Under the pieces are notes generated by a model. That model made no database searches. It was not told where the DNA came from and saw nothing but the letters and a program-made list of their open reading frames with translations. The translations under genes were made by a program, and so were the position numbers. A stretch of 64,000 nucleotides of DNA from Marsupella aquatica. Its lineage: Eukaryota > Plantae > Marchantiophyta. How positions within the stretch are numbered: position 1 is the stretch's first letter; every line of letters begins with the position of its first letter. Of the stretch, positions 1-64,000 are shown piece after piece. The stretch covers positions 6,493,251 to 6,557,250 of the forward strand of contig OZ316892.1 of assembly GCA_973895155.1 (NCBI GenBank), written 5' to 3'.

Positions 1-833
1 AAGGTTTTTGTCTGAGATGCTTGCAGATTACACTTGAACTACAATTTTACACATTGGGGGAAAATGCATGGTTGTCAGAAATGACATTCTCATATATATG
101 TCATGTCCGGCCTCTTCAATTCTTTGATGACATTCAAAATAGAAACGTTGAGGGTATGTCAGTGGTGTCCCCAAATCGTGCAGCATAAACAAATGTTTTT
201 TTTCAACCTTAGTTTGGTTTCAAATTAATGGGTTATTTTATTGAGGTCTTCTAGGTTTCTATTTTTAGGGGCTCTACTTAGGTGCACTGTTTCTCCACAC
301 AAGATTCTTTCAAGCATATATATGATTATTTCCACATTGAACATCTCAATTGAAAAACAAACTAAATTTTTCTCCCCCCTTTTCCAACTCTTCTGAGGGA
401 AGTTTTAAGTCTCAGTCATTGCATCATTTGTTGTTGAACATTGCAAAATTGTCATTATATTTGCCACCATTCATAATAGCAACAGCCTGTTCAACTAAAT
501 TCTCCCGAGTGATCTATATCATGTATATGCCTGAGTGTCTTATCTGTAAGTGTTTTCTTGTTTGTCACATATTTTCAGCTCTTGTATCTGATTCAGCTAA
601 TACATAAAGGTACTGCCAAAATCCTCCCATGCATAGTCTGCTTGCTAAATTGAAAAAAGAGGGAACAATACTCTTCCCTTAGATGTAGTTTGTCCAGGTT
701 GTTTTGACACATATATCCTTGGATTTACCAAAATGGGTGCCAAATTGAATGGTTTTTCTATAGGGTACAAGGTATACATCATGTGCATAGGTAATTAAAA
801 GGTACTAACCCAGGAAGATACACTTGTATAATA

Positions 834-1151
834 CTCTTGTATAATAGCTAGGCAGGGGTTTTCCACTTTTAAAACTTTTTAAGTCAGTTACATATAAAAT
901 GTTTGGTTTTATTCTTTGTCCACTTAAAATTAAAAATTCATAAACTGGTTGTAAGTTACATCAAAAAGATTTTTAGAATTTTAAGAAAATCCTAAAATGT
1001 TGGCTGGTTTGGTTGTAGACCCCTACATTAAAAAATTCTTAGAATTTGGTTTTGATCAACTGAAGTTTGTAAACTTCAAACATGTTCTATTTTTTAAAGT
1101 TACATTTAAATTGGATTCCCTGAGTTGAGAGCCTGCCAAGATTTTAGTAGA
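834..1151. repeat. AT-rich segment that is an inverted, diverged homolog of 8328-8691
   Basis: CATGTTCTATTTTTTAAAGTTACATTT..TTGGATTCCCTGAGTTGAGAG..TTTAGTAGA (1081-1151) matches the reverse complement of 8328-8391; CTCTTGTATAAT..GGCAGGGG (834-858) matches the reverse complement of 8672-8691. Confidence 0.75.
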
Positions 1152-1253
1152 ATATAATGAAACCTAATAGGATCAATTGGATATATATCCCGATATATAC
1201 AAGGTAGTTATTAGGAATTAAAACTGGCCTCATAAAAAGGGGAGTTGGGTACC

Positions 1254-1299
1254 CTCAGGGGTCTCACTATATGGAAGACCCAGGGGAAGACCCCCCATC
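1254..1299 (+). mobile_element. Isolated transposon terminus of the same family as the 297-bp MITE
   Basis: CTCAGGGGTCTCACTATATGGAAGACC..CCCCATC versus MITE end (reverse complement) CTCGGGGGTCTCACTATATGGGGACCTCCCCATC; one mismatch in the 14-bp TIR. Confidence 0.7.
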
Positions 1300-2620
1300 A
1301 GTTGCAACTTTTTTATGTCTAGATCCCCATACTTATTCACTAATGTTTTTCCCTCCCCCTTTCTTTCTTAATATAATAGTTAGAGTCCAATTTGTTGAGT
1401 AAAGTACCACATATAAATAAAATGCTCTGAAAGGAAAAAAAATAAGTCTAGGTAAGTCCTGACAGTCATATCTTGTTCACAACAACCTTATTCTTTCTTT
1501 TCCTTCCATTTCTTTTTCATGATCCCATTAATTCCTGATCTAGTAGATGGAACATAAGTATCATCACGTACTCAAATGCAATTGCACAATCAGTGCCAAC
1601 ATTAACAAAACGTGAATTAGGGTCTTGGCTGAATACTTAGGATTGTCTTCCTGCGCTTTTCTCTGACTTACCAGTACTATAATATATAGAACACGTACAA
1701 GTTTCACCCTTGTAAGCCTATCTTTTGACAAACGTGGATTGCCTACCAGTTAATTGGCTTAATACTAGAGTTGACTTGTAATATATAAATCACCTTGCCC
1801 TCATAAGTAACTGTGAGCACTACATACATACCTTGATACAACTATGCACATTAGTTACAGGGTTGACAACAACCGTACTGATCCAAACACATGCTAAACT
1901 TCATGTCCTAATGTCTCAAGCTCTTCTCAATGTTCAGATACATTAAGTTATAACTAAGTGATCTCAGTGTTCATCATTTGAGTGCATCTCAAGAACAACA
2001 ATGGGATCTGGTTCTGCTAACTAGGTAGTTTTTCTATTGGATCAGATCATATCCTTAGATCTTCCAATTCATGAAAATCTCCAGTAGGGATAGGACCTAT
2101 ATCATGGATGGTTGGCAAGGACCTACCATGCGTGGTTGATGCTGTAATTGTTCCTTACAATCCCGCTTACAATCATTACAAAGAATTGCTTCCTTCAGAA
2201 CCCGTTCAGAACCAACTAGCCATCTAGCTAGTGGCCAGGTCTCACCTTCCACCATCTAGTCCTAACTGCCAGTAAGAAACTTTGTGGGAGTATTTGCAGC
2301 AGCTGATGCAAGAGATCAATCTTTTACTAACTTACATCAACAAAACCTTCTTCAAAGGCTAGCTGCAACCACTAATTCATTGGTTTGAACTAGAGAATAG
2401 TTAAGTACATTTGGTGCTTCCTCCCCTTGTAACCCTACGGGATAAATCTCCCAGCAAGAGTTTGGGGTAGTCACTATATGGAAGGCCATACATCACGTGC
2501 AAAGGTTTGAGTCATTTATGATCCCTTTATATAAAGTTGCATGACCAATCATGCCATGACGTACACGTATTCATTTTGCAATTAAGCAACCCTATACTTC
2601 CATTGAAGACTTAATAAATC

Positions 2621-3775
2621 TTATGCCACTTCCATGCAAACATGCCACTTCCATGGAAGTGACCCCCCCTTCTGGAGCAAGATCGAAGGTTCAATCCAAC
2701 AGTTGTATCCAAAAGCTAGACAGCCAAAATGATAATTCTGCTCATGATCACTCATGCCTCCTACCTTGTTGAAAAAAATTTCACAATAGTCAAGACCTAG
2801 CAGATGAAAGGAAGGGAACACTCGTACCTCAATGTGGGAACTTATCTCGAAAGGCACAAATCATCAACTTACACAATAATGACATCACATGTTAACATCA
2901 TGAAAGGCCTTGATCGACATCATGTGAACCTGTTAGCGGGGACCCGGGTTCACATTGGAACCCAAAGCCCGCCATGAACTTCATTGAGGGCTGACGAGAA
3001 AAGGGTGAGGGTGAAATTTCACAAAGTAACAAAGCATTTTAACTCTTTATATATGTTTTTGACTTCTCAACTAGTACACCCTGACTAGTGTCTTGCTGGT
3101 TAGAGTGACTGGCTGGGAGTCATCAGGTGCTGAGTTCAACTCTTGCTCCTGTCACCACAGAGATAGTAGGTTTTGTGGCATTAAATGCAAGTACGGACTC
3201 TAGATTGAAAAAGAAATATTCAACCCTTTTGAGGGTGCAATATAGTGGGGGAACCCGGGTTCCAGCTAGCAGGTTCATGTCGTTCTCAGTCTTGCTACCC
3301 ACTGAAATGTCACCAAACCTCAGCCAAAGTCTCCACAGACTTAGAAAGAATGAGACCTTTAATGCTAAAACAATGTGAGACCTCAAGTCATAAAGTGGAG
3401 AGAAGAAAATGTCTAAGTAGATATCTGCACAGATTTCAAAGTACAATTGAGTTCCTAAACCTTGTTCATGTCCAACATCTTTCCTCTCATAAATATCTTT
3501 CAGACAATTGCTGCACTCTTCTTGTTGCTATTTGCTGTGGACCTGCCTGATTGTGACAATCAGTCATATTCACATAATCCCAAGCCATGCCATGTTCATG
3601 AATTGGATAATGATAATAGACATTAATTAGCTACATAAGATAAGCTTAGGATGCATGCATGTTGATTTCCTAGCACCAGTAACGAAGACACTTATTACCC
3701 CCAAAGACACTTATTACCCCAGGGCGGTGAGGTTAGGGGGTGCATCAAACATTAGGATGTAGTCTTCCTAGCATC
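2621..3775 (-). pseudogene. Eroded P-superfamily-like transposase remnant (second, diverged copy)
   Basis: Fragments EDYI.N, IHEHGMAWDYVNMTD, GLGTQLYFEICAD, SHIVLALKVSFFLSLWRLW and GLDYCEIFFNKVGGMSDHEQNYHF are colinear with QDYIHN, HDEHGI, SLGTEIYVTICAD, RIVLCGKVGFFFRL.RLW and GFDCCEQFFSKVGGMKGNEQNYDF at 34190-34830. Confidence 0.8.
2915..3282. mobile_element. MITE-like insertion with ~35-bp imperfect TIRs inside the transposase remnant
   Basis: CGACATCATGTGAACCTGTTAGCGGGGACCCGGGTTC (2915-2951) versus GAACCCGGGTTCCAGCTAGCAGGTTCATGTCG (3251-3282); it interrupts the transposase homology; TSD not resolved. Confidence 0.6.
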
Positions 3776-4195
3776 AATGATGGGCAGGAACAAGCACCAA
3801 GGAGAAATTCCTGGAACAAGTGGTGAGAAGCCAAGAGATCGAGACAGTTTGTTCCAGGTACATGCTGTCCCTCAAAGCCAGTATTGATGATCAAGGATTG
3901 AATTGCAGATTGATATTTCAAAATACCCATTTTCTTTTTTTGGTTCATTCCCACATGCAGCAGGTGGGTGCGTCAGGTTGTAGAAATTCCAAGATACACT
4001 GCAGCATTGATTAGTTAGAAAGTATGGATAACGGATGGATAAAGCTCAGACAAAGCTTTTGTTGGCTGAGCTTTAGCTGTATTAGAGTACGTGTAGAGTC
4101 TGGCTTTGAGTAAACTGAATCATGCATGTCCTCCTGTATTTTCTTTTGTTGGTGGATGCGCTTTACTCCAGGTGCTGTTCTCGCATTCGATCATT

Positions 4196-4350
4196 CGATC
4201 ATTCATATATTATGGTGATAAATTGTTGTTTAAGCGCCTTCAATCAGTCGATCATTCATATATTATGGAAAAAAATTGTTGTTTAAGCGGCCTTCAATCA
4301 GTCGATCATTCATATACTATGGTGATAAATTGTTGTTTAAGCGCCTTCAA
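4196..4350. repeat. ~52-bp tandem repeat, 3 copies
   Basis: TCGATCATTCATATATTATGGTGATAAATTGTTGTTTAAGCGCCTTCAATCAG repeated three times with few changes. Confidence 0.9.
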
Positions 4351-6523
4351 CTATGTATCCTAGCCTCAAGCCAGATCTATCACTATGACATTGAGCTTCC
4401 ATAGATTTTAGTTTACGCTCTGGATCACCAAGTTTTAATTAAGTGGCTGGTGTCTTAACTCTAGAATGATAAAGAGCTTCGGGAGAGAAAAAGATAAATC
4501 ACAGTACATGTATTGCTCACTCCCCCTGCCTAGTATACTCTATGCAATGTTCGGCAACGGAGGCATCATTGAGCCATGCCATTGTGTGAGTCTGTTCTAG
4601 GCTATAACAAAGTCACACAATGCTCACTAGACTATTCCTAAGAAAAACCAAGCTCAAAGAAAACTGACTGTTAGGCTCAAAACATACTAAATCCCTCTTC
4701 CCAGAGCATCGTCCTAAGCAAAGCTGTGAACAGGCACAGTCCTAGCTCGGGCTTTGGTCAGGATCGGACAATACCCTCTTGAAAATGCTCAACCACATGC
4801 AGATCGAACCATTTTTTTCAGAAGTGTGAAAGTGGTCTTGTGCTATGTCAATTAGCACCTATTACAAAACTAATTAATTAAAATATTGTAGCTGGATAAC
4901 ATTAATAAATTGTTTATCCAAGTATCAATCGTTTTGCATCTTCAGTTTTGAAAACATTTGTTTACAAATTGAATAAGCATAGAATTGATTGTGTTTTAAA
5001 AGTTAATTAAGACAAGCTAGTTTTCGATCGTTTCAAGGCGCGTTAAACGTACATTCATTTTAGTTGAGGGAGTACTTTGAGGCCAGGTCTATCTAGAGCC
5101 AAGATTTGTTCTTTTGAGAGAAGAGAAATTCTAGACTGGTTAAGTAGGTTGACACTATAACCAAGGGAAGAGAATATATCTGGAATCGCAATTAATTGCA
5201 ATCAAAGAAAACTGAGAAGGGGCATAGGTAATATACAATAGGATCAAGGATGTCATTTAATTTGGAAGGCAAGTCGTGAATGCGTTTGCTTGCGAGTCCA
5301 GATAAATCTTCGACTGATCATCTCCAGTACTGATGACTCTAACGATGGCCGGGAACAAAACCTGAAATCCCAATTTGAAGTTTCAAAACGTTGCGGACCA
5401 AGTCTCAAATTAAGAGTCAAGGTCTTGAAATAGATCGATGGAATTGAAACTAGCTACCCGGCTAGTTACTGTGGCAAAGTTTGGATATTAAACTCAATTC
5501 ATATATATCCAATATAATTATTGAAGTTGTGAGGCACTTTGAAGGTATAGTTAGGGCCCCAAATGTTACTGCCAACCCCGGCTGCCAACACTGTAAAGTA
5601 TGCTCTGTGATGGAGAGAAAGGGGAGAAAGAATAGTGTCGTTAAGAATTAGGACAGCGAGATGATGAGAAAATTATCATTAGAAGACAGGATAAGAGTTA
5701 TAGCGGTACAAGGATTGCTATGCCCACGTACCGATCGAGAATTATTTGATGCCGTTAAAGTAATTTCCTAGTGGCCATAAATTATATCTTCTAAGGAAGG
5801 TGCACGAATTGTTGAGGGTTCAATAATTAAAGCAACTTAGTACCGCTGATGTCGATCACAACAATCCTTGGAAATAATCTATGTTGAGAGAATTGCAGGT
5901 GGGAAAGCATTGGACAACATTGATAACCTGAATTACATGCACATGCAGCATAAAGTCTTCAAGATGGACAGTTCCCAAAAAGATCGATCCATTACCGGTG
6001 TTGGTACGTGGAGAGGGATCGGACATAGATATACTTTGTAAACTAGGCTAGGTCATTGGTACGTAGAAGCTCAAGAATTATCCATAATTATTCATTTGGA
6101 GTAGGCGCTCAAGATGTGGTAATCAGGATCGAAACTCATGAGAAAAGAGGGTGAAGGATCCAGAAAGGAGCAGATGAGACAACAGCTGCCAAAATCGGAC
6201 TAGTAACGTGCCAAAGTACTCTAGCAGTGACTTGTCTGCAATGTCCTGATGGACTGATTGGGCGCGCTGATAACCCTTCTTTGAGAGGATGAGTATCTCT
6301 TTATTAATGGTAGCAAGCTAGACAGTACGTAGAGCTAACCAGTACTATTTGAGATTTTTTGCATCCTTCACAAATAGATCGAGTACTCTTCTCTAACACT
6401 CGTATCAAACACAGGACTTACACAGTACTGTCAGTCCCCCAATGGTGGGGCAGCCTCAATGGATGTACGTAGTTCCAATGGACGTGAGTTTGATAAAATC
6501 TTTTATTTGCACGGCTTTGCTGT

Positions 6524-7259
6524 CTAGAGGGATCTTCCCCAAAAGTCAATGAATTGCTGATCCTGTGTATCAGCATTATGCATTGAGAAGCCTGTCTCGT
6601 CAACACTCAAAAAACAATTGGGCGCACAAGGAATCGGCTGGACCGCTGGAGGTACACTGTACCAAGAGTAGAGCATCTTTTGATAACGCCCTGAGATGTT
6701 TAGATGCCAGAACCTGTAAGTGGCACCATTTCATCCAACCTTTTAGGTCAGGACGGACAAACATCAAGTAACCATATTCTGAAAGCAATCAATCGTTTAG
6801 CTGGCTCCTTCTTCAAAATTCTATCAGGATTAGTCAGCAGGTCTGAAAAAGGCGAAATAAGGAAGCTTAACTAAGGTCCCAACTAATGAATTAGAAACAG
6901 ATCGCGGTGCATGCCACTCAGACGAAAAGTTATATAGTAGAGTTAGTCAGTGTGATATATACAGGAAGCCGGGAAGTAAACACATCAACAATTACTTACA
7001 AGGATTCAACTGACACCGTGTCGTCGAAGATGTCGTATTCCACAGCCGCATCCCCAGAATGTACATAAAAGGGTTTAGGGTCATATCTTGTGGTGTGATT
7101 CGACAACGAGTAGAAGTTCTGAATGAACATCCCAGTGGGCTGTATCATCCCATTGAAAACCTGAAGAGAGCCGATCTTAGTGTTGACCCCCATCCCGCTA
7201 TGGGGGAAGATCACTAAAATCAGAAACACGCATAGTAACGAAAATCTCGATTTGGCCAT
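6524..7259 (-). CDS. Two-exon secreted protein (149 aa), S-protein-homologue (SPH / self-incompatibility S1)-like
   Basis: Exon 1 7259-7000 with signal peptide MAKSRFSLLCVFLILVIFPHSGMG; GTAAGT..TTACAG intron 6999-6714; exon 2 6713-6524 in frame (LFWHLN..CAPNCFLSVDETG..FIDFW); AATAAA just after the stop; TATA-like box near 7445. Confidence 0.6.
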
Positions 7260-7288
7260 TGTGTCGTTGATAGAAAGTTTCCCAGCCG

Positions 7289-7575
7289 AAAGCTCTAGCT
7301 ACTAGACGAAGAACGCGCGAGGACAGTGCACTCGATCAGAAGTTGTGAGAAAGCTCTAGCTACTAGACGAAGAACGCGCGAGGAGGTTGTGAGAAGGTCT
7401 GAAACCACTCAGAGGTTGTGAGAAGGTCTAACCCTGCATAGCTTATAACACAATTCAGAGAGTACTCCGGCAGGACTCTCCCAAAACAAGAATGTACGTT
7501 GAGTCAATCTGTGGATGAGCGCATGAGTACTCACTCCCAAAACGAGAATGTTGCGTCAATATGTGGATGAGCGCC
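7289..7575. repeat. Short direct duplications in the upstream region of the SPH-like gene
   Basis: AAAGCTCTAGCTACTAGACGAAGAACGCGCGAGGA twice (7289, 7350); GAGGTTGTGAGAAGGTCT twice; TCAAT.TGTGGATGAGCGC twice. Confidence 0.85.
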
Positions 7576-10500
7576 CTTCCGCAGCCCTCCGATTGGGATC
7601 CCAATCATTCTCGTCCGTTCATTGAATGAGCCAATCTATGGCTCAAAATGCAGGTCTCTTCAAGATCTACGTCTCAAGAAAAATCAGATTATGGAATGAT
7701 GAAAAATGAATGAGAAAAATGATTAAAAAAACAATCCAAGCAATGTGATTGGTGGAGGTTCAAAATTTCAAATTTCAAATTATTTGGCTGGTGGGGCAGG
7801 GACTGGTGGCTTGGATTGCCATTGGGTGTCTGTGCCAAGAAACCTGTGCAGGCATCCATCCATAGATATGGAACAAGGGCCTAGGGGTTTGAGTTTAGCA
7901 TAGGGTTCTATGAGCACCCCGTCTTCTAGATGGGAGGTAGAAACATCGCCCAAGGGGGAGGGGGTCCACCTAGACAGTGCTATTCGAGTGATAATATAGA
8001 TTACAAGAAGGACTTGATGTCAAGTTAGAAATCTGGGTCCCCCCCGGCCTAAAATGTAAGAAAAATTATTAAATTTTCAACCCTTATAAAGTTAGAAATT
8101 CCAAAAATTTGGTTAGAAGATGATGGATACGGCCCAAAGGGGCTTGTTGTTGGCTACAACCTGGTGGCTGCACAGGTCCTTTTGGCCTGATTAGGGTTAA
8201 TTTTGTCTTCTTTTTCTTTGCCTCCCAGTTGCTGGGTTGCAGCTGGGGGTGGCTTTTGTCCCCTTGGTGGTTTGTGCAGGTTCCAGCCCTTTTCCGGTTT
8301 GTTGGAAAAATAAAATAAAATAATTAGTCTACTAAAGTGTTGTACCTCTCAACTCAATGAATCCAAAAATGTAACTTTAAAAAAACACATGTTTTGATGT
8401 ACAAAAATTTGATCAAAACCAAATTATATTGGTTTTTTTAATACAAGGGTCTATGTACAGCCAAACTAGCCAGCTTTTTAAGATTTTTATTAAAATTTTA
8501 AAATATTTTAATAAAATTAAAACATGGGTAGAAATATTTTTTAATTTCATATGGAAAAAGAAGAAAACCAATTGAAACCTTTTATATGATTTTTTAAACT
8601 GGAAAACCCAGATTTTTTCAAAAATTAATTATTTTGTATATCCAACTTTTTAGTCCATATAAAAATGTAGACCCCTGCCATTATACAAGAGACCCGGGAC
8701 AAGGCTATTAGAAGGAATTAAAAACACGCCCTATTACAACGGAGTTGCATACCGGCCGCGGGGGGGGGGGTTTGCTATGAACCCCAGATGGACTTCCAAA
8801 GCTCAATCAGATACTTACATGGCTACAATGTCTCCCTGGGCCCTCAACTTACAAAATAACGAAACACACGTGCAAACGTCCGATGGGTATTAAATATCGA
8901 TTCCGCAAATAATATTATAACACCATTAGAACAAACAAGGTCCTTACATATTGTCGCAACAAATTAGAATAGGTGAAGGGTTTTTTTAAAGGTGTCCCAA
9001 AGTTAATCAATTGAAGGGCCATTTTAATATGCAATGACACGCGTCACTTTCTCATTCGACCACGTGTCATCTGACCAGTGGCTTAGGGTTTACGGGTTTT
9101 GGGGGGAAGGGTGGTCAAAGTGTTGTGTTCCCCCCTTTGCCCCTCCTACTTTGTAGGAGCCGTACGATGTAGGATACCCTAGATCGAACGGCCAGGAGAA
9201 TGAAGGACACTCGGGGCGGGTGGGCTTGGGGAGACGGTGTGAGAGGGTGGGACAAGCGGGGGGACAGGAGGGCGGGCAGGAGGGGCGGGAGGAGGGGTCT
9301 CCGGAGAGGTCCGAGCCGGGGCCACACTTTTGGGCTTTCGGACTTTCAGACTTTTTTGCCAGTTTCTCCCTCCCGCACTGCAGTTTCTTCACTTGTTTCT
9401 TCGTCATCTCGCTCCGCATCTCGCGTGATCTTGAGTTGGGGTTTGGGCGAAAGTGTTCGATGTTTGGTCCCGCCTTCGTTTGAACTCTCAGGATTTCTCT
9501 GGGGCTTTGTCCCGGGCTTAATTTGTGAACGTGTCTGTGCCCCGGTCTGTGCACTCACTCTCACTCTCACTCTCTTCCGGGACTCTCTTGCATTCGGGCT
9601 TGCATTCCTGTCCCGATTCCCATGTCCATTTTGTGATCAAGTCTGTAAGGGAATTTTGTAAGCTGATTGCGAGCTGGGCGGGGAGCTGAGGCTGCATTTC
9701 GACCTTGGCCATTGCAGCGGGCATTGCAGACAGGGTTGCGGGCTGCATTTCGACCTTGGCCGAGTTGGACCCCGGTTTTGCTTACCCCATTGCTTACCAA
9801 TCTCGGGACCGATCGAAGCTCGGGGACAGGAAGTGGGATCAACTGGCGGGTCAACTGGTCGAAGATAATTCCTGAGGTAATTGTTGTAAACGGTACTGGC
9901 AATCCTGCTTCCTACTGTTTGGAATCAGCAAAACCATGGGCGAGAGATTGTGCCGGTGATTTGAGCTGAGGCACAAGTGCATTTTGTTGTTGCTGCCTCC
10001 GGGGCTGCCTCTCGCCCGGCCTCTTGTCTTGAACATTTCGGACTGTGCTTTTCTGTTGCTGGCTTTTCAGGCGGAAGACTTATCTCGCTTTTTGTTTTGT
10101 AGGATGGTGGTGACTATAGTCAACACCGGCCCCGACACGGACAGGAATCCCGCAGCATATTAGGGCACGGTCCGCGGCAAGAAGGGACATTAACGGGGAC
10201 ATTAAGTTTGTGTCTGTGGCAATTTGTGTTGGTTTGTGTTTGTGACAGTTTCTATCGCTCTGCCCCGCGCTCTGCTTGTTCCCGCATGCTACAAAAGCTA
10301 TGTTCGAAAGAAAGGGTGTTCATGCATGTGTTTAAATTGGTCATCGTAGCCCGGGGTTTGGTTTTACTGGTTTAGTCACTTCATTTTGTGGTTGCCTATT
10401 TGTTCTAAAGCATCTGAAATTGCAGGGCCTTTCCCGGGGCCTTTCCACAAAGAAGAAGGGGTTGGCGCCTTCTACCTTCAAGCTTCCAATCAATTGTGGC

Positions 10501-10833
10501 AAGAGTGGGGGCAAGCTTGTCTTCTGTTCCGATCAAGGTAACAATGTAGTGAAGGCCCGAGTGAAGGTTTTCCCAGGGGTTTTCCTGGGTTTTCTGTTGA
10601 ACATATTTTTCTGTTTCGGTTACTTCCATATAGTGTATTGTTGCCCACTCCTATCATTTAAATGTTGGATAGTCCAAGTCTATTCTGCTCTGTAAATAGA
10701 TAGAAATAAATGTGCGCCTGGACAGAATGAGGAGAAAGAGAAAGTGATCCCATTGTGCAGCGAGCAATGTTCAGTTTTTGCTTCACAAGCCCGTTGATGT
10801 TAATTGATGTTCATTCTTGTCTCTTCTCTACAG

Positions 10834-12034
10834 GTGAAGTGCAAGGCTAGGCCCCGGGCTAGGCAGACATTTGCTAGCCTTGTTACACTAGCGGAACAAC
10901 AATTGGGGAGCAAGCAACGGGGAAAGCAGTTGGTCAGCTTTTAAGTGCTGGTGAGTATGCTTAACTTCTTGAAATCTGTACTAGGTCCTCGGATGAATAC
11001 CTTGTGTTATTTGCCTTATTCTTGTTGTAATGTCGTTTCTCTTGTTGTAATGTTGTGGCGGAGCGGTACCTCTCATTCTTCTCTCTCCTCCTCCACTCTC
11101 TGTGAGCGCTTGCTTTGATGCGTCTTTTGATTTAACTACCTTTGTGGGTTGAAGCATTTTGTTGAAGCTCCGCGCATCAGTGTTAGCTCTGTTAATTTAT
11201 GCTTTGTCTCATAAGGTCAAGTTGTTCGCGCCTAGGTCAAAGCATTTTCTGAAGCTCTCACGTGAAGAAATTTTAGCTTTAGCTCGCTACTACATTTGGT
11301 AAAGCTTAGCTTTAAAACTCTATCTGTGCTTGGGCTTTTCGAGCAATCGGTGATCATTGAATTTGATGTACTTAAGTTTCTGGAATTATGGCTCCTGCAG
11401 TTAGCTTGACTTTCTCTGCCACAATTGGGACTTCCGGTGTGCATGGTCTAACTAGCATCTCACAGAAAATTTAGCATCTCATTTACTCCTACAGGTTTAT
11501 TGTCACAGGCAGGAGCAAAGTTGGAGTAGTGGCTGAAACTTAGACCAACAGTTAGGCGTCAAGAAACGACGGTGAGTACTCAGTCTAACTGGTGTTCAAA
11601 TATTGTCTTCTTCGGTTTTTGAATGTGTGCCATTGTTGAATTACATATTTGTGGGCATGTTACATGCGGGGTTGTATGACCCGAAGGACCTATCATTCGT
11701 TTTGTTTTACAGGTTTGGAGGTGGGCCAAGGCCGGGGCTCAACGCTTGTCTACTAGTACTGCGGGGTTACATCACTCTAAGGTGACACATCATTTTGCAT
11801 ATTAATTGTTTCTCCTTCTCCGCTATTGTATGATATGATTTGTGACTACTGTCATCTGCTTTGTAATTGCCAATGCAGTCCTGTAGTGTCATTCCGAGTC
11901 TCGTTTATTTTATTGAATGGATCTGTTTGTCTTCTCCGCAGGTGAAGTGCAAGGGCTGCCCGGAAAGTGTGAGTTGTCTTGAAAGTTCTGGCACATTCAG
12001 GTCCGGGATTCAGGTTCTTGGCATCAATTGTCTT
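10834..12034 (+). other. Chain of short, apparently non-coding spliced exons
   Basis: YAG/GT-bounded exons 10834-10950, 11495-11571, 11713-11781 and 11942-12034; two begin with the same GTGAAGTGCAAGG; a further acceptor lies at 12741. Confidence 0.5.
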
Positions 12035-12071
12035 GTGAGTAGAAGTCCCGGTAGAAGTCAATATATAAGCA

Positions 12072-12539
12072 ATGTCACGTGAGACAAAGGTCAATGCCAT
12101 ATGGAGCATTTCTGTGCAAGTCATAGGGACATTTGTGTGCTCTGCGGTCGGATTGTGTACTGAAAATTTATTATGGACTCTGTTGGGTTTGCTTAGCCAA
12201 CTATTTCAATTTTTGCATGAAATTTTGGAGCGATTCATCGCTCTTGCACGTCCACCCCTAGAGATGGTTGATGCTGGGGGTGCAGAGGCCCCTCATCCTG
12301 ACATTGTCGGCCATGAAGCTTTGCCTCTGCACAAGATTTCTACGCCGTTAGTTTCCCATTATTATGCAGTGTCTAGAGGCCGTAGGCCAGGCATATATGA
12401 ATGTCACGAAGCCGCTGTCAAACAAGTCCTAGGTTTTAGTGGGAATAGTCATAGGTCTTTTAAGACTAGAGCACAAGTGGAGGATTGGCTAAAGACACAG
12501 ATCTTGTCGGGTTGGCATAATTGTCAATGTAAGACTTGA
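12072..12539 (+). CDS. 155-aa ORF: hydrophobic N-terminus plus RNase H1 N-terminal hybrid-binding (Cauli_VI/viroplasmin) domain
   Basis: YYAVSRGRRPGIYECHEAAVKQVLGFSGNSHRSFKTRAQVEDWL fits the consensus YYAV..GR.PGIY..W......V.GF....HKSF.T..EA..W; no RNase H catalytic domain follows. Confidence 0.8.
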   Translation: MSRETKVNAIWSISVQVIGTFVCSAVGLCTENLLWTLLGLLSQLFQFLHEILERFIALARPPLEMVDAGGAEAPHPDIVGHEALPLHKISTPLVSHYYAVSRGRRPGIYECHEAAVKQVLGFSGNSHRSFKTRAQVEDWLKTQILSGWHNCQCKT

Positions 12540-12836
12540 GTTCATTTGAATATGAGACAAATTTGGAATTTCAGGCGATGTTGTGTGTTCTTGCATGCGA
12601 TTGAAGGCCAACTTGACTCCCTTTCTTATGTTTTCCTCATGTGCACATATACCTACTCCTTGCTTCCAAATGTCTTTGCCCAAGTGTATCGTTGCACACT
12701 ATAACTACTTATTGATGTTGTGAAGTAAATTTGTGTGCAGGTCTCTGAATCTGTCAGTGTGTTGAAGGACTTCTGGGATACCAAGCTTCCGTCTGCGTTG
12801 AAGGTCTTGCATGTCTCTTACTGAGAGTGGATTTTC

Positions 12837-13322
12837 GTGAACCATATCCACCAGATTCCTTGGTCATCCACCTACATCAGGCAAGCAACAACCAAAACTT
12901 GGCGAGGTATGGTGACCACCCGTTCTATGAGGAGAGCAGAGGACACTCTAACCAGATGTGTACGCAGACTATACAAGTTGATGGTTTGGGATGAAGTCCT
13001 CCCTAGAGGTCTAGGGGTCTTGTGCTACTACCGAGACATTGCCCCTATCAGACATAGCAGTCTGCCTCGAGCACTCCGACGCGTCCCAAGACCTAAACGT
13101 CTACCCATATACCTTCAATTTTGTGTGAAGACCGATGGAGTGCCTGACGCCTCCAAGGCTCAGCTTAATGCCTGTATCCATGAATTGGATGCAGAGTGCA
13201 GTATCTGTTCCCAAGACCCGGCCCTTGATGAGAATGCAAAGTTGAATCAGCTTCGTCGGATGGCCCGTTTCTGTTGTGTGGTTTATAATACACACCCTTG
13301 GGTGAATCTGTCCATACCTTAG
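12837..13322 (+). CDS. Unknown cargo ORF (161 aa; first ATG at 12909)
   Basis: Open frame just downstream of the acceptor at 12741; Cys-containing; no family recognised. Confidence 0.35.
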   Translation: MNHIHQIPWSSTYIRQATTKTWRGMVTTRSMRRAEDTLTRCVRRLYKLMVWDEVLPRGLGVLCYYRDIAPIRHSSLPRALRRVPRPKRLPIYLQFCVKTDGVPDASKAQLNACIHELDAECSICSQDPALDENAKLNQLRRMARFCCVVYNTHPWVNLSIP

Positions 13323-14282
13323 GATGGACCCAATTTTCACAGTAGGGTAGTTTAGGTTACTTTGTGCCCTGAATTATGTGTTGGCTTGTGCACAGGGAGG
13401 GGATGTTCCTCTTGTGTCCACACTGAAAACTAGATCAGGTTTTTGCACTTTGCTCCTGTGGAGCTATTTTGTACAAGGAATGTTGAATGTATCAATTTTG
13501 AAGGCAGTGAGCCAATAGAGGAAAATTGGTCTGAGTTCCTTTAATTTGAGGAACCATGACGATATTTCCTCCATTTTGAAGAAATTGAGGAAATACTCCA
13601 TTTGTTCAAAAGAAATTGAAGGCCTGCCAGAAAATTGCTATCATTCAATATGGAAATGTATGGTTTAGAACTCACTTTGGATTTGTCCCGGGTGTTGTAC
13701 TCCAGGTTTTATTAATTTCAAGCAAGGCGCATTCACCAAATAGGTCGTGTATAATTGACCTCAGGGCCCCTCGCCCCAGTACTATTCCATCAACAAGGTA
13801 CGTCGTCATTCGAGTTACCTCATCTCAATTTCCTTTGCTTTTCTGGATTTTCTGTCTAGTCTAACGACAGGGATTGTGTGTTGCTCAGGTAAGTAACACA
13901 GGGCTGGTTGTTACATGTCCATTCTGCATTTCTTTTAGAGCTCTTGCATGCGTTGCTGTGCAGGAATGCTCGACTTCAAGGAGACCCCAGGGAAGTGATG
14001 CCCTTGGTGGAGACTGCTGGAATTGGTCCCCAGCAGTCTAGCGCTCCTTGAAGGAGAGGCAGGTTGCCTGGGAGGGGGGGGGGCCTTGGAGTTGGCAGCC
14101 AAGTGCAATCGAGTTTAGAGCCTGGTCATAGGGTTGGGTGGTCCGGGAGACAATTCCAATAAAATATTGAGTCATCGACTGAGCGAGTCAGTAAGGAAAT
14201 TTTGACTTGGCCATCTGTGTTTGAGTGGAGGAAATTGGAGTGGTGGGCCTGGCCCCGACTGCACATGGCTGAAGCACAAGTC

Positions 14283-14579
14283 CTCGGGGGTTTCACTTCC
14301 ACAAAAATGGCATATCATGTGCGACGAAGGATAGGGTCATTTTATTGGTTGTAAGGGAAGACTTAAGAATTTTTGTAGAAGAACAATAGGGTCTTTTAAA
14401 TTCAATTTTGAGACTTATAAGAACATTAGGGCCTTTTTAATCCAATTTTTGGAATATTCCAAGAATATTCCAACTTTATAGGGGTTAAAAAATAATATTT
14501 TTTTCTTACATTTTAGGGGGTCCAAGGCCTAAAAACGTCGCAGGTGATGGGGAGGTCCCCATGTAGTGAGACCCCCAAG
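14283..14579. mobile_element. 297-bp MITE, copy 1
   Basis: TIRs CTCGGGGGTTTCAC..GTGAGACCCCCAAG; CACAAGTC flanks the left end and recurs on the right after a 3-nt filler (CTG). Confidence 0.9.
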
Positions 14580-14891
14580 CTGCACAAGTCCTGCATGTGC
14601 AGATCCCAATCTCTCCAGTGCTTACGCTGACACTGGAGTCCTTGCCAGCAAAGGGTTCGTCCCTTCCCACCCGAAATTACTCGGAGAAAGCTGCAATGGA
14701 TCTTTCAAGCCAATGACCAGGAGAAATGGCCGGGATGGGGCAAGGCCCTCTTGGTATTGGTCCAGTGGAGGTGGTCTCCCAAGCAGTGGTCCAAGATTCA
14801 TGCCTGTCCATTTTTTATACTAGCAATTCGACTTTGGTTCTGGCGCAAGGTTTGCATTCCCTCACTCAGTTTTGCGGATCTTTAACAGGCC

Positions 14892-15575
14892 ATGTTGGAG
14901 TTTCACATATACCTCCCGGAAATGGACCCATACTATTGGGGCGATGGGGCCCTTCTGAATCAGCTGAAGAGGCTGGATTCGAGTCTTATCTTGCGTATTT
15001 TTAAATTAATTGTGCAGGCATCCGACTTGAACCAATATCATTTTTACTTAGATGAGCAGGAAGGGGTTATTTATATTCAATGGGACAGATATGTTTGTTG
15101 GTGTAATCGGTTAGTTCTCCTTCTTCTAAAGACTGGTCCAGTGAGGCGTCTGATTCTCCACTGCTGCCATGTGGTAGATGGCAATCCCTTGTATGATCCA
15201 AAATTTTATGCTGCCAATAGAAGTAGAGCATTCGATGAGATCCAAGATATCATTGATCATATCCCAGATCCTCTTGCCACAGAGTTCCTCATTGACAGTG
15301 GTGGGAAACTTCATTCCTATCGGAGCCATGAACTACCTCCTAGACCTCTACGTAGGTTCTTCAAGATGATCTATAGTTCTGGTCTGTGGACTAGTGTGCT
15401 AGCAAATGGGGAGGCGTGCACTTGCTGCGTTAATGCCTGCTGTGACATTCCGTCATGTAGGTATTTGGTAGCAGTAGTGGATCCCGCTACCGGAGCGGTG
15501 GACTTCCATTGGCTGTGGGCTTATGATCATACGGTCACCCATATCCCTCATTGGCCCAAGAAGCATGTATTGTGA
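14892..15575 (+). CDS. Unknown cargo ORF (227 aa)
   Basis: ATG-initiated intact ORF with globular composition and a Cys cluster (CTCCVNACC..C); no family recognised. Confidence 0.45.
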   Translation: MLEFHIYLPEMDPYYWGDGALLNQLKRLDSSLILRIFKLIVQASDLNQYHFYLDEQEGVIYIQWDRYVCWCNRLVLLLLKTGPVRRLILHCCHVVDGNPLYDPKFYAANRSRAFDEIQDIIDHIPDPLATEFLIDSGGKLHSYRSHELPPRPLRRFFKMIYSSGLWTSVLANGEACTCCVNACCDIPSCRYLVAVVDPATGAVDFHWLWAYDHTVTHIPHWPKKHVL

Positions 15576-15996
15576 TTTGATGTAGCGTGGTTTGATACTG
15601 ATACAGAGCCTGAAGATAGTGAGGATGAGATCTTAGTATAGAGGTGCTATAGTTTGCCATCCTTCATTTTGAGACATTTTCAGACTGCACAATTTTGTAC
15701 TTTTAAAGTCTTCACCTGTTTAGACTTTCATTCTAGCGGACATCATTTGCATTGTATTCCCTCATGCTGTGCCTGCCATTTTCATGTGCCATGCTATCAT
15801 TTTGTTGGCTTTGTCTGTATTTTTGCACGGGAAGTAATGATAAAACCACAGACTTGGTAACTTGCGGTTTAGAATGCAAGCCAGTTTAAGAAGGCAAACC
15901 CGTGTTACTAAACCGTCAACCACAAGTATAGGTTTCCTATGTCTCCGAACTGAACTTCCTGTGCGAAGAGGTTGAAGTGATGTTGTCATTGTTGGA

Positions 15997-17617
15997 TTGT
16001 TTGCAGGGAAGAATTGTCATGTTCCTATGCCGTCCGTGCCTGTATATCGGGTAAACAATGAGTCAGGAGACCAAAAGCATTTGGGATCCCTTAGTTGCAA
16101 GGAGGTTTGGACCTTGGCTGACGCTAGGCAAAAGATGGTGGACCTGGAACTTTGGGATTTTGAGTTCCAGTTTATTGATGTCAATTTCAATAGTCGAATT
16201 AAGGTTGCCTGGGAGAAATGCAACCTCATTGAGGACTGTGGAGGGAAACTCGTCGTTATCCCAAAGGTTGGGACTACAATACCAGCTCCCATACTGTCGA
16301 CATTGGGAGTAGCAATGTTTCCAATGGTACATCTCAAACTTGCAGCCAGGGTGATGACCTTGACACCCAACGTGTCAAGGGTACTGACTGGCTAGGAGAT
16401 GAGCTCCCGTTGCCCAACCTTCCCTTGTTGACACTCCTCGACCAGTTGAGGAGCAAGTGCTGCAAGTGAGTCTTAAGTCAACAACTATGCCAAAGGAACT
16501 GGAGAGGCATTGGTTGAAAGAGGTTGATAAGTTGAAGGAGCACATGGTGTCCATCAATGCTGCACACCACAAGTGGAAAGTAATGACTTGGGACAAAGAT
16601 GGTGTTCCTTGTGGTAAGATAGAGTGTGTAGAGTGTCAGTGCAATAGGCTGGGAACATCAAAGGGGTTGATGGACAGAGGGAGCATCACTAACTGCTTCA
16701 CCAATTTCAAACAAAAACATCTCATTACAGATAAGCATGCATCAAATGTGGCAACTAATAGGAGTGAGAAAATTGACGGAGTGGAGATCTCCAAGAGGGC
16801 TGCAGCATCTTTACTGAGTGATAGAAGCACTCTTGACATTCATGTCAAGATTGTGGAGCGTGTGAATGACAGTCAGGTGGTTGACCATCAGACTTTTGAA
16901 ATCGTAGGTGACCTTAGCAAGGAGCCTGTGGAGCTGCGTAAGTTTAAACTTAGGTGTTATTTTTGCACAGAGTATCTTGTATTGATACAACGTAATTTGG
17001 AGTCAAATTTGCAGTCCCATTGTAGTAGTGTGAACCACTTAAACGCAGTGGCCAGAAGTCAGAAACCACCCACTGGTCAACCAGTTCTATCAGGAAAGGC
17101 AGGCAGGCCACCCAGAAGCGACAAGAGAGATGTTCGACAAAGAACAATTGGAGGATTCTTAAGTCGACAAGCTCGAGATAAAGCTTCCAGCAGTCAGCCT
17201 AGGGGTAGCGAATCAAGTGGAGGCTCGAGCAGCCAGACTGGGGATTTAGCACCAGATAAAGGTATTTTGCATGGATGGTCGTTGTTGTGTTGGGGGTTGT
17301 GGAGAGATGTGGTCATATACAGAGGGGAAGTCAGGCCTATCAAGGAAATCCTGTTTGACCAGCTTAAAGTGGAGGGTGACTGGTTTGCAGAGCCTCTAGT
17401 CATTGCCAAGGTGTGGTGTCTATCAACCCAAGAAACATGTGCTATTCAAGGACTGTTTAGACACAAACAGTGCAGTAGAATGTTAGAGGCTGGCGGTGGT
17501 TTTCGAGACCTTACTTGCCAGCAATGTTACTCAATAAAATTTAGGGATGATTTTAGAGGAAGAGTTAGTCGAGAGGCCATCTCAACTCTGAAAAGAGGGA
17601 GCAGAGGGACCGGAAGG
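15997..17617 (+). pseudogene. P-like transposase, N-terminal part (zinc-finger region)
   Basis: ORFs 15997-16395 and 16457-17623; CxxC..HxxxxxH fingers (CVEC..KHLITDKH; CYFC..SHCSSVNH) and HKQC..CQQC; truncated exactly at the CACTA-A1 TIR. Confidence 0.7.
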
Positions 17618-17959
17618 CACTAGTGGAAAATAGTGTCCTTAATGACTAGAATGAGGACTGAAAAATGAGTCATATGTACCAATATATGACTAGAGCTTTT
17701 CTGTCATACCTGCCTCGTCTTTTAGGACAGTCAATTAAGACAAATGACTAAAACTCTCACCAGTCATTTATGGTAGTCCTAAATGACACAATATTTCTGA
17801 AATGACAGGTTGTCCTAAATGACTGAATGAACGGCCGTCAGTCATTTAGGTATGTCTTTAATGACACATATTTAAACAAATCATATTACAACACGTGGCA
17901 ACTACGCACGGTTGTCATTATATGTCATTTCAGACATGTCATAAATGACACAATAATAA

Positions 17960-18275
17960 ATCATTTAAGATGTCATTTAGTGTGTCATTGAAGGTGTCGT
18001 ACAGGGTGTCATTAAAAATGTCATACAAGGTGTCATACAAGGTGTCATTGAGGGTGTCATATAGGGTGTCATTGAGGATGTCATACAGAGTGTCATACAT
18101 GGTGTCATTGAGGGTGTCATTGAGGGTGTCATATATGGTGTCATTGAGGGTGTCATACATGGTGTCATTGAGGGTGTCATTGAGGGTGTCATACATGGTG
18201 TCATTGAGGGTGTCATACATGGTGTCATTGAGGGTATCATACATGGTGTCATTGAGGGTGTCATACAAGGTGTTT
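17960..18275. repeat. 12-bp subterminal tandem array (GGTGTCATTGAG / GGTGTCATACAT)
   Basis: Visible 12-nt periodicity; the GTCAT/ATGAC core is also dispersed through both subterminal regions, as expected of TnpA-binding repeats. Confidence 0.92.
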
Positions 18276-18560
18276 TTAAGTAATGTCATTTGGGATGTAT
18301 CTAAGAAGAGCTCATAGTTGTATTCAAAATCACATACAATGAATCCACTTAAAACCCTAAACAAAGACATCACTTTGCGCATCATCATTGTATTCAGAAA
18401 TTCACATTCCAACATTCACAAGCTCTAGTATAGAACAATTGAAAAAACATAAGTCTTTATGATGAAGTGATAGAAAGTACACATTTTTCACTCGCATGAG
18501 TGAAATAATGGTAACCAAAATATTCAAAAATTCTCTGTTCTACATGATCAGAGAAAATGT

Positions 18561-21545
18561 TCAACACTTCCGAAGAAACCTAGCATTCCACAATGTATTC
18601 ATTCCTAACACATTCCGTAAGCAGAGTTGTTTCTCTTCTTTGTTGGGCATTGGCAATGCTGCATCACCACAATACACTGCCTTAACTAATACTCGCACCC
18701 AATGACTCTCAATCATGACACAATGAAATTTATCCTCTCCTGGTAACCCTGTCACTTCACCTCTAGCAACAACTGTAGAGCGATCCACAATGCTTCGTAC
18801 TTCTACAGCATCTCCTTTTGAAAACTGCCACACAAAATTGTTAGGAAAAAATATTGTCTTGTAATACTGATTTGGGCATATCATCAATTTAAGAACATAA
18901 GCCAACTGAAAACAAATTCACCTTTGCTGCTGGATTTGGGGAGAGAACTGGTACTCGTTCACTAGGTGAGATAGTGATAGGGGTTGATTTCTTGAATCTC
19001 TTTGAAGGCCTAGGTGGTGTAGCCTCTTGTTCCTGAATTGCATTTGACATTATCTGTTCATCTGTGACAGCAATCTCATCGCTCTCACCATTACCAATGC
19101 TGCTTTGTACAACGCAAGGTTCCTGTAGTGCTCCCAAATTTTCTTCTCCCATACTTGGCTTTGGCTTCTGCCTTGTTAAAGTATCTGATTTCTCTCGCTG
19201 TGATACAGGATTCTCCCCTGAAGAAGCTACCACAAAACCAAACAATGAATGCTTAGAAAACTTCATTTTAAATTGAAAAATAAACTATTGCATATGTAAC
19301 ATGTTTAGAGTATAAGTTTGTATGTTCTTACCATCACCATCACCTGAGAAAGTAAGAGAACGTTTCCTGCTACTACCTTTAGGCTCAACCACCACCTTAG
19401 TAGCAATTGCATTTGATAATTGCATATGGAACTGATTCTGTTGATTTTGTGCAATGAAAGAAGTCATCATAGATGTCAAATTGTCCACTTTGAATTCAAG
19501 CTTGGTTAAATTCTCCACAGATTGTTCAAGCTTGAGTAATCGAGCTGGTTCCTCAATTGTAGTTTTCCTGGACAGTGGAGTCTACATACACAAACACACC
19601 ATACAATGTCAATCATCAATGATAATTTGAACATCATGGATAACTGATAATCAAAATTGAATATATACACAGGTTTTCATTACATACCGCTGATCCATGT
19701 GCAGATCCAATTCCAACAAAACTACTGCCTCGATGTTCACCACTGCCCATAGATGGACTGATCTGCACTAGGGGGACTGGACTACTAGACACAAGTTTTG
19801 ATATAACAGGGCTCGTCATTCCTTTTGCTTTCTGGAAACACATAATCACATTCAAAGCAATTGGAATATTAATGAGAACTCATCATGTCATTGTTTATTC
19901 CTATACTAGATAAACACTTCAATTCAAATGACAGTCTAGACCTGCAATGAGATGGACCATCTGAAGATTCTTACCAATCTTTTTTCTGCTCCAGCAGCCC
20001 CTCCTCTTCCAAAATGCTCTTTGTTCACCACTTCTGCCCTCCTTGCTTTCATCACAGCACTCCTTGCAAGCAAAGCAGGACTATCAAAATGATCCACCAG
20101 TCGTGCCCATTTTAATGGGTCAACATATTGAGGTCCTGGTTTGGAGCGATCACGTTTACATACATCCTTCCAATAAGTATTTAGTTTGTGACGTTCTCTT
20201 TTCAATAACGTCCGGCAGTGACTAATAAATTTCTTGTCAGACACTGACTGCTTATCTGGATACTCCCAATCTGCCTTCATCAATTTCTGCACATCCTCAA
20301 TTATGTTTGGATCTTGTTTGTTCCAATCAGGTTCTGATACATCAAAAAGCCTCAAGACATTGGCACGTAGCTCCTCCATCCAATATGGTTTATTAGGATG
20401 AGAATCATGAATATCATTGTCATGAATCTGAAAAAAACACCACAAATGATAGTCATCAACATTGGGAATGAAACAAACACCCAATTGCTTCTGAGTACAC
20501 AAACTGTAGGCCACAAATGTGAAATGTGCAATGAAAATCTTACCGTTATCAATTTTCCCTTCTTATTGTCAGCCCTTCTTGCACTACCGGTTCTCTGGAA
20601 TTGTTTTTTGGCTTGCCTAGATTCCCTGCGTTGCTCTGTTGCAGTCTTTCTTCCCTCTACATACACAATGAGCATCCAATATTGATCATCCACAATTGCA
20701 AATTGAGGGACAAGAAATATTACAATATAATAGGAGGACGCTTCATTGAATTTGACTTACCTGAACCCTGACTGGATGTCACTACTGCAGAGTGTCCAGA
20801 TTTCCCAATCGATGTTGATGGAACCACCACTATACACATGCAAACCACTGGAGTTATGAATCCAACATTCATATAGATCAACATTGAAAAATACATTGAA
20901 AATCTTTGAAATTACTTACATTCAAATAGCTGGCCAGTCACAGGGTCTTTGTAACATTGCACCATGCCACTCATGGAAGGTCCAACCTTTGTAGGGGTTT
21001 CTTTTGCATCTGCCAAGCTCTTAGATGGAGGTTGCAGATGTTCCTGTCCAGATCAAGTTAAAACGAATGTTATTAAACAGAATCATTACCAATGTCTATA
21101 GTTTCCTCATAATGTTGGTGAAATGTAATAGGAATCTCACCTTGGATGAACTTTCTGGTTTCTCATCTTCACTGTACTCAGCATCAGTGTCATAATCTGA
21201 TTCAGAGCCCTCATCACCAGACTCTGCCATACTCACTGAGGCAATTCTTGATAGTCTGGAACTCTGTCTTCTCTGTGTGGTAACCTCACTTCTAGGAGTT
21301 CGACGTGCACTTGTTTCCTTCTTGCACCCTACGGTCTGTGTTGCACCCAGTCTACATCAGAGAATATCAATGAATGAATGACAAGTATCAAAAACCAACT
21401 CATATTGCTGATGAGCAATATTAACACATCTTTGCACATTCAAAACAACATGCAAGATTATACTCACATGAGATTGAAATTTTCTCCAAATATCTCCCTG
21501 AATTTTCTATTGTTGTCTGCTACCTTCTTATTTCGTTCCTCCTCA
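18561..21545 (-). CDS. Multi-exon TnpA-like protein of CACTA-A1 (Transposase_24/Ptta region plus C-terminal Transposase_23-like domain)
   Basis: WEYP..CRTLLKRERHKL..PGPQYVDPLKWARLVDHF..HFGRGG; C-terminal VVARGEV..FHCVMI..WVRVLV..DAALPMP..LW; many short GT-AG introns; exon limits approximate. Confidence 0.8.
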
Positions 21546-21649
21546 TATGGAGGTATTCGCTGCATTCACTGCTAGACTATGGCATGCCATGTTAGTATGA
21601 TCCCACTCCCAACTAAATGAAACCGGACTGTACAGTATCTTCAAACCAT

Positions 21650-24600
21650 TTATTTCCTTTTATACTTTCTTTTTCCTTTGTCTCTAGTACTTGGTCCAGG
21701 CTCCTGTCTAGTTATACAGGCTTCTGCCAACTCTATGTGAAACTTAGCATTGTCATCCATAGTATCATGGAAATCAACTTCCATGTAATCACCCAGCACT
21801 CTTGTAGACCTGGATTCCTTGTGGAGGATTGTCCTCCATGCAATCCCCTTATCATTTGGGTAAAAAAACACCTGTTCTATCTGTCGTGGCAATACATAGT
21901 CCATTTTCTTGGAAGCACCCAGCTCCTTCTGAAAATTTACTTGCCACAATCCAGACGCATCATATCTCATACTTGCAGTGGCTTTGGGAGTCCAAGATGG
22001 GTTTGCCCACCTTCCTTTGAAAAGGACCACTTCCTTTATCAGAGGCCCATAGTTCAACACTAAGATGTCTGTCAACACCCCCACATATTGTATAGATTCA
22101 TCTACTGTTGCCCCTGACCTAATGACCTGCTTCTCAGTGAATGTACAAGCCATCCCAGAATCAAAAGTCTTGAACTCAGATGAGTCACAATCAATCAAGG
22201 AACCTAGTGATGGAATGGTCCTCCAATGGTGCCCATAGGCTCTGCAGGCCCTGTACCGCAGTGCCTTCAGACTAGGTGGTACACTATACGCTGCCAACAC
22301 CATTCGTTCAAACTCATTCTCAAAATTATGCCTTCTAATTGTCACTTCAAACCATTCTCTAAAAGGAGGCAACTCATCCAAATCAGAGGGATAAGGCACA
22401 GGATTCCTCCGATTTCCTGGATTCTTCATCCATTCTTTCCGGAAATCTGCTCTGTGCTTGGTAACTGCCTCATTTTGATCATCATAAACCCTGCATGGCA
22501 AGAATGACAGTCAGCTCCTAGGCCCACACAATTTCTGCTCAAAACTCAATTATGTTTAATAATAAACAACAGAGAACTTAACAATATAAACCATGCTCAT
22601 ACCTATACCATGGTTCCACCAGCTCTTCATTCTCCAGTATGTAATGATGCATAGCTATCATATCATTCCACTCCAAGGTGATCTGTTTTCCAGCTCCTTC
22701 CAAGACAATGCCTGCAACACCAGGATTCTCCTCCAAGTCCCATGTTCTCATTCCTGTCCCCTTAACATCGATCATGTATTCAGAAAGGAATCCTAAAGAT
22801 TCATCCAGAAGGTAGCCTTCAGCCATAGAAGCCTCTGGACGTGCCTTGTTTCAAACATAACCCTTCAAGGTCTTTAGATATCTTTCTATTGGGTACATCC
22901 ATCTAATGTTCACTGGACCATAGATGTCTAGTTCCTGAACCAGATGAATCAACAGATGGGTCATGACATCAAAGAAGCTTGGTGGGAAATGAATTTCCAT
23001 AAGGCAGAGTGTGAATGCAACATCCATCATCACAGAGTCGTACTGTGAGGGATCCCAAACCTTGGCACAGATGGTACGCCACACATTGCTCACTCTGGCT
23101 ATGGCCAACCGAACACCTTCATCAAGTAATCCCATTGTTGCCAATGGAAGGATTTGTTGCATGAGGTGATGGAAATCGTGAGATTTCAGCCCTGATAACT
23201 TCTTCTTAACTGTGACACATTTAGCCAGAGAACTGCTGAAACCAGTGGGCCCTTTAAAGGTCAACAATACCTCTAAGAACTTAGTCTTCTCTGTCTTACT
23301 GAGGCAGTATGGGGCTGGCGGCATGATCTTTGAATCTTTTTTTGGATCTGGATTTGGAACCAGCCACAGGTGTTCCCGCACGTCCATGACTTTCATGTCT
23401 TCTCGAACAGAAGGAGTATCCTTTGTCCCCAAAATAGTGTGCACAATGTTGTGTGCAAGATTCTTCTCACAGTGCATGGGATCCAAACAATGGTTGATGA
23501 GAAGTTTCTGCATTGGACGCACAGTTCAGTACAAACTAAGTTAGAATAAGAAATGTTACTCTTTGCTACTTAACATTAATACACACTGAGGGATTCAGTA
23601 TGGGAAACCAGATACTTACACTCCAGTACGGCAGCTTGTATAATCCAGTAACCCTCTTCACTCCATTCTTCTTTACTGGAGAGTTTTCATCATCCAGCGC
23701 ATTCCCTGGTTTCTTCTCCACATATTTAGCGGCATTTTCTCCCTAGCGTTTCCTATCAGAGCTGGACACTCTACACGGTGCAGCTCGTGCCTCTACCTCA
23801 CCATTAAAGTATTTTGCCACTTCCTCTGTGCGAAAATAGTGTCTCTGTGGTAACCAGCGACGATGGCCAGCAAACAGTAACTTGCCCAACTGTTTTGAAC
23901 CATGTGCCACACAATTTGGCCCACAAACCACACATCCTTTGTACCCTGCATGTTGTTGGCCAGAGACTAATCCATATGCAGGATAATCATTGATTGTCCA
24001 CAATACTGAAGCCCTTAGCTTGAACTCTTGCTGCAATCCTAGCCTTGGTAGAACATCAAAACAATCCACTCCTTCTGACCATAATGTCTCAAGATCATCC
24101 ACAAGTGGAGCCATGTATACATCAAATTGTTCCTCGCTTACAGACACAGGACCTGGAATTAGAAGAGCCAGCATGACAAAGAACTTCTTTGTGGAAAGCC
24201 AAGGAGGGATATTATAATTCAACAGCAGGATTGGCCATGTAGACCAGGCAGTAGAATTATTCCCAAATGGATTTACCCCATCAAGTGCCAATCCCATTCG
24301 CACATTCCTTGGCTCAGCAGCAAAAGCAGGGTCGATCTCTGTGTCCACATGTTTCCATGCCTTTGAATCTGCTGGATGTCGGACCATGTTGTCCTTGCTC
24401 TTGTTCTCATGATGCCAAGTCATTAGCTTAGATGTACCCTTAGTGGCATACAATCTCTTCAATCGAGGGATTATAGGGAAATATCTCAAGACCTTCACAG
24501 GTTGTAAAGAATTCCCCACTAACTTCATCTTTGGCTGATTACACTTGGAACAATTGTCCAACTCTGCAGTCTCATTTCTAAATAACATACATCCATTCTC

Positions 24601-25441
24601 ACAGACTGGGATTCTCTCATAGTCTAAACCCAATTTTCTCAGTAATTGTTTTGCAGCATATAGGTTTTTAGGGAGAGTGTGCTCTGTTGGCATTCCATGC
24701 TCAGTCAACAAAGACAGCATGGCATTCACTTCCCGTGTTCGAGAACCTATTGTTGTGACAGATGTTTAAAAACAACAACATGAAGGAAACTACATCTGTC
24801 TTACTGCCTGGAAATAAGGGTTTCATGGCTTCTTCTAAAGACCCTTGCAGAGGGACAGGATTTACAGGATGCCCTGCTGTAGGTGTGTCCTCAGCCCTGG
24901 TCTCAGCAAAGGGTGGATCTGCCTCATTCTCATCATTTTGAAACATTGAATCTATATCAAAAGGAGGATCATTATCCACATATTCGTCAGACTCTTCAGA
25001 AGCTCTTGCCAATGTCTCCTGAAGTAAAACTCTGACCTGCTCTTCAACATCTATTGATGGCTGGCCTGAGTGGAATGCCTCTCGAGACATTCTTGCCCTC
25101 AGTGCCTCTGGACCAGAGTTACGGATGTAATTGGATCTCCACTCCTCATCAAAAGAGTCTTCACCCTCTCCTACCCACACTCGACAGGCAGGGTAGCGGC
25201 CATATTTAAGAAGATGTTGTCGACTGGTCTTTCGAGTAGTCTTAACAATCCCTTTGCATTCCATGCAAGAGCAATACATTCTATGATCAACACTACCAGA
25301 GCAAGCTGTTTGTTCCCGAGCCCATAAGTTATCATCACGACGCTGTATTCGACGTGGATGGGAAAGAGGTAAACTTCTGAGGTTGTCTGCCTCTGTTGTA
25401 TATGCAGTGTTATGTGACCCAACCTGGCTAGAAGAAGCCAT
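21650..25441 (-). pseudogene. TnpD transposase of CACTA-A1 (transposase-associated domain, Transposase_21, DUF4218, DUF4216)
   Basis: CSCMEC..HLLKYG; RNVRMGLALDGVNPF; WTINDYPAYG; DPMHCEKN; GLKSHDFH; GPVNIRWMYPIERY; frameshift near 24730 and premature stops at 23743 and 22851. Confidence 0.95.
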
Positions 25442-25608
25442 GATTGCAGCACTACCTAATCAAAAACACAGTTGCACATCTTTCTTCTTTGACATCTTGT
25501 AGAGCATATGAATTGTTCTAGACAACTCCAAAACCCTTCCATACCATCTTCTAGAGCGTCATGTGAAGCAAATGTGTGCACAAGTGAAGAATTAGACATA
25601 CATTTGAG

Positions 25609-25904
25609 CTCGGGGGTTTCACTTCCACAAAAATGGCATATCACGTGCGACGAAGGATAGGGTCATTTTATTGGTTGTAAGGGAAGACTTAAGAATTTTT
25701 GTAGAAGAACAATAGAGTCTTTTTAATTCAATTTTGAGACTTATAAGAACATTAGGGCCTTTTTAATCCAATTTTTGGAATATTCCAAGAATATTCTAAC
25801 TTTATAGGGGTTAAAAAATAAAATTTTTTCTTACATTTTAGGGGGTCCAAGGCCTAAAAACGTCGCAGGTGATGGGGAGGTCCCCATGTAGTGAGACCCC
25901 CGAG
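25609..25904. mobile_element. 296-bp MITE, copy 2
   Basis: TIRs CTCGGGGGTTTCAC / GTGAGACCCCCGAG; perfect 8-bp TSD CATTTGAG; the orthologous empty site is present in A2 at 45910-45917. Confidence 0.97.
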
Positions 25905-26716
25905 CATTTGAGGTACTGGACTCCAACTGAGGTAAAGGCAGCTCCCACTTTAGCCCCGTTTGCCAATAGAATAGTTCATGCATGCCAACAACAGGTAAAC
26001 AGATGACATATTAGCAACTTGATCAGAAATTATTTACTTGGGTACGTTACCTAATCTCATTTCATATTGTAAGTGGCATTGGGTATTTGAAGGAGACCTG
26101 AATTGTACAAATCAAAATGACAAAAGTTTACAAAACCAAATAAAGGCCTACCTCAACCAGATTTAGGGCAAGGGTGTTCACAGTAGTCAGCAATCTCGGA
26201 CCCTTCAAAACAGTGAGTACAATAACAAACATTAATCATAATGTCCAACAATCCCCTCCTTCATTCTTTGTCTTTTGAATTCATTTGTTGAAATGATCCT
26301 CTTCATCAAGGCAGTTTGTTGTGGGCAAGTACTAGAATAGATTCCAAAAGGGTTTCATGTAATGTACATATTTAATTAAACATATAGTGTTTTTGTGCAG
26401 TAGTAAGAATGAAATACACACTCAGTCTTCAAAATTATCAAAAATGAGAAAGTTTGAGAAAGTTCAGAGACCCGGGTTGAGAGCGTTCTTAAGGCTGTGG
26501 GTTTAGAAAGGCAATACTACAATACTTGAAAGACATTAAGTGAAGTTTGCCTTCTTATGGCCAGATCCCTGAAAAGGGACAACAAAAATTTTAAGACCTT
26601 GGGTGGATTTTAGGTCTTGCTCAGGTCAGTGTGATGTTTTTTAGTTTTTTTGTTATGTATCTCCATTCAGGCTCTTCACATGTTTGCCACTGACACTCTT
26701 AACAGTCATCATACAA

Positions 26717-27163
26717 TCAGAATTGATACTGGTCTTTCTCCAGTAAGTGTTGCTCTACTCTAGGGCAAACAGTCTCAACCCCTGATCCCAAGACTGGCTC
26801 ATCATGGTGGAACATTATACAGGCACACCTCCTCTACAGCCTATTGTATCCATCCCGCCTATATATATCCCCTAGGCGCACTCGACATTTTGGGCAAAAA
26901 TCCTCACAACTGTGGATACAGGCAGAGTAGCATATCTGCTCTGGTTGTACCACTCCATTATCAACTGCCACAATACAAAAACCTATGGGCAAGGGTGGAG
27001 CATCCAGAGTAATGGGCCAACTGTACGTGTCTCTATGTACAGGCGAAAACTCCCATTGCACAGCAGAACTGGCAGGGACCAACCTCATTCCACTCAACTT
27101 CAGGCGTAGCCTCTCAGCTCTGCCTTCAAGGTCAGCTCCCAAGCTGCTACGCGTCCTTGGCAT
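26717..27163 (-). pseudogene. 148-aa Cys-rich cargo ORF of CACTA-A1, with one premature stop
   Basis: Homologous to the intact ORF 46779-47225; CAG>TAG at 26834. Confidence 0.65.
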
Positions 27164-27582
27164 CACTGTAACAGATACAAGAAGCAATAGCTTATCCAAC
27201 CCAAACGCTTCAATGAATTTCATGCAACAATTTAGCATTCAACTATTTCATACAATCACACAGTTTAGTCCATTTGAGTTTAGTCCATTAGACAGTGTAG
27301 TCCACTTCATACAATCAGACAATTTAGTCCTTTTCATACAATCAAACAGTTTAGTCCATTTCATACAATCATCCTACTTTAGTCCAATTCAGCTTAGTCC
27401 GTTGAATCCAACTTGACACAGTACTCCATTTTCATCCAACCAAAAACTCAGGTGCTCCACTGTACCCCTTTAGTCCATTTTTTTTATGTCCAGTATACTT
27501 CCATAAGTCCTTAGCCCATTTTAAGTTCAGTATACTTTGTACTATGCAGTGTTTTCTACACAACTGAAGGCTTAATTATGAT

Positions 27583-28281
27583 CTATTTGAAATCATGTGG
27601 TGGCACCTCAGAACCCTCTGGAATGACATGACAATTGCAGTACACCATACGCCATGGTCCAATATCCCACGTTTCTCTACCCTTCACCCCTCTCTTGAGG
27701 TGTTTGTCTGCCTCTGGTCCCTCATCCCTGCACCATGCACGAGGGCACCTATGACACTGGATAAATTCCCAGATGCCATCCCGATACTCCTTGCAAACAT
27801 CACAATAATGCCTTGGGCATATCAAAGCAGCGGGATGTGCATCTAAGTTCTCTGCATACCCCAAGAGAGGCAACTCCCTTGCCCTCAGTATGGTCCACAG
27901 ACAACCCACGTGATAGAAAGAAAAGCAATCATCTTGTGCACATTGAACCACAAGGGGCTCATCTGTAGTGGGCTTTAGGGTTCGGCCAAGTAGTCCACAA
28001 GCAAAGCAACGACCTCGGTTCTGCTGGCAGAGTTCACAAAGCCACTCCTTGGCCCAATCATGCCCTCTAGAAATGGCAATGCGTGTGCACTCAGACCCAT
28101 GGCCATCAGGCTCCTCGGGATCCCGCCCAACAACTAAGTAATGGAAATGACGACTACAAGGCCCATCGCAGAACAAAACAGTACCTCCCTCATCACATTC
28201 AAAACAACAAGGGGGATCCATGCGAAGGTGCTCTTTATGGGCAAACTTTGGATCTAGCCAGGCAGCAGCAACCCGTGCCAT
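27583..28281 (-). CDS. EDM2/NSD-type tandem PHD-finger protein (232 aa), cargo of CACTA-A1
   Basis: CFECDEGG..LFCDGPCSRHFH..C..WLCELC..CFACG.LG..VQC....C.SFYH.GC..LICPRHYCDVC..QCHRCPRAW..MVYC..HVI, the ligand spacing of the EDM2/NSD PHD cassette. Confidence 0.85.
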   Translation of the reverse strand: MARVAAAWLDPKFAHKEHLRMDPPCCFECDEGGTVLFCDGPCSRHFHYLVVGRDPEEPDGHGSECTRIAISRGHDWAKEWLCELCQQNRGRCFACGLLGRTLKPTTDEPLVVQCAQDDCFSFYHVGCLWTILRARELPLLGYAENLDAHPAALICPRHYCDVCKEYRDGIWEFIQCHRCPRAWCRDEGPEADKHLKRGVKGRETWDIGPWRMVYCNCHVIPEGSEVPPHDFK

Positions 28282-30509
28282 GCCTGATGTGATGTGTGGA
28301 TCTGCACAATTACCTTAAATATTACAAGAAGTCTATGGCATGGAGAAGGGCAACAAACAAGTACAAAGATGGTATGCTTAGTGTACTTACCGTAATCTGA
28401 GGTTTAAGTACACGTCAGAAGATGTCCTGCCCAACTCAGTCTCACGGAGTAGAAGCAATGTCAAAAATAACTTGGCTCTGGTTTATGTGTTGTGCGCAGA
28501 GAGCAACAAGTTAAGCATACTTGGTAAATGTAGTGATCAATCAAGGAATTACCAATGCTGCCTCTAAATTCCTATGTACTCGATTTCTATTAGAGGTGTT
28601 GAGAAACAAACAAAATATGAGAGATTGAGTAGAAGAGCAAACATGGCTCAATGCAGTGGCTTAGGTAGAACCTTAGCAACAACTCTTACTTTGTTTCATT
28701 TAACTCCACACAGAGCCGGGCTTTTTTCAGTGATGGATCAACAAAGACATATTATATTTGATGGGATCAACAGACAGACAAGGTAATTTTGAATAGCAAA
28801 AATTAATCCGAAAAAGTTTGCAATTCAAACACATCCTACAAATCACTCCCAACATCTCTTCTAAAGACAATGGGGATTTCTCAGATAATCTCAACAACAA
28901 ACCAATAACAACAGTAGACACACGACAATAATGCAAGCAAAACTGGAGCAAGCCCACCTCCACTGGACCCTTGTTAGGTAGCACCACTACCAAACAGAGG
29001 TCCAATCTTCCTTAGAATCCTCAAAATTGATGCAAGCGGAAATGCAGGCAGGAATGCAGCTCCAATCGCACCTCGACAGCAACTAGTCTCTGCAGATATG
29101 TAGGTCCAATGTGGTTCCAACACAAGTAAGATTTGGGAAGAGTCAAAACTATCATGGATCTCCTCACAGCGAGCAAACCTTAGCAGTCACACAATATTTA
29201 GTGGCTACTTTGAAAAAACATTAAAAAAGTCAATGCTCGCAGGTGAAGGAGTAGGATAGAAGGCAAATATATCAATTCTTTCCCTAAGCTTGAGCAAGCA
29301 ATTTGTCGGAAAAGCAACAGAGACCTACCGCTACATAGGAAATTAGATGTTGTCAAACAGAGCTTGGTCTTCAATTCAAAAGAGACTCGGGATAGACAGG
29401 ACCGCAACTTTTTGTGAGGGAGGGGGGCGCTGACTACAACGGATTCAAGATTAGCACAACTAACCTTGTAGGTTGTTGCAACTCCAATGTCCTCCTCCAA
29501 TTGGCTCAATGTTCAATTCGCAGGAAATGAGTATACTGCACGACATTACATAGTAAGCGCAGTATACCAAAAGACAAAACTTGGACCATGGCCAGACAAT
29601 GACAGAAACAAATCAGTGAACATTATACAGGGACTGTGAATCCCAAGCCAACAAAGCAACAATCCCAACCCTGTACAGAGATCAATAACATTCCAGCAGT
29701 GCAGGTCTGGTACAAAATGCTGGTATCTTTGTTTTTCATGATTGAAGAGCAAATTCCAGCAAACAAGGACTCGGAAATGAGAGACAGCAAAGTACCTGAT
29801 AGCAAGGTACCCGAGGTAGAACATTTAGGCAAGGGTCGGAAACAGGGACACACTTACACAAGCTCGATGTACATAACTGAATGGCAAATGAGGTTGGGAC
29901 TAATACTAGGCGCATTGGAAAGGGAGAACTTCAATTTACGATTGTAAGGGGCAGCATCCAGCAAAGAGGAAGCAAAAGCGCAAAATTTGCAGCATGGCAA
30001 AGGGGACAGGAAGCATGAAATCAAAGCATGGCCGGCAGGGGGAAGAAGCACAGCAGGTGGACAGAGAATGCACAACTATCCAAGATACCTCAGAGACGCG
30101 CTATATTCAATGTGGATGAAATGGTAGCAGGTAGCGGCAGTGGTGTTGCAGCAACTCCCTCCGTAGCTCTAGCCAAAGGCGCAGAGCGGACCTCTCGTTC
30201 ACGTTGCAGCTCCAACATGTAGGACGGTTAGCATTGCCCAAGTGCGCGTAGCTTGAGCTCCCTTTCACCTGGTTTTTCCCTAATGACAACCCGCGGCCAA
30301 AGCTAGTCCCAAACGCAAATGCCTCCCTATTCACAGTGCACAGCTTCGAATCAATCCCACCGTCCTCACCGATCAGTCCCACCTCGCGAATGGCTTGCGG
30401 ATGGAATGCAGAGACTAAGCGCAAGAGACCGGGCCACACTCCATCCACACTGAAAAGATGTGGAGCAGCACGCACAACCTTCAAGAAACATAGGCGCAAC
30501 GGACCTCAA

Positions 30510-30770
30510 CTCCTTTGCCCTAAAACGCAACAGCGACCTCACAGCGGCCTCACAGCAGTGACCTTGTAGCAGCGACCTCACAACAGTGCCCTTGCACCTC
30601 AAATCACTGCTCAGGACCGAGCTTGCGCGCAGCAGCAACCTTGCAGCACCGAGCTTGCGTGAAGCAGCAACCTTGCACTTCAACTCACCGCTCAGCCCCG
30701 ATCTTCAGCAGCGACCTTGCACCTCAACTCGCAGCAGTGACCTGACTCGCACCTCCACTCGCTGCTCAAG
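30510..30770. repeat. Degenerate short repeats (GCAGCGACCTTGCACCTCAA-like) near the putative 5' end of the A1 transcript
   Basis: CAGCGACCT / CAGCAACCTTGCA motif recurs about 8 times. Confidence 0.65.
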
Positions 30771-31529
30771 TTCACGAGAATACCTAACTCCCAACGTGAA
30801 CTTGTGACTTGTGTGACCGGTGTGACTGAACATTTTCTGAACCCAGGTCTGAATTTCTTATGGGAAAATGGGATCCAATGTGGCCAGGCATTGTTTCGTG
30901 GGATCCAACGAAGATAGGGATGACACATGATTGGCAAATAAGGCTTTGGGACACCAACGGGAATTTTACTGGGATGTTGAGGGTAGTAATGGAGTCAATC
31001 TCGGTTCCATAATACCCCTCTAACATTATTATCCCCTCGCCAATCAATTTTAGGAGATGGAGGAAGTTTGGGGCCAAATGCTTTTTTGATGACACAAATA
31101 CTTGTCACAAGTATGTATTACCATTTACAATAACCAGTGACTCAAAAACTTAATGTACTGGTGGCCTTTGAAACCCATTGATGTGGAAACCTAGGTGCCA
31201 AAATTGCCAAATAACTGTATATGCATGTAACACAAAACAAATTACAAACATATGCATAGGTTTAGGATGTACATCCTCATTGACACGTCACAATTACCTA
31301 AGTGAGGAAGTCATTTGGTGGACATTCTCATAAAATTAGTCACTCACATATTAAATCACTAATCTCATAGTCCTCAGTCCTAGGGTTGACAACATAAATG
31401 ACTTGTTTTGATGTCATTGCCCAAAACCTAAACTCACGGCACTCCATAATAGCCAAAATGCAATACATTCTTTGTGGGTAGCATCCTTAATGGTGGGCTC
31501 CTATCACCAATCTGACCAATCCCGCATCC

Positions 31530-32430
31530 AAGCACCCAAAGAGTCATATTGTCCATGGCATGCGTGACTGCCGCATTGACATCAACAATGACTCATTTTC
31601 ACGTCAAATGCATAAATGACGTATTAGAGGACACACAAATGACTCTAAATCCTTTCCAAATGACCAAATGTGAGTGGTTTGCACCCCTTCAAGCAAATGA
31701 CTCCAAAGTCATACAACTTGGGAGTGTTTTGCCCAAAGTTGGGCCGTGCCCTTCCTTGGTGCAAAAAGTTGGCTACAAAAAACCTTTAGGAGGCAAAGTG
31801 CCATAACTAGTGGCGCAAGGTTTGAGAGTACCCTATCCCGCACCATGTGGAGTGGATAGCATGCCTAGTGGCCGGCTACTATCACAAATATTGCCAATCA
31901 GCCCCCGAAGGCCCAAACAAGTCATATTACCCATGGCATGCATGACTGCAACATTGACATCATGAATGACTGAGTTTTGTGTCATTTGCACAAATGACGT
32001 CTCTTGGCACTCCCAAAATGACAAAAACCCTTAGTCATGCGCACAAATGACTCTAAATCCTTTCCAAATGACCAAATGTGAGTGGTTTGCACCCCTTCAA
32101 GCAAATGACTCCAAAGTCATACAACTTGGGAGTGTTTTGCCCAAAGTTGGGCCGTGCCCTTCCTTGGTGCAAAAAGTTGGCTACAAAAAACCTTTAGGAG
32201 GCAAAGTGCCATAACTAGTGGCACAAGGTTTGAGAGTACCCTATCCCGCACCATGTGGAGTGGATAGCATGCCTAGTGGCCGGCTACTATCACAAATATT
32301 GCCAATCAGCCCCCGAAGGCCCAAACAAGTCATATTACCCATGGCATGCATGACTGCAACATTGACATCATGAATGACTGAGTTTTGTGTCATTTGCATG
32401 AATGACGTCTCTCGGCACTCCCAAAATAAC
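31530..32430. repeat. 408-bp subterminal tandem repeat (~2.2 copies)
   Basis: CTATCCCGCACCATGTGGAG at 31833 and 32241 (period 408); rich in ATGAC/GTCAT. Confidence 0.92.
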
Positions 32431-33027
32431 AATAGCAAATACAGGCATCTAGCACCTAAACCCTAAACCTACACCAGATAATATTATCTGTTAAGTCTCT
32501 AAATATATTTAAAATCTAATTTGTGTGTGCCCCTAGTCTTTATAGTACCATGCGTGTTGGATAGCTAATATATAATACCCTACAAAGTTAAATCATATAC
32601 TAAAACCCTAGACCTCAAAATAGTCATATATTGTTTATCATGTCATTTATCACTTTAGGTTTAAATGACTACTAACATTTTTAAACATTGATATTTCCAT
32701 ATTTGTTTTAGTAGTCATTAGTTACTGTCATCCTAAATTACTTCCCAAATGTCAAACATTGATATGACAAGGTTATTGTCATTTGTGTCATTGACAAAGA
32801 TTGTCCAAAATGACTACAACTCGTTGGTGTTGTCATTATAGTAGTCACGGTCATTTGGCTCATTGGTTTAAATGACCCTATTGCAATTATTAGTCATTTT
32901 TTTCACCCTGTCATTATAGACAGTCATTTATGTGTCATTCATGCCCTGTCATTAAAATATATTGTCATTTGGGCACACCAGTCATATGTGTCATAGTCAT
33001 AAAAGGCCCCATTTTCTACTAGTGAGG

Positions 33028-35608
33028 GTCGACGGTTAGATTACCTTATAGTTCCTGAAATCAATTTTCAGGCGAAAGTGTATAAGAGGAACATACTGAG
33101 AGAGAGAAGGCGTGTGAGAATGCTACAACACCGTCTATGCATGCTGCATGCACGAGTCCCTTCACTGAGGGATGTCTGCGAGGAGTCATGGAATAGGAAA
33201 GATGTGTTCAAATTTTGCAATTCCATTGTGTTGGCTCATCGAAGAGGAGCCTTTGGTGGGAGAGATGCATTGTGGGATTTGCTGAGAGATGTAGCTTCCA
33301 ACCTCAATAGGGAAAAGCATGGTCAGAGGTGGCAATCAGGGTCAAAGCTACTTGTCCAAACACTGTACCAACATGGTGGAAGACGTGTAGTTGACTGCCT
33401 ACAGACTAATGGTCTAGGCCCTAGTCTGAACACCCTTCAACGAGATCGAAGGGGTATGGCAGTGTTTCGTGTTGGTATACGAGCGGAGCAATTCAAGTTT
33501 GTGGCCGAAGTGTACTCTCGACTGAAACAGAGGATGGGTATCGATGGTCCTGTGCCATGCTATGTGGCTGAGGATGAGACTGTTGTGAAGCGCACAGTCA
33601 GGTGATTTCATTGTCATGATTATCATCTATCATTGAATTTGAGCTCGGTACTTGTTACCATGCCTAGATTGACTCGGAAATTCACTAAAGTTTTCAACTG
33701 CCATGCAGATGGCAGCCTAAACATGATACACTTTTGGGATTTTGTGGAGAGAAAGAGAACCATAAATGTGTGGTGGGCTTAACCGTGAAGGTTGGAGAGG
33801 GAGAGGAGGGCTTCAACAACATAACTGAAGCCTTTCAAACATATGTTGTTGGCCACCAAGCAAGAGCGCTTGTAGTGAATCCCCTGGTTCGTGGATTTCC
33901 TCGACTCTGTGTAGGAGGTACCATTACATGCAACAAGTTTAAGGCGGACGATGTAAGAGATCAATGGAATGACATTGGATCCCTATGGACCACTCATTGC
34001 TTGCAGTCAGTCGGCCCGCTCTTGGGCCATGCTAGTGATGGGGATTCTCGTAGGAGGAAGCTCATGCTGGAAGATTACACTGGTAAAGGAATACAGGGGC
34101 CCAAACAGAACCTTTGCTGGGAAGGATGGCTATTGAGTCACTCGTTTACCACTGAGGGGCCCTATGTGCATGCTCATGGGTTACATGATCAAGATTACAT
34201 CCACAATGGGAAGAAGCTCATCAACACATTGGATTCCTTGGCTAGAACATTGAAATTAGGGGCGCATGTGGCAAGTTGGAGTCATTTGGGGACTGTACAG
34301 AAGCTTGGTAGCCATGATGAACATGGCATTAACCTTGCAGAGATTGGGCATAATGATAGAAAAAATTGGGCTAGTGCACAGAGACTTTGTAGTAGGAAAG
34401 TAGTCTCATCATTGAGGAAGCTTCGACAACGGAAGGATGTGAAAGTGGAGATGTCACTCGGGACTGAGATTTATGTAACCATATGTGCAGACTATTTTGA
34501 TGTGTTCATGAACACATCCCTTACTTTGCGGCAACGGATTGTCTTATGTGGAAAAGTTGGTTTCTTTTTCAGACTTTGAGACTCTGGTGTTTCCATGGGA
34601 ACCATATTGTAGGTGGTAATACACAGCCAAATAGTTTTACAGAAAGTTGCGTCCCTATGCAAACTTTCCTGGACATTCAAATATCAGTGCATATTGTGGT
34701 CCTTCTGATAGTCCAGTTTAGAGAGAATTTCCGACATCTGCCAGTACCCTTGCAGATGACAGGCTTTGACTGTTGTGAACAATTTTTCTCTAAAGTAGGT
34801 GGGATGAAAGGGAATGAGCAAAACTATGACTTTTCGGAACTTGTTGACTGTGCAACCTCTTTAAACAGGTTGGCAGCAATGGACCTGAGTTGTGGGATTG
34901 TAGGTGCAGGGAAAGTCATAAGAAGCACAGGTCCATTTGGATGTCTCTCATTCCAGGCCCTAAGGAGGATGCTGATCAAGCAGATTATTCAGGCATAGAA
35001 ACAAATGAGGAAGTTGCGGCAGCTTTGAAAGAGGGGTTGTTGTTGGCGCAAAATGCTGCCACTCAACTTGAAATGAACCCATTCACATCTTGCAAAGACA
35101 AAGTGTGGTGGGATTCACCATGGATCATGGAACAAAAGGGGTCAAAGTTTGATGGATGGTGTGATGTTCGAGTGGATGATCTCAATCCATCGGATGATGT
35201 ACTAGGTCCCCCAATCCAGCTCTCAACAGGACCTGTAGTTGGGCCATAGGTCCCGAGTACAGTACCGCCTTCTGTAGATCCTACTGTTGAAATACCTGTT
35301 GAAACTCCTATGGAAACGGAGTTGTTAGTAGACGAGGGAGATGATGGGGTTCCAGATGTTCAGATAGCTTCTGCTGGATGTGTGGCAGTTATGTCCGAGA
35401 TTTATGCTGACCTGGTGTATGGTGAGCCTATTGTTGATGTGAAACCTACTGTGAGTTTCCAGGGTTGGCAAATATACAAGAGCACATTGGTTAGTCAGCT
35501 TGTTGGGAATCCCCATCTTAGTAAGGACCGTTTGACTCGCGTGAAGCAGAGCATTTATTTCACCAATTTAGTGGATAAGCCAGTGAATCGAGGTGTACCC
35601 ACTATGTT
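33028..35608 (+). pseudogene. P-like transposase catalytic core
   Basis: AEDET (D1), intron 33602-33708, GHASDGDSRRRK (D2), DQDYIHNGKK (DxxH), DCCEQFFS (E); frameshifts near 34577 and 34895, stop at 35247. Confidence 0.8.
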
Positions 35609-35629
35609 CACTAGTACATTTTGACCCAT

Positions 35630-36215
35630 TTTTCCGACTCTCTCCCCATCGGACGGCTTTGTAAAATATTCGGCGAAAAAACCACCGATCCGATCCTCTA
35701 AGAATCGCAATATGCCATGGCTACGCCATCGGATACCGACAATCGGATGACTATCGAAATCTCCGATTCCTTAAGAAACAGAAAGTGCCATGCCCACAAC
35801 ATCGCAAATAAGTCCATCCGAATCTTATTTCTTCATCGGATGCCCATGTAAAAGGATAAACAAGAGAACGTCCGATTCGATACAAGTTCGATTCTTCAAG
35901 AATTGGATGTTTTGTTGCCTGGTACATGGCAATTTGCCAATTTTGTGAAATCGGAATGTGCGAAGGTATCATTTTCGGACTTAGCGATGGCTGGTGGATC
36001 TGAATGTCCGATAGTTTTCTGGCTTCGGAAGTTACGATGCTTATAGAATGGGAATGTGCAAAGCGTGAATCATGGGAAATTGCAATGGCCGTGGCGTGGG
36101 AAAGTGCGAAGGTATGAACATGGGAAAGAGCGAATGTTTGGAAATCGGAAATTGCGAAGGTTAGAGAATGGGAAGGTCCCATTCTAGTGAAATGGGATAG
36201 GCATCGGATGGATGC
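35630..36215. repeat. CACTA-B left subterminal TCCGAT/ATCGGA motif field
   Basis: Dense TCCGA/TCGGA motifs in both orientations, mirrored at 61830-62305. Confidence 0.8.
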
Positions 36216-36463
36216 ATTGGATCTTATTTCTGGTTTTTAATTAATTGGTGCAATATATTTGCACTTGTGAGGGCTCATTAATGCTCATACAAGTCATGTT
36301 GGGGTGGGATATGGCATGGTTGGACAAAAATGAGAGTCATGCTAATAATGAGAATGTCCCAATATGTGTACAAAAGAGCCCATCCATGGGCAATGACCCC
36401 CACACAAATAGGGGTGATTCCCTCCTACAGTATAACTGTACCTACACCATAACATCATTCTAC

Positions 36464-37897
36464 CTAGCCCGAGAATGGACCATTCCTTCGCCTCCGTTTC
36501 TGCGCTGGGCGACGTCTCTCCCTAGTCCCCCTAGTGGCCACATCCTGTTGGGTGGTGTCCAGGCCACCACTGGAGGGCTCAACACCTACACTAGGTGCTC
36601 CAACAGTAGAGGCAGTCCCTACACCTCCACTTACCCCAACACCGGCAGATGGAGCACATGGTACTAACCTCTCCAACTATAGTTGGCTGAGACCCTGCAG
36701 GTACACAACCACCACCACCATGTGATGCCCCAGACTGTTGAGACCCCTCTCCGCTAACGCGACCTCCTGAGTGTTGGGATGGCAGCCGTCCAGCCAAACC
36801 AGATCCATGTTGGGAAGGAACTCCAACACCGCGTGACACCCCAGACTGTCGGGACCCCGACCCACTGCCGCCTCCTGAGTGCTGCCGTCCACCCAAACCA
36901 GATGGATGCTGGGATGGAACACCAAGACTGCATGATGCCCCAGAGCAATGAGAACCTGCTCCACCACTACCAAGTCATCCTCGAGACCCTACAGCATTGC
37001 CAACATGCATAGACACCTCACACTGTCTACTCCGTGCAACTGCTGGGGCCCTTTGACGACGGACAAGGCGAGGACTAGTCTCCACACTCTCACTCTCATC
37101 AGACCCCGCTTTGCCTGGAGATCCCTCCTCCTCATCCTCACTCTCATCTAAGTCATCCTCCTCCTGTAGAAGACAACATGTTAGCAACCCTGCTAAATAA
37201 TGATGTCTTCAAGTGAGGCCAAACATTCAAGAAAGATCTATGAATGCTTGTACTCACTGAAGCTAGCTCATCCTCCATGTGTCGCCGTAATGCCCGTGGA
37301 CCCCTCTTCATTGCAATGTCTCGCTCTTCCGGCATAATGGGTCATCCATGCTCACGCAACTACAACATGCAATCACCATCCTCAAAACCCATCCCAATTC
37401 AAAACCCACCCCAATCTCAACAGCCACCACCTAGCAAACATTCCCAAACTTGGTAGAAAAAAGGTTTAACAAACGAACTTAACCAACCCTAATTTAATTT
37501 CCGATGTAATTTCCGATTCTCCCGACTACAGACCAGTATCGGACCCCTCTTTCAAAAATTGCATCACAACTACTTCCGATGCAGGATCCGATTCTCTGAG
37601 TATCGGATGACAATGGGAACCAACAATTAAAAAATTAAGCCAGATTGATCGATTGGCCGAGAGCCGTTGGGACAGCGATTGAGCAAGGAAGGAGGATCGG
37701 GGGATAACAGAATGGACCAAGACAACTTCTATGGGCTTTTTCGAAGGAATGAATGCCTCAGGTGATCAAGGAAGCAAGTGGAACATTGCAACGAGGAGAT
37801 GAGGAAGACAGGACTTACAAATTCAGCCTTCAAGCGAAGCGAGCCACCCTGCCCCATGCGGTGAGTCACCCTTGGCCTCTCTGCAACTCTTTGCAAT
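36464..37897 (-). pseudogene. CACTA-B TnpA-like gene, 3' exons
   Basis: Frame continues across the A2 insertion: TKA-L-QRVAERPRVTHRMGQGGSLRLKAEF then GTAAGT; later exons MPEERDIA..DELAS and an acidic/Gly-Ser tail; internal stops. Confidence 0.7.
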
Positions 37898-38239
37898 CAC
37901 TAGTGGAAAATAGTGTCTTTAATGACTAGAATGAGGACTGAAAAACGAGTCATATGTACCAATATATGACTAGAGATTTTCTGTCATACCTGCCTCGTCT
38001 TTTAGGACAGTCAATTAAGACAAATGACTAAAACTCTCACCAGTCATTTATGGTAGTCCTAAATGACACAATATTTCTGAAATGACATGTTGTCCTAAAT
38101 GACTGAATGAACGGTCGTCAGTCATTTAGGCATATCTTTAATAACACATATTTAAACAAATCATATTACAACACGTGGCAACTACACATGGTTGTCATTA
38201 TATGTCATTTCAGACATGTCATAAATGACACAATAATAC

Positions 38240-38555
38240 ATCATTTAAGGTGTCATTTAGTGTGTCATTGAAGGTGTCGTACATGGTGTCATTAAAAATA
38301 TCATAAAAGGTGTCATACAAGGTGTCATTGAGGGTGTCATTGAGGGTGTCATACATGGTGTCATTGAGGGTGTCATACATGGTGTCATTGAGGGTATCAT
38401 ACATGGTGTCATTGAGGATGTCATACATGGTGTCATTTAGGGTGTCATACATGGTGTCATTGAGGGTGTCATACAGGGTGTCATACATGGTGTCATTGAG
38501 GGTGTCATTGAGGGTGTCATACATGGTGTCATTGAGGATGTCATACAGGGTGTTT
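38240..38555. repeat. 12-bp subterminal tandem array of A2
   Basis: Same units as 17960-18275 in a different order. Confidence 0.92.
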
Positions 38556-38911
38556 TTAAGTAATGTCATTTGGGATGTATCTAAGAAGAGCTCATAGTTA
38601 TATTCAAAATCACATACAATGAATCCACTTAAACCCTAAACAAAGACATCACTTTGTGCATCATCATTGTATTCAGAAATTCACACTCCAACATTCACAA
38701 GCTCTAATATAGAATAATTGAAAAAACAGAAGTCATCATTGTATTCAGAAATTCACATTCCGACATTCACAAGCTCTAGTATAGAACAATTGAAAAAACA
38801 GAAGTCTTTATGATGAAGTGATAGAAAGTACACATTTTTCACTCGCATGAGTGAAACAATGGTAACCAAAATATTCAAAAATTCTCTGTTCTACATGATC
38901 AGAGAAAATGT

Positions 38912-41895
38912 TCAACACTTTCGAAGAAACCTAACATTCCACAATGTATTCATTCCTAACACATTCCGTAAGCAGAGTTGTTTCTCTTCTTTGTTGGGCA
39001 TTGGCAATGTTGCATCACTACAATACACTGCCTTAACTGATACTCGCACCCAAGGACTCTCAATCATGACATAATGAAATTTATCCTCTCCTGGTAACCC
39101 TGTCACTTCACCTCTAGCAACAACTGTAGAGCGATCCACAACGCTTCGTACTTCTACAGCATCTCCTTTTGAAAACTGCCACACAAAATTGTTAGGACAA
39201 AATATTGTCTTGTAGTACTGATTTGGGCATATCATCAATTTAAGAACATAAACCAACTGAAAACAAATTCACCTTTGCTGCTGGATTTGGGGAGAGAACT
39301 GGTCCTCGTTCACTAGGTGAGATAGTGATAGGGGTTGTTTTCTTGAATCTCTTTGAAGGCCTAGGTGGTGTAGCCTCTTGTTCCTGAATTGCATTTGACA
39401 CTATCTATTCATCTGTGATAGCAATCTCATCACTCTCACCATTACCAATGCTGCTTTGTACAATGCAAGGTTCTTGCAGTGCTCCCAAATTTGCTTCTCC
39501 CATACTTGGCTTTGGCTTCTACCTTGTTAAAGTATCTGATTTCTCTCGCTGTGATACAGGATTCTCCCCTGAAGAAGCTACCACAAAACCAAACAATGAA
39601 TGTTTAGAAAACTTCATTCCAAATTGAAAAATAAATTATTGCATATGTAACATGTTTAGAGTATAAGTTTGTATGTTCTTACCATCACCATCACTTGAGA
39701 AAGTAAGAGAACGTTTCCTGCTACTACCTTTAGGCTCAACCACCACCTTAGTAGCAATTGCATTTGATAATTGCATATGGAACTGATTCTGTTGATTTTG
39801 TGCAATGAAAGAAGTCATCATAGATGTCAAATTGTCCACTTTGAACTCAAGCTTGGTTAAATTCTCCACAGACTGTTCAAGCTTGAGTAATCAAGCTGGT
39901 TCCTCAATTGTAGTTTTCCTGGACAGTGGAGTCTACATACACAAACACACCATACAATGTCAATCATCAATAATAATTTGAACATCATGGATAACTTATA
40001 ATCAAAATTGAATATATATACAGGTTTTCATTACATACCGCTGATCCATGTGCAGATCCAATTCCAACAAAACTATTGCCTCGATGTTCACCACTGCCCA
40101 TAGATGGACTGATATGCACTGGGGGGACTGGACTACTAGACACAAGTTTTGATATAACAGGGCTTGTCAATCCTTTTGCTTTCTGGAAACACATAATCAC
40201 ATTCAAAGCAATTAGAATATTAATGAGAACTCATCATGTCATTGTTTACTCCTATACTAGATAAACACTTCAATTCAAATGACAATCTAGACCTGCAGTG
40301 AGATGGACCATCTGAAGATTCTTACCAATCTTTTTTCTGCTCCAGCAGCCCCTCCTCTTCCAAAATGCTCTTTGTTCACCACTTCTGCCCTCCTTGCTTT
40401 CATCACAGCACTCCTTGCAAGCAAAGCAGGACTATCAAAATGATCCACCAGTCGTGCCCATTTCAATGGGTCAACATATTGAGGTCCTGGTTTGGAGCGA
40501 TCACGTTTACATACATCCTTCCAATAAGTATTTAGTTTGTGACATTCTCTTTTCAATAACGTCCGACAGTGACTAATAAATTTCTTGTCAGACACTGACT
40601 GCTTATCTGGATACTCCCAATCTGCCTCCATCAATTTCTGCACATCCTCAATTATGTTTGGATCTTGTTTGTTCCAATCAGGTTCTGATACATCAAAAAG
40701 CCTCAAGACATTGGCACGTAGCTCCTCCATCCAATATGGTTTATTAGGATGAGAATCATCAATATCATTGTCATGAATCTGATAAAAACACCACAAATGA
40801 TAGTCATCAATATTGAGAATGAAACAAACACCCAATTGCTTCTGAGTACACAAACTGTAGGCCACAAATGTGAAATGTGCAATGAAAATCTTACCGTTAT
40901 CAATTTTCCCTTCTTATTGTCAGCCCTTCTTACACTACCGGTTCTCTGGAATTGTTTTTTGGCTTGCCTAGATTCCCTGCGTTGCTCTGTTGCAGTCTTT
41001 CTTCCCTCTACATACACAATGAACATCCAATATTGATCATCCACAATTGTAAAATGAGGGACAAGAAATATTACAATATAATAGGAGGACGCTTCATTGA
41101 ATTTGACTTACCTGAACCCTGACTGGATGTCACTACTGTAGAGTGTCCAGATTTCCCAATCGATGTTGATGGAACCACCACTATACACATGCAAACCACT
41201 GGAATTATGAATCCAACATTCATATAGATCAACATTGAAAAATACATTGAAAATCTTTGAAATTACTTACATTCAAATAGCTGGCCAGTCACAGGGTCTT
41301 TGTAACATTGCACCATGCCACTCATGGAAGGTCCAACCTTTGTAGGGGTTTCTTTTGCATCTGCCAAGCTCTTGGATGGAGGTTGCAGATGGACCTGTCC
41401 AGATCAAGTTAAAACCAATGTTATTAAACAGAATCACTACCAATGTCTATAGTTTCCTCATATTGTTGGTGAATGTAATAGGAATCTCACCTTGGATGAA
41501 CTTTGTGGTTTCTCATCTTCACTGTACTCAGCATCAGTGTCATAATCTGATTCAGAGCCCTCATCACCAGACTCTGCCATACTCACTGAGACAATTCTTG
41601 ATAGTCTGGAGCTCTGTCTCCTCTGTGTGGTAACCTCACTTCTAGGAGTTCGACGTGCACTTGTTTCCTTCTTGCGCCCTATGGTCTGTGTTGCACCCAA
41701 TCTACATCAGAGAATATCAATGAATGAATGACAAGTACCAACAACCAACTCATATTGCTGATGAGCAATATTAACACATCTTTGCACATTCAAAACAACA
41801 TGCAAGATTATACTCACATGAAATTGAAATTTTCTCCAAATATCTCCCTGAATTTTTTATTGTTGTCTGCTACCTTCTTATTTTGTTCCTCCTCA
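38912..41895 (-). CDS. Multi-exon TnpA-like protein of CACTA-A2
   Basis: Near-identical to 18561-21545; exon limits approximate. Confidence 0.78.
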
Positions 41896-41999
41896 TATGG
41901 AGGTATTCGCTGCATTCACTGCTAGACCATGGCATGCCATGTTAGTATGATCCCACTATCAACTAAATGAAACCGGACTGTACAGTATCTTCAAACCAT

Positions 42000-44900
42000 T
42001 CATTTCCTTTTATACTTTCTTTTTCCTTTGTCTATAGTACTTGGTCCAGGCTCCTGTCTAGTTATACAGGCTTCTGCCAACTCTATGTGAAACTTAGCAT
42101 TGTCATCCATAGTATCATGGAAATCAACTTCCATGTAATCACCCAACACCCTTGTAGATCTGGATTCCTTGTGGAGGATTGTCCTCCATGCAATCCCCTT
42201 ATCATTTGGGTAAAAAAACACCTGTTCTATCTGTCGTGGCAATACATAGTCCATTTTCTTGGAAGCACCCAGCTCCTTCTGAAAATTTACTTGCCACAAT
42301 CCAGACGTATCATATCTCATACTTGCTGTGGCTTTGGGAGTCCAAGATGGGTTTGCCCACCTTCCTTTGAAAAGGACCACTTCCTTTATCAGAGGCCCAT
42401 AGTTCAACACTAAGATGTCTGTCAACACCCCCACATATTGTACAAATTCATCTACTGTTGCCCCTGACCTAATGACCCGCTTCTTAGTGAATGTACAAGC
42501 CATCCCAGAATCAAAAGTCTTGAACCCAGATGAGTCACAATCAATCAAGGAACCTAGTGATGGAATGGTCCTCCAATGGTGCCCATAGGCTCTGCAGGCC
42601 CTGTACCGTAGTACCTTCAGACTAGGTGGTACACTATATGCTGCCAACACCATTCGTTCAAACTCATTCTCAAAATTATGCCTTCTAATTGTCACTTCAA
42701 ACCATTCTCTAAAAGGAGGCAACTCATCCAAATCAGAGGGATAAGGCACAGGATTCCTCCGATTTCCTGGATTCTTCATCCATTCTTTCCGGAAATCTGC
42801 TCTGTGCTTGGTAACTGCCTCCTTTTGATCATCATAAACCCTGCATGGCAAGAATGACAGTCAGCTCCTAGGCCCACACAATTTTTGCTCAAAACTCAAT
42901 TCTGTTTAATAATAAACAACAGAGAACCTATACCATGGTTCCACCAGCTCTTCATTCTCTAGTATGTAATGATGCATAGCTATCATATCATTCCACTCCA
43001 AGGTGATCTGTTTTCCAGCTCCTTCCAAGACAATGCCTGCAACACTAGGATTCTCCTCCAAGTCCCATGTTCTCATTCCTGTCCCCTTAACATCGATCAT
43101 GTATTCAGAAAGGAATCCTAAAGATTCATCTAGAAGGTAGCCTTCAGCCATAAAACCTCTGGACGTGCCTTGTTTCGAACATAACCCTTCAAGGTCTTTA
43201 GATATCTTTCTATTGGGTACATCCATCTAATGTTCACTGGACCACAGATGTCTAGTTCCTGAACCAGATGAATCAACAGATGGGTCATGACATCAAAGAA
43301 GCTTGGTGGGAAATGAATTTCCATAAGGCAGAGTGTGAATGCAACATCCATCATCACAGAGTCGTACTGTGAGGGATCCCAAACCTTGGCACAGATGGTA
43401 CGCCACACATTGCTCACTCTGGCTATGGCCAACCGAACACCTTCATCAAGTAATCCCATTGTTGCCAATGGAAGGATTTGTTGCATGAGGTGATGGAAAT
43501 CGTGAGATTTCAGCCCTGATAACTTCTTCCTAACTGTGACACATTTAGCCAGAGAACTGCTGAAACCAGTGGGCCCTTTAAAGGTCAACAATACCTCTAA
43601 GAACTTAGTCTTCTCTGTCTTACTGAGGCAGTATGGGGCTGGCGGCATGATCTTTGAATCTTTTTTAGGATCTGGATTTGGAACCAGCCACAAGTGTTCC
43701 CACACGTCCATGACTTTCATGTCTTCTCGAACAGAAGGAGTATCCTTTGTCCCCAAAATAGTGTGCACGATGTTGTGTGCAAGATTCTTCTCACAGTGCA
43801 TGGGATCCAAACAATGGTTGATGAGAAGTTTCTGCATTGGACGCACAGTTCAGTACAAACTAAGTTAGAATAAGAAATGTTACTCCTTGCTACTTAACAT
43901 TAATACACACTGAGGGATTCAGTATGGGAAACCAGATACTTACACTCCAGTACGGCAGCTTGTATAATCCAGTAACCCTCTTCACTCCATTCTTCTTTAC
44001 TGGAGAGTTTTCATCATCCAGCGCATTCCCTGGTTTCTTCTCCACATATTTAGCGGCCTTTTCTCCCCAACGTTTCCTATCAGAGCTGGACACTCTACAC
44101 GGTGCATCTCGTGCCTCTACCTCACCATTAAAGTATTTTGCCACTTCCTCTTTGCGAAAATAGTGCCTCTGTGGTAACCAGCGATGATGGCCAGCAAACA
44201 GTAACTTGCCCAACTGTTTTGAACCATGTGCCACACAATTTGGCCCACAAACCACACATCCTTTGTACCCTGCATGTTGTTGGCCAGAGACTAATCCATA
44301 TGCAGGATAATCATTGATTGTCCACAATACTGAAGCCCTTAGCTTGAACTCTTGCTGCAATCCTAGCCTTGGTAGAACATCAAAACAATCCACTCCTTCT
44401 GACCATAATGTCTCAAGATCATCCACAAGTGGAGCCATGTATACATCAAATTGTTCCTCGCTTACAGACACAGGACCTGGAATTAGAAGAGCCAGCATGA
44501 CAAAGAACTTCTTTGTGGAAAGCCAAGGAGGGATATTATAATTCAACAGCAGGATTGGCCATGTAGACCAGGCAGTAGAATTATTCCCAAATGGATTTAC
44601 CCCATCAAGTGCCAATCCCATTCGCACATTCCTTGGCTCAGCAGCAAAAGCAGGGTCGATCTCTGTGTCCACATGTTTCCATGCCTTTGAATCTGCTGGA
44701 TGTCGGACCATGTTGTCCTTGCTCTTGTTCTCATGATGCCAAGTCATTAGCTTAGATGTACCCTTAGTGGCATACAATCTCTTCAATCGAGGGATTATAG
44801 GGAAATATCTCAAGACCTTCACAGGTTGTAAAGAATTCCCCACTAACTTCATCTTTGGCTGATTACACTTGGAACAATTGTCCAACTCTGCAGTCTCATT

Positions 44901-45762
44901 TCTAAATAACATACATCCATTCTCACAGACTGGGATTCTCTCATAGTCTAAACCCAATTTTCTCAGTAATTGTTTTGCAGCATATAGGTTTTTAGGGAGA
45001 GTGTGCTCTGTTGGCATTCCATGCTCAGTCAACAAAGACAGCATGGCATTCACTTCCCGTGTTCGAGAACCTATTGTTGTGACAGATGTTTAAAAACAAC
45101 AACATGAAGGAAACTACATCTGTCTTACTGCCTGGAAATAAGGGTTTCATGGCTTCTTCTAAAGACCCTTGCAGAGGGACAGGATTTATAGGATGCCCTG
45201 CTGTAGGTGTGTCCTCAGCCCTGGTCTCAGCAAAGGGTGGATCTGCCTCATTCTCATCATTTTGAAACATTGAATCTATATCAAAAGGAGGATCATTATC
45301 CACATATTCGTCAGACTCTTCAGAAGCTCTTGCCAATGTCTCCTGAAGTAAAACTCTGACCTGCTCTTCAACATCTATTGATGGCTGGCCTGAGTGGAAT
45401 GCCTCTCGAGACATTCCTGCCCTCAGTGCCTCTGTACCAGAGTTACGGATGTAATTGGATCTCCACTCCTCATCAGAAGAGTCTTCACCCTCTCCTACCC
45501 ACACTCGATAGGCAGGGTAGCGGCCATATTTAAGAAGATATTGTCGACTGGTCTTTCGAGTAGTCTTAACAATCCCTTTGCATTCCATGCAAGAGCAATA
45601 TATTCTATGATCAGCACTACCAGAGCAAGCTGTCTGTTCCCGAGCCCATAAGTTATCATCACGACGTTGTATTCGACATGGATGGGAAAGAGGTAAACTT
45701 CTCAGGTTGTCTGCCTCTATTGTATGTGCAGTGTTATGTGACCCAGCCTGGCTAGAAGCCAT
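42000..45762 (-). pseudogene. TnpD transposase of CACTA-A2
   Basis: Same motifs as A1; frameshift near 45054 (shared with A1), 1-nt deletion near 43155, and a deletion damaging the splice donor near 42925. Confidence 0.95.
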
Positions 45763-46778
45763 GATTGTAGCACTACCTAATCAAAAACACAGTTGCACAT
45801 CTTTCTTCTGTGACATCTTGCAGAGCTCTAGACAACTCCAAAACCCTTCCATACCATCTTCTAGAGCGTCATGTGAAGCAAACATGTGCACAAGTGAAGA
45901 CTAGACATACATTTGAGGTACAGTACTCCAACTGAGGTAAAGGCAGCTCCCACTTTAGCCTTCATTGCCAATAGAATAGTACATGCATGCCAACAACAGG
46001 TAAACAGATGACATATTAGCAACTTGATCAGAAATTATTTACTTGGGTACGTTACCTAATCTCATTTCATATTGTAAGTGGCAATGGGTATTTGAAGGAG
46101 ACTTGAATTGTACAAATCAAAATGTCATCAGTTTACAAGACCAAAGAAAGGCCTACCTGAACCAGATTTAGGCCAAGGGTGTTCACAGTAGTCAGCAATC
46201 TCAGACCCTTCAAAATAGTGAGTACAATAAGAAACATTAATCATAATGTCCATCAATCCCCTCCTTCATTCTTTGACTTTTGAATACATTTGTTGAAAGT
46301 CCTCTTCAAATATATAGGCAATTTTTATTTGGGCAGGTACTAGAATAGATTCCACATCACAACATTTCATCATCCCCACACAAACCAGGATACATATGGA
46401 CAAGGGCCTGAAAGGGTTTCATGTAATCTACATAATTAAACATATAGTGTTTCTGTGCAGTAGTAAGAATGAAATACAGTCACTCAGTCTTCAAAATTAT
46501 CAAAAAGGAGAAAGTTCTAAGACCCGGGTTGAAGGAGTTGTTAAGGGTGTTGACCCGGGTTTAGAAAGGCAGTACTACAAAACTTGAGAGACATTACGTG
46601 AAGTTTGCCTTGTTATGCCCAAATCCCTCAGTCAAAGGGACAACAAGAATTTTAAGACCTTGGGTGGATTTTAGGTCTTGCCTCTTAAGGTCAGTGTGAT
46701 GTTTTTTTAGTTCTTTTGTTATGTATCTCCATTCAGGCTCTTCATATGTTTGCCATTGACAAAACAGTCATCATACAA

Positions 46779-47225
46779 TCAGAATTGATACTGGTCTTTC
46801 TCCACTAAGTGCTGCTCTACTCTAGGGCAAACAGTCTCAACCCCTGGTCCCAAGATTGGCTCATCATGGTGGAACATTATACAGGCACACCTCCTTTGCA
46901 GTCTAATGTGTCCATCCCGCCTATATATATCCCCAGGGCGCACTCGACATTTTGGGCAAAAATCCTCACAACTATGGATACAGGCAGAGTAGCAGATCTG
47001 CTGTGGTTGTACCACTCCATTATCGACTGCCACAATACAAAAACCTATGGGCAAGGGTGGAGCATCCAGAGTAATGGGCCGACTATACGTGTCTCTGTGT
47101 ACAGGCAAAAACTCCCATTGCATAGCAGAACTGGCAGGGACCAACCTCATTCCACTCAGCTTCAGGCGTAGCCTCTCAGCTCTACCTTCAAGGTCAGCTC
47201 CCAATCTGCTGCGCGTCCTTGGCAT
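46779..47225 (-). CDS. 148-aa Cys-rich cargo protein of unknown function (intact in A2)
   Basis: MPRTRS..CYSACIHSCEDFCPKC..CAC..C; same length in both A copies. Confidence 0.65.
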   Translation of the reverse strand: MPRTRSRLGADLEGRAERLRLKLSGMRLVPASSAMQWEFLPVHRDTYSRPITLDAPPLPIGFCIVAVDNGVVQPQQICYSACIHSCEDFCPKCRVRPGDIYRRDGHIRLQRRCACIMFHHDEPILGPGVETVCPRVEQHLVEKDQYQF

Positions 47226-47431
47226 TACTGTAACAAATACAAGAAGCAATAATTTATCCAACCCAAACACTCAATGAAATTCATGCAACAATTTAAGATT
47301 CAACTATTTCATACAATCAGATAGTCCATTAGATAGTGTAGTCCACTTCATACTATAATCAAACAATTTAGTCCACTTCATGAATACTTAATACTATGTC
47401 GTGTTTCTCTACACAACTGAAGGCTTATGAT

Positions 47432-48130
47432 CTATTTGAAATCATGAGGTGGCACATCAGAACCCTCTGGAATGACATGGCGATTGCAGTACACCATACG
47501 CCATGGACCAATATCCCAAGTTTCTCTACCCTTAACCCCTCTCTTCAGGTGTTTGTCTGCCTCTGGTCCTTCATCTCTGCACCACGCACGAGGGCACCTA
47601 CGACACTGGATAAATTCCCAGATGCCATCCCGATACTCCTTGCACACATCACAATAATGCCTTGGGCATATCAGAGCAGCGGGATGTGCATCTGAGTTCT
47701 CTGGATAAGTTATCAGAGGCAACTCGTTCGCCCTCAATATAGTCCGTAGACAACCCACATGGTAAAAGGAATAGCAATCGTCCTGTGCACACTGAATCAC
47801 AAGGGGCTCATCTGTAGTGGGTTTCACGGTTCGGCCAAGTGACCCACAAGCAAAGCAACAAGCTCGGTTCTGCTGACAGAGGTCACAGAGCCACTCCTTG
47901 TCCCAATCATGCCCTCTAGAAATGGCAATGCGTGTGCACTCAGGCCCATGGCCATCAGGCTCCTCAACATCCTGCCCATCAACTAAGTAATGAAAATGTC
48001 GACTGCAAGGCCCATCGCAGAACAAAACAGTACCTCCCTCATCACATTCAAAACAACAGGGGGGATCCATGCGAAGGTGCTCCTTATGGGCAAACTTGGG
48101 ATCCAACCAGGCAGCAGCAGCCCGTGCCAT
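47432..48130 (-). CDS. EDM2/NSD-type tandem PHD-finger protein (232 aa), cargo of CACTA-A2
   Basis: 22 of 232 residues differ from the A1 copy by my count; no indels or stops; predicted Zn ligands retained. Confidence 0.85.
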   Translation of the reverse strand: MARAAAAWLDPKFAHKEHLRMDPPCCFECDEGGTVLFCDGPCSRHFHYLVDGQDVEEPDGHGPECTRIAISRGHDWDKEWLCDLCQQNRACCFACGSLGRTVKPTTDEPLVIQCAQDDCYSFYHVGCLRTILRANELPLITYPENSDAHPAALICPRHYCDVCKEYRDGIWEFIQCRRCPRAWCRDEGPEADKHLKRGVKGRETWDIGPWRMVYCNRHVIPEGSDVPPHDFK

Positions 48131-51100
48131 GCTGAAGAAAATAAAATCTGCACAATTGCCTTCAACATCACTCCAAAGTCCATTCAAAAACCAAGAGACA
48201 AACACAAAGAAGGTAAGTGAAGTGTACTTACTCACAGAGCAGTTGAGCCAGCCCCAGTCGCACCTCCAACCAGCACAGACCTGTGGTTACCACACTCATC
48301 AGTCTCCCCAATATTTATTCCCCAATTGCCCCAATATTTATTCTCAGTCTAGCCAAACCAGCCTACAGGCCTACACCAGCTATTAAGTTTTCCCTAACGT
48401 CCCAACTGACAAAACAGCTCAGCCTCTGTTGCACTTAAACTAGAACAGAACATACATCTGAAAATATTCTGATCATCACCTCCAAACCTTCCGCTTTAAC
48501 AAACAAATCACAGCCGTCCGTACGTAGCTCTCAATCAATAAACATACAAACCCTGAGAGACACACCCTATCAAATTACTTTAGGAGAAGTAAATATACTC
48601 TACTGTAACTGAATTCTAGGTTTGACATGATTGTATGAATTTTAATGGGTATCCTGTTCAGGAGATCATTAGTTGAAGTGTTCTAAGCAGCTCCAATTCT
48701 CAAATACGCACCTAAGGCCTTAGCAGAATTAATAATTACAGGCTTGTTGCAAAAACTATAAGGCCAGACAGGATACCTTAAGGGTGAAAGGTTTGCGGAC
48801 AATCTGTAGAGAGCAGATTGCCTACAATCAAATCGAGACGCCCATAAACCCTGCACAACCACCACACAACAATTGCACATTGCTGACAGGAAATCACATG
48901 AAAGAATGCAGTATAACCAGAAGGGAAGAAGTATAATGCTTCTAAAATTAACGGACTTTGAAGAGCATAGCAGACCTCAGACATGATTTGCCGTTTGGTT
49001 CAGACAAAAATTAATGAGACAAGAGAGACAACAAGGTACCCGAACCTTGCAGCGGGAAGGGGAAAAAGGGACGCAATGGAGGAAAGAGGAGAAGATGGGC
49101 TTTCAAAAGAGAAAACACGACCGAGCAGGGTGAGACAAGCAAGACTTCATCAAAGGACAGAACGCTGGAGTATGAAATCCATGATTACTCTGTTTTTAGA
49201 TATATTATATTTTCAGAAGAATAAGGAAGCAAGGCCTAGTGGATCCACACTGTCTTAAAGGTACTAGCGGGCAATATACAAACATCCAATCCCAAGCCAA
49301 CAGATATAACATTTCTTGGCCAGCACAGACAGGAAGCTCGAGAGGAGCACAAAGCAAGCCGCACAGGGTGAGAGAGAGGCATGAACACAAAAACCTATAC
49401 AGACCAGAACGAAAGCTCCCTTCAAGCTGGGACTCTACTCTTGATTGATCGATGTTGCTGATACTAGCTAGTGCACTTTACTGAACTGAAAAAAACATTG
49501 ACAGCATCGGGCAGTGTAAGTGAAAATGAAAGCATTAAGAAGCAACAGTAGTCTCAGGGATTGAGGTGGGGTTTTAGGTAGCTTTGGTGCAGGAAAAAGT
49601 AAGGAGGGAATGCTAGGCATTTCCTAAGACCAGTAGCCCAATCAAGGTGATCAGAGCAATAAGTAAAATACAAACGGGGATACAAATGGCAAAGGCATGA
49701 CAAGAGAAAAGGGAATGGCCAAGGCATGACCACACGCAGCTCAAAGCCAAAGCAGAAATTCCAGAGCAAAGTCAAGAAGGACCAAAAATGATGTAGCGGT
49801 ACACACCAGATCACCCCAGATCACCCCAGATGCCTTCTACTTTTCCAATACCGCTGATGCAGACCCTAATGTCGAGCCCTCGCGCCTGCACACTTGATAC
49901 CCCCGATCAATTTCATACCATCACAAACGAGTACCGTATGCAATGTTCAAGAAGATGTTGCATCTGCAACCCAGGTTGAGACCATTTTCAGGGAGCGCAG
50001 ACGACAGCGCATGTTGATTTGACAGATAAGGGAGCAACATTGAAAGAAAAGCAAGCTGCATATTGAAGACTTAACATTGAAAGCTACCGTGGGAATACTC
50101 ACAAATCAGCAGCGGCCTCCAGTGCAATGCCTCCCACCCCCTCCACGTTCTCCTTCAAAGCCACGCTAAGGTCGACGCTACACACTACACTCACAGGAGA
50201 GAGATCGATCAAGGCAAAAATGCAAATCCGCAACCTTAGAGTACACTGTATGGAGAAAAAGAGCAATAGGGGAAGAAAAGCAAGGGAAGCAGACACAAAA
50301 GCATTAAGCAAAAGACAAACGGGGATGCCAAGCAGAAAGCATGATAGGAGAGAAGCGAATGGTTGAGGCATGACAAGACGCAGCTCAAAGCCAAAACAAA
50401 GAGGCATACATACCTTCAACCGGAAACTCTCTTTAAGCTCAAACACACAGAAGCTGCAGCAACTCGCAGCTTCCCCTAGCGCTCGATCACACCAACTCAC
50501 AACAATCTGTAGTTGCTCGCAGCAGTTTGCAGCAAGTCCCTAAACTCCCAGCAGCTTGCAGCTCCCACCAACACCTCTCAGCGGCTCCCAGCGAGTCCAA
50601 CAGCGCACCAGGAAATCTCCTGAGGAATGCAGGTCCGAGCTCGAGCTCGATCGTCAACAACTTACAGTGAAGCAAGGAACTTCCTTCACAGTCCTAAGGT
50701 GCAACTCGCGACTCTATTCTTGCTGCTTCGATCACAAAAGGTCCTTTCAGGTGAGCGCCCCTCCTTCCTGGTCGCCGTTGCACTGATTGCTGGCAGCTAG
50801 AGTTCCCTTCCACAATGACGGGAGTGTGCGTGTGCTTGAGGTGATCAGCGATGGTGGGCTGTACATAAGGGCAGCAGTAGGGAGTTCCCCCAAGAGTTAT
50901 GAGCCTTTCAGAAATCACGATGGCGGCAGCAAGTAGGAACGTAGGAGCTCGGTCCTAGGGCAGCTTCCCACTGCCCACAATAACAAAGTGCGACCCTCCT
51001 CCTCCACCCTAAACCGTAGTCCCAAGTTGCAGCTGAACTCCACAGCATCCGATTAGAAGGCCAGACTAAACTCCCGAGTTGATGAGTGAGTAAGTGCACT

Positions 51101-51914
51101 CTGCGTCGCAACGATAAACCCTTCGACAAACTGCGCAAAGGAGCAGGAAAACCTCAACATTCGATAAGCTCTTCGCAAAGTTCTTTGTGAAACAGGGAAT
51201 CCAATGAGCCGGGTGCTTCTAGCAGTTCCCGCCAGTGACAAAGGCAAGGGCCGGGGGATTGAGGGGATGACATGTGGACGATGGAGATTGCATCCAACTG
51301 CGACTATGAACGGGAAACTTCAACGGTCCAAGTGAAGGGGTTACTAGGGCCTTATTCCCCCCATAAAGGACTTAATTAAGTATGTGATGTCATTAGGGAG
51401 TGGAAAATGACTTTGCACCACCCATAACTATTTTTCTCCCCCAAAAGTGCAAAAATTACTAACACACCCTCTAGAGAAAAACAATTCCAAGAAGCCCCTT
51501 TGGGCAATCCATCAGCCATAAAGCATCTCAAATAATTGAAATGTGTGGCTAAGTTAACAGGAGGAGTTAATTGGCAGCCTAAAGGATATTTGGCGGTACC
51601 TTAACGGAGTTCTGGGCGTAATTTAGCAAAAGACATAATCTGCAATTTGGGCCCCTTTTTTCTTAACTGAAATGATGGAAACTTGGTACGGAGCAGTACA
51701 ATAAATCATCTAAATGAGAACTTACTCCAGAATATCTAACATAGATATAGTCAAGTGTGTTTGGTATACTAAGGGACCAAAAGCTATCGTGACTCTTTTG
51801 CCCTCATGACATATATGCAATGGTATGACCCCCATAAAGTGAAGTCTGCCCATATAATGACTCCAACATGGAAACAAAGTAACATAGACCAGATTAGGGT
51901 CCAGGGTTGAAGTG

Positions 51915-53725
51915 TACCCTATCCCGCACCATGTGGAGTGGGTAGCATCCCTAATGGCCGGCTCAGATCATGTATATTGTAAATAAGCCCCCAAAGGCCC
52001 CAAGGAGTCATATTGTCCATGGCATGCTTGACTGCCGCATTGACATCATCAATTTATGACTCATATTTGTGTCATTTGCTTAAATGACACCCCTCAGCAC
52101 TCCACAAATGACAAAAACCTTCAATCACATGCACAAATGACTCAAGATCCCTTACAAATGACCAAATGGGAGTGGTTTGCACTCCTTTGGACAAATGACT
52201 CCAAAGTCATACAACTTGGGAGTGTTTTGCCCAAAGTTGGGTGATGCCCTTCCATGATGCAAAATGTGTGCTTTAAAAAGTGTTGTGGAGGCCAAGTGGC
52301 ATAACTAGTGGCTCACGGTGTACAAGTACCCCATCCCGCACCATGTGGAGTGGGTAGCATCCCTAATGGCCGGCTACGATCATGTATATTGCGAATAATC
52401 CCCCAAAGGCCCCAAGGAGTCATATTGTCCATGGCATGCTTGACTGCCACATTGACATCATCAATTTATGACTCATATTTGTGTCATTTGCTTAAATGAC
52501 ACCCCTCGACACTCCACAAATGACAAAAACCTTCAATCACATGCACAAATGACTCAAGATCCCTTACAAATGACCAAATGGGAGTGGTTTGCACTCCTTT
52601 GGACAAATGACTCCAAAGTCATACAACTTGGGAGTGTTTTGCCCAAAGTTGGGTGATGCCCTTCCATGATGCAAAATGTGTGCTTTAAAAAGTGTTGTGG
52701 AGGCCAAGTGGCATAACTAGTGGCTCACGGTGTACAAGTACCCCATCCCGCACCATGTGGAGTGGGTAGCATCCCTAATGGCCGGCTACGATCACGTATA
52801 TTGCGAATAAGCCCCCAAAGGCCCCAAGGAGTCATATTGTCCATGGCATGCTTGACTGCCGCATTGACATCATCAATGACTCATATTTGTGTCATTTGCT
52901 TAAATGACACCCCTCAGCACTCCACAAATGACAAAAACCTTTAGTCAAGTGCACAAATGACTCTATATCCCTTGCAAATGACAAAATGCGAGTGGTTTGC
53001 ACCCCTTTGGGCAAATGACTCCAAAGTCATACAACTTGGGAGTGTTTTGCCCAAAGTTGGGCCATGCCCTTCCAAGGTGAAAAAGTTGGGTCATAAAAAC
53101 TATTGCGAGGTCAAATTGAGATAACTAGTGGCCCAGAGTTTAGGTGTACCCTACCCCGCTCCATGTGGAGTGGGTAGCATCCCTAATGCTGGGCTACAAT
53201 CATGGATATAGCCAATTGACCCCCGGAGGCCCCAAAGAGTCATATTGTCCATGGCATGCATGACTGCAACAGTGACATCATGAATGACCCATTTTTGTGT
53301 CATTTACATGAATGATGTCTCCCAGCACTTCCTAAATGACACAAACCCTTAGTCACGTGCACAAATGACTCTAGATCCCTTGCCAATGATTCACAATAGT
53401 GGTTTGCACCCCTTTGGGCAAATGACTCCAAAGTCATACAACTTGGGAGTGTTTTGCCCAAAGTTGGGTGATGCCCTTCCATGATGCAAAAGGTGTGTTT
53501 TAAAAAGTGTTGTGGAGGCCAAATGGCATAACCAGTGGCCCAGGTTTGTCAAGTACCCTATCCCGCACCATGTGAAGTGGGTATCATCCTTAATGGCCGG
53601 CCCCTATCACCAATGGGGTCAATCAGCCACCAAAGGCTCTTAAGAGTCATATTCTGCATGGCATACGTGACCACAACATTGACATCCCAAATGACATTTG
53701 CATAAATGACATCTAGCGGCACTTG
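51915..53725. repeat. ~408-412-bp subterminal tandem repeat (~4.4 copies)
   Basis: CCCGC.CCATGTG recurs near 51923, 52335, 52747, 53155 and 53562. Confidence 0.92.
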
Positions 53726-54626
53726 TCAAATGACTAGAAAGTTGAGTGAGAGCAAAAATGATTGGGAATCCTTTGCAAATAACATGAATAATATATTGGA
53801 AAAAATGACATGAGCAAATATAGGCATGTAGTATCTAAATTCTAAACCTTAAACCCTAGACCTATGCCCGAGAGTGTTATTTGGCAACCTTGCATGCCCC
53901 CATATAGACTCCAACATGTGAAATGTGAATACAGCTTAAGGAATGTAAACACTTCAGGAGTCCTTGGCATATATAGGAAAGATGTAATAAATGGGTGCAA
54001 GTATATATAAATATACATACTTATTAGAGATTATCAAGCCTTTAAGTTGTACATCAATTTAATGATGAGACTCACAACAAAAGAAGGCTTGTTAGGTCTC
54101 TAAATGTATTTCAAATCTAATATGTGAGTGCCACTAGTCTTTATATATACTACCATACGTTTTGGATGACTAATCATACCCTAAACCCTAAAACATATAC
54201 TAAACCATAAACCTCAAAATAGTCATATGTTGTTTATCATGTCATTTATCACTTTTGGTTTAAATGACTACTAACATTTTTAAACACTGATATTTGCATA
54301 TTTGATTTATTAGTCATTAGTCACCGTCGTCTGAAATGACTTCCCATATGTGAAACACTGATATGACAGAGTTTTTGTTAATTGTGTCATTCACAAAGAC
54401 TGTCCAAAATGACTACAACTCATGATTGCTGTCATTATAGCAGTCAAAGTCATTTGGCTCATTGGTTTAAATGACACTATTACAAGTATTAGTCATTTTT
54501 TGCACCCCGTCATTTTGGACAGTCATTTCAATGTCATTTATGTCATGTCATTTACATATTTTGTCATTTGAGCACATAAGTCATATGTGTCATAGTCATA
54601 AAAGGCCCCATTTTCTACTAGTGAAT

Positions 54627-55550
54627 GCCTTCGTGATGCTGGTTGGGGGATCTCCTAGTTGTGCTGCTATTGTCTCCCATTTTTGTAGTGCTGCATGTAG
54701 AGGGGCCATGTCCACTTCCCCTCCTTCGGAACGAACGACCTCTGCTAACCTGACTTCTTCTTGCCACTTTCGCGTTGCCTGCCAGGCTCGGACTTGTAGC
54801 TCTTCATCAAGCCACGCTGCCCAGACTTCAGGGAGAATTGAATCTGGGCATCCCTTCTCCTTGATCACCTCAGCTTCGCCTGGATCCTGCTTGAGGTAGG
54901 CTCACAGCTTGTCTCTCTCATGATTTCGCCGATCGCTTAGGTTCACTGATATCCTTTTGTTCAGAAACCTGTCATCCAAGAAATGCCCATTTGCAAATCT
55001 CTCTTTCACTTGCTCCCTGATGCTGAATTTCTCCCTCTCGGGCTGGGTGCCCCAGTACTGCGAAGGGTGGAAATTAGACCTTAGAACTTGCAACAATTGA
55101 CTGCAAAATAGATTCTAGCTTGAAGGTATTGGGGATCCTCCCTTGTTTAAGGCAAGCATAGGTCGCTTGGCCCTCTCCTCAGCTTTTTGCTTCTCCTCTT
55201 GAAGCTGTTTCTTCTCTGCAACCCTAGCTTCCTTTCTGAGCATTTTCTCTCGCTTCCTGGGAGAGAGGACATCCTGTGCAGCTGGCGCCGAAGCCCCTTT
55301 CTTCTCCTCTCTCCGCTTCTTCTTCTTCTCGTTCTCTGCCTCAACCCTAGCTGCCCATGCTCGTTCAGCCTCCTCCCTTGCTTTCTTGTGGGAGTCATCA
55401 ATCAAGAGTTGCATTAGCGGCACCACCTTGTCTGCATCCTCTGCCGAAAGTCCAGCCCGCAACTGAAACACCTCCCTCATGGTGTCTGAGAAAACCTGTG
55501 AAGGACCAGCTCCATCCCCACCACTTCCACTCTGCCCTCCATTCGCCATG
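54627..55550 (-). pseudogene. CACTA-B TnpA-like gene, 5' part (divergent from TnpD)
   Basis: Coiled-coil/Lys-rich N-terminus, then YWGTQ..VKERF..ISVNLSDRR..CPDSILPEVWAAWL, comparable to the A-family TnpA core; stops at 55115 and 54902. Confidence 0.65.
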
Positions 55551-56596
55551 GCCTCCCCCCGGTCCCCTCTAGCTTTGCTGTTCGACCTCGCTGCAAAAAC
55601 TAAAGAACATGCCAAATTTACCAACGAAAGAGTCTTGCGATTCGCGGCCCGACTATGTTGCCTTCGCATTATAGTCGGGTGCAACTTTTCTTTGTGACTT
55701 CCATTTTCGATGCTATAAATATGGGAACTTGTGTTACTTCAAACATCGGACATTGAATGGCAATTTCCCATACTTAAAACATCGGACCCCTCTTTGCAAA
55801 ACATCGGAAACTTACCAACTTTAATTTTCAGCATAGCTTTGATGTGCATTATATTATATGCCTTCAACCCATTGGATTATATTAGTTTAGGGTAAAAAAG
55901 ACATACACTAACATCTAATTTGCCATTTGTTTTCTACTCTTATTTGTAGCGGCAAAGTGGGAGGGGATGGAGGTCGTGCATGTAGTGGGAGATCGACCCC
56001 ACCAACGTTGTCAAAGCTCAATATTAGGCAACATTTTTTGGGGTAGTATGCATTATTTATTGTGGACATTTTCCGGTGCATGTTGTCTTTTTTTTATAGT
56101 TTTGGGATTCTAACATATCAACAATGTCTATTTAAGGCGTATGCAGTTTTGTTTTTGAAGGGGTCGTTGGGTTTAGGGTTTTGCAAACAATTAAATGCAT
56201 TATGCACCACGAGAGCCCATGCATCCGAAAGGTATGCTATGTCTTTGGAATTGGTTTATTGAAATCATTGCATATGTGTTGGTTTAAACTATAGTAGCCA
56301 CCCCATTTCAATGCATAGATGAGGTTTTGAATGTTTAGGGTTTAAAATGTTTGGGTTGGCAGTGAGTTCGGATATTGCCTCAAACTTCTAGTTTGACGCC
56401 AAGATCCTAGTAGGCACTACAAAGCACGGGTATCATACAAGTAAGTTCCATGACCCCCGCACATTATATGTACCTAGTCACTATGCTCTATTATATTTGC
56501 ATATGCACAACAAAATTTTGTAGACTTAGATGTTTTTTCATTCATAAAAACCCCATGATGACTAACTGAACCCCATCAATTGGCTTCATGTTACAG

Positions 56597-56821
56597 ATGT
56601 CGACTTCTGATAGTTCCATGTCAGATTCCGACTCCGACTCCTCCTCTGAGTCAGAGGGCGAGATTCATGTGCCTCCTCCTCCTCCACCTCCACTAGGGCC
56701 CATCCCTTGCTGGTGTGTGAGATGTAAGGGAATGGTTGTTCGCCAAACATACATCACTATTCAGCACATTGAGGACTATGGCAGACATGAGGGTGATTTG
56801 CCTGGGTATTTAGCGAGTCAG
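56597..56821 (+). CDS. CACTA-B TnpD exon 1: transposase-associated domain
   Basis: CWCVRCKG..IQHIEDYGRH matches CSCMECKG..RQHLLKYGRY of the A-family TnpD; ends CAG|GTACC in phase 0. Confidence 0.8.
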
Positions 56822-56970
56822 GTACCTTGTCCACACCTAATGCGCATCCCGGCCATCTGGTTGTTAGATTTTTATAGGTTTCACTATGTGTACATTTGTT
56901 TTGTAATGCATATGTAAGCATGTATTAATCTGGGTCTTAATTGCACTCTTCTTGGATATCTCATGAATAG

Positions 56971-57954
56971 GTGACACGTAGGCCTTCAACTCCACTACTC
57001 TCAAAAGAAGTGTGGATAGAGTCATTTTTGGCAACGGCAAAAAACATGCTTGCATCATCCTCTGCAGCCACGGCTCCAATTCCATCCGAGCCTACATTGA
57101 ATCTTCTTGAGAGTGGCCAGTGTCCACCTGAGAGGGTATTGGAGCCTATAGTTGAGCCTCATGAGGAGCCGCCTAGTCCACCAGTCAACCGGGTGCAGCC
57201 CAAACATGGTCAACCTACTAGGACACTACGCACAAGGCCACGGTCTCAAAGACGTAGACGACATTATGAGCCAATTGGTACAATAGAGCCTGGAGAGGAT
57301 GAACCTCAGGTTGGGAGGGCACCTAGAGGTGTAGATTGCATTATAGTTGAGGGCCGTTTTGGATTGTCATATGTCCATGGGAGGGCAGCTGAAATCTTGA
57401 AGGACTTCAGCTCTACAATTTTCAAATTTCCCTCTACCATTCCCTTGGAGCAACCGGTACACATATGGGGTTATTCGTGGATAATTAAACCCTCCTCTAT
57501 TGGACCTCACATTGGATATGGCTTATTTGCTGCCAAGGATATTTTGGTTCCTCAAAAACCTTGGCGGCGAGGGTTTGATGGGGTACATTTGTTCCCTTAC
57601 ATTGGTCCTGTATATTCCAGTAAGAATTGGAATATACTAGTGCGCCAACACCCGTCTTGGGCAGTGTATGCCCTTAGGATGGACTCAGACCCCGATGAGG
57701 TCTTCACAAGGCCTTGGCATTGTCGCATGATTGATGGTGATCCAGTGCGTAGTGACAACATAGCAGGTTACATCAATAGTACTCAAGGTAGAGGTAGACA
57801 GTTGGAGCCCAATGTAGAATGGGTTCAATGCTTTGGTCCACCACGAGAACCTTACTATGTAAAGCATATGGATGACCATATCATGACGGTAGCCATACGG
57901 GACATTAGAGCTGGTGAGGAGTTGTTGTGTGATTATGAATGGGAGGAACCCAAG
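56971..57954 (+). CDS. CACTA-B TnpD exon 2: Pro-rich linker plus SET domain
   Basis: IKPSSIG..GYGLFA.KDI; FPYIG; IDGD...SDNIAGYINS; PNVEW; AIRDIRAGEELLCDYEW; flanked by ATAG| and |GTTAAG, both phase 0. Confidence 0.88.
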
Positions 57955-58112
57955 GTTAAGATACGTCTTGAGGGTCCCCGATGACATGTACACCTATTTC
58001 ACTACACATGTGTATATATATTTGACTCTTCATTATCCACGACATTGTGTAATTATTTTGGATGGATCAATCAATAATAGTGTGATTTGTAATGTTGTTG
58101 CACATATGATAG

Positions 58113-61100
58113 GGCCGTTTTGTTGAGCCTGATTTTTCGGTGTTACCACGAGCTATGCGAGAACACCTTGTGGAGGCCATGGCCAATTGGCGCGAGCAAC
58201 ACCCAGACCACACACCACATGAGGAAGTAGATGGTCCACAAGACCGACTTGATGAGGAGAGAGCCATGGATGACCTGATGCATCAGTTTTATGACATAGG
58301 CAACGATGAGGGGGAAGAAGACATAGGCAACGATGAGGGGGAAGCTGTTCATCCACGGAGAAGGGCAATGACAAAGCAATGGGAGGAGGCTCAAGGGCAT
58401 GCACGAACAAGGATTTATGAGGGTTCTCGCTTATCACGTCTTTCCTCGATTCTGTTGTTGTTGAACTTGCAACAAAGACATGGGGCAAGCAACCTCCTAT
58501 TAGATGATCTATTTAGGACTTTGCATGATTGCATATTGCCAGAAGGGAACAACATGCCAGGGTCTTGGAAGGAGGCAAAGAAGGTATTGAAGTCCATTGG
58601 CCTGAATGAAGTCATTCATGCATGCAAGAATGATTGTGTTCTGTTTTGGGGGGAGCACGCCAATGCAATTACATGCCCTATTTGTGATAGCCCTCGATTT
58701 CGTGGGGACACACTAACCAAGAGGGTACCACATAAGGTGATGAGGCATTTCCCTCTTATTCCTCGCTTGCAGCATCAATATCGATGTGCTGAGTTGGCTG
58801 AGCACATGGTATGGCATGCACAACACCGTTCAGATCAGACATATGACCCTACTGCAGTCACGCGAATGATGGTTGATTCTCCCATGAACAGATTTGTGGA
58901 GGAGACATGGAGTGAGTTTAGAACTGACCCTCGACATGTTAGACTGGGATTGGCATCAGATGGCATTAGTCCATTTGCACTTGCGGGCAAGGCCAAGCCG
59001 TACTCAGTTTGGCCGGTGGTTCTTACAAACTACAACATTCCACCGTGGATGGCCATGAAAAAAGGACATCTACTTCTTTCCATGATCATCCCTGGTCCGA
59101 AGCAAGTTAAGAAAATTGATGTGTACTTCATTGATCAAGGAGCTACAAGAACTTTGGGCAGGAGTGGATTGTTATGATGGACGTCGGGTTACAAATGGCT
59201 TAGCTCGCCAATTTATGCTCAAGGGAATTCTTATGTGGACCATCCATGACCTTCCTGGTATGTACTCATCTTAGCTACTAGCCTTGGACATGTCTACAAA
59301 TTTATGTTGGGTGTACACTAATATACACAAGTGCATACTTGCATTATTTTACCAATAGTTATACATATATATATATATATATTTATTTATTTATTCTATA
59401 AATAATCCTAACTTGTAACTACAACATTTGGGGTTTTGTAGGATTTGGCTACGTGTCTGGTTTGCAAACTCAAGGATATAGAGCTTGCCCATCATGTGGA
59501 CCAGATTTGGAAGGGGTTGCACGACCAAAGTCCAAAACTTTGCGGAAGATTGTTTACCTTGGTCATACAAAGTATCTTCCACATGACCATCCATGGAGGT
59601 CTGACCCATTTCTGTATGACACAGATGAGGGCCAACCTGGCACTCGACCTCAACCTGTGAGAAAAGACCCACAATATTGGAAACAGGTATGGGAGAGAGT
59701 GCAAGACCCAGATGACCCATTGTTGTTGCCTAGATGTGGGATGAGCCGCTTATCAGCTTTGTCACAATTGCCATACTGGTCTCATATGCCCATCAACCAT
59801 TTGTTTGACCCTATGCACATTGAGGGGAATGTTGGCCGTTCTTTGATCCGACATCTATATGGTGAGAAGGACAACAACTGGAGAGAAAGTTGTGAGGAAA
59901 TGGGCATGCATGGCCTTTTGGGTTTTTGGCCATCATTGGAACCCCCAGGTGATCCTCAAACTGTCCACCCTCCTTGGGTGCTGACAAGAGAGGAACGAAC
60001 AGAGTTTCGCCGACGCATAGGATCAATGAGGTTTCCCACTGGCTATGGAGCAAATCTTTGCAAGGCATTTGGGGGAGCAGACTCTCCACTGTGGCCATCA
60101 TATTTGAAGACGCATGACTTCCATCGTTTGTTGCAGCATATCATTCCAGTGGCTATTATTGGGTTGGGTAGTGATGATTTGCGTGATGCCATTTGGTCTT
60201 TGGGTTGGCTTTTGAGATGGGTCTGTCAAAAGGAGGTAAGGGAAGATGAAATCCTTGCTATGGAAATATTTGGGGTGGAGGTGGTGTGTAAATTGGAAAG
60301 GGCACTTCCTCCTTCCCTTTTTGATGGCCAAGTTCATTTTCTGATTCACTTAGTGCATGAGGTGGCACTTGCAGGCCCAGTACATTGCCGTTGGATGTAT
60401 TGGGTTGAGCGTTACATGGGAGTCATGAAATCCTATGTTACAAATCGTGCTAGGGTGGAAGGTAGCATTGCGGAGCGTCATCTTGGAGCTGAAAGTATGT
60501 TCTATTGTACTAACATACTTGCCACACTTGACCCAAATGCACCAAGGGGGTGGATAGATGAGGCAACAAGGGAAGCCGATTATGAGGATGATAGGTTGAC
60601 CGGTGCATTGGGAGAACGAGTGTTAGGCTCTGCCGAGCATACACAACTCACAACATTTATGTTGTACAACTCTCCAGATGATGTAGAGGGATGGACCAAC
60701 TTTTATGAGGAGGAGAAGCAACAAAGCAGGAGACCACGTATTTTCCCAAAGTTCCTTCCGTACATGAGGTCCAAATTGGAGCATATTGACACCATGTTGA
60801 GAGAGGAACAACCAATAGCACAGTTTCCAATGGTGACAGATCGTCTTCGTACCATGGTTCATGGACCTTTACTTGTGGTGTCTACTCGGACAGCAATGTG
60901 GTCAAAGGGAAGGCATTTTCGAGTAAAACGCCTTGATGATAAGAGGGCAGCAACACAAGATTGTGGGATTATGGGTTGGTTTACCCAGGATTCACAAAGT
61001 AGCACATCTGACAGGAACCCCATCCGTTCATCCGTGGCCCACTATGGCAAGATAGAGGAATCTCGGGGGTTTCACTTCCACAAAAATGGCATATCACGTG

Positions 61101-61697
61101 CGACAAAGGATAGGGTCATATTATTGGTTCTAAGGGAAGACTTAAGAATTTTTGTAGAAGAACAATAGGGTCTTTTAAATTCAATTTTGAGACTTATAAG
61201 AATATTAGGGTCTTTTTAATCCAATTTTTAGAATATTCCAAGAATATTCCAACTTTATAGGGGTTAAAAAATTACAAAAATTTCTTACATTTTAGGGGGT
61301 CCAAGGCCTAAAAACGTCGCAGGCGATGGGGAGGTCCCCATATAGTGAGACCCCCGAGAGAGGAATCCCTACCATCAAATATCATGCTCAAGTTACTATG
61401 GAGGAGGTGGTGTTAAAGTGCAAATGGTTCAAGATGAACCTTGTTGGGCACAATAGGACTTGTGAAGAGGATCCCTGTGGTTTTACACGGTTGAAGACAG
61501 CTAGTGTTGTTAGCTCAAATTCGAGAACCTCGGACCCATTTGCATTCCCACATCATCTTGAGCAATGCTTCTACTTGCCATATCCTGATGATCCAGATTG
61601 GTCCATTGTGATGCCCTACATACCTCGGTCACGCTCTATCATCCAAGAGAAACCAGATGTAGTTGTTTTGGAACTTGTAGACCCAATTGACACATAG
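58113..61697 (+). pseudogene. CACTA-B TnpD exons 3-4 (Transposase_21, DUF4218, DUF4216)
   Basis: IHACKNDCVLF; RHVRLGLASDGISPF; WTIHDLPG|FG (intron 59258-59441); DPMHIEGN; LKTHDFH; GPVHCRWMYWVERY; KCKWF..DPF; frameshift near 59130 and MITE insertion. Confidence 0.95.
61062..61358. mobile_element. 297-bp MITE, copy 3
   Basis: Same TIRs; perfect 8-bp TSD AGAGGAAT (61054-61 and 61359-66). Confidence 0.97.
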
Positions 61698-61829
61698 TTC
61701 ACGCATACACCTAGACCTATGACCTTTTATGTTTTATTGCCTCTAGGCTCTCGGATTATATCATATTATGTTGTTGTTAATCAATCCTTGTAATAAACAG
61801 AGTGATTGAACACATCTTTCCCATACTAT

Positions 61830-62305
61830 TTCCGATGTCCAAAGCATTGGAAATTAATTGCACATGACTAAATGACTATCCTAGTTAGAGTCCGATAAAC
61901 AAACATTCGGAAACAACATGTCCGATGCAACAGTCATCGCACATTATTTCCCATTCTCACAGCATCGGATCCTATATCCGAAACTCTCATCATCGGACCC
62001 CCATCGGATTCCATGTCCGTTGCTTTCAGAAACGGACCACTTCCGATCACAAATCCTCCGCACATTATTTTCGTTGCAATACCCATCGGATATATGAAAA
62101 TATTTTTTGTTGGAGGGGTCCGATGTAATGTGTTACGGATACGATTCGTTGGGTTCCGCATCGGAGACGTTTCCGTAGCTGTTATTATCGGATATAACAA
62201 TGTCCGAACCCGAGAGTATGGCATATTGCGATGCGCTGAGTATGGGATGGTCCGATGTTCCAAGTATGGGATGCGGATTCTTCGCAAAAATGGAGCATCG
62301 GAAGT
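61830..62305. repeat. CACTA-B right subterminal TCCGAT/ATCGGA motif field
   Basis: Dense TCCGA/TCGGA motifs ending at the TIR. Confidence 0.8.
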
Positions 62306-62328
62306 GAGCATAATATGTAGTAGTGGTT

Positions 62329-62851
62329 CATGACTGTTGGTAGTGACTGTGGTGTATTATTTGAAGATAATACACCACAGGTGAGAGAAACTCGAAATTC
62401 TGGAGGAAGTTCTTGATGCTTGAAAGGGAAAGGAGTTCAAAAGAAAGGGTGTAGCCAGGACTCTAGTGCCCTCCCCAACCCAAAGAGGCCACGAGGTGTG
62501 GCAGTCAATGTGGCCACAATACCTGACAGTCCTAAATATGTGTGATGGATAGGACGAGTACAATGCATTCAGAGGAGGTATAATGGGAAAGTTGGTAGAA
62601 CAAGAGAAGCTGTGGATTTGCTTGATAGGCCTGGTGCTGATCAGGGAGTGAAAGTTCGATTTGATTGGTTTTCACGGGTGGGAAATAGCAGGCTAAAATT
62701 TGCGTACAATGTCTCCGATCCTGACTGGATTGACTTGGACTGTGTCATATCAGCAGTCACTTTATCAGTGAATCCTGGTTGTCCAAACGTCTTCCACCTG
62801 GATCAGGCAGATGCAGTTGTTCTGGATGATTTTGTCCAGACCCAAAAATGA
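62329..62851 (+). pseudogene. P-like transposase C-terminal part
   Basis: Continues in frame from 35608 (MFMTVGSDCGVLF), then frameshifted IGRVQCIQRR..DLLDRP..FAYNVSDPDWIDLDCVISAVTL..DDFVQTQK*. Confidence 0.7.
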
Positions 62852-64000
62852 TTTGGGTAAGCTCTAAAATTGTTTTCTGATGAATGATATTCATTGATTG
62901 CAGGGCAATCGAGTTGATGTACAAGCGAGTACGTACTGTAGCTATCTATGGTCTTCAATTCATATGCATGTGGAGAGGTTATAAATAGCATTTCATGTAC
63001 ATCTTTATGCCACAAGCAAAATGTAGTCTCCCCTAATTTGCATGTTCTGATGAGGGTTACTTGGCTTGCCTCAGGTGTCTTTGTTTGATTGTGTTCTGTA
63101 ACCTGGCCTGCAACAGACCGGGCAACAGACCCGACAACAATATGGTGTGTTCTAGACCCGGTTCTGAGGGAGCACAGTGAAACATCGAATATATGGATTG
63201 GATGTACCAATGCCCAAGCGGGGGCTGAAGCATGACCCCACTCCACGAAGAGAAATGTTGCCGAGGAGTGGGCCTAGTAGGAACGGGAGTAGGAAAGCTG
63301 GAGAGGGGGCTGGAGAGGGGGCTGGAGAGACTAGGAAGCCCGCTAGAAAGTTTCCTATTGTGATGTTAGCTAATGAAACAATCTGTCCCTCTAATTTCAA
63401 GGCGGACAGCGGTGAAGCCCAATGGATTTGCAGTGAGTGTGGTGATGAAAGTCTTTGTAATATTTGCTCTCAGTTTGCAGAAGTGAATGCTCCCATCCCA
63501 TATGGATGGAGCAACATTAAGAATCTGTGGCCCAGTAGGATGCCCGGTAGGATGTCTGGCACATTAGAGGCAGGAGTAGTGTTTGACTTCTCTGCCCTGT
63601 TAAGTGGAATACCGTGTGCAATGTCACCTCTAGCTGTTAGTGTCTTGTAGTGAGATTTCACTGGAATCGTTTGGAGAACTTTGATATGTAATCTAGTATA
63701 AATTAGCTGTCTAGTGACTTGTGTGCTAAAGTCCCAATGACTTTCACACATTGCCAAAAATTATATGGCAATATATTTGTTTAGTGTAAGTGCCATTAAC
63801 TGGCAGATCAAATAAAATGTGCACTCAGTATTGGATGTTTCACAAACTATTTTTTTTATAACAAATGAAGGGTATTTTAAATCCCAAAAATATGTGTGAT
63901 TATAATAACATAGGTAAATTTTATATAGGATTGAAAATTCTCTTTAGAACAAACAAGATATATTTTAATCTTCTTCCAAAATATAACTAGGGGTGCCTAG

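Follow-up and report, generated by a model that had tools for sequence, protein, structure and literature searches.

Nested DNA transposons at the locus

The window, the 64,000-nucleotide stretch of Marsupella aquatica DNA analysed here, consists of dead DNA transposons nested within one another (Table 1). The transposase gene of a P-like element is interrupted by CACTA-A1 and CACTA-B, and CACTA-A2 is nested within CACTA-B; the host reading frame continues across the insertion sites of CACTA-B (in the P-like frame) and of A2. A1, A2 and B are all CACTA/EnSpm elements, with a Tnp2 transposase accompanied by DUF4218/DUF4216 and with CACTA/G termini, whose terminal bases match at 11 of 12 positions in the A elements and 10 of 12 in B. 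Subterminal repeats are of two kinds, ATGAC/GTCAT being dense at the A ends and ATCGGA at the B ends. An earlier note on this stretch had described nested transposons with SET, PHD (twice) and RNase H1 domains, in which accessory frames are open and transposases decayed. The nest is borne out and every domain is present by Pfam match; four open frames accompany three transposases with stops, frameshifts or insertions, several other seeming breaks being introns. The sequence CACTATATGGAAG at 1265, 2472 and 10635 was considered as a CACTA pair and dropped: it has no TSD, and the occurrence at 1265 looks like the end of the MITE.

Table 1. Features of the transposon nest, by position in the window
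Feature	Position	Strand	Description
ORF with RNase H1 hybrid-binding domain	12072..12539	+	Open; domain at residues 96-140
ORF of unknown family	14895..15575	+	Open, 226 codons; 3' end bridged to P-like transposase in a diverged copy (X3 record 20)
P-like transposase, 5' part	15976..17617	+	
CACTA-A1	17618..33024	-	15.4 kb; TIR CACTAGT(G/A)GAAAAT; TSD AGG; target, P-like transposase
CACTA-A1 transposase	21650..25441	-	Zinc finger, Tnp2, DUF4218, DUF4216; two introns; one frameshift common with A2, two stops
Second accessory ORF of A1	26705..27163	-	Cys/His-rich; no Pfam match; one internal stop
Triple PHD-finger gene of A1	27583..28281	-	Stand-alone; NSD-type cassette; open
Tandem array of A1	31474..32432		408-bp unit, internal palindrome, ATGAC/GTCAT-rich
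P-like transposase, catalytic part	33028..35608	+	Several lesions; PF21788 E 0.0075, under cut-off
CACTA-B	35609..62325	+	~10 kb minus A2; imperfect TIR CACTA(G/C)TACAT; TSD GTT; ATCGGA repeats at both ends
CACTA-A2	37898..54623	-	16.7 kb; TSD AAT; target, antisense gene of CACTA-B
CACTA-A2 transposase	42000..45762	-	Frameshift common with A1; 1-bp deletion; 25-bp deletion at intron donor
A2 counterpart of second accessory ORF	46782-47225		Open
Triple PHD-finger gene of A2	47432..48130	-	Open; protein 91% identical to that of A1
Tandem array of A2	51914-53695		412-bp unit
Antisense accessory gene, CACTA-B	54624..55738	-	Further part near 37.8-37.9 kb, on the left side of A2; L007 and L008 have a homologue
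Exon 1, CACTA-B	56597..56821	+	C-x-C-x2-C...H zinc finger of transposase N-terminus; phase-0 donor
SET exon, CACTA-B	56971..57984	+	Open; phase-0 acceptor; own stop; possible additional phase-0 donor at 57955
CACTA-B transposase core	58113..61697	+	Phase-0 acceptor; two frameshifts; MITE at 61062-61358
P-like transposase, 3' part	62329..62851	+	Two stops

A SET exon lies within the CACTA-B transposase gene

The SET frame of CACTA-B (56971-57981; PF00856, E 3.7e-8, above the Pfam cut-off) is not loose cargo, as it sits between the zinc-finger exon and the catalytic exon of the transposase gene. A profile of the exon-1 zinc finger matches both CACTA-A transposases at their N-terminus, with E 2e-4 and 5e-3. 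The exon-1 donor, the SET acceptor and the transposase acceptor are in phase 0 in the window, in L001 and in the main L family. This position and these splice phases point to a zinc finger-SET protein and a zinc finger-transposase protein as the probable products of alternative splicing; an obligatory SET-transposase fusion is rejected on the main L family and L001, which stop directly after the SET motif. The exon-1 donor is lost in one other copy (56822 G>A), and the X1-X4 contigs have no joint at the predicted introns, which has no bearing on expression. The antisense gene of CACTA-B, with homologues in metagenome loci L007 and L008 (E 6e-14 and 2e-13), may have a TnpA-like role.

The layout recurs elsewhere. 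Among 23 metagenome SET loci, 21 of them from one family, the same exon order appeared as a transposase core downstream in 11 and a zinc-finger exon upstream in 10; 11 of the 23 end within ~460 bp of the SET match. L007 and L008 start with CACTAC at unrelated flanks, and L016 has no transposase match in 10 kb beyond a truncated SET. Three Riccia sorocarpa gene models (P0060, P0082, P0093), which could be artefacts of gene prediction across decayed copies, link SET-family sequence to Transposase_21, and a zinc finger is joined to SET in Calypogeia P0001 and in Riccia P0025, P0033, P0052 and P0059. One search for longer SET fusion proteins gave 209 candidates, none of them significant. The shared order in metagenome loci and Riccia models indicates that the SET layout is old and inherited, common to Riccia and plant-like metagenome families, and the capture "in this lineage" that the earlier note proposed is not supported.

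SET methyltransferases carry a GxG motif, the catalytic Tyr of ELxxDY, and RFxNHS. The fold is confirmed by Foldseek (E 7.5e-7), and the protein keeps GxG as well as the catalytic Tyr of ELxxDY; its FPY Tyr and final Tyr are both in place, the final Tyr in 68 of 74 motif matches. In place of RFxNHS the protein reads GYINS, with NS in 83 of 95 motif matches and NH in none (0/95). There are no post-SET cysteines and no pre- or post-SET zinc cluster. With the NH motif replaced and the post-SET cysteines absent, methyltransferase activity is not assured. MLL, SETD8, NSD, ATXR5 and G9a come out with similar E values in the structure search, from 7e-7 to 2e-5, and so do not point to one substrate. 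Constraint on SET (dN/dS 0.30-0.45 for L001 against three family copies; bootstrap 0.25-0.71) is weaker than on the transposase (0.10-0.33).

CACTA-A elements carry a stand-alone PHD-finger gene

Both CACTA-A copies carry a gene with an NSD-type PHD match above the cut-off (PF22908; E 5e-8 in frame 27586-28314 and 4.6e-9 in frame 47435-48286). Its proteins have 232-233 residues, stopping after the third finger, and relatives have 226-247 aa in a search restricted to lengths of 128-410. Atlas plant clusters match at 0.92 and 0.91. The Cys/His pattern is retained in four sequences of 57-91% identity, and the A1 and A2 genes differ with a dN/dS of 0.17-0.22 over 230 codons (bootstrap 0.12-0.36), showing purifying selection. 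The association of the PHD gene with CACTA is seen in two copies, in this window only. Against the PDB the protein gave no match as a single sequence and two weak ones as a profile, and 22 pattern matches among viral contigs included no relative; the structure model was unusable (pLDDT 31). EDM2 is a long protein with a C-terminal methyltransferase-like region, and neither that length nor that region is found in the CACTA-A proteins. Of the "EDM2-like PHD fingers" described earlier, the NSD-type cassette is confirmed and a likeness to EDM2 itself is not.

Upstream of the PHD gene, A1 and A2 contain 3-3.7 kb of unrelated sequence, so CACTA-A elements do take up DNA.

An RNase H1-type frame beside the P-like element

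P superfamily transposases have a GTP-binding insertion and a D(2)H motif, and their elements have terminal inverted repeats and a 7-8 bp TSD. In the P-like transposase of the window DYIH and EQFFS are visible, the PF21788 match is below the cut-off, and the PDB gave no relevant match. A comparison of 1-16400 with 62326-64000 turned up no inverted ends; an end may fall outside the window. The RNase H1 N-terminal domain is matched by PF01693 (E 2.4e-12, frame 12069-12536) and by 1QHK (E 0.005). In this domain a conserved Trp contacts the hybrid; a His stands opposite the Trp of 1QHK here. The earlier note had counted this ORF as part of the P-like element, for which neither inverted ends nor, among the matches listed, a contig bridging it to the transposase was found. 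The most likely reading is that the ORF travels as a variable passenger in the 5' part of the P-like element; nothing observed points to a function. Another ORF, at 12.74-13.32 kb, carries stops. In X1 contig depth stayed even over 8.9-17.6 kb; in X3 it was reduced over 12-13.7 kb. As contig depth is no copy number, this pattern was not counted as evidence.

Decay and selection of the accessory frames

The earlier note read open cargo beside decayed transposases as a sign of counter-silencing, while itself calling intactness weak evidence, and named decay of the cargo at the neutral rate among what would refute it. In 21 copies of a related family, SET has 18 lesions in 11,268 bp and the transposase 20 in 12,555 bp (1.60 vs 1.59 per kb; p = 1.0), which refutes slower decay of SET. 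Nor is it confirmed that open frames beside decayed transposases exceed chance: from hand-counted local lesion rates, four open frames have a probability of ~0.09, decay is equal in the related copies, and the second ORF of A1 and the ORF at 12.74-13.32 kb carry stops. Thus SET in dead copies decays like the transposase, with purifying selection between families and neutral decay within a family. The dN/dS values indicate that SET and PHD are kept by selection in active lineages. A scan of 93 non-transposase ORFs gave no Pfam match besides those of both PHD genes and of the RNase H1 piece. That the domains are not random fragments is supported for SET and PHD, as selected accessory parts of CACTA lineages, and not for the RNase H1 piece, which is not tied to an element; a three-part toolkit is thus not supported.

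Possible roles of the SET and PHD proteins

We propose, with a probability of roughly 0.55, that the SET exon within the CACTA-B transposase gene and the triple-PHD gene of CACTA-A, both under selection and in dead copies decaying like the transposase, manage the chromatin of their own elements. In such a model the CACTA-B transcript would be spliced from exon 1 either to the SET exon with its own stop or to the transposase, as maize Spm yields TnpA and TnpD. Recruitment of the zinc finger-SET protein to the element could run through the common zinc finger or through the antisense protein at the terminal repeats. The recruited protein would methylate a lysine at the element, and the likeliest result is a histone mark that sustains transcription. 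The PHD protein would read histone H3 tails and aid the element's transcription or RNA processing within heterochromatin. Precedents for activation by element-encoded proteins are described for TnpA (10.64898/2026.08.24.746577) and for VANC and TET/JBP (PMC12730594).

A bolder form of the proposal, which we offer tentatively, is that two liverwort CACTA lineages independently gained lasting chromatin modules, one a histone writer, a self-targeted zinc finger-SET methyltransferase that keeps the element active, and the other an EDM2-type reader that lets the transcript pass the element's own heterochromatin; this would be the first land-plant transposon anti-silencing system to act directly via histone marks. 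The tested plant anti-silencing proteins VANC and TnpA are reported to act via DNA methylation, H3K9 methylation being left in place by TnpA (10.64898/2026.08.24.746577). In Marchantia many transposons bear H3K27me3 (10.1101/827881), so a histone-level counter-measure would suit liverwort chromatin. A model plant is available for testing it. From the exon-1/SET/transposase layout two splice forms are expected, a clear prediction that is cheap to check. As a tool, too, a small SET protein directed to chosen sequences would be useful.

The PHD protein, and perhaps SET, might instead serve target choice or a transposition step, steering insertion into repeat-rich chromatin, with silencing irrelevant. 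All three CACTA insertions hit coding parts of other transposons, chromodomains direct integration and PHD fingers are named in retrotransposons (PMC6673714), and Rehavkus transposases possess a PHD (PMC6446971). However, the three insertions share one nest and so do not count as independent events, gene insertions are removed by purifying selection, PHD and transposase are encoded by different genes, and a writer domain fits targeting poorly. This account is rather unlikely.

Less probable again is a SET protein that limits its own element or is a catalytically dead regulator, placing a repressive mark on the element or merely binding chromatin, with splice choice throttling transposase output. 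The family-wide loss of the NH motif and the absent zinc clusters would fit, as would the SET exon's stop upstream of the transposase exon, by which use of the SET exon diverts transcripts. The retained GxG, FPY Tyr and final Tyr argue against this reading, as do active SET-type enzymes without the NH-motif His, such as PRDM9.

A version along the lines of the earlier note, in which three convergent captures of recent date make up a counter-silencing toolkit that these copies still preserve, is very improbable. Its four domain-bearing frames are all open (4/4) and the Pfam matches among the 93 ORFs are confined to PHD and RNase H1, but the open frames fit chance, SET and transposase decay equally, the SET layout is old, and the RNase H1 ORF is untied to an element and has no conserved Trp. 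Neutral host fragments of Pack-CACTA style, for which the unrelated sequence upstream of the PHD gene could speak, are refuted for PHD and SET by dN/dS well under 1 and opposed by splice phases and order conserved across families; such an origin, hardly credible overall, may apply to the RNase H1 ORF only.

Comparison with known systems

The convergence proposed in the earlier note has already been described for fungal TET/JBP-carrying DNA transposons, which with VANDAL/VANC resemble the present case in that several superfamilies per host group carry chromatin modifiers (PMC12730594). TET/JBP and VANC act on DNA methylation, and VANC has been tested, whereas such a role of SET and PHD here is putative. 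SET-carrying transposons are likewise known already: HarbingerS and Phytophthora MuDR carry a SET gene in other superfamilies and hosts (PMC12730594 and PMC6446971), and Plavaka of red algae belongs to the EnSpm/CACTA superfamily, is 17-19 kb long and has a SET-containing accessory gene, PAG2, as well as tandem arrays of inverted repeats next to an accessory gene (10.1101/2025.02.11.637652). As a gene of its own, PAG2 is fused to a DNA methylase, while CACTA-B lacks a methylase and has SET as an exon of a canonical plant Tnp2 gene. The literature searched gave no report of a SET exon or stand-alone PHD gene in a land-plant CACTA; one may stand in sources beyond those covered, such as Repbase Reports, most of the subscription journals or supplementary files (Table S6 of PMC12973397 or the Spm proteins of the 2026 preprint, for example).

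The CACTA-A protein shares NSD-type tandem PHD fingers with EDM2, which associates with H3K9me2-marked chromatin and, where introns are heterochromatic, keeps polyadenylation from occurring early (PMC7529245). Unlike EDM2 it is a transposon-borne, PHD-only protein of 232 residues, and the likeness is one of cassette type. The likeness of CACTA-B to En/Spm of maize and Arabidopsis extends to CACTA ends and a 3-bp TSD; there, an accessory regulator and the transposase come from one alternatively spliced unit, and TnpA activates cognate copies (10.64898/2026.08.24.746577). The helix-turn-helix protein TnpA works by recruiting demethylases of the host (same source), whereas in CACTA-B, where alternative splicing is predicted from the sequence, the alternative exon would supply a SET enzyme fold behind the zinc-finger exon.

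The SET frame as a predicted exon of the CACTA-B transposase gene

The SET frame of CACTA-B is, by its predicted splice sites, an exon of the transposase gene. Exon 1, 75 codons long and bearing a C-x-C-x2-C...H motif, lies 5' of it, and the exon-1 donor (56822), the SET acceptor (56971) and the transposase acceptor (58113) are all predicted in phase 0. Exon 1 has no Pfam match. We built a zinc-finger profile from three such exons and ran it against 340 ORFs of the window, where it matched only exon 1 itself and the N-terminus of both CACTA-A transposases (E 2e-4 and 5e-3), a stretch that Pfam assigns to Transpos_assoc at E 2.7e-5, under the cut-off.

Among named sequences the nearest to the SET frame is one from Calypogeia fissa, with 61% identity across 98% of the length, so a leafy liverwort is the likely host. 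A structure model of the SET frame has a mean pLDDT of 65.7, with higher values in its core, and matches SET domains, with MLL3 and MLL1 at the top; since SETD8, NSD1, ATXR5, SETD2 and G9a follow within ~30-fold in E, the order of matches is no guide to substrate. The GxG motif and the final Tyr are retained, and NS replaces the NH motif across the family.

Scanning metagenome contigs for the SET motif returned 23 loci, with a Tnp2 core 3' of SET in 11 and the zinc-finger exon 5' of it in 10. Contigs end at most ~460 bp from the SET match in 11 of the 23; in L016, where SET is truncated, no transposase is found within 10 kb. One family, with ~40% protein identity to the window, accounts for 21 loci, and L001 represents a second; both have the same three sites in phase 0 and a SET that closes with a stop. 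CACTAC forms the start of both L007 and L008, whose flanks are unrelated; each contains a homologue of the CACTA-B antisense gene. A profile search yielded 144 proteins, and Transposase_21 was also present in three Riccia sorocarpa models of the 45 scanned. SET-linked transposases share 46-66% identity among themselves versus 38-46% with CACTA-A, which, as pairwise identities and not a tree, fits one old clade. Ginkgo and Adiantum contain distant members of the NS-type SET family (weak matches; P0136, P0144, P0146, P0151), one of them joined to a retrotransposon SH3 domain; a wider spread or the source of the family are possible readings.

Selection and decay

Pfam confirmed the SET, PHD (twice) and RNase H1 N-terminal domains reported in an earlier note, and the four cargo frames are open, the transposases damaged, as it described. 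A hand count of lesions in the transposases found 3 over 3.3 kb in A1, 2 over 3.3 kb in A2, 2 over 3.1 kb in CACTA-B and 7 over 4.6 kb in the P-like gene. At these local rates the chance of an open frame is 0.49-0.65 per cargo frame and 0.09 for all four; a stop interrupts each of two other accessory frames, A1's second ORF and the one at 12.74-13.32 kb.

Slower decay of cargo than of transposase, which the note offered as a check, was not borne out for SET: in the 21-copy family (L001 and L021 left out, large insertions not counted), stops and frameshifts number 18 across 11,268 bp of SET core and 20 across 12,555 bp of transposase exons (p = 1.0). The loci were found via the SET motif, a bias towards intact SET, yet decay is equal. 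Against the majority, SET in this family has a dN/dS of 1.14-1.18, the transposase exons one of 0.66-1.35. Between families dN/dS is 0.30-0.45 for SET (L001 against three copies), and for the window against its relatives, near saturation, 0.31-0.59 for SET and 0.10-0.33 for transposase. Low values between families together with equal decay within one indicate that selection on SET acts in the active lineage, not in copies like those in the window.

Structure of the nest

Element boundaries were obtained from self-comparison of the window and a search for termini. ATCGGA repeats occur at both ends of CACTA-B, and the P-like reading frame continues across its insertion site.

Features of the nest and its surroundings (TSD, target site duplication)
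Feature	Position	TSD	Remarks
CACTA-A1	17618-33024	AGG	in P-like transposase
CACTA-A2	37898-54623	AAT	in antisense gene of CACTA-B
CACTA-B	35609-62325	GTT	in P-like transposase
297-bp MITE, high-copy	14283-14579, 25609-25905, 61062-61358	8-bp, clear at 25609 and 61062	three insertions in nest; CTCGGGGG ends
Inverted arms	856-1154, 8325-8677		73% alike; CAGGGG ends; another TIR element or two MITEs
Small secreted-type ORF	6999-7298 (-)
Repeated short exon-like starts	10833-10953, 11939-12060		CAG|GTGAAGTGCAAGG
ORF 5' of P-like transposase	12742-13320		no Pfam match
ORF 5' of P-like transposase	14895-15575		open; Cys-rich terminus; no Pfam match
C-terminal part of P-like transposase	62329-62851		GSDCGVLF...WIGRV; resembles added domain; no Pfam match
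Cys-rich ORF after P-like transposase	63168-63647		no Pfam match
Cys/His-rich ORF directly 3' of PHD gene	26705-27163 (-), 46782-47225 (-)		no Pfam match
Tandem arrays (408-412 bp) 5' of PHD gene	31474-32432, 51914-53695		52-bp internal palindrome

A1 and A2 are mosaics: they are 97.5% identical in the transposase arm, 86-87% in the PHD arm and ~80% in the tandem arrays, and unrelated over 3-3.7 kb between PHD arm and arrays. They have a transposase frameshift in common and different TSDs, a pattern that would reflect either trans mobilisation after subfamily recombination or gene conversion in place. The divergence of the PHD arm allows selection to be assessed there. Over 230 codons the PHD gene has dS 0.24-0.30, dN 0.05 and dN/dS 0.17-0.22 (bootstrap 0.12-0.36); for the transposases, which are nearly identical, the ratio is 0.61-0.77 (0.40-1.5), and for the Cys/His-rich ORF 3' of the PHD gene 0.29-0.37 (0.15-0.93). 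Three relatives of the PHD protein were found (57-70%), and both full-length ones retain the Cys/His pattern. Pfam and Atlas group the gene with NSD-type PHD cassettes of plants, and "EDM2-like" is a plausible description. The arrays are a possible binding platform.

The RNase H1 domain is genuine, lacks the conserved Trp and is a nucleic-acid binder, not the epigenetic module proposed earlier. Its ORF shares a strand with the P-like transposase and lies 3.4 kb 5' of it. The claim that the P-like element carries it was not confirmed: element ends were sought within the window and not found, and none of the contigs listed links the two. Variant contigs span the RNase H1 ORF, and a diverged contig joins the ORF at 14.9 kb to the P-like transposase. 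The exon-like starts suggest a long spliced leader ahead of the RNase H1 ORF.

Proposed role and known systems

As in Spm, two splice products are most likely, joining exon 1 either to SET or to transposase. The protein combining zinc finger and SET would then be guided to the element and methylate lysine there, probably in favour of transcription, and the PHD protein would act as a reader of H3 tails. Alternatively, the PHD protein and perhaps SET may serve insertion targeting, or the SET protein may be self-limiting.

Our literature search returned no report of plant CACTA elements with the exon 1-SET-transposase layout or with a PHD-only gene. SET genes are described in HarbingerS and Phytophthora MuDR (PMC12730594, PMC6446971) and in Helitrons and red-algal Plavaka (10.1101/2025.02.11.637652), TET/JBP genes in 11 fungal transposon lineages (PMC12730594), PHD fingers in Rehavkus transposases (PMC6446971) and retrotransposons (PMC6673714), and activation of Spm copies by TnpA (10.64898/2026.08.24.746577). 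Since chromatin-modifier genes are known across transposon groups, their convergent uptake is an established theme. The CACTA-A arrays, for their part, recall those beside PAG3 of Plavaka.

Follow-up and report, generated by a model that had tools for sequence, protein, structure and literature searches.

The 64,000-nucleotide stretch of Marsupella aquatica DNA analysed here (the window) holds a dead transposase gene that is split by two CACTA insertions. The element to which it belongs is very probably a dead cut-and-paste DNA transposon with a transposase predicted to adopt the P-element fold, and with intact relatives that have short G-rich terminal inverted repeats (TIRs) and target site duplications (TSDs) of 8 bp. 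In land plants, the family represents a non-canonical variant within the P superfamily. The window contains the following features, in which P0002 denotes an intact 1529-residue homologue from Calypogeia fissa:

1254-3680, minus strand: second, more decayed transposase remnant (tblastn pieces 3679-3282, 2968-2702, 2450-2361 and 1923-1571).
8700-16026, plus strand: multi-copy upstream region, covered by many diverged public contigs in four of four runs.
12069-12536, plus strand: accessory open reading frame (ORF) with an RNase H1 N-terminal domain (PF01693, E 2e-12).
14283-14579, plus strand: MITE copy 1 (length 297 bp), whose TIRs are of the family type; its 8-9 bp duplication has 2-3 extra bases on the right.
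About 14886-15572, plus strand: orphan ORF.
16027-16417, plus strand: transposase 5' end, which encodes a small domain at the N-terminus plus a linker and matches residues 1-78 of P0002 at 45% identity.
16403-17617, plus strand: N-terminal zinc-motif region (56% identity to P0002 145-540).
16625-16738, plus strand: Cx2C-x27-Hx5H motif, ligands conserved in protein alignment A2.
16955-17038, plus strand: Cx2C-x17-Hx5H motif, ligands conserved in the same alignment.
17288-17527, plus strand: C..Hx2C..Cx2C motif (HxxC..CxxC part at 17462-17527), ligands likewise conserved there.
17618-33024, minus strand: CACTA/EnSpm transposon A1, with CACTA termini, a 3-bp TSD (AGG) and Pfam matches to Transposase_21, DUF4218, Transpos_assoc and PHD.
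25609-25904, plus strand: MITE copy 2, inside CACTA A1, with an exact 8-bp TSD.
33028-33601, plus strand: coiled coil, helix-turn-helix (HTH) and first catalytic Asp (AEDET, 33567-33581), 63% identity to P0002.
33602-33708, plus strand: GT..AG intron of 107 nt.
33709-34890, plus strand: RNase H core up to the catalytic Glu, with a frameshift near 34560 (tblastn of P0002, motifs, a PF21788 match below the cut-off, and the fold match of a homologue model); within it, a predicted helical insertion domain resembling the GTP-binding domain of P.
33740-33940, plus strand: C-H-C-C insertion within the RNase H core.
34025, plus strand: GHASDGDS, with the second Asp (SDGDS) at 34034.
34187, plus strand: DQDYIHNGKK, with the D(2)H motif at 34193.
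34768-34791, plus strand: catalytic Glu motif DCCEQFFS.
34911-35608, plus strand: C-terminal part, including the conserved block L.GNP.LSKDRLTRVK, and acidic linker, with a frameshift near 34900 and a stop at 35247 (46% identity to P0002 1133-1358).
35609-62325, plus strand: CACTA/EnSpm transposon B, with CACTA termini, a 3-bp TSD (GTT) and Pfam matches.
37898-54623: CACTA A2, nested inside B, recognised by its termini and a 3-bp TSD (AAT).
61062-61358, plus strand: MITE copy 3, inside CACTA B, with an exact 8-bp TSD.
62329-62851, plus strand: transposase 3' end, with premature stops at 62414 and 62543 (49% identity to P0002 1362-1527).

The copy in the window is dead because it carries four frameshifts (at the A1 junction and at about 16290, 34560 and 34900) and three premature stops (35247, 62414 and 62543); therefore, removing the insertions does not yield one open frame. 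Its likeness to a transposase gene is not due to chance, since tblastn of P0002 gave seven colinear pieces, at 45-70% identity, which together cover residues 1-1527. The original prediction had assembled one gene from 15997-17617, 33028-35608 and 62329-62851: these pieces are indeed colinear with P0002, but a single open frame is not restored, and the first residue of P0002 aligns at 16027 instead of 15997. The motifs AEDET, GHASDGDS, DQDYIHNGKK and DCCEQFFS were located as predicted, the B junction was again found in frame and the A1 junction off by one base, and splicing of the proposed intron gives the reading of P0002. This intron is missing from the single-ORF relatives L001 and L003. The frameshift near 16290 is of one base, and other copies in public contigs are without one base at 16287 and/or 16291. 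As for the insertions, the Transposase_21 and DUF4218 matches bear out their CACTA identity.

The assignment to P is carried by fold and by a sequence profile. Our AF2 model (pLDDT 88, pTM 0.87) was made from the core of a homologue, P0021, which is 37-49% identical to the window pieces, and not from the window's own broken protein. In Foldseek, the top matches of this core were the Drosophila P transposase structures 6p5a (E 5e-11) and 6pe2 (E 1e-10), followed by RAG1 (5e-4), Hermes (0.013) and ISCth4 (0.015). The VIA superposition on the Drosophila P transposase gave Z 23.4 and rmsd 3.6 over 413 of 442 residues (6p5a residues 128-569), against a next-best Z of 9.7, with Transib, RAG1, Hermes and ISCth4 all at or below that value. 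The superposition on P extends over the entire HTH-RNase H-insertion architecture, and the model places within the matched stretch a helical insertion domain of the kind that binds GTP in P; an HTH and a coiled coil precede the core (helices 2-121 in the model), and the profile aligns this part to 6p5a 93-247. Independently of the model, a family profile of 101 rows, searched against 177,635 PDB sequences, had 6p5a as its top match (E 0.0069), aligning D230, to which the Asp of AEDET corresponds, D339-H342, Q399-S409 and D444. Single-sequence and first-profile searches of the PDB sequences returned nothing relevant, and 6p5a was reached by the wider 101-row profile only. Every Pfam P-domain match lay below its curated cut-off: PF21788 matched the window gene at E 0.0075, and PF12017 was matched weakly by two out of the 64 family proteins or pieces that were scanned. 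In the ESM Atlas, ranks 3-5 (0.95-0.96) bear PF21787-9, neighbours are labelled THAP9/P, and the family forms a continuum with clusters bearing PF21787. The Foldseek and profile searches that the original prediction had asked for thus put the core with the P transposase, and not with hAT, MULE or Transib. Its reading of D..D..DxxH..E as a P signature is supported with a reservation: the residues are present and fold and profile favour P, but the order in which they occur does not by itself single out P, as other superfamilies share the C/D(2)H motif.

In the family alignment, the first D is kept in 59 of 59 rows, the second D in 61 of 62 and the E in 57 of 57; for the D(2)H motif, which aligns to D339-H342 of 6p5a, the figures are 62/62 (D) and 61/62 (H). 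The D(2)H motif with its signature string has been defined for the P superfamily (PMC8230255). Its median spacing to the E is 190 residues in the family versus 192 in Drosophila and 199 in THAP9, and the distance between the first and second D is about 120 residues versus 70-73 in P; this distance is lengthened by the C-H-C-C insertion, which is invariant in the RNase H core (C182, H188, C190 and C244).

A GTP requirement and a 17-nt staggered cleavage serve as criteria for the P superfamily. Among transposases, a need for GTP is known from P alone; its enzyme contacts the nucleotide through D528, K385, K400, V401, S409, F443, D444 and N447 (PMC7776569). According to a mapping drawn from a weakly aligned stretch (0.6 bits), with D528 placed by spacing only, the plant clade keeps two of these eight positions, D444 (28/28) and D528 (23/24). 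By the same weak stretch, the S409 equivalent is kept in 15 of 28 plant-clade rows, the other positions are replaced, with G, N, W and mostly L/M at those of K385, K400, V401 and N447, and the window copy keeps four of the eight. Whether the family transposase depends on GTP seems to us evenly balanced; a guanine-nucleotide or DNA-end pocket has likely been kept in the P-like insertion domain, but in a remodelled form.

The N-terminal region sets the family apart from canonical P. THAP9 and Galileo carry THAP. Here, two CxxC..HxxxxxH fingers and an HxxC..CxxC motif stand in its place, as had been predicted: the motifs are present and conserved, the C2H2 motifs also across the plant clade, and THAP (PF05485) was found in none of 84 scanned proteins or pieces (34 + 30 + 20), which took in full-length P0002, P0006, P0012-P0014, L001 and L003. 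Since no THAP was found and the C2H2 and C..HxxC..CxxC ligands are conserved, the family is not canonical P, and we file it as a variant. The AF2 model of this region (pTM 0.34) has three separate folded modules. It had no Foldseek match at E<=0.001; in VIA, its best matches were HPF/dsRBD-like folds (Z 6.9), with U1/matrin-type fingers (TUT4, snRNP chains) at Z 4.3-4.6. A THAP structure was absent from this VIA listing, which alone excludes nothing. Judging from the sequence, the fingers may bind zinc or DNA.

The ends of the family are best seen in L003, a complete 6.1-kb relative with one ORF, 26-bp TIRs and an 8-bp TSD. TIRs were sought with an inverted-repeat finder on 38 of 80 loci and by pattern search on all 80, most of which are too short or one-ended. 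Among the six two-ended elements with family TIRs, three (L003 and two MITEs) have an exact 8-bp TSD, two (L037 and MITE copy 1) have 8-bp duplications but carry 2-3 additional bases at one of the two sides, and L001 has TIRs but no TSD. The sequences of the TSDs vary among elements, and their length in full elements, 8 bp, is within the 7-8 bp expected beforehand. The termini start with CYCGGGG (CYC..GRG) and are accompanied by a subterminal CACGTG box. All six elements finish in G at their ends, and in the P complex it is this base with which GTP pairs (PMC7776569). The three MITE copies of the window are 95-98% identical to each other; the empty site of copy 2 lies near 45910 in the sister element A2, and public contigs contain a MITE-free joint (14273>14582) for copy 1, with flanks that vary at both ends. 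The MITE would be tied to the transposase family by the likeness of its TIRs to those of L003 and L001, not by the window element's own ends: no convincing inverted repeat was found between 1-17617 and 62326-64000, and two candidates for the ends, one a G-run close to 8757 and the other at 63036, are unproven.

The original prediction also named a second diverged copy at 2621-3775. This copy is real, but it is longer, running on the minus strand from about 3680 down to 1254, where it ends at a TIR of the family's right-end type, and its identities (48% to the main copy, 65% to P0324) place it in another subfamily. It is probably interrupted by a family MITE at about 2461-2680. The region 8700-16026 probably belongs, as its 5' part, to the element that carries the main gene. 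One public contig joins 15537-15700 to 15973-16479, and almost no contig passes 8700 (0, 0, 1 and 0 records in four runs), a weak hint to the left end. The accessory ORFs of this region have two open homologues at 76% identity; the orphan ORF had no Pfam match and only Atlas matches under 0.9, and neither upstream nor downstream ORFs had a match among the 80 loci.

Named relatives come from three liverworts (Calypogeia and two Riccia species) and one fern (Adiantum). The lineage is not plant-specific and is widespread outside plants; there are 997 representatives at E<=1e-30, and of 30 scanned, none reached a P-domain cut-off. Our FastTree phylogeny, midpoint-rooted and built without canonical P rows, comprised 145 of 383 proteins, those with under 80% core coverage or near-duplicates having been dropped (including two Adiantum and several Riccia rows); in it, the window copy falls into a 39-row clade (SH 98) together with each of the four named plant rows that were retained. 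On the best explanation, the P superfamily has a wider, unnamed branch without THAP, and the land-plant members make up one of its clades. Six TIR superfamilies are given for land plants in a review, P being absent (PMC9033089), a survey of 21 species found P-type MITEs in Chlamydomonas only (PMC9641971), and a liverwort genome was reported with zero P elements and 26% of its repeats unclassified (PMC12130436). Passages of PMC4438587 and PMC13519894 hold nothing on P in plants. We did not find the family described in the literature, Repbase and Dfam being outside the scope of the search and Lanisha being compared by its description only.

Compared with Drosophila P (6p5a, 6pe2), the family shares the coiled coil, the HTH, the split RNase H with its helical insertion domain, the D, D, D(2)H and E residues, the D444 and D528 equivalents (from the weak alignment, D528 by spacing), the 8-bp TSD, the 3'-terminal G and a TIR of similar length (26 versus 31 bp). 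It differs in its length (about 1500 versus 751 residues, at 12-13% identity), in having N-terminal C2H2 and Cys/His motifs instead of THAP, in the C-H-C-C insertion and a long conserved C-terminal region, in termini that begin CYCGGGG, and, by the weak alignment, in the replacement of most GTP-contact residues. THAP9, Galileo and 1360/ProtoP, compared by description, have the same signature string (PMC8230255), and the TSDs of Galileo and 1360 are 7 bp (PMC3698922). These differences could be read as those of a sister group of P with superfamily rank of its own, which shares the ancestral fold and 8-bp stagger and has its own DNA-binding modules, metal-binding insertion and termini and no GTP cofactor. 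The lack of THAP in 84 proteins or pieces, the invariant insertion (C182, H188, C190, C244) with its D1-D2 distance of about 120 versus 70-73, the six of eight GTP-contact positions not kept across the clade (weak alignment stretch) and the 997 representatives with 0 of 30 scanned at the P-domain cut-off speak for it; nevertheless, we consider it distinctly unlikely, as the HTH-RNase H-insertion architecture superposes on P, the D(2)H, its spacing to E, TSD length and terminal G are as in P, and the Atlas continuum reaches clusters bearing PF21787. The difference from our preferred placement within P is mostly one of rank.

It is highly improbable that the family is only a new member of something already catalogued, such as the Lanisha superfamily of moss or an unpublished Repbase or Dfam entry, and the chance that it is Lanisha itself is very slim. 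The name Lanisha was coined for an undescribed cut-and-paste superfamily in the genome of a moss, and its description reportedly mentions a U1-like zinc finger; Lanisha (Ceratodon, MT647524) resembles our family in being a cut-and-paste element of a bryophyte that falls outside the six classic superfamilies of plants. In the Lanisha/CMCT clade, however, the interval from the second D to the E contains C(2)C and H(3-4)H, the TSD is 2-5 bp and the termini are CA..TG (PMC12730594). In our family, one of 58 rows has CxxC there, and the 23 of 58 that have H(3-4)H by pattern share no conserved column for it; by this comparison with the Lanisha description, the CMCT motifs are not conserved, the TSDs are 8 bp, the termini CYC..GRG and the fold P-like rather than Transib/RAG1-like (Z 23.4 versus 9.7). 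Some database may already file such elements under P, which is conceivable though unlikely and would leave the mechanism unaltered. A divergent hAT, MULE or Kolobok element, to which D(2)H and the 8-bp TSD would be shared traits, is extremely unlikely. Elements of the hAT group typically have an 8-bp TSD as well, and Hermes and ISCth4, which have an RNase H fold with a helical insertion and similar TSD lengths, do occur in the fold lists, but Hermes (Z 8.8, rmsd 7.8) and ISCth4 of MULE/IS256 (Z 8.5) fall far under P (23.4), and no Pfam family of these groups matched the scanned proteins or pieces. The hAT and MULE readings are largely refuted. Kolobok duplicates TTAA, unlike the varied TSDs seen here (the fold library searched was without a Kolobok structure). 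That the gene is a domesticated, THAP9-like host gene outside any mobile element is hardly credible: the intron, the long multi-exon upstream region and own termini not found in the window would suit a host gene, but the gene is pseudogenised, many diverged copies cover the stretch in four of four runs, and close relatives lie between TIRs with TSDs.

Based on these findings, we propose a mechanism for the family. The transposase, of about 1500 residues, would bind the element ends, likely through its HTH and the N-terminal zinc motifs that replace THAP, recognising the CYCGGGG..CACT TIR and the subterminal CACGTG box; it would then pair the ends, cut with its DDE site and insert with an 8-bp stagger. 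In trans, it may move the 297-bp MITE, which is widely spread in the Marsupella aquatica genome. A bolder reading, which we regard as rather unlikely, is that of an ancient, still-mobile THAP-less P branch, undescribed in print, in land plants since before the liverwort-fern split, which drives one of the genome's most abundant MITEs, recognises its ends by means of C2H2 fingers and needs no GTP to transpose. With this family, P would join the land-plant TIR superfamilies, and some unclassified repeats and MITEs in ferns and bryophytes would receive a name. Whether GTP use and THAP are ancestral traits of the superfamily becomes testable with an intact relative that has a single ORF, 12% identity, a remodelled pocket and another DNA-binding module, and a plant-native P-type element with its cognate MITE would be a candidate tagging tool.

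Based on structure and profile searches, which both put the Drosophila P transposase first, we assign the family represented by the broken copy at 16027-62851 to the P superfamily, as the original prediction had proposed. From a 64-row alignment including three window pieces, AlphaFold2 gave a confident model of the core of the homologue P0021 (pLDDT 88, pTM 0.87). In Foldseek, two Drosophila P transposase structures came top for this model (E 5e-11 and 1e-10), followed by RAG1 (5e-4), Transib, Hermes and ISCth4; a second aligner gave Z 23.4 for P (rmsd 3.6, 413 of 442 residues) against 9.7 for Transib, 8.9 for RAG1, 8.8 for Hermes and 8.5 for ISCth4. Independently of the model, a 101-row family profile had P transposase 6p5a as its top hit among PDB sequences (E 0.0069), in an alignment that pairs invariant residues of the family with D230, D339-H342, Q399-S409 and D444; two narrower PDB sequence searches beforehand gave no relevant match. 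The residues of the catalytic triad and of D(2)H hardly vary, and the median D(2)H-to-E spacing of 190 agrees with 192 in P and 199 in THAP9. Pfam P-domain matches were all sub-threshold in the scanned members, which would explain why annotation pipelines have left the family unclassified. In the ESM Atlas, neighbours at 0.95-0.96 bear PF21787-9; the two best clusters are without annotation and, where known, mostly from Basidiomycota.

In the window, the gene is split by CACTA elements:

17618-33024, CACTA A1, with matching termini and a 3-bp TSD
35609-62325, CACTA B, with matching termini and a 3-bp TSD
37898-54623, CACTA A2, nested inside B

ORFs of these elements match Transposase_21 and DUF4218. 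A 296-aa core piece of the transposase returned 74 homologues, the best named being Calypogeia fissa P0002 (1529 aa), colinear with seven window pieces (16027-62845) at 45-70% identity. The one long gene reassembled earlier stands as colinear pieces of one gene, with the intron at 33602-33708, the in-frame B junction and the A1 junction one base off all as described. Its frame is also broken at three other places by frameshifts and by three premature stops; this copy is a pseudogene. Introns of spliceosomal type, the CACTA elements and the closest named homologue together suggest a bryophyte host, a liverwort for instance. A1 and A2, which have subterminal tandem repeats of 400 bp, are 97.5% identical across 7.2 kb; the same CACTA family inserted twice at this locus. 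The cargo of the inserted elements is of chromatin type. A1 has an ORF with NSD-like PHD fingers (27586-28314, minus strand; PF22908, E 5e-8), A2 a near copy of that ORF (47432-48286, minus strand) and B a SET domain (56971-57981, plus strand; PF00856, E 4e-8).

Termini were surveyed across 80 related loci and the window. At the locus L003 lies a complete element of 6096 bp; its 26-bp TIR is perfect, its TSD is 8 bp long and its only ORF has 1520 codons. L001 (8.8 kb, 1517 codons) has TIRs and no TSD; L037 (7.5 kb), from a more distant non-plant-like group, has a family-type TIR, and its 8-bp duplication includes two additional bases. Three 297-bp MITEs in the window, 95-98% identical, carry the family TIR type; two of the three have exact 8-bp TSDs, and the empty site of one is seen in a sister CACTA copy. 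Among the six two-ended elements (L001, L003, L037 and the three MITEs), TSDs are exactly 8 bp in three (L003 and two MITEs), near-exact in two and absent in one, in line with the 7-8 bp expected; the ends of the window element itself were not found. In public contigs (four runs, two studies, one possibly the window's own source), MITE coverage is far deeper than its surroundings; in each of the four runs, 21-65 records diverge into unrelated flanks at the left end (14283), as do 34 and 44 records at the right end (14579) in two, and joints without the MITE exist. In all the structural and terminal features tested, the family very probably works like a P element. Many termini have a CACGTG box about 30-40 bp inside (L001, L005, L011-L013, L021, window 2461, MITE left ends), a candidate subterminal transposase binding site. 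At 8048-8101, 54 bp in inverted orientation are 84-87% identical to the MITE interior.

The region 8700-17617 is multi-copy over its entire length in the four runs and probably all belongs to the transposase element, which would then span at least 12 kb and carry accessory ORFs. Short exon-like pieces with strong splice sites (10070-11960) lie upstream of the transposase, and one of them looks like a degenerate PHD start. Also upstream are an ORF (12069-12536) whose product has an RNase H1 N-terminal domain (PF01693), a frame at 12825-13319 and an orphan 227-aa ORF (14892-15572), 76% identical to two open homologues; all these may be accessory genes. Downstream, a 160-codon frame (63168-63647) has a WxCxxC..CxxC motif, with nothing above noise in Pfam and no match among the 80 loci. 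L001 has a second, 174-codon frame (7003-7527) between transposase and right TIR, without a Pfam match.

The family is not a canonical P member, since it lacks THAP and its GTP site appears remodelled. THAP matched no scanned member. Two Cx2C..Hx5H motifs and one C..Hx2C..Cx2C motif are present in the plant clade, in agreement with the N-terminal motifs noted earlier. In the predicted model these fold as separate modules, with no clear match among solved structures; their pattern suggests DNA-binding zinc fingers. Throughout the family, the stretch from the first catalytic Asp to the second has C182, H188 and C190 invariant (61/61 each) and C244 nearly so (59/61), likely a metal site, and with this insertion the stretch is about 120 residues long. 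PMC7776569 lists eight GTP-contact residues of P transposase; by a weak residue mapping, equivalents of D444 and D528 are conserved throughout the plant clade and S409 in roughly half of it, and the others are not conserved. P needs a terminal G for the GTP-G(-1) contact, and all ends surveyed finish in G. Outside the plant clade, P0043, P0044, P0097 and P0103 have appended PTM/DIR17-like Tudor, SAP and C1 domains, which suggests frequent domain swapping.

P elements were said to be rarely described in land plants, and the full-text literature searched, outside most subscription journals and Repbase Reports, contained no such description. PMC9033089 tabulates six TIR superfamilies, P not among them, PMC9641971 places P MITEs solely in Chlamydomonas and PMC12130436 counts zero P elements in a liverwort genome. 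Only one "new superfamily" of bryophytes came up, Lanisha (PMC8245031 and a preprint), which PMC12730594 characterises as CMCT-type; against the published description of that type, our family does not belong to it by motif, TSD or fold.

Of 1.84 billion cluster representatives searched, 997 matched the family profile at E<=1e-30. Names attached to members of the family are Calypogeia fissa, Riccia sorocarpa, R. fluitans and Adiantum nelumboides, besides one EukProt entry. A FastTree of 145 cores places the window copy in a 39-row clade (SH 98) together with L001, L003 and each of the four named plant rows that were kept, with the EukProt entry outside; this fits long residence in land plants but is no proof of it, the tree having no root, no canonical P rows and few named hosts. 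The second diverged copy, taken earlier as a sign of an established family, is a real remnant (1254-3680), but of another subfamily of the plant-containing clade; the Marsupella genome has thus been home to two subfamilies at least. The remnant is bracketed by an inverted repeat of about 270 bp (891-1154 and 8325-8588, 73% identical), which may be the long TIRs of an old element that took it in. The family would be of greater interest should it prove undescribed and GTP-independent.

Follow-up and report, generated by a model that had tools for sequence, protein, structure and literature searches.

A CACTA transposon family of the liverwort Marsupella aquatica carries a stand-alone EDM2-family triple-PHD gene

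Introduction

Within the 64,000 nucleotides of Marsupella aquatica DNA analysed here (the window), two related CACTA transposons each contain a short gene whose product is little more than a cassette of PHD fingers like that of EDM2. The locus raises the question of what a cut-and-paste element would do with a histone-tail reader, where such a gene came from and whether it has been kept by selection. Transposons with chromatin genes are already known; published work describes TET/JBP genes in fungal EnSpm/Plavaka elements (PMC12730594) and SET and PAG1-3 genes in red-algal Plavaka and HarbingerS elements (10.1101/2025.02.11.637652). The elements described here resemble EnSpm/Plavaka, HarbingerS and Rehavkus in being cut-and-paste elements that keep chromatin-related cargo. 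In those systems the cargo consists of writers or erasers, or of a single finger fused to the transposase, whereas here the reader stands alone, has several fingers and belongs to an anti-silencing family of plants. No transposon-borne EDM2-type PHD gene was found in the full-text literature, a scope that leaves aside subscription papers and Repbase entries, and the term 'PHD' is absent from the main text of the Arabidopsis transposon-product atlas (PMC13547354).

Organization of the CACTA elements

Both PHD genes lie in elements of one CACTA family (family A), each complete with its ends and target duplications.

17618..33024, minus strand: copy 1 of CACTA family A, with CACTAGT at its ends and AGG as 3-bp target duplication; interrupts a P-like transposase region
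31634..32432: tandem array of two 408-bp units, close to where copy 1 ends upstream
27583..28281, minus strand: stand-alone EDM2-family triple-PHD gene, copy 1; ATG at 28281, TAG at 27583, 232 aa, intact
26717..27163, minus strand: ORF2, second accessory gene, copy 1; cysteine-rich, stop at codon 110
21650..25441, minus strand: TnpD transposase, copy 1; Transpos_assoc, Tnp2, DUF4218 and DUF4216 domains, two predicted introns, a frameshift shared with copy 2 and two stops
18561..21400, minus strand: predicted TnpA-like gene of copy 1 with several exons; the name is based on its position and layout, bounds approximate
17971..18264: 12-bp subterminal repeat array, downstream end of copy 1
37898..54623, minus strand: CACTA element, family A, copy 2; CACTAGT termini, target duplication AAT; inserted in CACTA family B
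51914..53695: tandem array of 4.4 units of 412 bp, close to where copy 2 ends upstream
47432..48130, minus strand: stand-alone EDM2-family triple-PHD gene, copy 2; ATG at 48130, TAG at 47432, 232 aa
46779..47225, minus strand: ORF2, copy 2; intact, 148 aa
42000..45762, minus strand: TnpD, copy 2; the shared frameshift and a 1-base deletion
38912..41750, minus strand: predicted TnpA-like gene of copy 2 with approximate bounds; one of its predicted exons contains two stops
38241-38553: 12-bp subterminal repeat array, downstream end of copy 2

The CACTAGT motif is present at all four element ends, and 14 of the first 16 bases match. From the upstream end the four genes run on one shared strand in the order PHD, ORF2, TnpD and multi-exon TnpA-like gene. 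The upstream end consists of the 408/412-bp tandem array followed by approximately 3 kb of unalignable DNA leading to the PHD gene, and at the downstream end the 12-bp subterminal repeats follow the TnpA-like gene. This arrangement is like that of maize En/Spm in its CACTA ends, 3-bp target duplication, subterminal repeats and a TnpD gene followed by a multi-exon second gene, and differs from it in having two extra conserved ORFs between the presumed promoter and TnpD. In maize En/Spm, a single spliced transcript yields both TnpA and TnpD. Acceptor-like AG dinucleotides are located 1-20 nt ahead of the ATG of each of PHD, ORF2 and TnpD.

The family A copies are mosaics, being 93-100% alike over TnpD, TnpA and the downstream end and 89-94% alike over ORF2 and the PHD gene, and their two halves are therefore of differing age. 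Comparison of the two elements suggests that the regulatory half of the family has been swapped or is changing fast. The presumed promoter and leader (28400-31400 in copy 1, 48250-51800 in copy 2) cannot be aligned between these otherwise related copies.

TnpD was identified by a Pfam match to Tnp2 (PF02992, E 1.2e-70). Two of the breaks in its reading frame have GT..AG ends and were read as introns, and the interpretation of all TnpD breaks as lesions was rejected. The TnpA-like gene has no Pfam match, and is a multi-exon gene in the expected place. ORF2 likewise matched no Pfam family and yielded a structure model too poor for use (pLDDT 44); its one relative, P0018, is 57% identical, and the two window copies differ with a dN/dS of 0.27 (p = 0.003). 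Pfam was also applied to 69 further short frames, namely 67 from a set of 87 and two others, with 35 of the 69 situated upstream of the PHD genes; the outcome was a single match below threshold and no BRCT or F-box domain. When metagenomes were scanned, none of 223 pattern matches was a relative of the PHD gene, and TnpD recovered six distant loci at 33-37% identity, at which neither the PHD gene nor ORF2 was detected at E under 0.26.

The PHD gene and selection acting on it

An earlier note on this DNA had described a 232-aa stand-alone ORF, essentially the PHD cassette alone, in both family A copies, and had put the copies 22 residues apart without indel or stop. Both descriptions held when the two ORFs were aligned, with the genes on the minus strand; the plus strand is closed by many stops at both sites. 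The copies differ at 65 nucleotides, 39 of them at third codon positions, and contain no indels relative to one another. Both proteins exceed the curated Pfam threshold for PHD_NSD, with E values of 4.5e-8 and 3.3e-9. The ORF is intronless, and in both copies, as in the stand-alone relatives P0001 and P0002, it ends right after the cassette. The candidate reading of the ORF as an internal exon was ruled out: the upstream DNA is unalignable between the copies, and the relatives share the places of start and stop. An extra in-frame exon may nevertheless lie upstream, because a more distant acceptor keeps phase in both copies.

Comparison of copy 1 with copy 2 gave a dS of 0.30 and a dN of 0.05 for the PHD gene, and the resulting dN/dS between the two window copies was 0.17 (p = 7.5e-12), which is not near 1. 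For codons 1-50 the ratio was 0.03. The codon pattern of the gene is beyond chance.

The earlier note had also argued from the contrast of an intact reader with broken transposase genes. Both TnpD genes are indeed broken, sharing a 1-base frameshift near 24730 and 45054 respectively, with additional stops at 23745 and 22853 in copy 1 and an additional 1-base deletion near 43152 in copy 2. The argument from intactness failed, however. The other reading frames of the elements hold six private lesions in 2 x 5034 nt, a rate at which 0.83 lesions are expected in the 1.4 kb of the two 699-base PHD ORFs; since the probability of finding none is 0.43, the intactness of the PHD ORFs is no evidence of selection, and the private changes of copy 1 look neutral, as described below.

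Variation across the family was assessed from 760 contig pieces aligned to copy 1, originating from four runs in two studies, of which one run may be the same source as the window. Contigs without the frameshift base of TnpD are present in three of the four runs, and other family members therefore keep the TnpD frame at that point. For the PHD gene, variants were considered as the best-supported 40 of 108, with a threshold of 5% for indels, and contigs lose rare variants. These 40 comprise 25 silent and 15 replacement changes and no stops, and no indel reached 5% among the 760 pieces. The 29 variants among the best 40 of 108 that segregate in the family comprise 22 silent and 7 replacement changes with no stops, a ratio far from neutral expectation (p = 1.8e-9). 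A change was regarded as private to copy 1 where the family letter stood at at least 80% in at least three runs; by this definition copy 1 carries 8 replacement and 3 silent private changes among the best 40 of 108 variants, which fits neutrality (p = 0.72). The contrast between private (8:3) and segregating (7:22) variants is itself significant (p = 0.009), and therefore the family was selected and copy 1 is now decaying. The PHD gene is thus a long-kept accessory gene of the CACTA family, under purifying selection in the family; that selection did not act on copy 1, whose PHD gene is now decaying. Damaged copies of the gene also exist in the family, because one listed piece contains two gap letters inside the PHD ORF, several pieces have loose ends there, and contigs drop rare variants.

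These results bear on two further proposals, a neutral passenger of the Pack type and a copy that the host has domesticated at this locus. Capture of host fragments by CACTA elements is described in the cited part of PMC13317346, and an intact PHD ORF beside a dead TnpD would suit either proposal. A passenger, however, would be expected to resemble a host gene closely and to have a dN/dS of about 1, whereas the values found were approximately 30% identity to the best host relatives recovered and 0.17. A domesticated copy would avoid replacements, in contrast to the 8:3 excess among the private changes of copy 1. Both proposals are largely refuted and are retained as very improbable.

Zinc ligands and predicted fold

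Of the 24 ligand positions of the EDM2 cassette, 23 are kept as C or H. Fingers 1 and 2 retain all of their ligands with the spacing seen in EDM2. The claim that the zinc ligands are kept was accurate as a comparison of the two copies, which are identical at these positions, and fails in the third finger, where the H..C pair of EDM2 corresponds to C184..E187 and one ligand is lost in all transposon versions. The last ligand position of finger 3 is variable among transposon-type proteins, and the Marchantia and Closterium EDM2 rows vary there too. The C-terminal tail is present in both copies, its pattern being W-R-M-V-Y-C-x-x-H-V-I-P and so slightly different from the W..MVYC.xHxI..P given previously. 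Finger 1 keeps the strand GG-x-x-[LI]-x-C-D-G and an upstream Asp, which we take to be the H3-tail contacts of readers of K4-unmethylated tails; the Trp that presumably belongs to H3K4me3 cages is absent from this finger.

AlphaFold modelling of the PHD protein gave a pLDDT of 70 and a pTM of 0.68, with the other four models under 50. NSD tandem PHD fingers are the closest structures, also by Foldseek, with Z of 6.9-7.4 and an rmsd of 2.5-3.7 across 78-95 residues; complexes of NSD3 with H3 and H3K9me3 peptides are among them. Values of Z under 8 are middling and common by the scale of the tool, and a match of this predicted model speaks to fold and not to function. A single-sequence search of the PDB with the PHD protein returned no match at E up to 1. 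Binding of the PHD protein to H3 tails is predicted and likely.

Relatives and origin of the cassette

The nearest relatives are themselves stand-alone proteins: P0001 (247 aa, 70% identical to the PHD protein) and P0002 (226 aa, 57% identical), both known as proteins alone, and a third, P0003, represented by a 128-aa piece. In both P0001 and P0002 the aligned start is a Met, and the ends lie no more than one residue away from that of the PHD protein. Because they share start and end, the stand-alone form of the cassette appears from these sequences to be old.

A word search returned 12 longer matches at 25-32% identity, all 12 carrying PHD_NSD together with PF26055, a domain combination typical of proteins labelled EDM2-like in the sources. 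HMMER returned 236 matches at E up to 0.001, and the 18 named clusters among the 23 looked up are all green-plant proteins, several of them named EDM2-like. NSD2/3 were found only by a profile that included EDM2 rows and not by a single query. The best matches are EDM2-family relatives, so the cassette is not unrelated to EDM2/NSD PHDs, and by sequence comparison the PHD protein has EDM2-family ancestry. Its PHD cassette is colinear with that of Arabidopsis EDM2 (of the ASI1-AIPP1-EDM2 complex), the ligands of fingers 1 and 2 are equally spaced in the two, and identity to full-length family members is 25-32%. In contrast to EDM2, the CACTA protein consists of the cassette alone, with an altered third finger, and is encoded by an intronless ORF in a transposon.

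Among the seven best non-transposon matches, six are liverwort proteins (Riccia, Marchantia, Calypogeia) and one is from Artemisia; the matches thus point in their own right to a liverwort host. In the six liverwort proteins the cassette is located at or near the C-terminus and methyltransferase-like motifs are missing. This group of methyltransferase-less liverwort EDM2 paralogues comprises:

Marchantia Mp1g03210 and Mp4g03050
Riccia R1sor_003797
Mapa_015239
Calypogeia CAM6087769/CAM6107985

These are host proteins of 280-768 aa with the third finger intact, whereas the CACTA version has 232 aa and has lost a ligand. No paper on the function of Mp1g03210 was found. The transposon protein and the liverwort paralogues have in common the motifs D-P-P-x-C, R-[YH]-F-H, C-P-R-H and Q-C-R-R-C-P. 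A 12-residue spacer in finger 3 occurs in all six transposon-type rows, in 6 of 8 paralogue rows and in 3 of 3 rows of the P0041 cluster, and elsewhere in 1 of 128 scorable rows (10 being unscorable). Five diagnostic columns are for affinity to the liverwort paralogues and two against, spacer and diagnostic features alike having been picked after the sequences were seen. Overall identity does not separate the groups (29.7% to the paralogues, 28.4% to other family members).

The cassette comparison drew on the 155 of 171 proteins with enough of the cassette, and its trees contain no NSD row. A mixture-model tree of 33 chosen rows grouped the transposon rows with the liverwort paralogues (support 97/91), a grouping that was no longer resolved when three long rows were removed. 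FastTree applied to all 155 rows drew the transposon rows to long algal branches, and AU tests left canonical liverwort EDM2 or deep rows as sister unrejected (p 0.12 and 0.18). In the 33-row tree the transposon branch is very long, at 4.9 changes per column. Because the trees disagree, a liverwort EDM2 paralogue without the methyltransferase-like domain can be named only as the likely donor, in preference to EDM2 itself. The proposal of a captured EDM2-like reader thus survives in that an EDM2-family cassette does reside in the transposon, and is amended as to the donor, which looks like a methyltransferase-less paralogue.

Further short forms of the cassette were observed. P0041, P0167 and P0168 form a short lineage of up to 325 aa with the liverwort-paralogue signature, far from the CACTA PHD gene, and by their sequences possibly represent a second capture. 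Grasses have short EDM2-like proteins that are nearly the cassette alone, and mosses have methyltransferase-less forms (P0118, P0129, P0143, P0144, P0072, P0092). These grass and moss forms join the liverwort paralogues at 96/97 in the 33-row tree, and do not after the three long rows are dropped.

The loss of the third-finger ligand and the very long branch mean that the specificity of the cassette may have shifted since capture. Taken further, the same features, together with the departed tail motif of EDM2 and the lack of any solved-structure match to a single sequence query, would suit a former reader that now serves as a zinc-finger scaffold and, within the cycle of the element itself, binds RNA, DNA or a partner other than a histone. 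This appears improbable, as the strand of finger 1 to which we assign the H3 contacts is among the best-kept parts of the protein (dN/dS 0.03 over codons 1-50).

Possible roles of the PHD protein

The explanation we favour, tentatively and at somewhat short of an even chance, is that the PHD protein acts as a histone-tail adaptor that helps the element transcript to extend, within silenced chromatin, as far as the transposase genes downstream. Following capture of the cassette, probably from one of the methyltransferase-less EDM2 paralogues of liverworts, a single upstream promoter would supply a leader spliced to PHD, ORF2, TnpD or TnpA, by analogy with En/Spm. The cassette would dock on histone H3 tails in the silenced chromatin of the element, and host EDM2-pathway factors would be brought in or displaced such that read-through is favoured. 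Since no DNA-binding domain was recognised by Pfam in the PHD protein, family specificity would need a partner, either the TnpA-like protein or ORF2. The TnpD and TnpA messages would have to pass two upstream ORFs, which is the kind of job that EDM2 does: it is described as bound to chromatin with H3K9me2 and as suppressing proximal polyadenylation together with AIPP1 and ASI1 (PMC7529245, PMC7472560, PMC9292364, PMC10241880).

In favour of the read-through adaptor, four genes face one way with the PHD gene first. Against it, the RFD-like and methyltransferase-like regions of EDM2, the acidic run before finger 1 and the TP-x-R-D-H-x-x-F-P tail are all absent, the PHD protein has no effector domain, and some plant PHD fingers never bind H3, as the cited part of PMC9640981 reports. 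The mark to be read is also in doubt. H3K9me2, named in the earlier note, is an assumption carried over from Arabidopsis; the passage cited on Marchantia describes transposons bearing H3K9me1/H3K27me1 or H3K27me3 and leaves H3K9me2 undiscussed (10.1101/827881). EDM2 itself acts on transposons in both directions and represses Mu1 (PMC3632883, in the part cited).

Retention of the reader with every effector region dropped would equally be expected of a decoy, a truncated reader in trans competition with the host paralogue, or with some other reader involved in silencing, that would weaken silencing generally. That EDM2 and ELP1 aid repression of the DNA transposon Mu1 (PMC3632883, same part) lends this some substance. 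An identity of approximately 30% to any host-type relative found is, however, low for a mimic of one protein, and a decoy without specificity would benefit every element at the host's expense, in contrast to VANC, which is sequence-specific (PMC10398659). We regard a decoy as improbable.

A targeting subunit would not need an effector domain either. Chromodomains steer chromovirus integrases and the PHD finger of RAG2 does so for RAG1, and a histone-tail reader could similarly tether the TnpD/TnpA complex to repeat-rich chromatin, where insertion sites are harmless. Both family A copies (2 of 2) sit in other transposons. In the cited parts of the literature, Rehavkus transposases contain PHD fingers (PMC6446971) and one clade unites EnSpm with Transib/RAG1 (PMC12730594). 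With n = 2 and a window made almost entirely of transposons, however, the surroundings and survival bias already predict nesting, and targeting, the main rival of the read-through adaptor, is judged possible and rather unlikely.

If the read-through adaptor is correct, an EDM2-family reader kept by selection would represent a second counter-silencing route, through the histone code and RNA processing. To our knowledge, the DNA-recognising VANCs are the only well-studied plant transposon counter-silencing proteins. The resemblance to VANDAL/VANC is one of layout, no homology being claimed: both have a separate transposon gene beside the transposase, and rapidly varying tandem repeats in non-coding DNA (here the 408/412-bp arrays). 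As the cited part of PMC10398659 describes, VANC binds the DNA of its own element sequence-specifically and removes silent marks, whereas the CACTA protein has a host-derived histone-reader fold. A broader and doubtful proposal is that liverwort transposons have made a host EDM2-type anti-silencing reader into a minimal selfish module, in which the first gene licenses read-through to the transposase in silenced chromatin as a feedback switch like that of EDM2 on IBM1, and that capture from this host subfamily happened on more than one occasion (P0041 and P0168 share its signature). As a 232-aa intronless product, the protein is directly testable on peptide arrays and in Marchantia, and it brings an uncharacterised group of liverwort EDM2 paralogues to attention for transposon control.

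Other elements in the window

The elements surrounding and interrupting family A are as follows.

35609-62325: CACTA family B; ends CACTAGTACAT/CACTACTACAT, target duplication GTT; family A copy 2 nested inside
about 16403-17617 and 33025-35608: P-element-like transposase; weak TNP-like_GBD match (E 0.0075), below cut-off
14283-14580, 25609-25905 and 61062-61358: copies of a 297-bp MITE; terminal inverted repeats, roughly 8-bp target duplications, 95-98% alike

The P-element-like transposase is split by family A copy 1 and by family B, giving a three-level nest. The transposase gene of family B starts at 56597 with an exon for a zinc finger. The exon after it encodes a SET domain (Pfam E 3.7e-8) and spans 56971-57954, unless it runs on to a stop of its own at 57984, and the Tnp2 exons come next; the splice phases permit an in-frame SET-TnpD product or alternative products. 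The 297-bp MITE has a very high summed contig depth and, on its sequence features, is provisionally classed as hAT-like. Its copy at 25609-25905 is inserted in family A copy 1 between ORF2 and TnpD, and the empty site is present in contigs of three of the four runs. An ORF at 12069-12539 encodes an RNase H1 N-terminal (Cauli_VI) domain (E 2.4e-12) and adjoins unexplained ORFs at 12825-13322 and 14886-15575. Lastly, a diverged inverted pair at 891-1154 and 8325-8588 (73% over 278 bp), with a 53-bp tandem array at 4182-4350 between its members, perhaps marks the ends of an old element.

Follow-up and report, generated by a model that had tools for sequence, protein, structure and literature searches.

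Within the genome of the liverwort Marsupella aquatica, a frame encoding a SET domain lies between the first coding exon and the transposase body of a CACTA transposon, which raises the question of which proteins this gene gives rise to, whether the SET domain is an enzyme and what it would do for a mobile element. The stretch of DNA analysed here, termed the window, comprises 64,000 nucleotides of contig OZ316892.1 (assembly GCA_973895155.1), and all coordinates are counted from its first nucleotide. An earlier, sequence-only reading had described the SET exon as a symmetric cassette, from which three products could be spliced: a canonical TAD-TnpD transposase, a fusion that includes SET, and a transposase-free TAD-SET protein. 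It had also suggested that the active site is unusual and the ancestry possibly non-plant.

The SET-carrying CACTA element and its neighbours

The element that hosts the SET exon is a CACTA (En/Spm) transposon (Table 1). Its left end, CACTAGTACA, starts with CACTA, its right end is CACTACTACA, with terminal repeats that are imperfect beyond the CACTA core, and a 3-bp TSD, GTT, is found on either side. Subterminal repeats of the form TCCGA/TCGGA occur in both orientations, 15 per end region, and reach 23-31 per kb near the element ends versus 1 per kb in coding DNA. The domain order typical of CACTA TnpD, TAD-Transposase_21-DUF4218-DUF4216 (PMC8978399), is present in a frame that is broken here, with DUF4216 (30.2 bits) slightly below its Pfam cut-off of 30.6. 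Besides an intron at 59258-59441, TnpD contains a frameshift at approximately 59127-59130 and an inserted MITE; TnpD paralogues without this MITE exist. With a broken TnpD and a 16.7-kb insertion of another element, the present copy is unable to transpose on its own.

The MITE belongs to a 297-bp family which, given its 8-bp TSD, we take to be hAT-like. Further copies in the window lie at 14283-14580 and 25609-25905; the copies are 94-98% alike, and two of the three have an exact 8-bp TSD. At 58596-58613, TnpD shows an in-frame loss, its Y-x-x-IHAC stretch being one residue shorter than in the transposases of the neighbouring CACTA and of Riccia. The divergent, minus-strand remnant of the SET-carrying element yielded no Pfam match and no usable Atlas match. 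As a candidate TnpA homologue it was compared with the 40290-40913 frame of the neighbouring CACTA, a frame that is presumably TnpA-like, and the idea was dropped for want of a significant match, 387 of 1000 shuffles scoring as high.

The nested CACTA is of a different family, a second copy of which occupies 17618-33024 (TSD AGG; 97.5% alike over 7.2 kb). NSD-like PHD finger frames, above the Pfam cut-off for PHD_NSD, are located at 47432-48286 and 27583-28314, that is, in both copies, and this second CACTA family therefore carries chromatin-reader domains. Tandem 12-nt-based repeats near the ends of the PHD-carrying elements (17939-18415 and 38219-38635), which contain a long DTLN/DTMY frame, are probably subterminal repeats and not protein. 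The PHD-carrying copy at 17618-33024 splits another element (16403-17623 and 33003-35249), presumably P-element-like, with a weak match to a TNP-like GTP-binding insertion (E=0.0075); the SET-carrying CACTA starts (35609) shortly past the end of this split element (35249). Among the plus-strand frames at 12069-15575 are several unassigned ORFs and one with an RNase H1 N-terminal domain (Pfam, E=2.4e-12).

Table 1. Features of the SET-carrying CACTA gene and of the element around it (window coordinates; a slash marks an exon-intron boundary).
Feature	Position	Strand	Description
Host element, CACTA (En/Spm)	35609..62325	.	~10 kb own DNA
Nested second CACTA, different family	37898..54623	-	16.7 kb, TSD AAT, own TAD-TnpD, NSD-like PHD fingers
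Divergent gene remnant of SET-carrying element	54624..55549	-	In-frame stop near 54902, cut by nested element
Coding exon 1	56597..56821	+	225 nt, 75 aa; Ser/acidic stretch, poly-Pro, TAD
Intron 1a (predicted)	56822..56970	+	Phase 0
SET exon	56971..57984	+	Pro/Arg-rich linker, SET fold ~57415-57960, short coding tail, own stop
GYINS motif	57766..57780	+	Column of the canonical RFINH motif
GEELLCDY with catalytic Tyr	57913..57936	+	Motif reading
Donor GTTAAG of the sequence-only reading	57955..57960	+	AAG/GTTAAG, phase 0; Val codon of tail
AT-rich spacer (30% GC)	57985..58112	+	Putative 3' UTR of TAD-SET and 3' intron end; ends in acceptor ATGATAG
TnpD transposase body	58113..61697	+	Transposase_21, DUF4218, DUF4216 (Pfam)
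MITE in TnpD	61062..61358	.	297 bp, 8-bp TSD AGAGGAAT

Exon phases and a probable choice of 3' ends

Exon 1 encodes the TAD, a zinc-finger-like CxCxxC...H arrangement, and ends in the phase-0 donor CAG/GTACCT. On its own it has no Pfam TAD match. A TAD profile built from exon 1 and seven homologous segments recovers the TAD of the neighbouring CACTA, which Pfam confirms, with E=1.2e-8, and that of its second copy with 6.6e-9; the next match has E=0.33. The intron that follows is found at the same position and in the same phase in metagenome locus L003, and its donor and acceptor are matched in L001. The SET frame then runs from 56971 to a TGA at 57982-84 and contains a Pfam SET domain (E=3.7e-8, its 34.2 bits exceeding the cut-off of 22.4). 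The TnpD frame begins, in phase 0, at 58113, right after the AG that ends at 58112. The frames of exon 1, SET and TnpD thus join in phase 0, as had been read from the sequence, and in this copy both ends of the SET exon have the symmetry of a cassette.

Two of the three envisaged products agree with the anatomy that is conserved beyond this copy. Skipping of the SET exon would give TAD-TnpD, in keeping with the conserved TAD donor and acceptors, and reading through the GT at 57955 to the stop at 57984 would give a transposase-free TAD-SET protein of 412 aa, close to the predicted length of about 410 aa.

The third product, a TAD-SET-TnpD fusion which would methylate chromatin at excision and insertion sites, requires splicing from the donor at 57955. 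A GT does follow AAG there in phase 0, as one of nine GT dinucleotides between 57860 and the stop, and a near-identical copy retains it. In the proteins of relatives such a donor can be traced, since a phase-0 GT after the catalytic Tyr requires a Val codon in the read-through tail. Among relatives scoring at least 150 bits, all 40 tails stop within 35 aa past the Tyr (median 6; some of these ends may be contig ends), and Val occurs in 7 of them versus 15.3 expected by chance, which makes the donor impossible in the other 33; in all 74 short tails, the count is 16 versus 27.4 expected. The tail count leaves out 12 cluster duplicates, and the genomic context is known for a minority of the 40. 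Since chance alone would put a Val codon into some 15 of 40 tails of this kind, the phase-0 GT of the window is not beyond chance. The tail of the Calypogeia relative has Val codons, and a donor is possible there.

Genomic loci and paralogues of the same organisms point in the same direction. Of four metagenome loci found (L001-L004, L004 being partial), the three full ones show a TAD exon followed by a SET frame that ends in a stop of its own; none has a phase-0 GT between Tyr and stop. In L003, the TAD, SET and TnpD-like exons are all in phase 0, and an acceptor leads into a TnpD exon start like that of the window. Paralogues were compared in contigs of four runs (two studies) holding the window, an ungapped reading being assumed. 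Diverged paralogues depart from the alignment after 57944; in three of the four runs, the consensus has TT or AT in place of the window's GT, with a similar coding tail, DAPK-L/M-S/A-I/L-R, so that the tail is conserved as protein beyond the 57955 GT. In two of the four runs, paralogues keep the acceptor ATGATAG in the same register.

Gene models that join SET to transposase do exist. Fourteen fetched models, 11 of them named Riccia sorocarpa, fuse SET pieces to TnpD-type sequence, and three, the Riccia models P0068, P0070 and P0100, reach Transposase_21, P0068 with its Tyr kept. Across the 14, the junctions are inconsistent: there are eight different join points and 13 of the 14 models lose the Tyr, for which reason they look like a choice of the gene finder. 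These models stand outside the tail count, because the Tyr motif is missing or the score is below 150 bits. Because the 57955 donor is conserved neither in relatives nor in full loci nor in paralogues, inclusion of SET in a TnpD fusion is not a feature of the element family, and the three-product cassette appears improbable; judged from these sequences, the three-way fusion is likely a peculiarity of this copy.

Some observations concern individual copies and the regions after the stop. A near-identical copy (runs X3 and X4; 57980-58103) has lost the 57982 stop together with 29 spacer bases, and by hand reading its frame still stops at 58107, ahead of the TnpD exon. A contig of run X3 passes straight from the TAD exon into the middle part of the SET exon, skipping 932 bases (56746-57679), and is likely a deletion derivative. 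No AATAAA was found past the SET stop. TGTA occurs four times in the window's spacer versus 0.96 expected (p=0.016); of four post-stop regions, those of the window and L003 are enriched in it, and those of L001 and L002 are not. No junction of exon 1 with exon 3 is among the 15 joints listed of 130, in runs of unrecorded kind.

Conservation of the TAD donor, of both acceptors and of the SET stop therefore indicates a choice between two 3' ends and not a cassette, the SET exon being likely a terminal exon. On these grounds, one transcript probably yields two predicted splice forms, TAD-SET or TAD-TnpD.

The sequence-only reading had further stressed that TAD-SET is intact beside a disrupted TnpD. 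The frames and the lesions are as it described them. Given two to three lesions over 3.1 kb of TnpD, however, a 1.24-kb TAD-SET frame would stay intact by chance with a probability of 0.30-0.45. Intactness is for this reason no sign of selection in this copy, nor of domestication, an explanation that was rejected.

The SET family, its age and its active site

Relatives of the SET domain were collected by word-based searches, which gave 4, 27 and 23 of them, and by searching 1.84 billion cluster representatives (50% identity clusters) with a profile. The latter places 164 clusters in the family at E<=0.001 (150 of the 164 being listed) and 48 at E<=1e-30. Among 30 proteins looked up, the named members come from Riccia sorocarpa, Calypogeia fissa, Adiantum nelumboides and Ginkgo biloba. 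The closest named protein, P0001 of the leafy liverwort Calypogeia fissa, with 76% identity over the core, is itself a TAD-SET protein ending at a stop. The TAD profile matches 14 of the 186 fetched proteins, five of the 14 being rows on which it was trained.

A FastTree tree (unrooted, with SH-like support only) was built from the 88 of 178 rows that had at least 80% of the domain, and it contains members of the SET family and two weak outgroup rows only, plant SDG sequences having come up in none of the searches. In this tree, the window's SET groups with P0001 of Calypogeia. Rows linked to TAD or TnpD are present in five of the six parts of a 54-row clade (support 90 in this unrooted tree), and the link between SET and CACTA is therefore old and not a recent capture. 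Rows from the fern, from Ginkgo and two from Calypogeia fall outside this clade. Distant branches without a TAD match are P0138, P0143 and P0151 (Adiantum nelumboides), P0142 (Ginkgo Gb_21150), and P0077 and P0090 (Calypogeia); the model of P0143 is a fusion with sequence of an LTR retrotransposon (SH3_Tf2-1).

These data bear on a further possibility, namely that a fragment of a host SET gene was captured recently and neutrally, in the style of Pack-CACTA elements, with no role for the transposon. CACTA elements do capture gene fragments (PMC8978399), and no link to a transposon is known for the distant members in Ginkgo, Adiantum and Calypogeia. Against this, SET exons with 35-43% identity occupy the same place between TAD and TnpD in Riccia, in Calypogeia and in metagenome loci, the 164 clusters at 50% identity share conserved active-site columns, and the canonical NHS motif is found in a single one of the 186 fetched proteins, at E=5e-5. 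By these comparisons a recent neutral capture appears largely refuted, and we regard it as highly improbable.

The active site itself is unusual, as the sequence-only reading had noticed. The canonical motif is written RFINHxCxPN (PMC3980110), and the window's GYINS lines up with the NH found in a canonical SET (the NHS protein), which confirms the motif column. The variant is shared throughout the family: of 123 motifs among the 186 fetched proteins, 119 have Ser after Asn/Gln and none has His, the His of the canonical motif being absent from the family, and in 10 motifs the Asn is replaced by Gln. The tyrosine of ELxxDY, which that reading had seen retained, is present in 78 of 78 members having both motifs, with a small residue (Cys/Ala/Thr/Ile/Val/Ser) two positions before it in 77 of the 78. 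The GxG motif, Y95 (the right neighbour column of the Tyr of the YxG motif), Y113, N149/S150, E197 and Y202 are at least 90% conserved in at least one alignment; with G62, G64, E197 and Y202, both the N-terminal GxG and the C-terminal ELxxxY of SET domains are in place.

Plant SDG classes (SUVH, ASHH, ATX, CLF) are characterized by pre-SET, AWS or CXC flanks, a post-SET Cys cluster, and SRA or PHD domains. Here, SET is the only Pfam domain in the frame, with no flanking pre-SET, post-SET or reader domain, and PHROGs and NCBIfam gave no match for it. Cysteines are absent after the Tyr in the window, and none of 78 tails has two or more within its first 35 aa, so that the lack of a post-SET Cys cluster noted for this copy extends to the family. 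The proposed dissimilarity to SUVH, ASHH and CLF proteins stands as a matter of domain content, and by this measure the family falls outside the conventional plant SET classes.

A structure model of the SET exon was computed from 21 sequences and shows a full SET fold (mean pLDDT 83.8). The best solved match is SET8 (Z 12.3, rmsd 3.0, 132 aligned), further matches being Set1 (Z 12.0, rmsd 2.9, 126 aligned), EZH2 (Z 11.8, rmsd 3.1, 136 aligned) and PRDM5 (Z 11.0, rmsd 2.6, 122 aligned); SET8, Set1, EZH2 and NSD2 tie within one Z unit. Foldseek gives TM values of 0.42-0.48 with SETs of human, bacterial and plant origin, and its best viral matches reach 0.41-0.47. SET8/PR-Set7, Set1/MLL, EZH2, PRDM and giant-virus SETs accordingly share the fold of the present domain.

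By sequence, broad profiles single out LegAS4 of Legionella as the best solved match, over the whole domain, at E=1e-7 (next 9e-5). The suspicion that this match is an artefact of including the outgroup P0162 was rejected, as it persists without P0162 at E=4e-7 (next 0.003). LegAS4 is absent among the 30 matches listed for the close-family profile A2, and a single-sequence PDB search gave weak matches only, the best at E=0.09 (cereblon, by chance, and the C-terminal motif of SET8). By structure, LegAS4 ranks tenth (Z 10.7, rmsd 2.7, 129 aligned). LegAS4/RomA resembles the plant family in that the motif His is replaced and no post-SET Cys is seen in the aligned part; the two share only 22-26% identity, and LegAS4/RomA has an ankyrin reader domain, whereas the plant family has the TAD, extra insertions and a short aromatic tail. 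LegAS4 is reported to methylate H3K14, aided by its ankyrin domain (10.64898/2026.05.29.728679).

Since an active solved SET also lacks the His, its loss lowers only the membership of the family in canonical groups; and since LegAS4, the closest solved relative by profile, is active without it, activity is plausible. We regard it as fairly likely that the enzyme acts on lysines with SAM. Under the Phe/Tyr-switch rule, a small residue near the Tyr allows more than one methyl group, and the small residue two positions before the Tyr would, judged from the motif, do so here.

Alternatively, TAD-SET may be made and not write histone marks, being instead a catalytically weak or dead scaffold or reader, or a methylator of non-histone proteins (e.g. 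TnpD), that through the shared TAD would regulate the transposase or be its dominant-negative partner. The loss of the SAM-binding motif's His in all members, the replacement of its Asn by Gln in one subgroup and the bare SET frame would fit such a role. In addition, many PR/SET domains without the His have no shown activity, and other PRDMs may need partners or be scaffolds, according to a source that also describes the role of the SET catalytic Tyr (PMC4919437). Set against this are the Tyr kept in every member having both motifs, the retention of GxG and Y113 over a deep tree, and the activity of the His-less LegAS4, and we consider a non-writing TAD-SET unlikely.

With respect to ancestry, an Atlas feature search placed giant-virus (Nucleocytoviricota) and haptophyte SET clusters first (0.96-0.97), a ranking that is no sign of transfer. 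Pattern-limited searches of viral contigs found no relative with A2 (42 candidate stretches) or P0162 (10), nor did such a search of prokaryote genomes with A2 (40 candidate stretches). Sequence identities to solved and viral SETs are 14-29% and the scores tie, so that no donor can be named. A non-plant ancestry may hold in view of the profile match to the bacterial LegAS4 and of the giant-virus clusters, but the fold scores do not separate SET8, Set1, EZH2 and NSD2. A bolder account holds that an ancient bryophyte CACTA lineage took up a non-plant SET from a giant virus, a protist or a bacterial effector and wired it to the transposase's zinc-finger exon, and that the element would thereby write its own histone mark (e.g. 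H3K14 methylation) against silencing, with relatives possibly domesticated in ferns and Ginkgo; we judge this account to be rather unlikely.

Proposed role and other SET-carrying transposons

The reading that we favour, with somewhat better than even confidence, is that of a bryophyte-type CACTA with an intact, ancient SET exon, in which a shared exon 1 is spliced either to SET or to TnpD and the accessory product is a putative zinc-finger-tipped lysine methyltransferase. One promoter and the shared TAD exon would serve either protein: joined to the SET exon, exon 1 would lead to SET's own stop and hence to TAD-SET, and joined past it, to TAD-TnpD. The TAD, with its CxCxxC...H pattern, would bind zinc.

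The known anti-silencing factors of plant transposons, such as VANC and TnpA, are DNA-binding regulators. Here, the TAD may bring the enzyme to the ends of the element or to TnpD, where TAD-SET would methylate nearby histones and so keep the element expressed, the role that TnpA has in maize and Arabidopsis; we put this forward tentatively, as a possibility that falls somewhat short of even. The closest parallel is Spm3 of Arabidopsis, in which TnpD and the anti-silencing TnpA are described as products of one alternatively spliced gene (10.64898/2026.08.24.746577, PMC13547354). With maize En/Spm and Arabidopsis EN/SPM3 and EN/SPM7, the present element shares CACTA ends, a 3-bp TSD, subterminal repeats and the TnpD domain order, and the likeness proposed is that one gene gives a transposase and an accessory protein. 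In contrast to En/Spm, the accessory product here would be a SET enzyme and not the DNA-binding protein TnpA; its SET part is encoded ahead of the transposase body, and the coding TAD exon is common to both products. Within the SET-carrying element, no TnpA-like gene was identified by Pfam, Atlas or pairwise comparison. Angiosperm CACTA elements are reported to gain Peptidase_C48 or Transposase_24, the word SET not occurring in that account (PMC8978399).

SET-transposase proximity is also known from SETMAR/Metnase, a domesticated host gene encoding an obligate SET-transposase fusion. The likeness lies in a SET domain adjoining a transposase; here, by contrast, the family is multi-copy and mobile, and SET usually ends before the transposase. 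More generally, SET occurs in host-transposase fusions (PMC8616336).

As cargo of DNA transposons, SET genes have been described in HarbingerS and MuDR elements of Phytophthora (PMC12730594) and as a separate accessory gene in the red-algal Plavaka element PAG2 of the EnSpm superfamily, together with a DNA methylase (10.1101/2025.02.11.637652), and they are also reported in Helitrons. Common to HarbingerS, MuDR, Helitrons and Plavaka is SET as cargo with a presumed anti-silencing role; the available parts of these accounts of oomycete elements, Helitrons and Plavaka report no functional test (PMC12730594; 10.1101/2025.02.11.637652). Compared by description only, HarbingerS, MuDR and Plavaka, in oomycetes and red algae, have SET as an accessory gene of its own, whereas the present SET is one of the exons of a transposase gene in a land-plant CACTA. 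No description of such an exon was found in the literature, and Repbase Reports, subscription journals or bioRxiv supplements may hold one.

The feature is real and old, a variant of SET-carrying transposons, of which the exon-sharing land-plant form is what is new. Its SET domain belongs to a family without annotation, which numbers at least 164 clusters and has a His-to-Ser variant of the active site. H3K27me3 is reported to mark transposons in bryophytes as well (10.1101/2022.10.24.513474). If the bolder, improbable account given above were true, land plants would possess a transposon-encoded, self-targeting chromatin writer, setting a histone mark not otherwise put to such use in plants. 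As a multi-copy land-plant family whose SET exon shares the zinc finger of the transposase, these elements offer a small, single-domain candidate for a chromatin-writing transposon.
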